The position numbers were made by a program, and so were the translations under genes. DNA of 64,000 nt from Leucoraja ocellata (taxonomy: Eukaryota): contig JAWMAR010000026.1 of the NCBI GenBank assembly GCA_036785375.1, forward strand, positions 12,028,001-12,092,000, given 5' to 3'. Below the pieces are notes generated by a model that saw only the letters and a program-made list of their open reading frames with translations, was not told where the DNA came from and made no database searches. The first letter of the stretch is position 1. Each line of letters begins with the position of its first letter. Shown in pieces: positions 1 to 64,000 of this stretch.

Positions 1-138
1 CCCACATATTAAAACCAGTAAAGATGGATGACAAAACATTCAACAGGTTGCTTCTCTGTGCCTTATAGCGTGTTCTACATTCTGACGGAAATTTGCAAGC
101 TCTACAAATATTCGTACCACACTTCAGCACAGTCTTCA

Positions 139-556
139 TAAGTTCATAGGTCATGGGAGCAGAGGTAAGCCATTTGCACCTTGAGTATACTCCAACATTC
201 ATTCTTGGCTGATTTATCTTTTCACCTCAAACCCATTCTCCCAATTCTCATAACCTTTGAGACTCTTAAAAATCAAGTATATGTCGGTCTATGCCTTAAA
301 ATTGTTCATTGACGGCCTCCGCAGCCTTCTGTGGAAATTAATTCCACAGATTCACTACCCTCTAACGAAAGAACTTCATCCTCATCTCCTTTCTAAAGGT
401 ATGTCCTTTTATTCTGCATTTCTCGACTCTCTCATCAGTGGAAACATCCATTCTATCCAGGCCTTTCACTACTCGGTTAGTTTCAATGAGGTCCCCTCTC
501 ATTCTTCTAAACTCCAACAACTACAGGCAAAGTGCCATCAAACACGTATCATATGT
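139..556 (-). mobile_element. Old CR1/HER1 3' fragment that hosts the young CR1; resumes at 4505
   Basis: Reverse complement of a CR1 3' end; continuous with the sequence after 4505. Confidence 0.75.
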
Positions 557-562
557 TAACCC

Positions 563-3500
563 TGAAGGGCCGTGTTGGGGAACTGGAGAAGCAAGTGGAT
601 GACCTCCGGTTCGTCCGAGAAACGGAGTCGTTCCTCGACAAGTCCTACAGTACGATTGTTACACCTAAGGTACTGGAAGAGAGAAGGTGGGAGACAGTGA
701 GAAAGGGAGGGAAGCATGGAATGCCAACGTCCCCGGGTGGTGTACCACTTGTAAACAGGTTCATCCGCTTAGAAGCTGTTGGGACAGAAGACGTGAGCGG
801 CGGACTGGCTTGCGATGTGAATAGGGCTGTTGAGCCAAAACCAAAAAGGCCTAAGGCAGGCAAGGCCATTGTAGTGGGAGACTCCATCGTGAGAGGTACG
901 GACAGGGGTTTCTGCTGCAACAGACGGGATGTGAGGATGGTGTGCTGCCTTCCCGGTGCCAGGATCCAGGATGTCACAGACAGAGTGCAGAAAATCCTTA
1001 AGGGCGAAGGTGAACATCCGGAAGTGGTAGTGCATGTCAGCACAAACGATCTCGGAAAAAAGGGGATGAATATTCTGCAGCGTGACTTTAGAGAGCTCGG
1101 AAAAATGTTGAAAAGCAGGCCTCCAGGGTTGTTATCTCCGGTTTGCTTCCAGTTCCCCGTGCTGGCGAGAGCAGGAACAGGGAGATACGGGACCTGAACG
1201 TGTGGCTGAGGAACTGGTGCACGGGGCAGGGATTTAGATTCTTAGATCACTGGGATCTGTTTTGGGGTAAGGGGGAACTGTACAAAAGGGACGGATTGCA
1301 TCTTAACAGGTGTGGGACCAGCATTCTGGCAGGCAGGTTTGCCACTGCTACACGGGTGGCTTTAAACTGAATAAGGGGGGTGGGGTGTTGAATGGGATAG
1401 TGGAGGATGGAGTTAAAGGGAAAGGGTTTCTTAAATGTGTGAAGCGTAGAGACCGAGGGGTGTAAAATGAGGGTAGAAGAAATAGGTAGCAAGGTGGAAA
1501 GTAAAAGTGGCAGGCAGACAAAACCAGGGCAAAAATCAAAAAGGGCCACTTTTCAACATAATTGTATAAGGGGTAAGAGTGTTGTAAAAACAATCCTGAA
1601 GGCTTTGTGTCTCAATGCAAGGAGCATTCGTAATAAGGTGGATGAGTTGAATGTGCAGATAGCTATTAATGACTATGATATAGTTGGGATCACGGAGACA
1701 TGGCTCCAGGGTGACCAAGGCTGGGAGCTGAACATCCAGGGATATTCAATATTCAGGAGGGATAGACAGAAAGGAAAAGGAGGTGGGGTAGCGTTACTGA
1801 TTAGAGAGGGGATTAATGCAATGGAAAGGAAGGACATTAGTTTGGAGAATGTGGAATCAGTATGGGTAGAGCTGCGAAACACTAAGGGGCAGAAAACGCT
1901 GGTGGGTGTTGTGTACAGGCCACCTAGTAGAAGTAGTGAAGTTGGAGATGGTATCAAACAGGAAATTAGAAATGCGTGCGACAAAGGCAAAACAGTTATA
2001 ATGGGTGACTTCAATCTACATATAGATTGGGTGAATCAAATTGGCAGGGTGCTGAGGAAGAGGATTTCTTGGAATGTATGCGGGATAGTTATCTAAATCA
2101 ACATGTAGAGGAACCAACGAGAGAGCAGGCTATTTTAGACTGGGTATTGAGTAATGAGGAAGGGTTAGTTAGCAATCTTGTTGTACGTGCCCCTTGGGCA
2201 AGAGTGACCATAATATGGTTGAGTTCTTCATTAGGATGGAGAGTGACATTGTTAATTCAGAAACAATGGTTCTGAACTTAAAGAAAGGTAACTTTGAGGG
2301 TATGAGACGTGAATTGGCCAAGATTGACTGGCAATTAATTCTAAAAGGGTTGACGATGGATATACAATGGAAGACATTTAAAGACTGCATGGATGAACTA
2401 CAAAAATTGTTCATCCCAGTTTGGCAAAAGAATAAATCAGGGAAGGTAGTACATCCATGGATAACAAGGGAAATCAGGGATAGTATCAAAGCGAAGGATG
2501 ATGCGTACAAATTAGCCAGAAAAAGCAGCATACCAGAGGACTGGGAGAAATTCAAAGACCAGCAGAGGAGGACAAAGGGCTTAATTAGGAAAGGAAAAAT
2601 AGATTATGAAAGAAAACTGGCAGGGAACATAAAAACTGACTGCAAACGTTTTTATAGATATGTGAAAAGACAGAGATTAGTTAAAACAAATGTAGGTCCC
2701 TTGCAGTCAGAAACAGGTGAGTTGATCATGGGGAACAAGGATATGGTGGACCAATTGAATAACTACTTTGGTTCCGTCTTCACTAAGGAAGACATAAATA
2801 ATTTGCCGGAAATAGCAGGGGACCACGGGTCAAAGGAGTTGGAGGAATTATGTGAAATCCAGGTTAGCCGGGAAGTGGTGTTGGGTAAATTGAATGGATT
2901 AAAGGCCGATAAATCCCCAGGGCCAGATAGGCTGCATCCCAGAGTACTTAAGGAATCAGCTCCAGAAATAGTGGATGCATTAGTAATAATCTTTCAAAAC
3001 TCTTTAGATTCTGGAGTAGTTCCTGAAGATTGGCGGGTAGCAAACGTAACCCCACTCTTTAAGAAGGGAGGGAGAGAGAAAATGGGGAATTACAGACCAG
3101 TTAGTCTAACATCGGTAGTGGGGAAACTGCTAGAGTCAGTTATTAAAGATGGGATAGCAGCACATTTGGAAAGTGGTGAAATCATTGGACAAAGTCAGCA
3201 TGGATTTACGAAAGGTAAATCATGTCTGACGAATCTTATAGAATTTTTCGAGGATGTAACTAGTAGCGTGGATAGGGGAGAACCAGTGGATGTGGTGTAT
3301 CTTGACTTCCAGAAGGCTTTCGACAAGGTCCCACAAAAGAGATTAGTATACAAACTTAAAGTACACGGCATTGGGGGTTCAGTATTGATGTGGATAGAGA
3401 ACTGGCTGGCAAACAGGAAGCAAAGAGTAGGAGTAAACGGGTCCTTTTCACAATGGCAGGCAGTGACTAGTGGGGTACTGCAAGGCTCAGTGCTGGGACC

Positions 3501-4504
3501 CCAGCTATTTACAATATATATTAATGATCTGGATGAGGGAATTGAAGGGAATATCTCCAAGTTTGCGGATGACACTAAGCTGGGGGGCAGTGTTAGCTGT
3601 GAGGAGGATGCTAGGAGACTGCAAGGTGACTTGGATAGGCTGGGTGAGTGGGCAAATGTTTGGCAGATGCAGTATAATGTGGATAAATGTGAGGTTATCC
3701 ATTTTGGTGGCAAAAACAGGAAAGCAGACTATTATCTAAATGGTGGCCGACTAGGAAAAGGGGAGATGCAGCGAGACCTGGGTGTCATGGTACACCAGTC
3801 ATTGAAAGTAGGCATGCAGGTGCAGCAGGCAGTGAAGAAAGCGAATGGTATGTTAGCTTTCATAGCAAAAGGATTTGAGTATAGGAGCAGGGAGGTTCTA
3901 CTGCAGTTGTACAGGGTCTTGGTGAGACCACACCTGGAGTATTGCGTACAGTTTTGGTCTCCAAATCTGAGGAAGGACATTATTGCCATAGAGGGAGTGC
4001 AGAGACGGTTCACCAGACTGATTCCTGGGATGTCAGGACTGTCTTATGAAGAAAGACTGGATAGACTTGGTTTATACTCTCTAGAATTTAGGAGATTGAG
4101 AGGGGATCTTATAGAAACTTACAAAATTCTTAAGGGGTTGGACAGGCTAGATGCAGGAAAATTGTTCCTGATGTTAGGGAAGTCCAGGACAAGGGGTCAC
4201 AGCTTAAGGATAAGGGGAAAATCCTTTAAAACCGAGATGAGAAGAACGTTTTTCACACAGAGTGTGGTGAATCTCTGGAACTCTCTGCCACAGAGGGTAG
4301 TTGAGGGCAGTTCATTGGCTATATTTAAGAGGGAGTTAGATGTGGCCCTTGTGGCTAAGGGGATCAGGGGATATGGAGAGAAGGCAGGTACGGGATACTG
4401 AGTTGGATGATCAGCCATGATCATATTGAATTGCGGTGCAGGCTCGAAGGGCCGAATGGCCTACTCCTGCACCTAATTTCTATGTTTCTATGTTTCTATG
4501 TTTC
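563..4504 (+). mobile_element. Young, near-full-length CR1 (HER1-like) LINE: 5'-truncated ORF1 (coiled coil + SGNH esterase) and ORF2 (APE endonuclease + RT), with three 1-nt frameshifts
   Basis: ORF1 VVGDSIVRG/CLPGA/DGLHLN; ORF2 GITETW, GGGV, MGDFN, SDH, QGSVLGP, FADD; 3' (TTCTATGT)n tail; flanked by TAACCC at 557-562 and 4505-4510. Confidence 0.95.
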
Positions 4505-5760
4505 TAACCCAATCATACCGGGAACATGCTCAGTAACCACCTTATGATCCTCTCCAATGCCATCAAATCCTGCCTTAGATTGCTCTGGCTCTCGAGTCCC
4601 AGCAATATCCTCATAAATCATCTCTGCACCATTTCCAACTACACAATATATTTCCTGTAACATAGTGGCCAGAACTGAACACAATACTCTAAAGGTGGCC
4701 TCACCAACATCTTATTATCTGCCAAATGACCACCCAAGTTCCATACTCAATACTCTGATGAAGAGCAATGTGCCGAAAGGTTTTTGGCCACCCCATCTTC
4801 CTGTGGTGCCACTTTCAAGGAACTATGTACCTGCACCATCCCTCTGCTCTACAACACGACCTCAAGCCCTACAATTCACCGTGTAGTTCCTGCCCATGTT
4901 CGTTTTCTGAAAATGTAGCAATTCACATTTCTCTGTATTCAATTCAATCAACCATTCTTCAGACAAAATGCCCAACCGATCAAGATCCTGCTGCCATTTT
5001 TGACCACCATCTTCACTATTTACAACATCACCCACTTCTGTTTCATCCACAAACTTGCTAATCATGCCATGTACGTTCTCATTCAAATCATTGATATAGA
5101 TGACAAGCAGCAATGTGTCCGGCACTGATCCCTGAGGCACACCATCAGTCACGATTCGAGTCTGAAAAGCAATCTTGCTGCATCACTATCTGCTTTCTTC
5201 TATTAAGCCAATTTGCTATCCATTCAGCGATCTCTCCTTGGATCCCATGGGCTCTAACCTGCTAGAGGAGACTACCATGTGGAACCTTGTCGAATACCGT
5301 GCTGAAATCCATATATACAACATCTGCAGTTCTACCCTCATCAACCTTTTTGGTCACATCTTGAAAAAACACAATCAGATTCGTGCAACACACGTGCAAA
5401 CCATGCTGACCATCCATAATTAGCCTCTGTCCATCTAAATGCACGAATATCTTCTCCCTCAGAATGCCCTCTAGTAACTTTACCACCAGATGTTAATCTC
5501 ATTGGCAAGTATCCCTGCGGCCATTCTTGAATAGAGGCACAACATTTGCCACCCGCCAGTCTTCTGGTGCATATTAAATGACGACTCATAAATCTCAGCC
5601 AGGGCACCTGCAATTTCTTCTCTTGCTTCTCACACGGATATGTCTGATCAGGCCGGGAGATTGGTCGACCTTCAGACTTGGCAAGGCCTTCAGCACCTCC
5701 TCCACTGTAATACTGACTGTTCTCAAGATCTTCCGTTGACTGCCCCAAGTCCCCCAGTCC
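4505..5760 (-). mobile_element. Degenerate CR1 RT fragments
   Basis: Minus-strand peptides GVPQGSV..IYINDL..ISKFVDET and DVVYMDFS..FDKVPH. Confidence 0.85.
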
Positions 5761-6016
5761 CCATGGCTATCCTCTCGCGGAGAAATACTCGTTTGGGACA
5801 TTGCCCAACATTGCCCATGTTGAACCGTTATTCTCGGGATCAAAATGTGAACAAGCGTCACGTGATCTCTTATCACCACTATCTCAATCCACAGTGTTGG
5901 CAGGAAGTCTACCAACCTGGACAGAAGCGCTAGTAACTCCAGGTGAAATTATTGTTTGAACATCCCAACGAAGAGTGGTGATTTGTTACTCTAACTAAGC
6001 CGATAGGCCATGTTTC

Positions 6017-6575
6017 TAGAAAGAAAAGAGGAGGAGGAGCCCGAAGGCTGGGGGATGGGAGGAGACAGCAGGAGGGCTGAAGAAGGGGAGGAGATAGCAG
6101 GGATTAACAACATTGGAAGAATTCAGAGAGGTCGGATACTGAGTGGGTGGGGCAGTTGAAGTGCTGAGCCACCAGGAGGTCAGGTTGGTGGTGGCTCGGC
6201 ACTTCAACTCCCCCTCCCACTCCTTATCTGACCTCTCTGTCCTGGGTCCCCTCCATGGCCAGAGCGAGCAACACCGGAAATTGGAGGAACAGCACCTCAT
6301 ATTCCGCTTGGGGAGTCTGCATCCTGGGGGCATGAACATTGAATTCTCCCAATGTTGTTAGTCCTTGCTGTCTCCACCCCTTCCTCAGCCCTCCTGCTGT
6401 CTCCTCACATCTCCCAGCCTTCGGGCTCCTCCTCATTTTTCCTTTCTTCTCCCCGCCCCCCCCCCCCCCCCCCCCCATCAGTCTGAAGAAGGGTTTTGGC
6501 TAAACGTTGCCTATTTCCTTGGCTCCATAGATGCTGCTGCACCCGCTGAGTTTCTCCAGCTTTTTTGTGTACCTA
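6017..6575 (+). mobile_element. Penelope-like element 3' end (GIY-YIG C-terminus + pseudo-LTR) with an inverted partial pLTR upstream
   Basis: VARHFNSPSHS..RKLEEQHLIFRLGSLHPGGMNIEF; 6017-6125 is the reverse complement of ~6340-6450. Confidence 0.8.
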
Positions 6576-6656
6576 CGAGGGAGAATCTGTCGCCCTCCGC
6601 CCTGCCAGTGACGGAGGTGATGATTGTGAAGTTTAGACCATTTCGCATATATACAT

Positions 6657-7500
6657 ATCAATCAATCAATCAATATTTATTACTTGTCATTTGAACCTCA
6701 GTGAGTCTCAAACGAAACTCCGTTTCCACAGCCATACAAACAAAGACAATTTCCTACAGACATACACACAATTCAATTTACAAAAACATCCATCACAGGA
6801 TGGAAGGCAAAGTCTTTTCTCTCCCCTGTTCTCCATTTCTCTCCCGTGTCGAGCCTCAGGCTAGCGATGATAAATCCCACGGCCATTTTAGGCCGTGCCG
6901 GGCGATTTACGGCCCCGCTTCCGGTCTAAATGTCACAAAGTTGGAGCCTCCGGCAGGCGCTGGAATGTCCCACGGCCATTATTGCCGCGCCGGGCGATGT
7001 ACGGCCCCGCTCCGGGCCGTTCCAACCCCGCGACACGGGCTGGAGAAGTCGCGTTGCGGGAGCTCCGGAAATCGGTCTCTCCACCCGGACCCGCGAGCTC
7101 CCTATAACCCGACAGTCCACCGGACCTGCGGCTGCAGCTGGAGCCTCCGAGCTACGTGGTCGGGCCGCAGCAGCGAGTCACCACCGCCCCCCACGCTCCG
7201 ATGCTGGTCAGCCCCACGATGGTAAGTCCGCAGCTCCGCAGGCTCCGTGACTGGAGCCTCCAGGTCGTTCCAGCTGGAGGCCGCTCCACGGTGCTCGGCC
7301 CCAATGACAACGGAGACCCGACATGAAAAAGGTCGGGTCTCCCGTACAGGGAAGAGCTTGTAAAAAGTCCCCCGCCCCCACATATACACAGTTAAAAACA
7401 CTATTAAAAACACGAACAACTACATTTAACGAGACAAAAAATAAAAAAAAGACAGGCAGGCTGTAGGGGCCGCTGCAACAGTGAGTCGCGTCGCCACCAA
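6657..7500 (-). mobile_element. GC-rich non-autonomous retroelement (related copies at 10210-10490 +, 30451-30670 -, 30753-31505 -)
   Basis: Clear internal similarity to 30753-31505; ends on the minus strand in AATAAA plus a (TTGA)n tail. Confidence 0.65.
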
Positions 7501-7552
7501 TATGGTGGCATGATGCGAACTCCACCCCCAAGAAAAAGATGTATAGAAACTA

Positions 7553-9480
7553 GCATGGCAACCACTGGAAGTGGGAATAATGGCAGGTTGCAGCATCTCC
7601 CCGCTAGCCTTCACCATGGCGATGGAAGTGATCATCCGAGCTTCCAAGTGGGTCGTAGAAGGAGAGCGGATGCAGTCCGGGCAGCGGCTATCCCCCATTC
7701 GCGCCTACATGGATAACATGACCACCCTGGCCTCAACCATGGTATGTACCAAGCGCCTGCTGGAAAAGCTTCATGCGAACATGACATGGGCCCGGATGAA
7801 GTTGAAACCCAGCAAATTCAGGAGCATGTCCATCAGGAGGAAAAATCGAAGACATGCGATACCACATTGATGAAACACCCATTCCGATGGTGTCAGTCAA
7901 GAGTTTAGGACGGTGGTACAACGCAAGCCTCAAAGATTCAGACCTGTGTGACCAGCTTAGGGAAAAAACCATCAAAGGCCTTGCTAGCATTGACAAGACC
8001 TCACTTCGTGGTAAGCTGAAACTGTGGTGCCTGCAGTTTGGATTGCTCCCCTGTCTGATGTGGCCTCTGACGGTCTACGAGGTCTCCATCGCCAAAGTCA
8101 AGAAGTTGGAGAGGACAGTCAGTTCATACATCAAGAAGTGGCTTGGACTCCCGCGTTGCCTCAGCAACATCGGCTTGTTTGGAGACAGAGCTCTGGAACT
8201 GCCTGTCTCTAGCCTCCCAGAAGAATACAAATGCACCAAAGTGAGGCTGGACATGAGCCTGACAGAGTCTCGAGATGAAGCGGTACGAGCGGCTGCTCCC
8301 AGACTGGCAACTGGGAGGATGTGGACCCCATTGGAGGCTGTACAGCAAGCAAAATCCGCTCTCAGGCATGGAGACACTGTAGGGCAAGTGCAGCAGGGAA
8401 GAGGTGGGATTGGACTCGGGACAAGTCGACCCACATGGTACAAGGCAACATCCACCCAAAGAAGAAAGCTGGTAGTTACTGAGGTCCGTCAGCAAGAGGA
8501 GGCAGAGAGATGCGCAAAGGCAGTCTCACAGTCCAAACAGGGCCAGTGGACTACCTGGGAAAACATGGAGCATCGTAAGCTTACCTGGAAGGGTCTGTGC
8601 GAGATGGAAGGAAGCCGTCTTAGCTTCATCGTCAAGCCACCTACGATGTTCTTCCCACACCCAAGAACCTAAACCAGTGGATTGGAGAAGATCCATCATG
8701 TTCTCTCTGTCAAACCCCAGAAACATTAAGGCACATCCTCACTGCTACACCTGGAGGCACAATCAGGTCCTGCGACAACTGGCGATTACCTTGGAAGGAA
8801 GGAGAACTACCACCAATGCCCTCCCTGCCCCAACGCCGGGTTTCTCAAACACCATCCCTTTGGTTAAAGCAGGACAGCTTCCAGAGAAGCCATTTGCAAG
8901 TAGGAAACCGACCCTCCTAGACACTGCCCGGGACTGGAAAATGCAGGCTGATCTAGACTAGAAGCTCATCTTTCCACCAGAGATCATCACAACTAATCTC
9001 AGGCCGGACCTGATCTTGTGGTCAACCTCATGGAAGTCCCTGTACATCGTGGAGTTAACTGTGCGTTGAGAGGCTGCAGTTGGTGAAGCGCATGAACGCA
9101 TGAAGTATTCAGACTTAGCAGCCAAGGCAGAACAACGCGGCTGGTGTACCCAATTGCACCCTGTAGAGGTTGGTTGTAGAGGGTTTGTAGCCATGTCAAC
9201 AACCAGACTCCTGAAGGACAGGCCTTCCGGCAAGCCGTCGGGTCGCTGTGAGAGGCAGCCGAGCGAAGCAGCAACTGGCTGTGGCTGAAGAGGAAGGACT
9301 CCAACTGGACTGCAAAATGACCAGCAAGAGGGGTAAAGCGGAGGGGAGCGCACCTGGGACGCCAGCTGTTGCTGTTGAGCCCTCTGGGGGTGTCGTGGGT
9401 CTATCAACGAAACACCAAGGAGGGAGGGTGCCCACCTGATGACACCAATTATGTCTTTACCCCTACCCCCTCAAGATATT
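7553..9480 (+). mobile_element. 5'-truncated RLE-type non-LTR retrotransposon (HERO/NeSL-like), degenerate
   Basis: RT GIMAGCSISPLAF..AYMD(N)MTT; YTWRHNQVL; restriction-like endonuclease LRPDLILWS..IVELTV..KYSDL..VEVGCRGF; several frameshifts and stops. Confidence 0.85.
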
Positions 9481-9710
9481 AAGAAGGTGCCAATTGTTGT
9501 GGGGATTGCAATATCAAGTCCTTTAAGCTCAATTCCATGTCAATACCCTACCAGCAATACCATGTGCTCTAATTTTGCACACTAAACTCTTGTGTGAGTC
9601 CTTGTCAAAGTATTTTTGAAAGTCCAGATACACCACATCCACTCGCACTCCCTTATCCATTATACTTGTTATATCCTCGAAAAAATCCAAAAGATTAGTC
9701 AAACATTATA

Positions 9711-10060
9711 TCAGATTCAGATTCAGATTCAACTTTAATTGTCATTGTCAGTGTACAGTACAGAGACAACGAAATGCAGTTAGCATCTCCCTGGAAGAGC
9801 GACATAGAATATGATTTCAATAAATTAATCTATTTACATGTATACAGACATAGTGTTTTTTCTGTGGGAGGAGTGTCCGGGGGGGGGGGGGGGGGGGGGG
9901 TGGTGATTGGCAGTCACCGAGGTACATTGTTGAGGAGTGTGACAGCCTCAGGGAAGAAGCTGTTCTTGGACCTGCTGGTCCGGCAACGGAGAGACCTGTA
10001 GCGCCTCTCGGATGGTAGGAGGGTAAACAGTCCGTGGTTGAGGTGAGAGCAGCCCAGTCC
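9711..10060 (-). mobile_element. Rex1/Babar LINE 3' end
   Basis: Minus-strand frame LFTLLPSERRYRSL..SKNSFFPEAV; (TGAATC)n tail. Confidence 0.7.
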
Positions 10061-11149
10061 TATATCCCCTTCTTAAATCCATGCTGACTTTGACCGATTC
10101 TGTCACTACTTTCCAAATGTGCTGCTGTTACACCTGTTACATCCATGCTTTTTAGGGCCACCTCCGTGAGTATGGGATGCAGACCATCTGGCCCTGGGGA
10201 TTTATTAACGTCCACCGGGTCGCTGCTTCGCCGGCTGCGGGAGCTTCGATCGCACCGACTGCAGATGGTTCGACTGCCCCGATCGCGGGAGAATAAAGAA
10301 GGAAGATTAGACTTTGTTGCCTGTGACACAGTGAGGAATGTGGGGAATCCCAGGTTGTGGATGTATACGTTAACTTTTATGTAGTTGTGTGTCTTGTTCC
10401 ATTTTTTAGTATGGCCGTATGGTAAACCGAGTTTCACTGTACATTATTAATTGGTACTCGTGACAATAAAACACATTTGAAACCTTTGAATCCTTTTATC
10501 TGCCATTAGGCCTAACAGTTTACCTCACACAATTTCCTCACTAATGTGGATTCCCTTTAGTTCCTCCCTCCCACTAGATCCTCAGTCCCCCGGTATATCT
10601 GGAGTATCTCCAGTATTTAAGAAACTAGATCGGCATCATTGGGCTCACAGGTATTCTCGCATTCCATGACGCTTCTTCTCGATAGCTGTCGAAAGTTGAA
10701 GTGACTCTGATGAGCAGTGGACAATATCGGTGCCAATAGCAACAAAATCTGAATCTTGATCCTAGTACCGATTCTTCCTCTGCTTTATGGTCCTGGTGCA
10801 TTCGGCAATGACCTTCTTTTACCTTTTAGTTCTACTATTCGGACTTGTCATTTCCATCTGTTGTTGTACTTGGATACAGCTGCGATTATGGCAAAATATT
10901 GTATAACCCGATGCGAGATCAATTACAATGGCGTCCAGTAAAACAGGGGTCCCTTAATTAAATTATTGCACGTTTTGTAATTATCGGCGCATATTGACCC
11001 GTACTCTCGGTAATCTCGCCCTGATCTCTGGCATTTAGGAATTCCCCAACTCCGATAATTCGCTAGTTTAATTGCGATCTAAGATCGAAATTCTACAATG
11101 ATTTTCAAAAACCTTCTCTCTTCGCTTTCGCCCTGCAGACAAGACCTCC

Positions 11150-11277
11150 CAAGAAGGGTTTCGGCCCGAAACGTTGCCTGTTTCCTTCGCTCCATAGATG
11201 CTGCTGCACCCGCTGAGTTTCTCCAGCATTTTTGTGTACCTTCGATTTTCCCTCATCTGCAGTTCCTTCTTAAACAC
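11150..11277 (+). repeat. Solo Penelope pseudo-LTR-derived short repeat, ~200 bp upstream of the gene A ATG
   Basis: Near-identical to 6485-6575 and to the reverse complement of 41465-41593. Confidence 0.75.
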
Positions 11278-11472
11278 CTCCCAAACATTATTTTGTTAGT
11301 TACCTGCTGCACTCTTATTTATGTTCCTTCATCAGCGAATGCGAAGTGTAGTCCCACCCACCTAAGAAAAGCGGTAAACGTCATCGCAACACATTTCAAA
11401 GTAACCATTGCTTAGAGTGAATATCGTAGTGAGGCATCAGTTGAATGATTTGCTCGGAATGTTAAAACTGCA

Positions 11473-11518
11473 ATGTTTCTGGTCCTGATTCTGTCTCTCT
11501 CCGTGATTATTTTCACAG
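11473..11518 (+). CDS. Gene A exon 1, signal peptide [15 protein letters not shown]
   Basis: ATG, hydrophobic leader, phase-1 donor CAG|GTACAT; typical IgSF leader exon. Confidence 0.85.
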
Positions 11519-14500
11519 GTACATGAACGATCTCATGTAAACTTATATAAATGCCAAAATATTCCGAACTATTCCTGGCTTAACTGATGAAATGTATTTT
11601 TCTATTTGTCTGTCAGTTTTGTTTTTCATGCCAATGTACTATCAAAAGAGTTGGTTCTACATTGAATATAATTAACCAAATCTTAAACGTTTTTCCAACA
11701 GCTGCTGAAAAAACTGCGATCCACGTTACCCAAATTCCAGAACGAAAGGTTATATTGAAGGGAGCAAACGTCACCTTTCACTGCATAATCCCACTTGCGG
11801 ATGACAGTTCGGGAATCGAAGTGCGTTGGCGAAAACAGGGCGATAATGAATATATACAAAGCGACGCTGATGGCAGAAAACGATTCACCGTCAAAAATAG
11901 ATCAGGCGGATATTTTGATTTACTGAACACGACCTACGAGGATTCGGGAAACTATCGCTGTGTAGTCATGCGTCAGGGGGAAATTAGCGGAGAAGGAACA
12001 GGGTCAGAACTAACAGTATGTGGTGAGTGACGAAAGTGGACAGAATACTTGAGAATATTGCACAAGAATTATATCTCTATATTAGAGTTCCGATTTGTGA
12101 GAGAGAAGGGCCCCATGAAATTATGTGAAAACCATACAATTTGATGCTCGTTTTATTGAATGTACAAGGTTCAATATTATTATGCCGAAAATATATGTTA
12201 AAATACAGCAAATAAGATGTATTTCAAACAAGTAACAATAGCTTTCATTCAAGAGATCATCACACCTTCAAATACGATCCAGCATAAATCACTATCAATT
12301 GCACCTCCAAAAGATTCCACATTTCATGTCATTGAACGCTGGTTGAGTTGAAACAAAATTAACTTTCCGCGGCGGTTCTTGCGCTCCGCTGTATAAGTAA
12401 CAGATGTCAATAATTCGTTAACTTCTGTCTTCAAGGGATCGGGTAAAATATGTGGATTTCTAAACAAGCTTCTCCTACTGTCTGTTTAATTTCATTCCAG
12501 TAATATGATATTTTCGCACTCTGTCCCACAGCCCTTCCAACTCCACTGAAGATTAACTGGACATCCGAGAGCAATTCATCTGCAGCTACAACGCTTGTCT
12601 GTAAAACGGCCGAGTTTTACCCGGGTGATCTAACCCTTCTATGGTATAAAAATAGCGTTGCTGTTACAGCTAAGGCTGATGCCATTAAACAGAAAAACAG
12701 TGAAGGGCTGTACACGGCTTCCAGTTCATTATCCATGACGCAGTCGGAGGCGAACGGGAATATTTACATTTGTCTGGTGATACACATCTCCCTCCAAAGA
12801 CCCGCCATTGCCACGCACGCCCTTCTCAAACCCGGCCAAGGTATGACTTGAAACACCGTATAATTTTATAACTTATTATTGAAGTCTGCGTTTCTGGATG
12901 TTGACAAAGTTACGTTTAAAGGGATCACAAATAATAATAAATATAATAATAATATTAATAATAATAATAATAATAAAAATAATATCGTCGTAATGACTGT
13001 CTATTCTAACGGGTCCCAGAAAAACTTATTATTTCTGGTAACTCTGGAAGTATGTATATGAGATGGAAGGGATGGTATTTATTTTCCCTCTAAACATTTT
13101 GCGTCGTTTGCTCATTCTCCAGAGGCTTCATACTAAATTTATTGTTTAGTTTATATTGCCGGATTTCGTGACAGATGTCGAGGAACGTGTCTTTGTTCTG
13201 GAGCCTGCCCCTAAAATAGTGCATCTCGAGATTCCAGTATTGAGCTGTCAGGATGTTTCCTTTCCAAGCCATGGGCAATGGGCTCGGAAGGTCCCTCCTT
13301 TGCTTGACACGGCCTAATCTTTTTCACTAATATCGTATTAAATTATGGATTCACAGAAATAATGGCAATGTATATTTATATTTTACCTTTAACTGGATAT
13401 GTGCGTCAATGGTGAGGGCTAAGGTTATTGCCAATCCCCGGCTGCTCGAGAAAATGTGTTTTACGCCTTCAATAATGGTTGCAATCCCTGTGTATTCACA
13501 GGGCAACATATATGGAACTACGGCTATGATGGTGGAATGCGAAATGTGCCTACTTTTTTTGCCCTCGCTGATGGAAGTAGCCGATTTAGTAGCTACTGTC
13601 GACCAATCTTGGCGAGCCCTATATTTTTATGTGCTTCACAGGCACTATTGCGATGCAGGATCTAACAAATAATAACATAAGCAGGATCTGAAGAAGGGCC
13701 GAAACGCGCCCATTCCTTCTTTCCAGAGATGCTGCCTGTCCCGCTGAGTCACCCCAGCATTTTGTGCCTTAAACCAGTATCTGCAGTTTTTTCCTCCACA
13801 ATAAAATGAGCATGATGCACTGATCCTTGCTACTGCAGATCAGCGAAGGATATTAAATAAACTATTTTACTCAATTCAAGCGAATTGTTAGTCAGACTAT
13901 GGGGCGCCATTGTCAAGTAAAAGAAACATTACTCCCTTCCACCAATACTTATTCCCCTGATTTAAATAATGCTCAGTACACCGGAGACTGATACGGTGCA
14001 AATTATTCACGGCAGCCAAATTACTCAGGTCGCATGTTACATTTTGCCAGTAAAAAATAATTACTGATGTCAGAATAAAAAATACTTTAAAAATGAAATG
14101 CAAATTTGACTATCTTTTTACAGTTATCTCGCGCTGCTCCGTGTAGTTACCGTAAGCTTAGAAATCAGTTCAGTCACAAGTAATTCCAATAACGATTCTT
14201 TTAATGTATCAAAAGTGCCCAAAGTGTAATTCATTATTTTTCCTCATCTTCCAGAACTCGCTAACCAATATCTCTATATCTGGGCTTCTGGGGTCGGTGG
14301 AATCGCCATTTTGGTGTTTGTATTTATCATTGTCCTGAGGTGCCGTTCGACAAATAAAAGTAAGTATTATGCTCACCGATGTGTTTTCTGAGAACCTAGA
14401 CAACAATGTAGATAATTAATACAATTTCTAAATGATAGAGCTGCTATGCAATTTTGCAGGAATTTGAATTGCACCGGACATGACAGATAATTCAGTATTT

Positions 14501-17500
14501 ATAATTTAATAGTGATCACAGAAGAAAGAAATAGAAATATTGTTCTGCTTATTTGCAAGAGTATGTTTGAATTTTAGATATGGAAAAGTGAAATCTAGAT
14601 GAATTTCAGGTGCAACTGCTTTGAGCAGGATGGTATTAGTGCCCAGTCGAGAGGAAATAGCGGATGCTTGGCGGGATCACACTTTTAAATTAAATATGAT
14701 ATGTCAAAATAATTCCCAACCACAAATGCAAACTTTGGGCTGTTCATTAAGGAATTGTAGAAAACGATCCTAATTTGCTGCACATGAAAATTCAATTCAC
14801 ACCATGATCTCTTATTGATAAACTTTCTAACATTGTTTCAAACGTTCTCATTTGGTTGTATCTGCAAGAGTCCTCCAACTACCCACCTCCCGCCGCCACA
14901 GTTCATTCATAATCTTTTTCGCGATATGATGCATTATAGACACGGTTTGCAATCGCAATCGAAGTCAAAGGGGGGTAGTATTTAGACGCAGCAGTGTGAA
15001 GCGTTGTGAACACTTTTTTTCGAAAAGGTATTTGAAGTAAAATCTCATGTGACGAATGCAGTATAGATCTCAATGTAACCGTTGGAGTATGACATGAACA
15101 CGTTAATGTTGCTTAGATATATGATCTTGTCGTTTTTTATCTGATTTAGAATAAATAATGTTGTAAACGCACAAAAATATCGTTGAATATTAAGAAACAT
15201 GAAAACTAGAGGGAGACAGAAAGGACTGGATAGAGGGGATGTGTAGAGGATGTTTCCACTTGTGGGAGAGTCTAGGACCAGAGGCCATAGCCTTAGAATA
15301 AAATGACGTACATTTAGAACGAAAGTGAGGAGGAATTTCGTCAGTCAGGATGGTGAATCCGTGGAAGTCATTGCCACAGAAGACTATGAAGGCCAAGAGA
15401 ATGGATAGGTTTAATGGCGGAGAGTGATAGATTCTTGATTAGCACGTGTGTCAAAGGTTATGGGGAGAAGGCAGGAGAATGAGGTTGAGAGGGAAAGACA
15501 GGTTAGCCATAATTGAATGGCGGAGTAGAATTGATAGGGCGAATGGCTTAATTCTGCTCTTATAATTTATTAATTTATGAACAGTAAACGTTGTATTTGC
15601 ATGGACAGTTGCATTCTGCATTTGAAGTAAGATAACGTTTCTCTCTCAAATAACGCCTGTCTTAAATAACTCAATTATTCACGAGTTTATTTTAAATTAA
15701 TCCTATCGTACTAGAAACATAATCTTATGTTTCCTCTCTCCGTGAAATTCATTATGTCCTCGTTAAAGAAAGAACGGTTCTTATAATTGCACCAACCCTC
15801 AAAGTCCTGCATCGTTTAACGATGTTCTCGGATACGAATTTAACCCGAATTTCAATAAATGCAATCATCATCTGATATTGCTTGATGCATTGGATGGGCA
15901 ATTTCATTGACGAGTCCGCTAAGCTCCAGAAATGCTCTTCGTCACTTTTACAATTCACCATGTTCAGGCATATTCATAATCGAATATATGTGTGACTCTG
16001 CATTGCCCGCCATTTTTGCTGAATGGATAGCACATTGGCTCCATGGAAGGAAGCAGAGAGTGATAGTGGAAGGTTGCTTCTCAGAATGGAGGCCGGTGAC
16101 TAGTGGTGTGCCACAGGGTTCGGTGCTGGGCCCGTTACTGTTTGTCATCTACATCAATGATTTGGATGAGAACATACAGGGGCAGGTTAGCAAGTTTGCT
16201 GATGATACAAAAGTCAGTGGTTTTGTAGATAGTGAAGAAGGTTGGGAACGATTGCAGCATGATCTGGATCGATTGGCCAGGTGGGCAGAGGAATGCCCAC
16301 GGGACGTCGAACAAGGGCAGGACCAACACAGTAAATGGTAGGCCTCTGGGTAGTGGTGTAGGGCAGAGAGATCTAGGAGTACAAGTGCATGGTTCCTTGA
16401 AGGTCGAGTCACAAGTTGGTCAAAAAGGCTTTTGGCACTTTGACCTTCATCAGTCAGAGTATTGAGTATAGACATTGGGAGGTCATGTTGCAGTGGTATA
16501 AGAAGTTGGTGAGACCGCATTTAGAATATTGTGTTCAGTTCTCGACACCATGTTATAGGAAAGACGTTGTCAAGCTTGAAATGGTCCAGAAAAGATTTAC
16601 GAGGATGTTGCCAGGGCTAGAGGGTGTGAGCTATAGGGAGAGGTTGAGTAGGCTGGGTCTCTATTCCATGGAGCGTAGGAGGATGACGGGAGATAGAGAT
16701 ATATTAAATCACGAGAGGAATAGATCGGGTAGATGCACAGTCTTGCCCAGAGTTGGGGAATCGAGGGCGTAGGTTCTAGGTGAAGGGGAAATGATTTAAT
16801 AGGAATCCGAGGGGTGACTTTTTCACACAGTGGGTGTATGGAACAAGCTGCCAAAGGAGGTAATTGAGGCGGGGACTATCCCATCGTTTAAGAAACAGTT
16901 GGACCGCTAACTGGATAGGATAGGTTTGGGTGGTTATGGACCAAGCGCAGGCAAGTGGGTCTAGGGTAGCTGGAACATTATTGGCCAGTGTGGACGAGTT
17001 GGGCCGAAGGGCCTGTTTCCACAGTGTATCACTCTATGACTGCATGATTCTATTTAATCTCATTGCTTATTGCTTTCCCTGCATACAATGATAGGCTCTT
17101 GTTTAACTGTTACATTAAAACAGTATTAATAGGACACGGGGAAATGTTTTACCGTTATTTATAATTTAATTTCATTAACTTTTAGAGCAAAGGAGTACCG
17201 GGGGCCATGAAGAATCGGTATGCATTTATGTATATATACATATATATTACATTTGAGGAAACGGTTGAAGCATCTATAAACAAGGTTGTAAAACAAGTAT
17301 TCTGCTAGAACTATTTCGCAAAAGTATCCATCGCTATCGCGAATCTGTCAAATTGTGTTTAACATTCATTTGACGGCAGTTGCGACGTTAGTGTAAATGG
17401 TTATAGGAAGAGACAATTTAAATTGATTAATTAATTCCGCATATACGTAGATAATAACTACATTAATCGCTCCAAGTCTTACGTTTGAACTGAGTAATTC

Positions 17501-18848
17501 CACCTAGTGATGCTGAAACCCATCAAGTTTAAGTTCAGTGGATATATTCTACTTAAAACCCATACAAGTCTTATAGTTTTAGATTTATAAACCATATATT
17601 TTGTATGTGTTTGGAATTACTCCATTGCGCTCACTGGCAAATACGCAAGCAACGATAATGGCACTTGTGCAGTCATGTGAATTATTTTCTTCCTGATCCA
17701 TGCAGGTTGAGGCGAACAACATCCTGACTTATTCTGCTGTAGATATGAGCAATTCCAAAAGGAAAGGGAGACAGAAAAGCGAAGAGGAGACATCCTATGC
17801 ACAAGTAAGATTCTGCAGCACATGAAGAAAACATAGAAAGCGACGCAGAAAATAGGTGCAAAAGAGCCATATCCTAATGTCATAAATCATGAGACATAGG
17901 GGCAGGTACTGGCCATTCAGCCCATCGAGTCTGCTCCGTCATTGGATCATGGTTGATCTATTTTTCCCACTCAACCTAATTTTGCTGCCATATCCCTGTA
18001 ATTTTTGACAACCTTACTAATCAAGAACATGTCAATCTTTGCTTGAAAAATATCCAACAAATTGTCCGCCACATCCGTCAGTGAATCTTCTATCCAAGAG
18101 TCAAGCGTCAAGAATGTTTTATAGTCATATGTCCCATCCACGCTAGTACCTTGCCTCTAACTCCATGGACTCCTATCTTGTTTAGGAACTGCATGTGCGT
18201 CCTGAAAATCCAAGTAAACATGGTCCATGGTCTCTCCTTTGTCCATCTCCCCTTAAAACTATGCTGACTTCGGCCTGTTTCACAATATTTTAAGTACCCC
18301 GAAACCTCATCATTCATAATGTACACTAATATCAGACCAACCACTGAATATCTGGGATTGTTGGCACAAGCGACTGCAGATGATGGAATCCAGTGCAAAA
18401 AAAAAAACAACGACGCATCACCAGGCCAGCCTGCATCCGTGGAATGAAAAAATCAAGCGACATTTTAATCCGAAGAAGGGTCGCGATCCATCACATAGTT
18501 TGTTATTTTTCTTCCACATGTGTTGCCAGGCCTACAGTGTTCGCTCCAGTCTATTTACTCAATATCTGCGTTTGTCCCAACGTTGGTAGTGTGGTGCGTC
18601 TAAAGTTGTGCGGGTGTTTTTGATACCTGACTAGATCCGCGGGCCACAACCTGGTTCAACAATTACATCTTTTGCAACCGTTGGTTTTTCAGGTAAAACA
18701 ACGGACCGCCCGGGAAGTACTTACATACGCATCTGTGGAATTGTCTCAACCCGGGAATGCTGGTAAAGTTAAACCTAGGGATAAGGTCACGGAATATGCT
18801 GCGCTGCAGACGGCAAATCCACGAAGAGTAAAAGATGACGGAAAGTAA
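11473..18848 (+). CDS. Gene A (span): Ig-superfamily V(J)-C1-TM receptor with a four-tyrosine inhibitory tail, SIRP-alpha/NCR3-like, ~355 aa; exons 11473-11518, 11702-12022, 12532-12840, 14255-14359, 17186-17217, 17706-17804, 18693-18848
   Basis: All introns are GT..AG with consistent phases (1,1,1,1,0,0). The exons join into an open 1068-nt CDS with one domain per exon (signal, V, C1, TM, three cytoplasmic exons). Confidence 0.88.
11702..12022 (+). CDS. Gene A exon 2, V-set Ig domain with J-like G strand
   Basis: [36 protein letters not shown]: B-strand Cys, C-strand Trp, DxGxYxC and GxG motifs. Acceptor ttttccaacag, donor G|GTGAGT. Confidence 0.95.
12532..12840 (+). CDS. Gene A exon 3, C1-set Ig domain (not in the ORF track)
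   Basis: Translates as [54 protein letters not shown], with the FYP and YxCxVxH C1 signatures. Acceptor ctgtcccacag, donor G|GTATGA. Confidence 0.95.
12930..12983. repeat. (AAT)n microsatellite
   Basis: Directly visible. Confidence 0.9.
14255..14359 (+). CDS. Gene A exon 4, transmembrane segment
   Basis: [35 protein letters not shown]; polypyrimidine acceptor ..tcttccag, donor A|GTAAGT; phase 1/1. Confidence 0.9.
15190..15580 (+). mobile_element. CR1 3' fragment
   Basis: Similar to the 4130-4490 3' region. Confidence 0.8.
16015..17052 (+). mobile_element. CR1 RT/3' fragment
   Basis: [26 protein letters not shown]; [10 protein letters not shown]. Confidence 0.9.
17186..17217 (+). CDS. Gene A exon 5, short cytoplasmic exon ([11 protein letters not shown])
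   Basis: Acceptor cttttag, donor TCG|GTATGC. Its 32 nt convert phase 1 to the phase 0 needed by exon 6. Confidence 0.7.
17706..17804 (+). CDS. Gene A exon 6, cytoplasmic ITIM (LTYSAV) plus ITSM (TSYAQ|V)
   Basis: [33 protein letters not shown]; acceptor ..catgcag, donor CAA|GTAAGA. Confidence 0.85.
17878..18350 (-). mobile_element. Degenerate CR1 fragment in gene A intron 6
   Basis: Antisense CR1 3' UTR plus deleted RT pieces. Confidence 0.7.
18693..18848 (+). CDS. Gene A exon 7, terminal exon with ITIM (LTYASV) and ITSM-like TEYAAL
   Basis: [51 protein letters not shown]; acceptor gtttttcag. Confidence 0.85.
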   Translation, partial: VKQRTAREVLTYASVELSQPGNAGKVKPRDKVTEYAALQTANPRRVKDDGK

Positions 18849-21800
18849 TCAAGGAAATTCCATAGACTACGATGGCCTGGTAATACTTTACGGTCCATGC
18901 AGTAAAGGGTCTTCATTATGTACACGTTCACATCCACCTATGTTATAGAAATACCGAAATTGGACCTATTACACAACAGTCATATTAATCTTTAAGTATT
19001 CAAGATTATCTGTTTGCAATCGATGAATTCTAAAAAAATAATCACAATAACTTAGTTATTTAAAACTATTAAAATATATTAACAGCATGCATTAATTGTA
19101 CATGTCATGCTATTTTCCTATCTGTTTGTGCATCCCATCCCATTGTTTATACAGAAATATTAAGATACCTTCTGGAACTGAAAGACAATTAAAAAAAAAC
19201 AAATTTCCCTTCAAATCCAGTATATCCCGGCTTCTTTTCTAGCCGACACTCTTGGAGTATTCGTTACAACATTTCCGCTCTTTGGATCTTCCATGGAATT
19301 TCTGAATTCCACTTTAAATGATGGTAGAATGTCATATTTGTACGCAATGTTGGTTGGCTGTCCAATCTTTTCCTGGCCGCATATTCCAATTACTTCCGAA
19401 GCCCCAAAACTCTGGGATAATCAATTTACAAAACGGTGGTTAGAATCTTCTAAGACTAACAATATTCCACGGTGCTGCATGCGATTTTATTTGTGTGAAG
19501 ATATAAGCACTATCCGCTTTATATAAACATATATACATATACATGTAAAGCCCATAGGAAAGAGCGAATAGAATACCACCGCCTATTACATCTGAAGCAG
19601 CTAATCGCTTGTATTTGAACTTGAAATTGCGGAAGGCGACGCAAATTAGCATCGCTTTTTTGTTACTGTCATGGGAGAGTTCTTGTGTACGTCATCAAAC
19701 GGGAGGATCGATACATTCGTATGTGTTTTACATGCCAGAAGCATTGCAACATTAAAATGGCATCGTTATTTTCTCTCTAAATAATTACATCTTCCTCCAA
19801 AGTCTCCATAGTCATCAGTATTCCTCCTTTTAACGCAAATGCTTAAAATATGGACCAGTTATTTGACTCAAATTCTGAAAATGAAAATAACTTAAAAATT
19901 CACACAATCCAACTATTTTGTAGAGCATTTTGCATCTCCATCCTATGATTTGTATGTCAACTTTGCTCAATGGCTATAATTCAACAATTGTTTATACACA
20001 TGTTACGGATTTGCAAGTTCACATCTAATTTCCGCAACTATTGTATTGAATGACCCTTTCTCAAATCGCTACATAACCTCAGCCCGCCTATTGTGGTCGC
20101 CTATTGTCAACTCTCACCTTCGCACCTTTTTCATCTATATTAATGTAAATTGGAACTTTCACGATAGCTTTGGGACAGCAATCGAAAGAAACTCAAAGGA
20201 AGTCAAAAAGTCAAGATCCATATTCTCCATTCTCTCGCTTCTTACCGAGGCTCAGGGAATATTGTTATATTTTCTAAGCAAAAGGTATCACCGCCCATTT
20301 GCATCTTCATTTGTATCTTCAAAAATACCGTTTTATTTCACATTTCTCTGCCATCTGCATTTGCTGCTATCTCTCCGTTCAGGTGTCCCCGCCAATATCT
20401 ATCTTCGGGATTTCACGTGATATATTTTAAATTGTCCAATCTCAGTTTCAGATTGTTGCCATCGTTAAATTTTGAGGTTTATCCCAAAACAATGTATATA
20501 TTCAGCGAATGAAAGCACTGCCTGTAAATGGTCCAGGATACACCCGCCATGAAATATTTGGATTCCAAACTGCTTCCCTTCACTCTGATATTTTTTATTT
20601 GAACCGTTCTACCCACTCTTGTTAGTTGTGAACATATCATTCAACGTTACCTTTGAGTTGCTTTCGCAATATTAACACGCTTCTAAATATAATCGACAAT
20701 GACGCATTAGTTTCCTGCGCCAAATATAAGCGGTTAATGAAGTAGGTACGGTTCTGCAGTTCGTTGCAAATTTAGCAGTTACCTGTCTGAAAATATGTCG
20801 TTTGGTGCATAACGGAAGTGCATAAAGCTCATGGATCAACACGCAACTGTCGCCTCAAAAACAGATTCTAATCGTTATTTTCCATTGCAATGTTTCCGAA
20901 GAAGAGTTTCTATTTTCCCCATCTCCAATATTACATTGTGTGGGCGTCTTGCTGAAAGAACAGTAACAAAGTGATGTTGTATACGTGAAAGCATCCACAA
21001 ATAGCTTGATAACTGTATAATGCTTATTTGGCTCTGTTCAACCGCAAACGTGTATTTACGAAGTTCACATCTACCTAGTGACTTGATATTTACCCCCATC
21101 AAACCTACTCCCTGATCTTTAGATTAATTTACCACGTGATTTTTCACCATAAGCCAAAGGACACGATTTGGCAAGAAATTGAAACAGTTTTTTTTCTCTT
21201 TGGAAAACACAATTTTAGTGAATCAATGCATTGTCGGGGCTCTGTAAACAAGGCAAAAACACGATGGATTATGAAGAATAGCAACTTATTTATTAAACGA
21301 TTTATTAGTGGAAACAAGCCCATCTCCAAGTTAAAGGTACAACTATGGACACTCACACGGGCCCTAGCTGTGCCCGCCTTTTTGTCACTTACGTCAAACA
21401 GTTATTTTTCCAGGTGTGCACTGGCACACTCCCCTGTGCAGAACTCATTGATTTCAGTAATATTACCATAACCTCCACCCTGCCCTTCTCCGGTTGATAG
21501 GGGGAAGATAAAACCAGATGTGTCGATATTGCCGTTGAATAAAGGTAACTACAGAGGCGTGAGGGGGGAGCTGGCTAAAAGTGATTGGAAAGATGCCCTA
21601 ACGGGAATGAAGGTGGAGCAGCAATGACACGACTTTCTGGGAGTAATTCGGAAGACACGGGGTCTTTTCATCCCAAAGCGGAAGAAACAAACTTCCTCTT
21701 TGGCAACCGTGGCTGGCATAGAAAGTCAAACACATAGGTTGTGGGCCAGCATCAAAAATGTGTCTAGAAATAGGATTTCGTGACCCAAGTCACCAAACTA

Positions 21801-22300
21801 CATGAAATTTTCACATATTGTGTAAAAACATCTATATAAATCACCCCTGAAACTCGATATGAAGAAGACTTGCACATTTTTATTAAATTAGAGAAAAACC
21901 AAAAAAATGTCGGGAATTTTTTAGTCCAAGCAAAGCACATTTAACATTGATTTGTCTGCCAGTTGGCCAATCACGCGCTTTGTTTCAGGCTAGCACACAA
22001 AATGGCTGAGGGGGCTTCACAGATGCCTGTTTTACTGGAGATTCCGATGTGTTGTTCTGTGGAATAAATGTCGTGGAAACTTGCAGCAGGTGATTGTATT
22101 TAGTGGGAAAAGCATTAAAAAGGCTGAAGAAAGTGCTGCGAAGTGGATTAAAGTGCAAGAAAGCCTTCAAAGTCTCTGCTGATGTGCTGGAACACAAAGA
22201 AGGCCCCCATGAATCAACTAACTGAAAGGTAAGTTTAAAGTCTGAATTTATGAAAATCTATCTGTATGGACTTTAATTAATTTAATTGCACCATTTTATA

Positions 22301-22538
22301 NNNNNNNNNNNNNNNNNNNNNNNNNNNNNNNNNNNNNNNNNNNNNNNNNNNNNNNNNNNNNNNNNNNNNNNNNNNNNNNNNNNNNNNNNNNNNNNNNNNN
22401 NNNNNNNNNNNNNNNNNNNNNNNNNNNNNNNNNNNNNNNNNNNNNNNNNNNNNNNNNNNNNNNNNNNNNNNNNNNNNNNNNNNNNNNNNNNNNNNNNNNN
22501 NNNNNNNNNNNNNNNNNNNNNNNNNNNNNNNNNNNNNN
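22301..22538. other. Assembly gap (N run)
   Basis: 238 N. Confidence 1.
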
Positions 22539-22570
22539 TTCATTCATGAAATTGAGGGCCTAAACTATAA

Positions 22571-23602
22571 TAGGTATGTTGCAAAACCTACCTGAATCGT
22601 CGTTGAGAATCTGCCCCAGCCCGTGTGCGCGATTTTGGCGCTGTTTAGAGGGGGCGGGTTTAAAACGCGATTTTTACTAGGCTGTTGCAATCGAAAATGT
22701 TCAGCCTAGTAAATCATTAACGAAAAATCGCTGAAAGACCCCGTCGCAAAAGGTATTATTCGTTTTTATGGCCTTGTATAATAGTTATAGTAGTTTAAAA
22801 ATCACTCTCTAAACCCGCGACCTCTCGCAGCCCCAGGGTTTTATAAAGCAAACAATTAAAGGTATGTACCTTATTTTTACATATACATTAAGAACCCTGT
22901 ATATAAAGTTTTCTATAGCGAGTAGTTCATTTTGGGCTCTTTATATCCCGCAGTATTTTTCTGGGCATTTGAGGGCACAAATCCACTGCAATGTGAACGT
23001 TCTAAACCAGCGCATTCACAGGAACCCACTAGAAAGCTGATTTAAAATGGACTTTAATTTACTGCAATTGAACACTAAATTCCTTCCATTTGACCTATAA
23101 ATTAATGTAAATGAGATTTTAAAATCATGTTTTATTGTGAATTATTTATGAATATTATTTGGACACTTGGGCTATTTAAAAACGTTAATCATTTATTAAG
23201 AAATGGATAGATGTTTAGATCTAGTAATTGAAGTTTGAAATTAGCTACACTTGGGTAACTAACTAATTATATGCTTTAATTTCAGGTCATCCAAGTTAGA
23301 TTATTTTATGTTTGTTTCAGAATGGTTCAATCTACGATAACTGAAAATTTCATTCAGTTCTCTTAATTTTTAAGAAGGTTATGGCCTTTTGACAGCACAC
23401 GATCACAGCTTTTTTGTTATGTCCATAGAAAATCAATAGGGAACAAGATGCTAATTTCTGAGTATGAAAATGGCCATAGCTTTTTAAATACTTGAGATAT
23501 GAAAGTGAATTAGGTGTCAAATTAAACTTATTTTTATGCTTTATCTGATGGGATAAATTACAGACTTGATTTTTTTAATCTCAAAATTTTGTAACATTGC
23601 TA
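22571..23602. mobile_element. Non-autonomous DNA transposon, copy 1 (TAG..CTA termini, ~16-bp imperfect TIR)
   Basis: TAGGTATGTTGCAAAA ... TTTTGTAACATTGCTA; flanked by ACTATAA on both sides; closely similar to 58756-59795. Confidence 0.85.
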
Positions 23603-24164
23603 ACTATAACACAGTCAATTAAACATTGTCACTAATGCCAGCCTGTTGTAGAGTAATAAGTCTTTAACAAATAATCTCGGAGCTGCCTGCGAAAATTTAC
23701 CGGGAAAAAGTGCTCCGACCGCGGGGTCTAGGTACTCGCGGTAATGTGAAGCCGCGGTCTCAATTAATAAGTGGCTGATTCGCGATCACGGAGCCGCGGA
23801 TCAACTCCGCTGGTGGGCAGGAGGGGGGGGGGGGGGGGGGGGAGAGGCTGTACATAGTGCCGTCTGCAGCGGTTGTTCGTATTCAGACCCCGATAACGGG
23901 AGAAAAACGGAGGGATATCGATCGCTCTTTACCGCGAGTACATATGTTTCGTTTATCTTACCATATTTGTGTGGATGTGTATGTATGTGAGTGTTGTTTG
24001 TCCCCGTTTGGTTCCGACCTGACTCGGGTGGGTTGAAGGTGGGTAAGGATAAGGGCTTTGAGGGTCGCTTACATACTGTTGCACAATTATGCCTTGACTG
24101 TCACTGTCTGTTATCATTGTATGTATGCAAATTGCTGTGAAATTCAAATAAAAAGATTTAAATC

Positions 24165-24644
24165 GATTCCTGGGATGTCAGGACTTCCATATGAAGAAAG
24201 ACTGGATAGGCGCGGCTTGTACTCGCTGGAATTTAGGAGATTGAGGGGGGGATCTTATAGAAACTTACAAAATTCTTAAGCGGTTGGACAGGCTAGATGC
24301 AGGAAGATTGTTCCCGATGTTGGGGGAAGTCCAGGACAAGGGGTCACAGCTTAAGGATAGAGGGAAAATCCTTTAGGATCGAGATGAGAATTTTATTTTT
24401 CACAAAGAGAGTGGTGAATCTCTTCAACTCTCTGCCACATAATGTAGTTGAGGCCAGTTCATTGGCTATATTTAAGAGGGAGTTAGATGTGGCCCTTGTG
24501 GCTAAAGGGATCAGGAGGTATGCAGAGAAGGCAGGTACGGGATACTGAGTTGGATGATCAGCCATGATCATATTGAATGGCGGTGCAGGCTCGAAGGGCC
24601 GAATGGCCTACTTCTGCACCTATTTTCTATGTTTCTATGTTTCT
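24165..24644 (+). mobile_element. Young CR1 3' fragment (same subfamily as 563-4504)
   Basis: Nearly identical to 4020-4504, including the (TTCTATGT)n tail. Confidence 0.92.
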
Positions 24645-25078
24645 GCGATTTTAAACGCGTTTGGGTCAACCGACAATCTATGAACACCAGCAGCAAACAT
24701 GGTTTTCACGTTTAATTCACGCGTTCACCGGAGTTTGTAGCTAACCCTGATGGCTTGAAATAAACTTCAGGCGTTAGTGTAGATTAAAGATCTTGCCTTT
24801 TCGGTCATGCAATGATTAATGTTATCACTAAAATTACCAATTCATCAATCGCAAATTCCGGAGCACTGGTGTAGATAATACATTAAAACTGTCTGCAAGT
24901 TTCGAAGGAACATTTGTTATGGCAAAGTCCGCTAAAGATATTCCACTGAACATCATACATTTTCTGTGATATGCGGTGCTGATACGTTGCGAATGCCCAA
25001 AGAATATTTCCAATTATGAGAAGAGCCAAAGAAAGTGAGAAAGTTACTTCAAGTTTTCAAAATAGAAAATAGTGGAAA

Positions 25079-26415
25079 CAAGACTCAGTGGGACCCATTG
25101 GGTCCCGTGTTCACAAGGTCCCCCAACGCAATATTCCACTCTCCACCAATTCCAATATTGGTGGCCAGTGGGGGGGCTTTCTGGAGCACTAGTATGGGTG
25201 TTGTGGGCTGAACGGTCTGGTTTCCCGAGGGCTGGTATGGACATTGTGGGCCAAATGGATTCTTGGATTGGCAGCTCAGTCACTCAAGCCTGATGTGCTG
25301 ACAGCTCACTCACAGCTGGTGGGCTGGCAGTTGACTCACGGCTACTCCTTGAAATTCAATTTCAAGCAGGGTGCAATGCCACCAAATTCAAATGCAGTTT
25401 CCTACCATTTCAAGCAGGGTGCAAGGCTACCAAATTCAAGTGCAGTTTCTTACCACTTCTAGCAAGGTGCAAGACTACCAAATTGAGCTGCAGTTTCCTA
25501 CCACTTCAAGCAGGGGGCAAGGCCACCGAATTAAAGTGCAGTTTCATTCCACCAAGCAGGGTGCAAGGCCACCAAATTCAAGTGCAGTTTCACACCATCT
25601 CAAGCAGGGTGCAAGGCCACCAAATTCCAGTGCAGTTTCACACCATTTCAAACAGGGTGCAAGGCCACCAAATTCAAATGCAGTTTCTTACCACTTCAAG
25701 CAAGGTGCAAGGCCACCAAATTCAAGTGCAGTTTCATACCACTTCAAGCAGGGTGCAAGACTACCAAATTGAGCTGCAGTTTCCTACCACTTCAAGCAGG
25801 GGGCAAGGCCACCGAATTAAAGTGCAGTTTCATTCCACTTCAAGCAGGGTGCAAGGCCACAAAATTCCAGTGCAGTTTCACACCATTTCAAACAGGGTGC
25901 AAGGCCACCAAATTCAAATGCAGTTTCATACCATTTCAAGCAGGGTGAAACCACCATAAACCACCATAAAACCACCGTAAAACCATACAAAACATCACAA
26001 AACATCACAAAACATCACAAAACACCACAAAACACCACAAAACACCACTCACTGTTCAGTAGACATTCAGTGTGTTCAGTTGGTTCACAGCTCAGACCAA
26101 GTGGTGACCTCTCCCTCCCTATCTTGCAGAAACTGAGCCACACCCACACTTTCGGGGTTTTATAATCCCTCCCTCTCCTACCGGAAGGGGCGTGGTCTTC
26201 ATGGCATGATTGACAGGAGAGAGATTCTCAACATTTATAAAACACTAATAACACTTTTATGTTTCATTGATGGGAAAAATCCTCTTGTCCTGCGCAGCAG
26301 AGGCGGACTCTGAGTAAGATGGCCAAAAATCACAGCCGTATGTGGCAGCGTTTTTTCTAAAATCAATATACAGAACAACAGGAAAGTGGTCAAGATCAGA
26401 TTTTAGTAGTATAGA
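25079..26415 (-). mobile_element. Non-autonomous Helitron
   Basis: On the minus strand: A|TCTATACTAC.. 5' end; subterminal hairpin GGGACCC-aat-GGGTCCC (25090-25106); CTTG|T 3' end (CTAG variant); A|T insertion site with no TSD. Confidence 0.8.
25361..25947. repeat. 48-bp minisatellite, ~12 copies, inside the Helitron; followed by a 10-bp (AAACACCACA)-type repeat to ~26048
   Basis: Unit TTCAAGCAGGGTGCAAGGCCACCAAATTCAAGTGCAGTTTCATACCAY is visible repeatedly. Confidence 0.95.
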
Positions 26416-27139
26416 TATTCATTAACACGGGTGGTATCTGCAGTTAGAGAAACAGAGATACAGCTCAAAGACCACTTTGCTAATTTGGTTCTGCTTGAAA
26501 GTGAGAGGATGCTGCTGATGTTTTGTTCTTCAGAACGTCTGGAGGGAATTTATGTAGAAGGACATGAATGATTACATGGGGGAGAGAAAAATCTTGAGGC
26601 GTGAGGTACAAAATACTGTAGATATTAGGAAGGTAGACAAAAGTGCTGGAGAAACTCAACGGGTGAGGCAATATCTATGGAGCAAAGGAAATAGGCAACG
26701 TTTCGGGCCAAAACCCTTCTTCAGTTTCTCCAGCACCTTTGTTTACCTTCGATTTTCCAGCATTTGCAGTTCCTTCTTGAATGTAGATATTAGGAAGTCG
26801 GAAATACCATAATAACATCATAACTTAGTAACATAATGTTAAGTTAAATAACACCATAACATAGTAACATAGTGTTAAGGCAATAACCTCTTCCTCAATG
26901 TCTGCAAGATGAAGTTGACAGTTATTAACATCACAAGGTGGTGTATACGTCCCAGTCGGCTTCATGGTGGCAAAGTGGAAATGCTTGAGAGTTTATCATC
27001 AACAATTTGCTTTAGACCATCCGAATTGAAGATGCGGTGAGGAGAGTACACTAATGCCTCGACTTGATAAGAAGACTCAGAAGGTTCCCAGGGTGGCATG
27101 TCCCCAATGAATCGTAACTGGAGTTGTAGGAATCTTGAG

Positions 27140-28370
27140 CAAAAAAACACAGATTGCTGAATTAACTCAGCAGGTCAGGCAACGTCACCAGAGAACATGC
27201 ATAGGCAATGTTTCAGTCTACCTATGAATCCTTCTTCAGACTGATTGCAGTCAGCGGGTGAAAGCACTAGGAGAAGGGGGGGAGGGATATAGATAGAGAA
27301 CATGTATGAATTGTGAGGCATGAGGAAGGTATGTAAGTGGAAATAAATGGGGAGAAGGGGATAGTGGGAGAAATGCAGCCACAGGGAAGAGTGGCAGATA
27401 AAGAGGAGGGGAGGAGTTGTTGATTTGTTAAAAGGATAGAGTTTGCCTGGTTCTTACCTCTCACCCCACCAGCTTCTACATCCAACATATCATTCTCCAA
27501 CATTTCCACTACCATCAACATGATCCCACCACCAGTCACATCTTCCCTTCCCCATTTCTTTCCACTTTCTGCAGAGACCATTCCCTCTGTAACTCCTTTG
27601 TTTACTCATCCCTTCCCATCTAAAGCACACCCTTCCTAGGTACTTTTCCCCACAACCGCAGGAAATGTAACACCTGTCGTCCCTACACCTCCTCCATAAC
27701 ATCCATCCACAGACCCCAGTCGCCCTTCCATGTGAGACCAAAGATCACAATCACCTCCTCTAAACTGATCTACATCATTCTGGGCTCTCGATGTAGCTTT
27801 CCTTACATTGGCAACACGAAGTGTAGCCATAGTGGCCGACAGCCGTTTAATCAAACACTTGCTCTCATTCTAATAATGCCCTTTCCCATTCCCATACTGC
27901 TCGATTACCAAAGTGAGACCACAACAAACTGGAGGAACAGCACCTCAACAGCATTTGAGTTACAACAACCTAATGGTATAAATATTGATTATTCAATTAG
28001 TTAACTAACCAGCTTCTATCTTTTTTTTCTTCACCCCCTCTCTCTGTGCATACCCATTTCTCACACTACCCTGCTCCTCTTTCCCCTTTCCTCCACCCCC
28101 TTCCACCTACATCTCTTCAACTTGATTCAAAATTCACACATTTTCTCTCCTTATCTCTCAGTCTTTTAGTGGCCTTTGCATCTCTGTCCAGCCATCTGCA
28201 AACCAACCCTCAGATGAATCCATCTATTACTTGCCCCACCCCAACTCTCATCCAGCGTTCACTCACCTGCTATAATAAATCAGAAGAAGGGTTCAAATCT
28301 GAAATGTCACCTATCCATGTTCTCTGGAAATGCTTCCTGACTTTCTGAGTTACTCCAGCACTTTGTGTTA
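27140..28370 (+). mobile_element. Degenerate Penelope-like element: inverted pLTR, GIY-YIG region, pLTR
   Basis: LVLT.HP and YIG.T.-like remnants, similarity to 6190-6345, pLTR motifs at 27205-27240 (-) and 28280-28370 (+). Confidence 0.7.
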
Positions 28371-28379
28371 TCCTGCTCA

Positions 28380-28980
28380 GGCCTCCGATGATTCTTAGCA
28401 ATTTCTATAGATGTACTGCAGAAACCATGCTATCCGGATGCATCACAGCTTGGTTTGGCAACAGGTCTGCCCAAAGTACAAAAAAATTGCATAGATTTGT
28501 GCAAGTAGCTTGTTTCATCACACAAGCAGTCCATCACTCCCTCACGGACTCCACCCATACCATCGTGCCTCAGGAAAAAAGCCCAAGCACTTGGCATTAA
28601 CAACATTATTGAGGACCATTTTAAAACCAGTTATTCCCTCTTCAACCTTCTATTAGGCAGAAGAAAAAAAAACTTGAAAGTATGTGCAGCAGAATTGGGA
28701 ACGTGTCTTCCTTGGTGCACTCAGACCACTGAACCATTCTCCCATAAGCCAGAGTGTTATCCCTATCTCCCAACCTACCTCATTGTGCCCTTTTTTGTTT
28801 TTCTGCACTTTCTCTGTAACTGTAATGTTATAAAGCTGTAACACTAAATTCTGCATTCTGTATTTGTTCTTTCCTACACAAAATATTGTAGTCGTGTGTG
28901 GGTTGATTGCATATGCATAATATGATTTAACTAGATAGAATGTAAGCAAGGTTATTTTGCTGTATGTTGCTACACCTGAT
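28380..28980 (+). mobile_element. Rex1/Babar 3' fragment
   Basis: ILSNFYRCTAETMLSGCITAWFGN. Confidence 0.75.
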
Positions 28981-30752
28981 ACCGAAAATCAAACCAATAA
29001 GAATATAATCCAAAACCACACCTAGAGAATATCAAGAAAAATCCGTCCTTTTGGCAAAGCACAACAATTACGAGAATAATAGAATTTCTAAAATTGAAAA
29101 TTAAACAAAAATGGAAGTAATGTCAGAAGAGTAAGACTGATTGGGATTGAGTCAGCATAAAATCATAAGACATAAGAATAGAATGAGGCCCTTCAGCCCA
29201 TTGAGTCTACTCCTCCATTCAATCATGGCTGAATTGGGAACATTGGAGGCAGTTTTACACGCTGACTGGAACATAATGCAAACTTTTATGCGCATACATC
29301 ATAAGTGCACAATCATTTCAAATAGCTTGAACTTTACTGTACTAAATTCAATCAATTTTTGTGTCTTATATAATGAAAGCAACAGGTGCATTGTTCATTA
29401 TCACACCCCACCTACATCAAAGGTACATAAACCTGTTGCCAGAGCCATATTTGAATACCATGGGCATTTTATATTGCTTTTTAAAAGTATTTTTGTCTTT
29501 TAAATAATTTAAAAAAAGAGTTCAACCAGCATAGCACATAATTATATTTATTATCATTGCAATGAGTTCTTGCACTGCTGCAGTCATTTTGGTGAATGTG
29601 CTTCAGCAGTGATGTTGAGTATGGAGTTTCAGGTTTTAATCCCAGTAATGATGAATGATGAATAATAAAGTAACGAATGGACACCCACACATACTGTGAC
29701 TCCAGTATTTTGTGTCTATCTTTGCAATAAAGGACACCTCTGGTTTCCGTTGCATGTGAATTTTACACCTGATAAATCTATACATTGCCTCTTCTAACAT
29801 CCTCAAGTTCCCTTCATTGTGTTGGCATCTTTTCCAATCATGCTTTCCCAGTAAATAAACTCATGTTACAAACTACTCATCTTTCGTTTAATTTTCTGAA
29901 TTTCCTCTGTCAGCACTGTGTGTTTACACTTATCAGATGATTAGTAATATGGCTCACCAGCACCTCCTTAAGGGCAATTAAGGAAAAGCAATAAATGCTC
30001 AGCTCATCAGATGTGGATGGAGAGTATTATGGTGACAGTAATGCTATTAAATGTAACGGTTAATTGCTTGGACTTTCATCTATGGAATACCCACATCTTG
30101 AAACAAGAATAAATAGTTTAGAAAAGGCTGTTTTAAAACCAATAAATCTAAATCTATACAATCATTAAACTATGATTAATGCATAAGCAAAGTAGCACAT
30201 ATTTCTTTAAAAAAATTGTGTACCTTAGATGTCAATAGATATCCTATTGATGTTTTCAAAATAAATTACCCACATCAAACTTACATCTCATCCTGTACCA
30301 TGATTTTTTCTATCACCTTGCATATAAAATACATAGGACGTCATAATTAGTACTCCTAAAGTTCTTAGTTCAAGTTTCTTCACACTCCTGTCATTTTTTT
30401 CTCTTTCTCTAAGCTTTCCATTTATAAAAGCTTTTTAAAAATGCAATACTTCAAGTTCAAGTTCACATTTATTTGTCACATGCACCAAATAAGTGATATG
30501 AGTTACCATGCAGCCATGCTATCAAAAAAGAGCACAAAACACAATATTTAAACATAAACATCCACCACAGTGGAATCAACATTCTTCACTGTGATGGAAG
30601 GCAATAACATTTAGTCAATCTTCCTCCTTTGTTCACCGTAGTCACCGCTACGGACGGCCCGATGTACAATTGAATGATTTCAATTCAGTTTCGAATGGCA
30701 TTAATAAGTTTTTATAGTTTTTAGCGTTTACAGCAGAGAGATTGAGGTTAAG

Positions 30753-31505
30753 ATAGAATAGAATACAATAGAATGCCATTTATTGTCATTTAAACAAACA
30801 AGGCTCAAACAAAATTGTGCTCCTGCAGTCATAACAGCAAAAACAAAACAAAACACACAATTAACACAATTCCACACAAACATCCATCACAGTGAATCTC
30901 CAAAAACCTCCTCACTGTGATGGAAGACAAAGGTCTTATCTCTTCCCTGTTCTCTGTTCTTTATTCTTCTCCCACGGTCAAGCAATCAAACTGCTGCATC
31001 GAGCTGATCGAGGTTCTTGATGTTGGAGCCCCCGGCGGGCGATGGTAAGTCCCGCGGCTGTTTAATCTGCACCGGGCGATGTGAGGCCCTGCTCCAGGAC
31101 AGTTTAAAATCAATTTAAACCCCTCGATTCGGGCGGGAGAAGTTGCCGTTGCGGGAGCTCCGAAAAGCGGTCCCCCACCAGGGACCCGCGAGTTCCCGAT
31201 GCTGCCGTCCACAGGGCCTGCAGCCGAAGCCTCCGAAGTCAGGTCACAGCCGTGCACCACCACAGTGCTCCATGCTCCGAAGTCAGCCAGCTCCGTGATG
31301 GTGCGTCCGCAGGCTCTGCAACTGGAGCCCCCAGGTCAATTCCGGTTGGAGGCCCGCCATCTCCACGATGTTAGGCCCCAACAAAAACGGAGACACGACA
31401 GGGAAAAGTTCACGTCCCCGTTCAGGGAAGAGATTCAAAAGATCCCCGCTCCCCCCACATATACACAATTAAAAATAAAATATAACTAAAACTAAAAACA
31501 TACAC
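30753..31505 (-). mobile_element. GC-rich non-autonomous retroelement (same family as 6657-7500)
   Basis: Collinear similarity with 6657-7440. Confidence 0.65.
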
Positions 31506-31514
31506 CTAACAGGC

Positions 31515-32060
31515 CAAAATATTTTGGTCTCCAAAGTTGAGGAAGGACATTCTTGCTATTGAGGGAGTGCAGCGTAGTTTCACCAGGCTAATTCCTGGGA
31601 TGGCGTGACTGTCATATTTTGAAATAATGGAGCGGCTGGGCTTGTATACACTGGAATTTAGAAGGATGAGAGCGGATCTTATTGAAACATATAAGATTAT
31701 TAAGAGATTGGACACGCTAGAGGCAGGAAACATGTTCCCAATGTTGGGGGAGTCCAGAACCAGGGGCCACAGTTTAAGAATAGGCCATTTGGAATGGAGA
31801 TGAGGAGACCATTTCTCACCCAGAGAGTAGTGAATCTATTGAATTCTCTGCCTCCGAAGGCAGTGGAGGTTGATTCTCTGGATGCTTTCAAGAGAGAGTT
31901 AGATAGGGCTCTTAAAGATTACAGTCAAGGGATATGTGGAGAAGGCAGGAATGGGGTACTGATTGCGGGCGATCAGCCATGATCACAGTGAATGGCGGTG
32001 CTGGCTCGAAGGGCCGAAGGGCTGAATGGCCTAATCCCGCTCCTATTTTCTATTGTCTAT
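31515..32060 (+). mobile_element. CR1 3' fragment
   Basis: Similar to 3950-4490. Confidence 0.85.
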
Positions 32061-35000
32061 TGGGATGAAGGAAACATTTTTTTTAATCCAGGTGATAGAA
32101 AATTAGGAATGTCGGTGAAGAGTAAGGAGAAAAATGAAATAAATTATCTGTTAGATGCTGAGACCAGTGGCAGGTAAAAATCAAAGCAGGATAAAAAGCA
32201 AGCAATATAGTATGGAAGGGAGAACAAGGAAAGACAAAGAAATGTGAAGAATAAACTACTTACTGGAAAGGGTTATGAATTAGAAAGTAAATGGGTATAA
32301 TCATGTCACCATAAAAGCTTCACTGCAGGAGTTTCTTTGTGCTGTGTCCTGGGTACAACTATCTTCAGCTATTTCATTAATGACCTTCCTTCCATTAGAA
32401 GTGTAGGAGTGAGGATGTTTAACAATGGAAGACACAATTCATAGATTTTATTAAATTCACAACTAATTTCCAGCCAGCTATCACATTTAATATAACTGCA
32501 TACAACACACCAAGTGCAGCCTGACCAATGTTTGTACAGGAGCAAAATTGTTTTCCCAACTCTTACCGATGAAGGCAAACACACACAATGCATTTTTCAC
32601 CTACCCATCTGTGTTGCCATCTTCAGGGCACTACGAACTTGTATCCCAAGGTCCTTCTGTACACCAACAGTCCTGAAGTCTCAGCCATTTACTGTATATA
32701 CAGTATACTTTGATTTTCATGTCCCAAAATGCATTATCTCCCACTTGCCTGGATTAGGTTCCACCTGCCACCACTCTACCCAACTCTCCAACTGATCGTT
32801 GTCCCTCTGTATCATTTTACAATCTTCTTTGCTATCCACTCTTTCGTCAATGTCATGTGCAGTCCAATGTACATTTACTCATCAGTCCACTAACATTGCC
32901 TCCCAAGTGCCCTTCTCTACCAGCCTACTATGCAGAACTTTGTCAAATCAAAAGTCCATTTCGGCCATGTTATGATGCAGTATCATGAGGAGAAGCCTCT
33001 TGGGAAAAACACCATGGGTTTGTTGAGAACATAAGATAAATGGAGATGATTTTTCTGAGTAATAAGCTCCATATATCAGTACTATGTTCATTATATTGTA
33101 ACCTGTTATGAGAATTGTGAAACACAATTGATATTCAGGCTGATGTCTTTCTCTACGGCAACATCTTTATAATTAAAATTATCATTCCAGTGTAATTTTG
33201 ATTTTGTTTAATTACACGTCTGAAGAAGGGTCTCAACCCGAAACGTCACCCATTCCTTCTCTCCAGAGATGCTGATTGTCCCATTGAGTTACTCCAGCAT
33301 TTTATGTCTATCTTCGATTTAAAACAGCATCTGTAGTTCCTTCCAACACAAGCTGGTAATAATGTTCTATCACGGAGTGTTGTTAAGATCTCAGATGCAC
33401 CAATTGATGGATTATCTGACAAAATCAGTTTAAAAGAGAGTTTACAAAAGGCCATTGGAAATTAATTTGCGGGGGATTAATTTGCCAAATTATTGGTAAT
33501 AAAATGAGGCTTGAGCTAAATTTTATAGCATTTTCAAGCATCACACATGCACCCAAGATCAAGTGACCTCCATGCGGCACTATTTGATGGTTTCATTAAA
33601 TCAAGGCAACTGCACGTATAGGTATTTCATTGACTCGATCAATTTTAAACACTGACTTTTATAAAAAGGATGCACTTTAACGAAAGTGGTGATCCATTGG
33701 AAAATTATACAACGATGAACCATGATATCTTGAAGTATTCAAGCATATAAATACACTAGTCCATTACATTGGCAATGATAAACAGGAAGCTTGCGATTAA
33801 ATTTTGTACACTATCTTTAATTCCATTCTCACTCCTGTACCAATTACAAACAATGAACTAAATGGAAATTAAGTGTTAAAGAAAGACACAAAATGACAGA
33901 ATATCTAAATGAGGTCAGGTATATCCCTAAAGAATATGCATAGGTGATGTTTTGGGTTGGGACCCTTCTTCAGCCCTGCTATGTTACTCCAGCATTTTGT
34001 GTCTTCCTTTGGCATTAAATAGCATCTGCAGTTCCTTGTTTTTACAATATGAAATTAAGTGTGGCTGAAATCAGATTTTATTTATTATTTACATGAAAAA
34101 AACTGAGTTGGATAAATGGGTCAGCCCCATTCTCAACTGGGGCAGAGACATTTGCTTCCTTTTCATACTTAAACCAACGACGGAGCAACTTTGTTGACCT
34201 TCTGACCGTGGTTGCAAAGCAGTTCTATTACACCAAAAATCAAGAGGAAGATTTTGAAGTACTGTTTATTCATAGGCTTGTGTCATTTGACTTACAGGAT
34301 CACAGATTTTGGAGATACAAGTTATGCAGGTAATTTAATTATACCCAAGTCTGCCTAAATGTCCATAAAACTCGTTGCCTCTACAAGTTAAAAATCTTGA
34401 AGTAGGTTTCCTGCCTCTGTACTTGTGTAATAGAAATCTTAAAATATGACCAGATTTTCAGGAAATATTGTTGTGGTGGTTTACCCTTAACATTTTGATA
34501 TTTTTAATCTCTTTCCTGAGACCAGACTCTTTCTGTAATAGCACATTTATAATCTAAATATATGGATGGATTTTGGGAGGTGGGGGGGGGGGGGGGGGGG
34601 GGCTTAGTTGGGGGGGGGGGGGGGTGCAGAGGTTGGTTTGCATAATTGGCTGGGATGCATCTCCAACTGCAATTTCCTGAGGTCTTAGCCAATGCATTTG
34701 CTATACCAAGCTCTGGGACATCCAGATTGGATGCCTTCTATTATGCAGATACTGAGCTGAAACTTCAGGTTTATATGAGAATATGTGATTTAAGTTTAGT
34801 AATTGGTCAAACTGCCTTATCCACCTTTTCTGTTTGGTGGGGGTTGGGCTGGGGGGGGGGGGGTGTGGATATCCTACGCAGTGTATCGATTGCAAATCAA
34901 TTATGTATATTGTAATAAAGAAAGATAAATCAACTGCACATAATATGATACTAAATAAAGCAGACAAACATTTTATTGATTTGCTTTCTTCACTATCTTT

Positions 35001-35366
35001 GTGAAAACAAACCCAATAAATCCCTGTACCTGACATTTTTTTTTACACACAATGGTATTTTAGAAAGCTCAATGAACAGGAAGTTTGTAACTCACGGTGA
35101 CCATCTGCTCAAAGCTAAGTAGGCACCAACCATTTCCTTCCTTAACTGGAACCAGTGCAATGAAGCATTGCAATACAAGTGGAACATATTAGAAACCACA
35201 TCAATTGAAGTAGATACTGCTCTGTGGATTTTTGATAAAAATCAGTTTATTCAAACTGATGGGCAATACGTCTTCACATTTAACCCTTACATCACAAAGG
35301 AATACTGATTAAAGTGATTCACATATTTCAAAATGAAACAGTATGTTGCATTGACAACTGGTGTTT

Positions 35367-35670
35367 AGTTTAGTTAAGTTTAATGATACAATGCAGAATC
35401 AGGCCACTCAGCACAATGAGTCCGCGCCAACCAGTGATCCACCCTCACTAACACCAGGGACGTTTTATAATGTTCCCCAAGCCAATTAATCTGCAAATCT
35501 GCACATCTTTGGAGTGTTGGAGTGTGGGGGGGAAACAAGAGCACCCGGAGAAAGCACACACAGGTCAAGTGGAGAATGTGCAAACTCCATACAGACAGCA
35601 CCCCGTAGTGAGGATCAAACCCAGGTCTCTGGCGCTGTGAGGCAGCAGCTCTACCCCTGTTCCCCCATGC
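35367..35670 (-). mobile_element. tRNA-derived HE1/V-SINE-type element (further copies at 37365-37667 and 46915-47245, both -)
   Basis: Minus strand: tRNA-like head (GGTAGAGCTGCTGCCTCACAGCGCCAGAGACCTGGGTTTGATCC), core CTGTCTGTATGGAGTTTG, CR1-like tail, (CTAAA)n. Confidence 0.8.
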
Positions 35671-37364
35671 CACCTGTGGTGAGATGAAGAAGCACATAAA
35701 TGAAATGGCCTTGGGCTGATCAGCCTCAATCATATTGAATCGTGGTACAGTCTTGAGTGACCAGATACTGCTCCTATTATTAATATTCCTATGTAGCTGC
35801 TGAAATGCAGACATTTCACAATTTACAGTACACATTGCAGGCAGTACTGGATTGAATGAATTCAATATTATCACTAAGTTGTTGAAAATGACACATCCAC
35901 TTTTGATTTGGGGGATACACTAATCAGCAGAACAAATCAACTTTAATTGCACACTTGCTTACAAAGGAAGAACTTATGTACTGACTTATTAACAGTAAAA
36001 TGAAAGCATATCTCACAAGTCAAATGTTTAACAAAAAGCTTTATTTGTTACCTCTATGGGGACACAACCAAGATAGCTCTGAAATTATGTAAACAGACAT
36101 AACTGTATAATTACACCCATAGTTGCACTTTCAAAGTCTATTATATTGACAGTAGCTATTTAAACAAAGCATATATAATATGCATGAAAATTAAATAAAT
36201 ATACAGCATGTAGAAATTGCTTGGTTGCAAATGTATTCAAGAGAAATCAGAATTGCTGCCGACTGAAAAAGTAAACTGAAAAGGTTGAGTCACTTGTCTC
36301 TCTGCTCACTTGCAATAATTAGTGTGGAATGCTGTAACTGAGGTATACGCAGCAATGCGCAAGATGACTTAGGAAATCACAACATTGAAATGTTCTCTGC
36401 AAATGAAAATTGTGGAGTGAACATTGAAGGCAGTTGTGGAAATCATATTGTGGTAAATGCATGGCAGATGATTGTCCGTCAGATAGTTATATTAATGCCC
36501 AAACTATTTTACCTATTTTTCCTATACCATGGAACAATGTTACATATACCCTGAAAATTCTCGGATTCAAGCATCAATGAGGTGACCCGGGATGAGTGTT
36601 GAAGCACTATCTGTAATATTAACAGATTTTTTTCTCACTCCACAGATACTGAATGATCTACTGGCCTTGTCCACCATTCCCCTTTTGGCCTCAGTTTTCT
36701 GCAACATACATGGGAAACGTTTAGTTACTTTACATATCCTTGTGTTCATTCCCTCTCCTTCTTTCTCTCACTTCTATTATGAATCTAACAATCAGGCAGC
36801 TTTGCAACAGGCCTATATACCTATTGCAACCCTGGCCTCTTCCTACCTTAGGTATTCTCTTGGTTCATCAATTTTTCTTCAATTTAAACCCAATTAATTT
36901 TCTCACTTTACCAGTTCTGATAAAGTATCTTCAACCTGAAACATTAACTCTGTTGTACTGTCTACAGATGGGGTCAGTCTGCTGAATGTTTATAGCATTT
37001 TCCGTGAATGTTGATTACATTACTATCCTTCAATGTGCAATTGAATGCAATTCACTGTGGAATGAAATTTCACACTTTATTCAACAATTTTTTATCCAAA
37101 GCACAGTGTCTGAATAAAATGTAACTTTATATCACATGTGCGAACAAAAGCTTATCCTATATATTGGTATGAAAAGTGACCATACAATTCCTTATATTTG
37201 TGGAAAGCAAATAACAGAAATAATAATTAAACAATTAATCATTTACTGTTCGCCATCATATACGCCATTAGACAAGGTCAAAATTTCCCCTAGTGAAAAG
37301 GCCCTGAAATCCACACAATGTGTATGAATGATGATCAAAGAAACCCAATTAGTTTTGTTTTGAA

Positions 37365-37667
37365 TAGTTTAGTTTAGAGATACAGCACGGAAACAGGCCC
37401 TTCAGCCCATCGAATCCACACCAACCAGTGATCACTGCGCATTAGCACTATTCTACACCCCCCAAGGACAATTTACATTTAAGCCAAGCCAATTAGCCTA
37501 CAAAACTATAGGTCTTGGGAGTGTGGGAGGAAAACAGAGCTTCTAGGAGAAAACCCACGCCGATCATGTGGAGAACATACAAACTCCATACAGATAGCAA
37601 CGTAGTCAGGATCGAACCCGGGTACCTGGCGTTGTAAGGCAGCAATTCTACCGTTGCACAACTGTGC
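37365..37667 (-). mobile_element. HE1/V-SINE-type element in the putative gene B 3' UTR
   Basis: Box B-like GGTTCGATCC; same core as 35367-35670. Confidence 0.8.
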
Positions 37668-38254
37668 CATCCAATAAGGCTGTTTATTTTGGACAAAAGT
37701 TCCATGCTGGACTGGACATTGTATGTCTGGATTCTTCAAATGTTTAACAACAAACAACAAATGTGAATGGCCTTCTAAAATCCTGTTTCCAACCATATTT
37801 AGAATAAATGCGTAGAAAGGAATTGCAGATGCTGGTTTAAACCAAAGATAGACACAAAAAGCTGGAGTAACTTAGCAGGACAGGCAGCATCTCTGAAGAG
37901 AAGGAATGGGTGATGTTTCAGGTCGAGACATCTGCCCCTAAGAAGGGTCTCGACCCAAAATATCAGCCATTCCTTCTCTCCAGAGATGCTGCCTGTCCCG
38001 CCGAGTTACTCCAGCTTTTTGTCTCTATCTTCATATTTAGAATAAGTCAGTAAACACCATTATAAATTCTGCAATTTTGAAAATGAGAACAATGTTCTTG
38101 TCAGCGAATAAATATATAAAATGCAGTTATCTGATGACCTGATAAAATTGTATTTTCTTTGAGTTTCAAGAAATGCACGGTGTACAAACATTGAAAGTTA
38201 TGTAAAATAATCTATAATAATTACTATAAAATGCTTCTCAGATTGAAAAAAATA

Positions 38255-38457
38255 TCAGATATTCATTGGGATATTTTTCCTTTTACGATGTTTTTTTACT
38301 TTTGGCTTGGCATCGGTAACGTCTGCTGTTGTGATTGGGTTCCACTGTGTCATCTGTGTATTCCCTTTAACTGTTTCCTCTTTCAGATTTTTAGGATTTG
38401 CCATGATAGGTTGCATGCAACGTACGCAGGTCTTCATTTGAACCTTGCCTTTACGTG
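38255..38457 (-). CDS. Gene B exon 5, cytoplasmic tail
   Basis: Strong acceptor ttttactttcag, in phase with the TM exon; ARKGKVQMKTCVRCMQPIMANPKNLKEETVKG...KPKVKKHRKRKNIPMNI*. Non-repetitive sequence, but supported only by splice phase and openness. Confidence 0.65.
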
Positions 38458-41400
38458 CTGAAAGTAAAATAACATGAAATAAGGTGCAAATTTTTCACAG
38501 AAAATTAGAAAATGCATAAATATTCCCAAAGAAACTTTACCTTCACAATCTGACGTGCTACTACTAATACTAAGCAATGTTGACCCAGCAAATCTCAGTC
38601 ATAGCATCAAGATGAAGTTAGGATTACTCAAATTGTCCTTGTGTCCAAAGACTAAAGAGTGGGATGATCGAATAGAATTCCCTGTCTTGTACTTGTTGTT
38701 TACAAGGCGGTAGGTGTGATAAAATTTAGTATAGTGGGATCAGGAACCATCTCCTTAAAAGTCTGGCTACTGTCACAGACTGTGGGTGATCATATACGTC
38801 ATTGGCAAGGTCAGAATTTCCTCCTCGTGAAAAGGCCCTGAATTGCACGCTATATGACTGATGGGAATGGGAATCTGGAAGAAATGCATGAAATACTATG
38901 TAGAAACAAAGAACTGTAGATGGTGGTTAATATACAAAAGGACTCAAATTGCTGTAGTAACTCAGCAAGTCAAGCAGCATCCCTGTTTTGTTGGGATTAT
39001 TGCTATGTGAGCAGAGGGCTGTTCATTCAGAGCTTGTGATGTTGGAGTGTCTGAGGGGAGTAGATAAGTTAAGACAGTTGATGTTGTGCCAACAGTTAGA
39101 AACAAAAAGCCAGCAGAGGGAGTCCAAGAGGAAGGGTAATGTTGCAGACAAGAGAAGGGGTCATCACTGTTTAATGCGGACACCTTTCCATAGAAAAACG
39201 CCCGGAGGTAAAAGAGCTCCACGTCATGGAGAGCCCGGAAATCATTGAGGTGGGGGTGCAGGCGTATAAAGGTAAGGCCTTTGTTGAGGACAGACTGTTC
39301 TGTATCGGAAAGTGGGACGTCACCAGGGAAGAGTGAAAACATAACAAGTTTTCACTATGCTAAATTAATCAACTTTAAGTTAGTGCACTTTAACCTTTCA
39401 AAAGAACTGAAGTTCTCTGCAACCAACAAATTATAAATTGTAGTCGCTGTAAGTTTATGGATACCCATTATACTCATGTTTCTATGAACAACAGTAACAT
39501 AATACAAGTTTTCTTTATTGTCACAGGGACAGAGATACGTGGCTTTTGTTGCGTGCTAACCAGTCAGCGGAAAAACAAAACATGATAACAATCTAGCCAT
39601 TCACAGCGTACTGATGTAAAGATAAAGGAATAACATTTAGAGCAAGATAAAGCCAGTAAAGTCTGATCAAAGATAGTACAAAGGTCTCCAATGAGGTAGA
39701 TAGTAGTCCAGGACTGCTCTCAAGCTGTGCTTGGATGATTCAAATATATAACCACAGTCAGTGATTTTAATGTGGGATAAACACTGGCTGAGGATTCAGT
39801 GAGGGAATCTCAGCTCTTAAAATGTTCGTAAATTTTTATTTGGATTTTATTGAGAAATAGATGAAATCTCGATTTAAAATTTCAAACGAGACAATAAGCA
39901 CTCCTTTCCGTGGGATATAATTCAAGATCTTGTGCTCAAATATCTTTCCTATCACTATGGTACATATGGTGCATTTCATATTCCACATGTTTATACATAA
40001 CAGGAACACAACTCCAATAATTAAATATGAATGCAAAAGTGAAATACAACTAGATCAGGGAATGGGGCAGGGGCAGAGAGCTGGTCGTAGCAAAAACCTT
40101 TTGTGTGAGAAGGTTCCTATTCAATCTAACGCCTCTCACCTTAAACCCATGCCCTCTAGGGAAAACCTTGTAAAAAAAAAATGTGCATTCACTTTTTCTA
40201 TTCCCCTTTTGATTTTGTACACTCTAAATCGCCTATGCCTCTAGAAATAAAGTCCTAGCCTGCTGAACCTTCAGTCTTAGCAACATGGTCATGTATTTTT
40301 CTGTAGTTGTTCCAGCAAAATGGCATCTTTCCTATAGCAAGATGACCGAAACTGAACACAATACTCCAAGTGCGGCCTCAGCAAAGTCTTGTAAAACTGC
40401 AACATAATTTCCCAACTTCCATACTCAACGCCCTTACAGAGAAAGGAGAGTACGCTGAAAGCCAGTCACCTTATGTTTTTACATTTTACTGTCTGCATAT
40501 TTTAATGTTTTTCTGACTAAACAAGATTTGTTCCAGATTTTATGAAATGAAAATATGGAAGAGGGGCACAAAGTTACTGGCAAACAATATGCCATTGATT
40601 GTGAGGCCTTTCTATTTATTAGGATGGGCAAGAGATGTTGGCCTTTACAGTGACACCCACATCACTGGAAATGAACAAAGAAAAAAAACTGAATTTAAGA
40701 CTGAGGTGTTATTTTAAAACTAAGAATGTGTGAAAATAAAAATAAATCTTTGGCTGTAAGGAGGAAATGAAGCTTCCTGAAAGCAAATTTAGTGGTGGAG
40801 GTATTTCAGAAAAGCGAGAGATAATGGCGAATTTCACACGATGAAAGACAATAATTTAGTAAAAGATAAAAGGAACGATATGTTGATTTATAAGGACAAT
40901 AATGATGAAACAATCAAACAATATCCAAATTAAAGTTAAAAAAGGATAGAGACCAGGATGAGGGTGGAGGTTTGGGGGAGGAGCCAGGCTATCAACCAGA
41001 AATTTTCATCGAAATATTCACTACCATTTAAATATATAAAAGGTGCACCCGTGAAATAATGTCTGTCTGGTGTTCAAATGTGGAAAACCAGTGGGCTGCA
41101 TTGTTTCTGATATAATCATCAGTATTAACACAGATTGGCAATATATTATTTTAATTTTGCTTAACTATTAAGGGATTAACAGCACAGTGAAATTACAAAC
41201 TGTAAACTGCTAGCAGGGCCTCCTTAGTCACAAACACTCACAGCAAGGATTGTGATAAAGCGATGGTTTAGTCTTGAGGAAATAACAAACAGGAGCAGAG
41301 GAAACACATGATTGATCACTTGTAGTTTTCTTTGTTTTTAATCCTTGCACATGACTTCAATGGTAGAAACAATTGTAAAGTGGTCATGTTTAATATGCAA

Positions 41401-44400
41401 GTAGGCCAGGACACTATAAATGTACTTCTTGTATATTGTTCTAACTGAACAATAAAATGTGATATGTTTAAGAAGGAACTGCAGATGCTGGAAAATTGCA
41501 GGTACACGAAAAAGCTGGAGAAACTCAGCGGGTGCAGCAGCATCTATGGAGTGAGGGAAATAGGCAACGTTTCGGGCCAAAACCCTTCTTCAGACTGATG
41601 GGGGTGGCGGGGAGAAGAAAGGAAAAAGGAGGAGGAGGAACCCGAGGGCTGAGGGATGGGAGGAGACAGCCCGAGGGCTGAGGAAGGGGAGGAGACAGTA
41701 AGGGCTAACAAAATTGGGAGAATTCAATGTTCATGACTGCAGGATGCAGACTCCAAGCGGAATACGAGGTACTGTTCCTCCAAAATGTGATAATTAGTCA
41801 ATTAATGTCAGAGGGTTTCAATTAAATGGTATAAAGATGTTGTGTTTGTTTGGAAGGCCGTACTTTTCTGTACAGGCAGGAATTCTCTGCAAGATTCCAC
41901 GTTCTGATGAATAAGATAAACCAGAAATTATTTATAACTTGATCACTTTCATTCATGAAGCCAGAAAAGAACAAGACAATTAATTTGGGAAATATGAAAA
42001 GGATTGCAGCATTGAGGTGCAAGTTGATTTTGGTGCTCAGCAGCTCATCGGCCAACCGGAAACTTTTACATCTCCATTTTAAAACACAAAGCGTTTTCTT
42101 TTGCTGCACAAAACGGAAGCTCCATCACACACTTCTGGCTTAAAGAAATAATAATAAATTAAAGCTAACTTTTCTTCAATTTAATACTCCAATCTTGCCG
42201 TGAAGGTGAAAGTAGCCTTAATTGTATTAAGAAACATGAGCTATGGGCCAAGACTACACAGAATTTTTTATGTCAGAAGATTAGAGGTGGGAAGGAACAT
42301 AATGAACTCGAAAAACTGGAGCGATCTTTAAGAATCACTTCCTTTTATTAGCTGATACCTAGCGTCATGTACCCCTGATATTCAATGCCATTACCATCTT
42401 TAAATACCCCACCAACAACATCCTGAAGGTCACCTTTGAGCATAAATTCAACTGAACCATAGATAAACAATGTGCCTATAAAGCAGGCCAGATGGTGGAT
42501 ATCCTATGGTAACTTGCTTGCACTATTAACATCTAAGTTCTTTTTAGCACTTACAAAGCACAAGTTAGGAGTGCGATGGAATACTCTCCACTTGCCTGGC
42601 GATTGCAGCTGCCACAATTCCCAACAATCCTTCTTGTTGAACAATAATTTGAAGTAGTAAAGACAAAATATTCCGTGGCTGTGGACCCTCCATCCCAAAC
42701 TTGGCTTGTAGCATGTGTGTTGGCTGACTCTTGAAAACGAGTCCATAGCTGATAGTGAGTGAACCAACACAAACAATAAAAAACACTTGACCTCACTCTC
42801 GCCAATTCACCTGTGGCAGATACATCTGTTCATGATAGCATTGATGGAAGGGAACACACCATTAACTTTATGGAGACAGATCATTACTTGCATGCTGGCA
42901 TTCAACACTAGTTGAATGGGGAATGCAGAAGGACATGCCAAAAGCAGTACTAGGCAAAATCAAAAATGACGATATGTTAGCTTTGTGAGACTGCAATGTT
43001 GGGCTACAATTGTGTTAAACAACAAATGCAAAATGTAATTAACACAGCTGAACAATCTCACACAAATAGATCAAATGAAAGTTCTGCAAATCCCACAAAA
43101 TCTAGTTGTAAGTGAAGCTGCATCTCAATCATGACATCCCTAACACATGAATGCTAGACATGGCCAAAGCTTTCAAGCTACGTTCAATCAAAAATGGCAA
43201 ATTGATGGCTTTGACTTCCTCCTAAAATCCCCTTCACCACAAAAAACAACCTTCATCAATTTAGTTCTCTCCACATAACTGCAATAAATATCCAAGAGCA
43301 GTAAATACACTGAATACTTTGCTTTAAAAGGCACTCCGTCTAAGCTGAAAATTCAATGCCCATTGTGGATGTGTCCAATTTGCAATACTTAATCCTATTA
43401 CAATGTACAGCACAGAATAAAAAACATAACAATGTTTTTATCTGATTAATATAAAATAACTTTTTTGCTTGTTATAATTAGTGAATCAATGTAACACTAA
43501 AATCATTGAAAAGAGATTGTCCCTTACCTTTGCAGAGTTTATAACTGACTATTGCTACAATAATCAGAAGCAGTAGAGACAGTACTACACAAAGAGGAAT
43601 CCACCAAGGTAAAGTAGTTTTTGAACTGACATCTGGAAAGCAGATATAAAACAGAAATAAAATCACTTGTACTCTCAAGTCAAATGATGATTTGGGAGGT
43701 TACGACATTCTGAGGGCTCTGCATAAAACTATATTATAAAGTAGATCTCCCTGCGCAAAACAGCACTAATGTTCAAACCAATATTTAAACCAACAGAAAT
43801 AAATAGTGTGATTAAACTCATTTAAAATATAATACCTCAACCTAACGTATAAAGAGTTTTGAGAATCTCAGTTCCATTACTGGTTGGTGGGGTTCAAAAC
43901 CTTTGAGTTAACTAATGGAGTTATTTTAAACTGTTATAATGTGAAAAATACAGAACAAATTCTTCACACAAAATTTAAGCAATTACATTTTTGACCAATT
44001 AATACATTTTATGAATGTTAGAACACAGAATGGATTAGCACTGAATAGGCCATTGCCCCATGATGCCTGTGCTGATCTTGATACCAAATCAAACTAAAAC
44101 CTTCTGCCTGCATATGATCCATATCCCTCCAGTCCCTGCATATTTATGTGCCACTCTAAAAGGCTCTGATCTGTTACTATCAAAACTGCTTCAACCGCCA
44201 GCACATTCCAGGCACCCATTACTTTCTATGCAAAAAATCTTGCAGCGCACTACTCCTTTAAATATTCCCACTCTCAGCTTGAACCAATGCTCCTTTGTGT
44301 TTGACATTTCCACCCTGGGAACAAGATTCTGAAGAAGGGTCCCGATACGAAAGGTAACCTGTCCATGTTCTCCAGGGATGCTGCCAGACCCGTTGCATTA

Positions 44401-47400
44401 CCCCAGCATTTTATGTCTGGTTTGATTGTTTCCTCTTCCTTTGCCTCTCATGACTTTGTAAACCTATATCAGGTCTCTTCTCAGCCTGTAACGCTCCGGG
44501 GAAAACAATCCAAGTTTCTCCAACCTCTCCTTATAGCTAACACTCACTAATCTACGCAATATCCTGGTCAACCTCTTCATCACCTTCTCCAAATTCTACA
44601 CTACTTTCCTGTCCTGTAATGAGGTAATCAGAATTGCATACAATACTCCAAATGTGACATAAGTAAAGCTTTACACAGGTGCAAAATGACTTCCCGATTC
44701 TTATACTGAATGGCTTGACCTCCGAAGTCAAGCAAACCAGATGCCTTATTTAATACAAAGATAGACACAAAAAGACTGGAGTAACTCAGCGGGTCAGACA
44801 GCATCTCTGGAGTAAAGGAATAGCTGATGTTTTGGGTCGATACCTTTCTTCAGACCTTTTTCTGACCTGCTGCCTGACCCGCTGAGTTATTCCAACTTTT
44901 TGTGTTTAACTTTGATTTAAACCAGCATCTGTGGCTCCTTCCTCTGTGCCTTCTTTAATACCATCCACTTCTGGTGCTACATTCAGGGAGCATTGTACTT
45001 GGACACCAAGACCCCTTTGTACATCATTATTATTATGGGTTTTGTCATTAAATCCTCTTACATTTGACCATCAAATGTGCAGCAGCTCACATTTGCCCAG
45101 ATTAAACTCTATCTGCCATGTGTCCACCCAAAACCTCTTGTATCCAGTTGTATTAATTGATGGTCTTCTTAACTGTCTGCAACTCCACTCATTTTTGTGT
45201 ATTCTGCGAACTGGCTAACCATTCCATCTACATTTTCGTCTGAGTCATTTATATATATCACAAACGAACAGAGGTGCCTGCGCTGATCTCCGCAAGCCAC
45301 CACTGGACACACACCTTCAACCAGAATTATGCCCTTCCATCACTAACCTCTTTTCTATGGATTAGCCAGTTCTGAATCCAAACTACCAAGTCACTGTGGT
45401 TCCCTGCATTTTAGTCTTCTGGCGATAGACACAAAATGCTGGAGTAACTCAGTGGGTCAGGCAGCATCTCTGGAGAAATGGAATAGGTGACATTTTGGGT
45501 TGAAACTCTGTCTTAGTCTTCTGGTTTAGCTACCATGAGATAATGAGGTGCCATCATTGTTCTGAGATGCAAGGAAATCTGGGTGCATGAACTGAAAACA
45601 TCTAGCATTCAGGTGCAGCAGGTAATTCACAAACCTGTCAGAACATTTTCTTCTATTATATTTTATTGCTGGGGCAATTGAATACAAGAGTAGGAAGACC
45701 TTGATTTATTTACATTGGAAATTGATGAGCCCACATCTGGAGAATCTAGTGCAGTAATGGCCTCCTTGTTTAAGTAAAGACTAATATGACAGAAGTAGTT
45801 CAGAGACAAGTAAAGACTAATGCCGTGCCTTACAGGAAAAGGTTTGACAGGCTAGGATTGTGTCTGCTGCGATTCAACAGAGTGAGAAGGGTCCTGATTG
45901 ATAAATGTAAAATCATGAGAAGTCTTGACAGGGTGGAAATGGAAAGGATATTTCCTCACAGAATGATTAGTTGTCATTGTTTAAAAAAAGGATCACATAT
46001 TGAAGGCAGACGAGGGGGAATTTTCCATTCTCTCTAAAAGCTTTGACAAACTCTTCCTTTAAGGGGACGGAAACAGAGTCTGTTAATAATTTTAAAGCAG
46101 AACGAAGCAAATACTAATTCAATAATGGGCTGAAATGTTTAAGGGTTGCAAGCATGGATTTGTTAAGGGCATATCATATTTAAATAATTTGAGATAACAG
46201 ATAGAGTTAATGAAATTAATGCAGTTCTAGCAATGTTTTGTGTTAAGTGCCCCATACTACACTTATCAGCAAAGCTGAAGCACAATCCTTAAAAGGAGAC
46301 AATAAAAAAAAATTATCGTTGGCAAAGTAAAAGATAACAAGAGCAATGTAATGAATGGTTTTCTGACTTAAATTGTGAATAGTGGTGCTTCTAGGTGTCA
46401 GTTTAGGATCATTGTTTTTTTATAATCTATTTTCATAACCTAGAATTAGGGGGTCAAGCCAAAATTTCGATATTTGCAGATGGCATAAAACTTGGTGTAT
46501 TGTGATTAACAAAGAAGATAGGGATATATTACAGCCAGATATAAACCAGCTGGTGATAGATGAAGTTTAATGTGGAGAAATATGCATGATGCAATTTGCT
46601 GTGAAGAATGAGGAAGAGAAAAGGATACTTTTCTAAATGGGGTGCAGGAGAAGGGGGATCTGTGCACAAATCATTAAACGTGGTTGGGGAAGTTAGGCAA
46701 GTGGATAATAAGGCAAACACAATCCTGTGCCATCAGTAAAGACAGAGTATGAAAGCAGAAATTTTTGCTGAATCTGTATAAAATTCTTGTTTGGCCTCAG
46801 CTGGAAATATTATACTAATTTCTAGTCACCACATTATCGGAAGGACGTGAAGATGTTAAACAAAATTGGTTCCTAGCGCTATAATCATGACAGAAGTTTA
46901 GACTGTTTTGATTGATTGTTTGATTGACTGATTGATTGAAAGTACAGCATAAAAACTGGCCATTCAGCCCACCAAGTCCATGCCAACCGTCGATCACCCA
47001 TTCACCAGTTCTGCATTATACCACTTTCGTATCCACTCTCTATATACTAGTGGCAATTTACAGAAGCCAATTAACCGAAAAACCTGAACGTCTTTAGGAT
47101 GTGACTGAAATATGGAGCACCCAGGGATATGGAGCACCCACCCATACAATCACAGGGAGAACATTCAAACTACACACGGACCTGAGGTCAGGTTCAAAAC
47201 TGAGATTCTGGTGCTGTGAGACAGCAACTTTACATGCTGTGCCATCCTTTCTTTGGAGAAGAGAAGGCCGAGGGGAGATTTGATGGATATATGTATAAAT
47301 TGATGAAGGCTAGAAAATGTATCGAGATAGTGAAACACAAAGACCAAAGGGCTGTCATTAATAATGGGGGAAGTGAATGCATTGCCTATGGATGTAATGG

Positions 47401-50400
47401 AAGCAGGTTCTGCTATATCATCAAAGAGATGAATTGTATTAATATATGCTGCAGAAAAAAATGCAATGCCGGAGAGAATGTGCTGGTGCGGGGAGACTAG
47501 TGATTTGTTCTGGTAGAAAATCAGCACACACATGATGGGCTAAAAGGGCTCCTTGTGTGATGTAATCATTCTATAATTCTGTGGCATATTGATCCCATGT
47601 ATAGAATGAGTAAGTAACCGAGGCATGAAAATAATCATAAATCCATGGATGCTGGAAATCTGAAGTAAAAATACAGAAAATGCTAGTAGCACACTGGAGA
47701 ACAGGCAGCATCTATGGAAAGAGAAAAAGAATTAACCTTTCAGGTTGGAGATCATTCTTAACTCTACGTATCTTTCCATAAATGTTGGAGGAGCTGCAGA
47801 GTTTTTCCAGTACTTTCTGTTTTTAACTTTAGATATCTCATCAGTTAAAACAATTGTGCAAAAACACATCAGCAAAGAATTACATCCAGGGAAATATTGA
47901 ATAAAAGTGGACCTTAAGAAGTAGTGTAAAGTCATGTCACAGAGCTTAGCAGCTGCAGCTGGTGTGTACTGTTATTAATCTTAGATACTCCATGCAAACC
48001 CAGTTTCTGAAAATTCAGATTTTAACTCATTGCCTGCTAGGTATTATTATAACAAAAAAAATCAACCAGACACAGTGTAATCATATACAAATTAAATTAT
48101 TTGTCAAAAGAGGGATGTTTCTACCTGCAAGGTTGACAGTATAAATGGCCGAAGCTGGAGCTTGGAGCGTGGAGTGAGACACTTCACATGTGTAGATAGT
48201 TCCTTCCTGCGCTGGCTCTGTGTCGTGCAAGTAGCTGGAAGCTTCAGTTAGATGCTCTGCGTTAAGCTGATCATTTGTTTTTACTCCATTCGTAATTCTT
48301 TGACCATCTCTATACCAAGACAAGATGTAGTCTGCAGGAAAGAACCCAGAGGTTTTGCACAGCAGAGAACCATCTGCATCTTGTGATTTCATAATCGTCA
48401 TTGGTGCTGGGGAAGCTGTAGAAAATGTTAAAAGATAACATATGTTCCGATTTCAATATTGCAAACAAGATGTGAACCGATATACTTGTCTGGTGTACAT
48501 TGGAAAATGTTAGAATATTCCCTTTTGTAATATTTCACTCCTCCATTATTAAAAGGGATTATTCGCTGACATGTCTGGTCTATAGAACATTTTGGTATAA
48601 CAATCTGACACCATCTTGTACAAAAATGTTATAATGGGGACTTATTGGGTAAATGTGTTCTGTTCTGCACTGTAAAGATCTATGTGGCTATAAAATTAAA
48701 AACGGACCCAATCATGATGAATCCAAATTAACTCTGAACTTGCCTACTTATATTTTACGCCTACATTAATGAAACTGAGACGACCTGGTACATTTGCTGG
48801 AAATGGGAAAGGAAGAAGCTATCCCGCACACTTAATGGTTTTGTTCAACAAACGTGTAGGTACATACCCGAGTAAATCAGCCTGAACTGAATGAAGTAGT
48901 GAGCTAGGTTGGCACAGAATGAGATGCCCTGGCCTAAACCCAAATATAGGTTGTGTAGCCTGAATTCCAATTATGCCTGTCTTGCACTTAAATATAATGT
49001 GTTCATTTTGTGAAATTAATACATTGTTAAAGTAGGCAGCTACCATTCTCTCATCAAATAGCTGAGACATAAAAACAGCTTTTTTCCTCCACGAGCAATA
49101 GCTCTACTCAATAACCAAAATTCTGTAGCCCCCTTTGGCTGTGGTATTTTATTTAATTCACATGTTTAATCAATAATGTTTTATTGTTAATGTTGACTGT
49201 TTTATGTGTCATTCTTAATTGTCGCTGTATGTCATGTTGTCATTTGCGGGCGGAGCACCAAGGCAGATTCCTTGCATGCGAACTTGCTTCGCCAATAAAC
49301 TTATTCATTCATTCATCAAAAAATTCCATTGTCAGGTAATATTTATGTCTCTATTAAAACAAAGCTTGACAAAGTAAAAGCTTGTATTTGGCAAAGGAAC
49401 AGCAGCATTACCATAATAAGCTAGTTTCTAAAAAATGTAATAACATTTAAAAAATGAAATTTTGATGCTTGTACCAGAGCATAAGCTTTATGCAGTTTGC
49501 CATCGAAGGCATCTATACAAGGCTTCAAGAAGACAGCATCTATCATCGATGATTTCCACCAAATGGCTTATGCTCTCTTTTCTCTGCTACTGTCAGACAG
49601 GTGGTACAGAACACTAACGTGTAGCAAAGAACTGCAGATGGTGGTTTAAATTGAAGATAAACACAAAATGCTGGAGTAACTGAGGAACAGGCAGCATCTC
49701 TGGAGATAAGGAATGGGTGATGTTTTGGGGCGGGACCCTTCTTGTACAGAACACTAAATTCCCACACCACCAGGTTCAGGAACAGCTATTTTCCTCCACC
49801 ATCAAGTCTTGAAATGGCCTTCATGATCTTAATACTTCCTCAGCAGTGAAATGCTATGGACCACCTCTTGCACAACAATGGACTTGATTTTAAATCTGTG
49901 TAAGAAAGAACTGCAGATGCTGGTGAAATCGAAAGTAGACACAAAATGCTGGAGTAACTCAGCGGGTGAGGCAGCATCTATAGAGAGAAGGAATGGGCGA
50001 CATTTCGGGTCGAGACCCTTCTTCAGAATCTGTTTTGCACAAAATTATTGTATTACACATTGTTTTTCTTTGCACTGGCTTTCATAATTTATGTTTAATT
50101 TGCCTGCCTTTGATGCTGTTGTAAGCAAGCTGTTCATTGTACTTATAACTTACTGTATTTGGGCTTGTGTCAATAAACTCTACTTGCCAAATAATTTAGC
50201 ATAATTATCATACAAAGCTGTAGTCTACAAAGTGTAACAAAGTGTCAAATAAATTACCGATAAATTAAGAAACATTTTAGAATATTAAAAATATATAATT
50301 TGCATCGTATAATTAAATAATAATTGATAATGTGGGGAAATGGCTGCCAGGACCATTCATATGAAATATAGGTCTTTACCTATAGGAATGATACATTTTG

Positions 50401-53256
50401 TTCCAAATATTCACACTGTTGCCACTTGTTCTCACCCCTTTCCACTAACTCCATCCCACCAAACCCCATTCTTAAACAGTAAGATGGTCTGCTTAAATCA
50501 TGCATTTCAGTGGTACAATTTATCTGCTGCATCCTCTGTTAAAAATGCTAATAAGCATCTACAATTAAAGAAAACCAATACCATTATTGATACTTAATCT
50601 AAAGCAGCGAACATTACATATTATTAAAGGATAGGCACATGCTTTGACAGAGAATGCAACAGAAATAATGCATACATTCTCAATTCTATGAAACATCTTT
50701 AAATAAAATAATATCCTCATGTTGCATTGGGACGATAGTCTGTCAGTCAATTTGGCTTTTATAAATCAAAAACGGTAAGAAAGTAGGTTGTATGAAAGCC
50801 GATGAGTCCCTTGCAATTATAATAAGGGCTATTTAACTTCAGGTCAGTGTCAGTACTTGTAAACTGCACAAATTAACCATGATTTTCTGGAAACACAAGT
50901 TACAGAACATAGATTACATCATTTATATATCCAGAAATAATCCCTAAAGGAGCCTATTCAGATAACGATTAAAATTGAGATGTCCAGAAATTAAGTTTTT
51001 GTTTTGTCAATCGCTGGTTGGCACATTCACTCGTCCACCTTTTTCCTCTGAAGACACAAGGTTTGAAATAGAGACAGGGGCAATTGGTGGATGGGAAGGA
51101 AGAGAAATTGGTATATTTCAACGTTTAACATTTAATTATTAAAATTTCCAATCGGAATGGGATTAATATTCTAGAACCGAATAACTGAATGTGTAGATTT
51201 GGGACTGATCAAATAAAAATAAAGGTATGGAACTTGAGCGGGCGAGTAGCCGTCATCATCCTTCCGCTTCGGGGCACCCGCGACCCCTGAAATAACAGCG
51301 CAACTCTAGCACATATTTGTGTAAGATTGTTTGAGGAATTGGTCCATTTGTAATCGTAGAATCTCGCAATTTGGCTTTGAAATTCTTTCGATACGTAATC
51401 CAATGTATGTAATAACATAACGCTGAATGAGTCTGGGCTTGATTAGTAATTTAACTTCGTGCGACATTACCAAACGAAAGATGTCAATGAACTGTGCAAA
51501 TTTAGTCCAAACTGCCCCACTTCAGACACAATCGGTTAAAGACAAATGCATCTCAAATACAACCGGCTGGTGGGGAAGGGAAATTTAAAGTTAGAATATT
51601 GTTTATACTATCCGAGCGACTAACTGTTCAGTTTTGGAAATTAAATACAGAGCACCAGATACGTTCACTGCGGTTAGCACCAATTAAGTTTCCCCAATAT
51701 ATTTATGTTATTAAATTGACTGCACCATCGGACGGCACGTGTAGGGCATTAACCGGAGACAGTTCAGTGCAATTATCCCATTGCAACCCGACTTTCCAGG
51801 AATTTTTGTTTTGTTCCCCGGGTGGAAGTCCATTCTGATGGGATAATGAACGCGCCAGTGCGTAGATAGAATTCTACCCCAGCATGCTTGAGCATGAATC
51901 AATACGCTACTCTCCCGTGAAGTATATTAGTATATTACACAGACCACTAGTGATGTACCAACATACATCGATAACTCAGATCGCCATTTTCCATCAGCCC
52001 AGTTAATTTGCCTTCCACCCTTTCGGCAGCTCCTCCAGTTTATCCTGGAAGTAACCATATAACCATATTTCCCTTCCTGTGGAATGTTGCAACTAATTGG
52101 GAGCCTAATTGTTTATTAAGTAGCGGGAATTGTGTATTAAGTAGCTGTTTGTAGAAAGCGTGGCAATCCCCCTTGGATGGAACACCTGAAAAGTGTTTGC
52201 AAAACAAATACTATCAACGGCAATCCAGATTTTAACCCCCCCCCCCACCCCACCCCACCCCCACCCCCACCCACAGATATGTTCAGCCGATGCCCGCGTT
52301 TGCCGCACGGAATTAAAAAGGGATGATACAAAATGTGCATTCGGCGCGTTCATTTACGAATACCCCCTTCCATTATTATACATGTCATGGTCTCCCGTGG
52401 TTCACAATGCCCGGTACCAATATTCCCTTGTGCCCCCTGTCATTGCTGTAAGGTTTTGCATGACAGCGACCATTATTTACACGTAGTGTATGAATCGTAA
52501 ATGAAAACTTTACGGGAATATGTTTTAGCTACTTTATTCCCTTCATTCAATCCAGTCTCCTGTCGCACTGCACCGGATCAACATTGCCCCGAGCCAGGTT
52601 CATAAACAAAAGTGGCAGCATGTCGCTGAGAACGATCGCTCACCTTTTACATCAAGGGTTGCACCTGTTCCATTTCCAGTGTATTCACCCTCCACTCTGC
52701 AGTAATAGATTCCGGCGTCTCCGAATCTCACGTTCACAATCTTAAGCGAAGCGCTCGCTTTAGATTCCACCTGGAACACTTTCCTGGAATCTTCTCCCTC
52801 TTTGAAAAACTTCCGTTCTCCTGTTTTCCACCAATACATCCTAATGTTATTTTTATCTCTAAATAGCCCGAACGCGCATTGCAAAGTCGCGCTCTGCCCT
52901 ACCAATGCATCGACTTTATCCGGCATTTGATGCACCTGCGTAACCTTGGCGAATGCTGCAAAAATAAACGGAAAACAGTGTGTATATTTGCGAAAGGCTC
53001 AGGACAACAACAAACTTTCTCGTCTTTCAGTTAATTTTAACAAATCCATGGAAATGGCGACTTGCTTTAATGTACAAACACCACACGAACAGATACCTTC
53101 CAAAGACCTGACACAATGAATTAAAAACAGCGACAAAACAAATGATCATTAATTTGCTAAGTGAACTCGTCGCTTCATGTGCAAGTGTTTTTGAAGAATA
53201 CCTGTGCAAATAACGGCCAGAATGAGGAAGGGGTTAAATTCATTTTTTCCATACAT
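38255..53256 (-). CDS. Gene B (span): Ig-superfamily V(J)-C1-TM receptor, paralogue of gene A, with a CxxC tail lacking Tyr signalling motifs, ~321 aa; exons 53256-53202, 52955-52644, 48415-48125, 43632-43528, 38457-38255
   Basis: GT..AG introns, all phase 1; open 966-nt CDS; domain-per-exon layout identical to gene A, including a 105-nt TM exon. Confidence 0.85.
38900..39335 (-). mobile_element. Penelope-like ORF N-terminal fragment plus pLTR piece
   Basis: LSDTEQSVLNKGLTFI..DVELFYLRAFF. Confidence 0.65.
41465..41782 (-). mobile_element. Penelope-like 3' end/pLTR
   Basis: Reverse complement of 6280-6575. Confidence 0.8.
43528..43632 (-). CDS. Gene B exon 4, transmembrane segment
   Basis: DVSSKTTLPWWIPLCVVLSLLLLIIVAIVSYKLCK; acceptor ctttccag, donor G|GTAAGG. 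Confidence 0.9.
44020..47580. mobile_element. Cluster of old CR1 fragments (both strands) interrupted by pLTR-derived repeats and a SINE
   Basis: Degenerate CR1 RT/3' similarity; short repeats at 44328, 44755-44950 and 45425-45510. Confidence 0.65.
48125..48415 (-). CDS. Gene B exon 3, C1-set Ig domain
   Basis: ASPAPMTI..SLLCKTSGFFPADYILSWYRDG..ASSYL..YTCEVSHSTLQAP; acceptor ttttctacag, donor G|GTAGAA. Confidence 0.95.
52644..52955 (-). CDS. Gene B exon 2, V-set Ig domain with J-like G strand
   Basis: QVHQMP..GQSATLQC..MYWWK..ASLKIVNVRFGDAGIYYCRVEGEYTGNGTGATLDVK; acceptor tttttgcag, donor G|GTGAGC. Confidence 0.95.
53202..53256 (-). CDS. Gene B exon 1, signal peptide MYGKNEFNPFLILAVICT
   Basis: ATG, hydrophobic core, phase-1 donor ACAG|GTATTC. 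The exon end ATTTGCACAG|GT resembles gene A ATTTTCACAG|GT. Confidence 0.75.
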
Positions 53257-54589
53257 ACTGAGTACCGACTTCGCAATTGAGGAGCCACGAGAGACCGCGG
53301 AGTCGAACAACAGAAAGTTATTGAGCCACGCAGCTGCGTTGGTTTGGGGATGGTGGGTGGGAATAACGGTATGTTGAGGGACTTTTTTTTTGGCGGGGTA
53401 TATTGTGCAAACGAAACTAAATGTCAGACTTGCAGCTTTGCGGTTTCAGTGCTGTCAAACGTCAGTTGAGATCTGCGAAGAAACATGCTCGCTGCTGGAA
53501 ATGGAAATTGAGGCTAATTCAAAGAATTCGAAAACACATTGAAGCAGAGTTTTTATCACAAGGTGTGTGTGGCGGGGGTGGGGTTGACAGGATTGTTAGG
53601 GGAGAAGGCAGGGAGCTGTGTGGCTCAGCAACTTTCTGTTGTTCGACTCCATGATCTGCAGAGTCCTGCTCCTGCGCTGAATAAATATGTTTAACTTCAC
53701 GGGAAGCCAAATGTACAAGAGGCTCTACATTCACCCTCAGCAGATAACACAGCATGCAGTGCTTGTGCGTATCCCTTGCGAGATTCTCCAGGCGATGTGA
53801 TTGCTACATTGAACGGAAATGTTCCCCACAATAGGGATATTTTAGAGGCAGCTGAAACTCAAACACGTGTATCATTTCCAAATTTAAACCTTGATATGTA
53901 GCAAGGACAATCCCATCTCTATCCTGTGATTTCACTTATTTGCTCCAAGGAAGGTTTGATCTTGCACTTTCTCCTTGCTGTAATATATTTGGGGGAAACA
54001 ACCAGTCTAAGTGTTAAAGTTTTCCATCAAATTGTGAAAAAAGCTGTGTCATTTGACATCTGAAACAACTAGTTACATTCCTGGAATTTTTGGATCGCTT
54101 GCTTTGCACATTGTTCCAAAAAGTCTTAGTGAATAAATATAATCAAAATTCTTTATGGGTGCTTAAGATAACAAGGAGTTAACTTGTCATTGCAAGGTAA
54201 AGAATAATTTATTATTAACTAAGATATTCAAAGAAATAAATTAAGTCATCAACAGGAGTTAACTTTTGTGTTAACTTTTTACACACTGAGAGCATCACAA
54301 TGCATTTACGTTCTCTTGAATTGATTTTTGACGCTGAAAACACATAACAACAACATATAAGGTAGGTGTGTGGTATGTCAGGTCCAGAATGCAAAATGTT
54401 CACACATTTCACCATTTTAACAGGTGTTGCACAATAGCCATTGTGAACTTGGGTCGTTATCGCTTCTAAAATTAATTCAGATAAAAATAGATATGAAACA
54501 AGCAGAGATTAAGAGAGCAAGTTTGCAGCAAAATTCTGTAAATGACAAAATTTCACAACGGTTCTCATTCCGTGCTCTAAAACCGATCT

Positions 54590-54956
54590 CCCGCTTGTTC
54601 AGGACTTAAACTCCCTCTCCCAATCCGATTTTTCTGTCCTGGGCCTTCTCCATTCTCAAAGTGAGGCCCAGCGCATATTGGATGGACAGCACCTTATATT
54701 TCGCTTGGACAGCTACATCCCAGCGGTATGAACATTGACTTCTCTAACTTCAAATAGCCCTTGCTTTCCCCCTCTCTGCATCCCCCTTCCCAGTTCTCCC
54801 ACAAGTCTTACTGTTTCTGACTACGTTCTATCTATGTCCCGCCCATTCCACTGACATTAGTCTGAAGAAGGGTCTCGACCCGAAACGTCACCCATTCCTT
54901 CTCTCCAGAGATGGTGCCTGTCCCCCTGAGTTACTCCAGTATTTTGTGTCTACCTT
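54590..54956 (+). mobile_element. Penelope-like 3' end and pLTR with the best-preserved hammerhead-like core
   Basis: GIY-YIG tail similar to 6200-6345; CTGAAGA-A-GGGT-CTCG-ACCC-GAAACGTC at 54862-54889. Confidence 0.8.
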
Positions 54957-55509
54957 CCTGTAAATGACTATTACTTTTTCTATAGACACCATTGGATGAT
55001 TTTAAATCTACTGTGTTAACGATAAAAATACTTTATTAAAAAATCAACTTTCCCCAACAAGGGGATAAACAGGGTGGAGCTTTATACAGCTTTGCTCAAG
55101 CTTTGAATTCACTTGTCCTTAAAAGTTGCAAAGATCTTTTAATGTATATGTGTGTGTGTATATGTACGCACTCTAAGTTTATGATACCTCTTCTTTGTAA
55201 GTTTCTTTAATGTAGCAGTAGAAGATACTTGTAAAAAACATGGCTGGTTTCATGGCAACTTATTATTTCCTAAAGCTGTTAATTCTTAACAACTGCCAAT
55301 AAGTCCCTCGCCTTTGGAAAATATATCAATGTCATCAATTTAAACTTAAATTTTAGTTCTAAACTTCTCTCAAGATAGGCACGGAAAACAATGTATTATA
55401 TAATGCAGAAATATCAATCCATGAAATGGGTGACTCTTCCCAGGGTCACTGTTGCAGAAGTTTGATCAGCCTTCCTGAGGGTGAATCCATGGAAAATAAT
55501 TGGTCCAGA

Positions 55510-55990
55510 GCCCATGGCCATGTCCATGGGAACTGCATGGACCAACTAGCAGGAGTGTTCACAGGCATCTTCAATCTCTCCCTCCTCCATTCTGAGGTAC
55601 ACATCTGCTTAAAAAAGACCATTATCATCCCACTGCCAAAGAAAATCAAGATCTAATTTCTTAACAACTACCGTCCAGTGGTCTTGACATCCACCATCAT
55701 GTGAGAGGCTGGTTATGGAATGCATTAAATCTAATCTACCAAGTAACCTTAACCCATTGCAGTTCGCCTACCGTCCATGGCTGATATCCAGCTCCCTCAG
55801 ATCTGGACTGAAAGACAAATCAAGGCGCAAGTTGCAATAAACCTCTCCCGGTTAACAAACCAATTGTTACCAACTTCATAAGGAAATGTGTGGAGTGTTC
55901 TCCCATGAAAACCACCTCACTGTTCCCCAACCAGAAACCTTGGATGAACCAGGAGGTCTGCTTTCTTCTGAGGCCCAGATCTCATGCATT
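55510..55990 (+). mobile_element. Rex1/Babar RT fragments
   Basis: CMDQLAGVFTGIFNLSL..KKTIIIPLPKK; PLQFAYR. Confidence 0.75.
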
Positions 55991-57355
55991 CTAACACAGA
56001 GAGCCATTAGACCGAATGTCCTTCAGAAGGAACATTCTTATCTCAGGAATCAATCAGTAATTTGATAAATCTTCATTCCACATCTCAAAAGAGTAGATGG
56101 GAAAATAGAACAATATAAAACTAGTGTGAACGGATGAACATTTGTTGGTTGGCATGGACTCAGAGCGCCAGAGAGCCTGTTTCCACGCTGGATCTCTAAA
56201 CTAAAAGGGCTAGATTTTATTTTGCTAATATCTTCATTACAGTTATACCAAACTTATTTTCCACTGAAGACTAACATCCCATTTGCCTTTCCCAGTTTTA
56301 TAATATCAACCAGACTGTTGTCTCAATCTTTGATTGGTACCATTCTCTGCCCAAAATCATGGCAGCCACTCCAGTTAGTTAATCTACATTCTTCTCTGTG
56401 CACAGTGAAAGTGTGGAAAGTTTAGAATCACTTTTTTTATTTTGTGCACCAAGAGCGAGTATCAGGCTTACTTTTATATTTCAACAGTTTTGTCAGATGA
56501 AGAGAATGTATCCACAATCCTAACTCCAGACAATGACCTCTTACACATCGTATAAATTTTGCTTCCCAATCATCTTTATTGCCTCTGAGTGACCTGATCA
56601 AAGTCATATTACTTTGTGCATCATTTTCATCATGGAGAGAAAATAAAATAATATTTGCCTTGGCTTCCCACATATCGTTGAGCAGCCAGCTTCCAAGTTA
56701 ATGGGGTAGCAGACAGACAAATTTACCATCTACACTCTCAGCAAGAAAATGGTGCACAGCCGTAAATCAAAGTTAGATATAAAATAATATAAACTGGAGG
56801 AAATATTATAAACAAAAATATACCTCCAAAAATGTCTACCATCATAAGGATACATCACCATCAAATTAACCAGATATTTATAGCAGCATCAGCAAATCTG
56901 TTGTAAGCATCAATACATGTATTGGGAGCTTTATTTTATTAATAGTAAGAAACCAATGGGTCTCTCAACCCAGAACACTCACTGAACATAGTTAGCCGCA
57001 AAGTGCAGTCAATGTTAGGCAAGATAAATTAAGGGAAACGTAATTCACATTTGTTCAGACATTTTTAATAGGGAATAAAAACCACATTTGTTCGAAAAAG
57101 ATTTAAATCACTTCTATGAGACTTGCAGTACCTTGTCCCAGGTCAAATAAGTCCTCACTCAACTTCTGGAAAACCAAACATCCAACCCATCGAAAATGTA
57201 GTTGTATTCAGGGACCGTTATGTGTCTGATCTTGGAATGGCCCAGCACATATTGCCACAGAAATCTGCTTTATCAGGAAGACCATGGTGTTGAGTACATT
57301 TGCGCTTTATTCCATATCAGATACAATGATTTAGGCAGAGAAGGCAGATGTGCAA

Positions 57356-60300
57356 TCACTCATAATACACAAAGGAAATGTCCCAGAAACTACAGCCCTC
57401 ATTATTCTTGTTAAGATTGATGCTCTTCTGGTTAATATGTTTCACAAATTTCAATGTTTCTTTATCTCGGTAGATCAATGCCAATGCGTTGTCTTCTGGA
57501 CAAAGAGTAAGTAACTGAAATACAACATAAATAATTAAAAATGAATTTTGTTATAGAAAAGTAACACCTGATTTATTCTCCATCATTCCACGATTCCCTA
57601 TGTTTTTCTTATGAAAAAGTTGGGGGGTGCATGATCAAACTATAGGATCCAGCTGAGATACTTGCTGATCAATGCAGGGAGCCTTCTCATATGATTCAGA
57701 GTTAAAGAACAGTGCAGGCCCGAAATGGGTCATTCAGCCCCCCCCCCCCCCCCCCCCCCCCACCCCATTTCTTTGTTTGCCATCAGCATCATTGCTAATG
57801 GCCTACATTAGGTGCATATCCCTATTTTGCTTATTTCAACATCTCTCTAAATGGCTCTCAAATATAATTACTATCTCCTGTGGTCGTAAATTTAAATAAT
57901 CAGCATTCTGTAAAAGACAACTTTCGACTAAAATCCCATTTAAAAATTCCTTAATGTCATCTTATATTTATATCCATTTGTGTTGATTACTTCCCACCAC
58001 GGGAAAATAATTATAGCTACCTACGCCCATAAACTTTATATAGCGTTAGCAGGTCAGTTATCAGGCTCTTTTTCTTCCGAGAAAATAAAAATCTAATCAT
58101 TAATATCCAATAACTAAACTACTTCAATCCAGGCAACATTTGCACTCTCTCCAGCGTAACCATATCCTTCCTGTAGTGTGGTGACCAGTACAATCCAAGT
58201 AAGGTTTTGTAAAATTGCAAGAAAAGCATTTTAACTTTTATATTTTATAGAAGATAAACATAAAATGCTGGAGATCAGGCAGCATCTCTGGAGAAAAGGA
58301 ACAGGTGACGTTTCAGGTTGAAACCCTTCTTTATATCCACTGATTTATAAAGACAAACATGCCTTGTATACAACGCTTACTATCTGCATTTCTACTCTCT
58401 GTAAATTATGGGCTTAAACCACAAGGTCCCTCTGTTCATCAACATCGTTTGCACCCAAACATTTATTGTCCGGCATCTATCTGACCAAAAATACATCATC
58501 TTGCACTTGTCAAAATTAAAATCCATCTGTAAACTTACTAATCATACCCAAGTTCCCATCAAAACTATAATCTACATCAAAAATAACGAGTCCCACACGG
58601 ATTCTCGTGATGTATCAGTATTCAGTCTAATTCGTTGCAGAATGCAATGTCTGTTGGAACTTGCATGCAAAAGGCAACATGACTTGGTTACTGAGATTCC
58701 TAAATAACATTTAATGCTTCAATGGTTCTTTAGTGTCACCAGTACCAAGGTACAGTAGGTATGTTACAAAACCTACCTGAATCGTGGCTGAGCATCTGCC
58801 CCACACCTTGTGTGTGTGATTTTGGCGCTGTTTAGAGGGGGCGGGTTTAAAACGCGATTTTTACTAGGCTGTTCCAATCGAAAATGTTCAGCCTAGTAAA
58901 TCATTAACGGAAAATCGCTGAAAGACCCCGTCGCAAAAGCTATTATTTGTTTTTATGGCCTTGTATAATATTTATAGTAGTTTAAAAACCACTCTCTCAC
59001 TCCGCAACCTCTTGCAGCCCCAGGGTTTTATAATGCAAACAATTAAAGGTATGTACCTTATTTTTACATTAAATGGGGCTTGTTTATAACCCTGTTTATA
59101 AGATTTTCTATAGCGAGTAGTTCATTTTGGGCTCTTTATATCCCGCAGTATTTTTCTGGGCACTTGAGGGCACAAATCCAGCACAATGTGAACGTTCTAA
59201 ACCAGCGCGTTCACAGGAACCCACTAGAAAGCCGATTTAAATTGACTTTAATTTACAGCAAATGAACACTAAATTCCTTCCATTTGGCCTATAAATTGAT
59301 GTAAATGAGATTTAAAAATCATGTTTTATTGTGAATTATTTGTGAATATTATTTGGACACTTGGGCTATTTAAAAATGTTAATCATTTATTAAGAAATGG
59401 ATAGATGTTTAGTTCGGTAATTGAAGTTTGAAATTAGCTACAATTGGGTAACTAACTAATTATATGCTTTAATTTCAGGTCATCCAAGTAAGATTATTTT
59501 ATATTTGTTTCAGAATGCTTCAATCTATGATAACTGAAAATTTCATTCAGTTCTCTTAATTTTTAAGAAGGTCATGTGCTTTTGACTGACCACGGTCACA
59601 GCTTTTTTGTTATGTCCATAGAAAATCAATAGGGAACAAGATGCTAATTTCCGAGTATGAAAATGGCCATAACTTTTTTATTACTTGAGATATGAAACTG
59701 AATTAGGTGTCAAATTAAACTTATTGTTATGCTTTATCTGATGGGATACATTGCAGACTTGATTTTTTAAATCTCAAAATTTTGTAACATTGCTAGGTAC
59801 AGCGCGTAAGCATTTATTAAGCCTATATTAATTCAAACGTTTTAAATCTCCTTAGGAAATTAATTTGAATTAATTCAGTTCATACCTCTTCGTCTTCCCC
59901 TTTTGCAATGTATGAAGTGACACCACCAAATTCCTCATCCCAGCCTGGAACAGAGAAATGCACATGTTCATTCTCCTAATCCGATCACAAGCTGGCACTT
60001 TCCAATAGAATGTTTTGCTCTTCCCCTCAATGGTATAACAAAAGCAGTTGTGATCCAGCATTACACCAGATGTGTAATACATATCCTGTAAATTAAAATC
60101 AGCACATTTACCTTCACAACCGCAGTTTAACAAGAGGTCTAGGGCAAATTCTGTGTTTTCCACATTGGTGTCATGGATAAGTGTGTAGTATCCATTTTTC
60201 CAACGTCTTAATTCTCCTCGGCAAACAGGAACACCGGGCTCTGAAAAATAATTGATTGATGCATCTTCAAACTCTTTCACTTGCTTTTCATTGAGTATGT

Positions 60301-62950
60301 GAAGAGCCAAACAATGTCTCCATTGTTATTTTTAACTTTACCATCTTATCATTTATTAATTTTGTTGCCACACGATATTCATCAATAGACACATTGATGC
60401 TCTGGCTTTACTCCAAGATCTCTGCTGCTCAAATGTATTAAATTGTTGCTGAATGACCTTCAGCTACAACTTTCTTCTCCCATTTCACTGTGTAGCATGA
60501 AGTCAATATCCACAACGTTCAACTGAGTACATCTGTGCTGACTTTAACTGTCTGGTATGTTGATTGACTGCTAATTGCAGCACATCCTATTGAAGCTAAT
60601 ATTTCCTGTAATCTAAAATAAGGTGTCAACTTGCCTGTGCGGACATGGCACCGACGGACGAGAAGCCGAAGCAAAGAAGTCAAAGCCAAAGAACCGAATG
60701 CCAAAAAAAACGAAAGAGTACGAAGATGAAACGGCAACTAACCAAAAGGATGGGTCGCCTAAAAGCAAACTCACCAAATGGCTGCTCTGTCAAAATGCCA
60801 CCTACTCGAAAGGCGGCGTCTCCTACAAGCAGAAAAGTCCAATAACGGACATCACTTGTCAGCGATAGGTCCAGACCCCCGCATCCATCACATCACTGTG
60901 GAGGGATGAACATTGTCACGCACCTCCTCTCCACCCGACCCACAGCCCGCGGAGGGTGCCCGTGGGAGAGTGGGGGCTGTCCCGATGGATGCGCGCCTTT
61001 GGCCGCCTAGTCACCTATGGCTTGTGTGGAAAAATGACCCCCACCCTGCCGTCCCCCCTTCTCTCTCCCCCATCCCTCTCTCCCCCTCCTACATAGAACA
61101 TAGAAATTAGGTGCAGGAGTAGGCCATTCGGCCCTTCGAGCCTGCACCGCCATTCAATATGATCATGGCTGATCATCCAACTCAGTATCCCGTACCTGCC
61201 TTCTCTCCATACCCCCTGATCCCCTCTCTCTGTCCCTTCTCTCTCTCTCTCTCCTCCTTCTCTCTCCCCTCCTTCTCTCTCCCCCCTTCCCTATCTCCCT
61301 TCTCTATCTCTCTCCCTTCTCTCTCTCTCCTCCTCTCGCTTTTAGGCATCCGCCCTTTCGGTTAGTTTGCATTTAGGCGTCCCATCCTTTCGGTTAGTTG
61401 GTGTTTCGTCTTCGTACTCTTTTGGTTTTTTGGCATTTCAGCCTCGTTTCCATTCGGTTCTTTGGCTTCGACTTCTTTGCATCGGTTTCTCGTCCGTCGG
61501 TGCCACGTCCAGGTACTGTCAACTTACTCAACTTCATCATGCCTCCGATCAACCTCACTGGCTACATATCTGCATCCTCCAACACACATTTAGTTGCTAC
61601 CATCACACCATGAGGTTTCCATTAAATATTTTTCTGTGCCTTCAGTAATCAGACTGATTTTTGAAATTTCACAGTTAAGAAACAGAAATAAAAATGTAGT
61701 CTGCTTCTAACTAACTGATAAGACTTGGACATGTTGATAGCTTTAAACCCACCCAATTGTATTCACTGTTGGATTCAAAGGGGAGCAATATTGGACAGTG
61801 TAAAACCAGTATTATATCCAATTTTGTTAAAATCCAGCTTCACTGATATCATCTAACTTGAACAATTATTTTTTACCTGCCATAGTTCCAAGTAAAGACA
61901 TCTGCCAAGCCCTAAAAATAAATATTTTTAAAATAAATCTTACTTTGTGGACTGTCCGTTGGCATTGGTTTTTCTGTTGTTTCAAGTACACTGCCTCCTC
62001 TGCTATCATTGTCATTAAGTAATGTTGAATCTGATTTCTCATCCTTTTCAGTGCTAGAGCATGCTTGCTCATTTTCATCAGACATCTCCAGGTCATCTTC
62101 TTGCTCATCATTTTCATCGTCATCAGGGGCTGCCAGGAAATGTAGCTTTAAGCCAGTAAAATTGGACAGAAGCAGGAACATGGCCTCAGAATAAAAGAGC
62201 TTCATACATTTGGCAAGAATGTCAGGAAAGCCATCTTCCTCTGCTTGATCATAGCATCTAAGAAACAGAGAGGCGCTATCAGAGAGCATGCCACAAATCC
62301 AGGGAAAACTGACCAGATCTCTGAACAATAACAAGGTTTGTCACTTATTTCACAAATACATTAAACAGATCTGGCAACCCATCTGCTATGAGCACAAGCT
62401 CAAGTTAGCTTCTATTGTACAAAAGGAAACAATGGTGCAGCATTGAAAGACCATACTACTGCAGAGATTGAAATTTTAGATAAAGTGGTCAAACATGGCC
62501 CATTAAATCACCTGAGCAATATAATGAGCAAGCCTGTGTACAGGTCATGATTCCTATGATCTCATGAAGTGGAAGGAAAACGAGAGGGATAAAAAAGATG
62601 AAGCCTAGATAAGCATTCTGTAGCACAAATAATGTATTTTTCTATTTCTGAAATAATGAAGTGCAAATGTGGTGACTGCCATTATCTTCCATTCCAGGTT
62701 TAGGTGCACTTGATTTTTGGAGTAACACAACATTACAGAAAAGTCCTGCTGTAAATTCTGCACAGGTGCTTCTGGGTTAAGTATTCCATTGATAAGCACA
62801 TTTTAAAAAAAATCATTCAACATCTTTAATATTCATGAATGCCGATCCTTCAGATTTCTGATCCACCTACCTTTTGTTGGCTGGCCCTCTTCTCTTCCAT
62901 TTAATCTTTGGGTTAGATATAGCCTCACATACCATCTGAAATTTTTCTTT
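57356..62950 (-). CDS. OGFOD1: Prolyl 3-hydroxylase OGFOD1, last five exons (62950-62871, 62257-61944, 60240-60112, 59944-59886, 57514-57356); gene continues beyond the window
   Basis: Peptides [94 protein letters not shown] and [35 protein letters not shown] match my recollection of the vertebrate OGFOD1 C-terminal half. Splice phases are consistent. Confidence 0.95.
58756..59795. mobile_element. Non-autonomous DNA transposon, copy 2, in the last OGFOD1 intron
   Basis: TAGGTATGTTACAAAA ... TTTTGTAACATTGCTA; flanked by GGTACAG on both sides. Confidence 0.85.
60633..61516. mobile_element. MULE/foldback-like non-autonomous DNA transposon with ~140-bp imperfect TIRs, in an OGFOD1 intron
   Basis: 60641-60770 is the reverse complement of ~61365-61510; 9-bp direct repeat TGTCAACTT at 60624-60632 and 61517-61525. 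Confidence 0.8.
61091..61224 (-). mobile_element. Young CR1 3' tail nested in the MULE-like element
   Basis: Near-identical to the reverse complement of 4360-4500. Confidence 0.9.
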
Positions 62951-64000
62951 CTGATCAGAAAATGCAGAAAAATGTTTGTTTTACTGTTATCGCCTGTGGT
63001 ATCCCTGCATTAACAATATTTTACATTTTGAAACTTAATTTCTTTCTTTTTTTGGATTCTCATCCTCTATTGCTGTAATTTCATAGCTTTTGTTAATTTA
63101 CACTCCACAACTTTGAACAAACATCAAAGTCTGATTGTCAATATAAACCAGTGGGTTGACGTTTTATGCAAAATGACTGTTTCTTTGACTATGGCTCTAA
63201 ATAATCTGGCCTGACAGGGCAGTGCTGATTTGAAGAAACTACAATCTGTGAGGTTCTATTTTTCAGATGATGGTCCTCTCCCATCTGCCTGCCTCGGAGT
63301 CACACCAAAACATCCCAATGCAATGTTTAAACCAGAGCAGTGGAGGTCTCTTGGTTAACATTATTTAATTATTTGGTTAATGTCTCTTGGTTACATTAAT
63401 CTATCAAATAATATTACTATAAGCTATTATATAGTCATGCTTGCCATTTGTAAGATTACCATGCAAACACATCTATTTGATAACAGTAAGAATATAGAAA
63501 ATGCTGAAAATTCTCAGTTGGCCTAGCCCCAGTTGCAGCCTGACCTGTTAAGTATTTCCATATTTTCTGTTTTATTTTAGATTATCACCATTTATTCCAA
63601 TAATATTTCACTAGGCAGATGTGAAGCACTTTAGGACTTCCCAAGACCAAAAAAAAGTGCTGTGTAAATGTGATTTATTTTTTAATATACTCTCACGGAA
63701 GCAGAAATGTCAATAAAAGTATCTCCAATACCTTGACATAAAACCAAAAAGGAATTTTGTTGACCGTTGAAATCTGATACAATACACCTCTTTGGTTTCG
63801 GAATAGTTCCTGACTTTAAGGATCTTATTTTATGGCTGCCCTAATGACCATTTGAAACAAAACAAAATAATTATCTTGCAATCCAGATTAAATTCCTGGG
63901 CCTTTAGAATTCTTGTTTCTTTGATCTCTCCACAGGTGGTTTGATATAAAAAGGGTGAATTAAAGATGATTTTAATTTTTTAAACTGCACAGCAAGTGAG

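Follow-up and report, generated by a model that had tools for sequence, protein, structure and literature searches.

What kind of receptor genes lie at this locus of Leucoraja ocellata, where two genes with a V(J)-C1 layout stand tail to tail in the assembly? According to an excerpt of PMC2785349, C1 domains occur only in antigen receptors, MHC, tapasin, beta-2-microglobulin and SIRPs. Non-rearranging VJ-C1 genes are therefore looked for as remnants of the receptor invaded by the RAG transposon (excerpts of PMC12227049 and PMC10751288). Our analysis of the whole 64,000-nucleotide stretch (the window) suggests that it very probably contains two intact paralogous genes of a chondrichthyan multigene family, with gene A being of inhibitory type and gene B a diverged counterpart. 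The features of the two genes are as follows.

11473-18848, plus strand: gene A, with leader, V with J-like strand, one C1, a 105-nt transmembrane (TM) exon and cytoplasmic exons
11473-11518, plus strand: predicted exon 1 of gene A, start codon and signal peptide, 46 nt, ending in phase 1 (ATG ... ACAG/gtacat; hydrophobic product)
11702-12022, plus strand: V exon of gene A, its J-like strand joined in the germline, phase 1-1 (sequence, Pfam, HMM, AF2 and spliced contigs; Pfam V-set E 6.4e-7, Ig_3 E 1.2e-8; family V HMM 121 bits)
12532-12840, plus strand: gene A C1 exon (Pfam C1-set E 3.6e-13; family C1 HMM 115 bits; both junctions in X5 record 24)
14255-14359, plus strand: gene A stalk and TM exon, 105 nt (present in X5 record 24)
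17186-17217, plus strand: putative 32-nt cytoplasmic exon of gene A, phase 1 to 0, overlooked in the preliminary description
17706-17804, plus strand: cytoplasmic exon of gene A carrying the ITIM LTYSAV and the ITSM-like TSYAQ(V) (seen in X5 record 24)
18693-18848, plus strand: final exon of gene A, carrying the ITIM LTYASV and the ITSM-like TEYAAL, stop codon at 18846-18848 (sequence and homologue)
22301-22538, no strand: assembly gap (single N run) between genes A and B, touching the exons of neither model
53256-38255, minus strand: gene B, with leader, V with J-like strand, one C1, a 105-nt TM exon and a candidate tail exon
53202-53256, minus strand: predicted exon 1 of gene B, start codon and signal peptide, 55 nt, phase 1 (from sequence only)
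52644-52955, minus strand: V exon of gene B, with GNGTGATLDV as its J-like strand (Pfam V-set E 2.8e-11; family V HMM 107 bits)
48125-48415, minus strand: gene B C1 exon (Pfam C1-set E 6.4e-12; family C1 HMM 94 bits)
43528-43632, minus strand: gene B stalk and TM exon, 105 nt, uncharged span (sequence)
38255-38457, minus strand: candidate last exon of gene B, with a basic tail, CxxC and stop codon (placed by acceptor and phase fit only)

The leader / V / C1 / TM layout given for both genes in the preliminary description is real, with all 10 of its 10 quoted peptide motifs found once each, in the expected places and on the expected strands. Reading the DNA directly, we found canonical AG/GT borders at the exons of both genes, and their ectodomain and TM exons are all in phase 1. 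Profile models (HMMs) of the family described below, run against all 1625 open frames that reach 25 aa in the six reading frames, detected two V exons and two C1 exons in the window and no more, with one C1 exon in each gene. Pfam called V-set and C1-set in both. The claim of genuine C1 domains thus holds, both by the Pfam C1-set matches and by the C1 hallmarks set out in the excerpt of PMC2785349 (13 residues between Cys(B) and Trp(C), [FY][FYH]P, and xVxH after Cys(F)). All are present in the two genes, as 13 residues from Cys-B to Trp-C, FYP and LVIH in gene A and 13 residues from Cys to Trp, FFP and EVSH in gene B. Both V domains are unsplit V-sets with a J-like G strand, as indicated by Pfam, by a GxGTxLxV-type strand inside the V exon and by AF2 models with V/I-type folds (pLDDT 89.9 for gene A and 92.5 for gene B). 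Between the two genes, BLASTP found 32% identity for the V domains (34/105, E 1e-19) and 36% for the C1 domains (35/96, E 6e-20), and no alignment of the TM segments, in agreement with the view that they are old, highly diverged paralogues.

That the two genes are convergent neighbors stands in part. They are tail to tail in the assembly, but they flank the N run at 22301-22538 on opposite sides, so their contact depends on a scaffold join. This run is set in AT-rich non-coding DNA crossed by no reading frame, 3.4 kb beyond the gene A stop and 15.7 kb from the candidate last exon of gene B. The window showed a single neighboring gene, a weak OGFOD1-like match; OGFOD1 is not known as a neighbor of SIRP in human.

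Gene A is transcribed and spliced, as shown by a contig from run X5 in which V, C1 and TM are followed by a short unplaced piece and then by the first Tyr exon. This contig (record 24) maps to 11900-12021, 12531-12838, 14253-14359, 31 unplaced letters and 17705-17808, and record 1 of run X1 maps to 11905-12021 and 12531-12838. None of the runs is recorded as RNA, and cDNA is the best reading of the spliced contigs; depth in unique intron bins of X5 was almost nil. Such contigs could in principle come from a processed copy elsewhere in the genome. The spliced contig of X5 shares allelic letters at 12562, 12681 and 12698 with the DNA-like run X2. Exon 1 is a prediction because the RNA-type contigs do not cover 11473-11518. 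Further downstream, a 3n+2 exon is missing from the gene model because the TM exon ends in phase 1 and the exon at 17706 begins in phase 0, and X5 record 24 has 31 unplaced letters and one ambiguous G between 14359 and 17705. Among 13 stop-free 32-nt candidates with AG/GT(GC) borders, we chose 17186-17217 for its polypyrimidine tract and GTATG donor; its putative 11-residue peptide was set against KHGKTAGHEDL of the Pristis homologue.

The membrane span of gene A has no charged residue, and the four Tyr motifs reported previously, LTYSAV, TSYAQ/V, LTYASV and TEYAAL, are present, making the gene inhibitory-type by motif. They fall in two pairs, with a Tyr-Tyr spacing of 22 in exon 17706-17804 and of 23 in exon 18693-18848. 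All four are kept in the nearest relative of gene A, XP_051884095 of Pristis pectinata, with identities of 77% for V, 63% for C1, 54% for TM, and 65% and 66% for the tail exons 17706-17804 and 18693-18848, respectively. From these motifs we propose that, once a ligand is bound, Src-family kinases would phosphorylate the tail tyrosines. The phosphorylated ITIM / ITSM-like pairs, with their tyrosines 22 and 23 residues apart, could then recruit the tandem SH2 domains of SHP-1/SHP-2, which would damp cell activation as with SIRP-alpha.

Gene B appears from its sequence to be a divergent, non-ITIM member of the same family. Its TM exon, read directly, bears out the earlier statement that it has neither a charged TM residue nor a Tyr signaling motif; it is thus not inhibitory-type. 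The candidate tail exon at 38255-38457 likewise has no Tyr motif. Neither a Pfam family nor a similar tail among 195 fetched proteins was found for this tail. We consider gene B most likely to be a non-signaling or differently coupled counterpart, comparable to SIRP-gamma. It is unlikely to be a copy that is decaying or has fallen silent instead of functioning as a receptor, even though no other family branch in the C1 tree is as long as its own (0.98), its V-tree branch is also long (0.75), its candidate tail exon has no relatives, and two nearly invariant family positions (G183 and Y185, A1 numbering) are changed. It also lacks a close orthologue (best identity 42-50%), and its only short-protein match, P0195, is the same locus unspliced into an intron. 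However, each of its four core exons has an open reading frame, canonical splice sites and a phase that matches the next. The gene retains both pairs of disulfide cysteines, the Trp residues, DxGxYxC, the GxG strand and all of the C1 hallmarks; its 107 and 94 bits lie inside the range of the family HMMs, and its AF2 model is confident.

We searched for this family with phmmer, using the C1 domain of gene A, among 1.84 billion representatives, which gave 691 matches at E <= 1e-3. Passing candidates numbered 21 of 1438 and 37 of 5626, and these relatives were exclusively chondrichthyan (21/21 and 37/37), from 14 species, with members in chimaera, sharks and rays. The attribution of the two genes to the immune receptors of cartilaginous fish is consistent with this. 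The family boundary was sharp: 98 of the 195 fetched proteins scored 76-162 bits with the family C1 HMM, and all others scored 54 bits or less. With 115 and 94 bits for C1 and 121 and 107 bits for V (genes A and B, respectively), the window exons fall well inside this large, partly SIRP-named family, and do not support the proposal of a special two-gene system or an unrecognized kind of gene. Judging from their sequences, we take the family members to be non-rearranging type-I membrane receptors, with a short V carrying a J-like G strand, one true C1, a TM and a variable tail. One member, P0013 (Amblyraja), has V-C1-C1.

A crude census of tails in the 98 family proteins (isoforms included) counted ITIM/ITSM-like motifs in 42 and a short tail with Arg/Lys close to the outer TM end in 13. 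Another 10 had an uncharged TM and a tail that was short or lacked motifs, and in the other 33 no TM was detected. The basic TM residue is mostly Arg and lies near the outer end of the TM; in SIRP-beta, a TM Lys pairs with DAP12. By analogy, the presence of inhibitory, basic-TM and short-tailed forms in one family looks like ordinary paired-receptor logic. Automatic names of the 37 relatives were SIRP-alpha/beta-type for 13 and 'tapasin-related-like' for 11, the others being CD276, NCR3LG1, MHC II beta and Ig lambda. Examples are 'tyrosine-protein phosphatase non-receptor type substrate 1-like' (SIRP-alpha-like), 'SIRP beta-1-like' and 'tapasin-related protein-like'. As to whether the two genes fall cleanly within an already characterized family, the answer is half affirmative: they belong to a SIRP-like family with named members, but we found no paper characterizing it and no literature description of the family.

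The family resembles the SIRPs and, by this analogy, probably works likewise; orthology to SIRP is a separate claim. Shared with SIRPs are a non-rearranging V with J-like strand, a true C1, a TM and a tail, which in gene A has two ITIM-type Tyr pairs. SIRPs are defined with two C1 domains and comprise the inhibitory alpha, basic-TM beta and short-tailed gamma forms (PMC12975943). They are reported from mammals, birds and lizards, and a review calls their evolutionary origin unknown (PMC9652883). It is possible, though we find it doubtful, that the family is a true chondrichthyan orthologue group of the tetrapod SIRPs and that gene A is the equivalent of SIRP-alpha, binding CD47 on self cells. 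Pointing that way are the order V, C1, TM and four-tyrosine tail, the alpha-, beta- and gamma-like forms across the family (not within the window alone), the 13 of 37 SIRP-type names, the V-C1-C1 arrangement of P0013, and the nearest named ESM Atlas clusters of member P0054, 'PTPNS1-like' and 'Signal regulatory protein alpha' (both 0.97). In addition, SIRP-alpha (2wng; rank 6, 100.7 bits, in one stretch over V and C1) and SIRP-gamma (rank 14, 88.3 bits) were the best cell-surface matches in the PDB, outside Ig/UrIg, of a 22-member family profile. However, UrIg2 and Ig chains scored about as well as SIRP-alpha or better, with UrIg2 at rank 2 (117.7 bits, a score that sums three C domains) and Ig chains at about 81-120 bits (best Ig light chain 86.7). 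Unlike SIRPs, genes A and B have one C1 each, a second C1 was not found and the spliced gene A contig runs directly from C1 to TM; their V is also short, at about 100 aa, with no C'' strand in the AF2 model. SIRP d1 was absent from the best 60 PDB sequence matches of the single V exons, the only neighbor seen is OGFOD1-like, and an excerpt of PMC13262535, a survey from 2026, places the origin of the SIRP family in Tetrapoda. Far less probable, to the point of being very hard to credit, is that genes A and B encode B7/butyrophilin-type ligands or tapasin-related proteins, as might be thought from the 14 of 37 relatives named 'CD276 antigen homolog', 'NCR3 ligand 1-like' or 'tapasin-related protein-like' and from weak Pfam C2-set_2 matches (E 3.4e-4 and 1.1e-3). 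Against it, C1-set is ahead of C2-set_2 by nine orders of magnitude, the V domains have a J-like GxG strand, the ITIM/ITSM tails are receptor-like, and both genes have the C1 hallmarks that are absent from CD80 d2 in the excerpt of PMC2785349. No N-terminal tapasin domain was found, as only Ig-type Pfam families were detected in the window exons and in 37/37 relatives, and in the family proteins the signal peptide is followed directly by V. TAPBPL has a large N-terminal tapasin domain ahead of its Ig domains.

The same comparisons bear on the antigen-receptor reading. Genes A and B are non-rearranging, as had been proposed, because V and the J-like strand lie in one exon, no RSS heptamer (CAC[AT]GTG) was found on either strand in 11400-12600 or 52500-53300, and the contigs splice V straight to C1, colinear with the germline. 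Their V(J)-C1 ectodomain is like that of TCR and Ig light chains, and their C1 exons match CL/CH1 (E 1e-12 to 1e-19, whole chain). Unlike these chains, they have no V/J split, RSS or membrane-proximal interchain cysteine, and gene A has an ITIM tail instead of CD3/CD79 coupling. It is very unlikely, in our estimate, that A and B are partners (a heterodimer like TCR/Ig chains or a receptor/ligand pair) forming a convergent unit that is a relic of a pre-RAG antigen receptor. This reading draws on the V-C1 layout of TCR and IgL chains, on the matches of the C1 exons to Ig CL/CH and UrIg2, on the tail-to-tail adjacency, and on the statement, in the excerpt of PMC2785349, that C1 domains usually pair in cis. 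However, both genes are ordinary members among at least 98 family proteins, neither has a stalk cysteine or opposite TM charges, a Cys after the J-like strand is present in gene A only, and the adjacency rests on a scaffold gap. Only a slim chance is given to a broader reading, in which the family would be a surviving membrane-bound, non-rearranging VJ-C1 chain ancestral to both the SIRPs and the rearranging chains, with A and B perhaps pairing via C1. As in a TCR chain, its single C1 lies beside the membrane.

Two other non-rearranging systems were compared. The elasmobranch UrIg/UrIg2 genes similarly have a non-rearranging VJ exon followed by C1-type domains, and UrIg2 (PDB 9dmx) is among the top matches of both window C1 exons. 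The crystallized piece of UrIg2 is V-C1-C2-C3, forming disulfide-linked homodimers with Fc-like C2-C3, according to an excerpt of PMC12227049. The single C1 followed by a TM exon, and in gene A also the ITIM tail, sets genes A and B apart from UrIg/UrIg2. NKp30 (NCR3) likewise has a non-rearranging VJ-type V, and NKp30 chains are the best single-domain PDB matches of the gene B V (E about 2.5e-4). In a fold search with this V, NKp30 had the highest sequence identity (31%; Z 13.2, rmsd 2.4, 99 residues aligned), a Z-score that ties with those of dozens of unrelated V/I domains; it was absent from the best 60 PDB sequence matches of the gene A V. NKp30 consists of a single VJ-type domain followed by stalk and TM, with no C domain, and the C1 exon between V and TM in both genes sets them apart from it. 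The chicken PRARP genes of Fu et al. 2019 reportedly have a single V domain without C1.

Taken alone, the window provides a modest result: two delimited genes of the family, with gene A transcribed, as seen in spliced contigs. With this family, the secreted UrIg genes would gain a counterpart that is membrane-bound. If it is homologous to SIRP, this kind of paired receptor would move to the base of jawed vertebrates. If the family were indeed the ancestral chain, SIRP-type self/non-self checkpoints would date to the first jawed vertebrates, and cartilaginous fish would offer a living model of the pre-RAG receptor which, unlike UrIg, signals at the cell surface.

The two V-C1-TM immune-receptor-like genes, gene A on the plus strand and gene B on the minus strand, are real and well delimited. 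All 10 peptide motifs cited for them in the preliminary description were found, each once and where it had been placed. Reading the DNA around these motifs gave canonical AG/GT borders in both gene models, and the ectodomain and TM exons of both genes are all in phase 1, the usual exon arrangement in IgSF genes.

Exons of genes A and B, with strand and basis of assignment
11473-11518, plus strand: gene A leader (DNA reading)
11702-12022, plus strand: gene A V (DNA reading, Pfam V-set)
12532-12840, plus strand: gene A C1 (DNA reading, Pfam C1-set)
14255-14359, plus strand: gene A TM, 105 nt (DNA reading)
17706-17804, plus strand: gene A first Tyr exon (DNA reading)
18693-18848, plus strand: gene A last Tyr exon (DNA reading)
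53256-53202, minus strand: gene B leader (DNA reading)
52955-52644, minus strand: gene B V (DNA reading, Pfam V-set)
48415-48125, minus strand: gene B C1 (DNA reading, Pfam C1-set)
43632-43528, minus strand: gene B TM, 105 nt (DNA reading)
38457-38255, minus strand: gene B candidate last exon (phase compatibility)

Pfam called both a V-set and a C1-set domain in each gene. The C1 exons (C1A and C1B) carry all three hallmarks that define C1 domains in Hatherley et al. (PMC2785349), namely 13 residues from the B-strand Cys to the C-strand Trp (exactly 13 in both), [FY][FYH]P and xVxH. When all 1625 open frames of 25 aa or more were screened with the family HMMs, two V exons and two C1 exons, and no others, were recovered from the window, which therefore holds two genes with one C1 each. 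Single exons or natural database proteins served as queries in searches and folds. Confident AF2 models of the V exons (pLDDT 89.9 for A and 92.5 for B) predict V domains that are short V/I-type sandwiches and lack a C'' strand. Both genes are non-rearranging: V and the J-like strand (10 residues in A; GNGTGATLDV in B) share a single exon in each gene, neither 11400-12600 nor 52500-53300 contains an RSS heptamer on any strand, and cDNA-type contigs are colinear with the germline V exon of gene A. This exon ends in an extra Cys straight after the J-like strand (..LTVC; 12020-12022), which is absent from gene B and also found in family members P0101, P0084, P0103, P0075 and P0178 (TVCV); at the V-C1 hinge, this residue may stay free or link two chains.

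An exon of 3n+2 nt was missing from gene A, because the TM exon ends in phase 1 and the exon at 17706 begins in phase 0. Logan contigs of four sequencing runs were aligned to 11900-17899. An 842-nt contig from run X5 (record 24) covers 11900-12021, 12531-12838 and 14253-14359, followed by 31 unplaced letters and 17705-17808, and a 518-nt contig from run X1 (record 1) covers 11905-12021 and 12531-12838. The 1-2-letter junction offsets in these contigs are letters common to the exon end and the acceptor, and the exon borders match exactly. X5 depth in unique intron bins is almost nil, and the X5 contig has the same allelic letters as the DNA-like run X2 at 12562, 12681 and 12698. Although none of the runs is labelled on record as RNA, the X5 contig is best read as a spliced, cDNA-type product of the gene A locus. 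Its 31 unplaced letters plus one ambiguous G give a 32-nt exon, for which 13 stop-free AG...GT/GC candidates lie between 14360 and 17705. We infer that the exon is 17186-17217, based on its pyrimidine tract, its GTATG donor and a reading that resembles the nearest homologue's stretch; with a 32-nt exon the coding total of gene A is 1065 nt (355 codons).

Comparison of the DNA-like X2 contig with the window over 11900-12926 (~1 kb) shows 19 letter differences and 16 gap positions, among them a 12-nt deletion at 12245, inside the V-C1 intron. These differences suggest marked allelic or individual polymorphism at the gene A locus. A nearly full-length LINE is found at 511-4398 (plus strand), with an endonuclease domain at 1443-2093 (Exo_endo_phos E 1.4e-11) in one open frame, a 742-aa open frame at 2173-4398 containing a reverse transcriptase (RVT_1 E 1.2e-29) and a possible ORF1 at 511-1194. 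A related LINE reverse transcriptase fragment (15907-16772, plus strand; RVT_1 E 2.1e-11) occupies the gene A intron between the TM and 32-nt exons. Logan contig depth reaches hundreds of thousands over 15100-17100 and 13700-13900, which are thus high-copy repeats.

The proposal that the two genes form a singular antigen-receptor-like pair was not upheld; they are members of a large SIRP-like family. Among 1.84 billion representatives, a phmmer search with C1A found 691 matches at E <= 1e-3. Half of the best 150 of these are proteins with many C1 or Ig domains (a 'titin-like' shark protein, a frog protein). The rest of the best 150 have one C1 only, are 200-420 aa long and show 40-64 % identity; their C1 occupies ~residues 123-225, a position that implies a leader, V, C1, TM, tail layout; tetrapod SIRPs are not among the best 150 of the 691. 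Family HMMs were built from 22 single-C1 members. With the C1 HMM, 98 of 195 fetched proteins score 76-162 bits and every other at most 54 bits. C1A and C1B score 115 and 94 bits and, with the V HMM, the V exons of genes A and B score 121 and 107 bits; both genes thus score within the family range and are members. The family spans chimaeras, sharks and rays, with 14 species represented: Callorhinchus milii, Heptranchias perlo, Heterodontus francisci, Chiloscyllium plagiosum, Scyliorhinus canicula, S. torazame, Mustelus asterias, Cetorhinus maximus, Carcharodon carcharias, Pristis pectinata, Amblyraja radiata, Hypanus sabinus, Mobula hypostoma and M. birostris. Two homologue searches, one using a family member and the other the family profile, passed 21 of 1438 and 37 of 5626 candidates, respectively, all chondrichthyan, although these searches required shared 5-residue words and do not show that the family is absent from bony vertebrates or elsewhere.

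The 37 relatives carry a variety of names: 11 are called 'tyrosine-protein phosphatase non-receptor type substrate 1(-like)', that is SIRP-alpha, 2 'SIRP beta-1-like', 11 'tapasin-related protein-like', 2 'NCR3 ligand 1-like', and one each 'CD276 homolog', 'Ig lambda-like' and 'MHC class II beta-like', with 8 uncharacterised. The closest relative of gene A is Pristis pectinata XP_051884095 (V 77 %, C1 63 %, TM 54 % and tail exons 65-66 % identical), which points to a batoid source for the window. A second C1 or a second V-C1 unit is present in P0013 (Amblyraja radiata), P0178, P0179 and P0005, and the two C1 copies of P0013 are near-identical (branch lengths 0 and 0.029). Such doubled units could be genuine, with exon duplication having produced a V-C1-C1 layout like that of SIRP, or could stem from gene models that were fused or duplicated.

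The family resembles SIRP more than any other cell-surface receptor compared, with SIRP membership not established. SIRPs are defined as V-C1-C1 (PMC12975943), and have two C1 per protein, whereas genes A and B have one each. A profile of 22 members matched SIRP-alpha in the PDB (2wng; rank 6, 100.7 bits) in a single stretch over V and C1 (profile 24-215, chain 3-205) and SIRP-gamma at rank 14 (88.3 bits), and in the ESM Atlas the family member P0054 adjoins SIRP-alpha clusters (0.97). The same PDB search gave 117.7 bits for UrIg2 (over three C domains), 120.5 for a chimeric Ig chain and at most 86.7 for plain Ig light chains; that UrIg2 and Ig chains score alike argues against this profile link being specific to SIRP. 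As single sequences, the V exons matched NAR-V, TCR and PD-1 among the best 60 PDB matches, and gene B also NKp30 (E about 2.5e-4), with SIRP d1 absent from the best 60 for either exon. Fold searches of the V models gave Z of 12.4-14.4, tied among NCAM Ig1, IgNAR V, CD79b, TCR and antibody V, PD-1, CD8 and NKp30; SIRP d1 is absent from the best 50 fold matches of either model, in lists that these ties make non-discriminating.

Other identities were ruled out. NKp30 has no C domain, and is excluded by the C1 domain in genes A and B. Tapasin-related protein has a large N-terminal domain before its Ig domains, and no N-terminal tapasin domain is present here. A B7 identity is contradicted by Pfam, which prefers C1-set over C2-set_2 by nine orders of magnitude. 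UrIg, with several C domains and homodimers (PMC12227049), does not agree with the one C1 of genes A and B. As for an A:B heterodimer, stalk cysteines and TM charges were looked for and none were found.

Genes A and B are, from their sequences, clear paralogues (BLASTP: V 34/105 identical, E 1e-19; C1 35/96, E 6e-20); their TM exons gave no alignment. We built a C1 tree (78 family and 6 outgroup rows, 101 columns) and a V tree (53 rows, 102 columns), excluding rows with <70 bits (C1), <50 bits (V) or <80 HMM positions and rows identical to another; these filters removed the partial V of P0012, a protein aligned with the gene A TM and tail exons. Both trees are poorly resolved. In the V tree, a starred clade (SH-aLRT 96) unites the gene A V with two shark proteins; its identity is 59 % to the Heterodontus protein of this clade versus 32 % to gene B. 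Gene B lies on a long branch in the opposite half of that tree and is an unresolved long branch (0.98) in the C1 tree. The preliminary description had invoked an old inverted duplication. A duplication predating the shark-ray split would fit this identity ordering, on which it rests, but is unproven, as the AU test did not reject A and B as one clade (p 0.313), and nothing indicates inversion in place.

The convergent tail-to-tail arrangement depends on a scaffold join, because the genes flank the sole N run in the window (22301-22538), all of gene A lying before it and all of gene B after it. The run lies in AT-rich non-coding DNA, 3.4 kb beyond the gene A stop, and touches no exon or frame of either gene model, so that both coding sequences are unaffected. 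Also between the genes is a tandem array of a 48-nt unit (25361-25947; 12.3 copies, 86 % matches), open in two plus-strand frames (ORFs 25371-25772 and 25483-25959) and followed by a 10-nt repeat at 25948-26048. On the minus strand, open frames at 59873-62340 resemble exons of a neighbouring gene, with a weak match to the Ofd1/OGFOD1 C-terminal domain of a 2-oxoglutarate/Fe oxygenase at 59873-60325 (Ofd1_CTDD, E 0.015, under the Pfam cut-off) and an acidic stretch at 61915-62340. This OGFOD1-like neighbour could be a synteny marker for the cluster.

The four core exons of gene B are open, its splice sites and phases agree, and it retains almost every residue that is invariant in the family, with differences at G183 and Y185 (A1 numbering). 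No gene B orthologue closer than 42-50 % identity was found. The search with its V exon (2 candidates examined) returned as sole match P0195, which is the gene B locus itself in a reading that runs on, unspliced, into the intron, and the candidate tail exon has no relative among the fetched proteins.

In gene A, the last two exons each encode an ITIM and then a TxYxx[VL] motif (LTYSAV...TSYAQ|V; LTYASV...TEYAAL), with Tyr-Tyr spacings of 22 and 23 residues, and all four Tyr motifs are conserved in the Pristis protein. Pfam assigned no family to the tail exons of either gene. A crude tail census of 98 family proteins, isoforms included, found ITIM/ITSM-like motifs in 42, an Arg/Lys near the outer TM end with a short tail in 13, a short or motif-less tail with an uncharged TM in 10, and no TM in 33 (partial or secreted). 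These classes match SIRP alpha, beta and gamma, which are described as inhibitory, activating and non-signalling forms, respectively (PMC12975943). Based on the motifs and this SIRP-like tail pattern, gene A would be an inhibitory receptor recruiting SHP-type phosphatases and gene B its putative, diverged non-ITIM counterpart, and the family probably works like SIRP. No account of a SIRP-like V-C1 family in chondrichthyans turned up in openly accessible text, and additional VJ-C1 genes may appear in the supplements to PMC12227049 and PMC10751288; PMC13262535 dates the SIRP family to Tetrapoda. Genes A and B are paired receptors of a SIRP-like kind that have one C1 rather than two, and they come from a lineage without described SIRPs.
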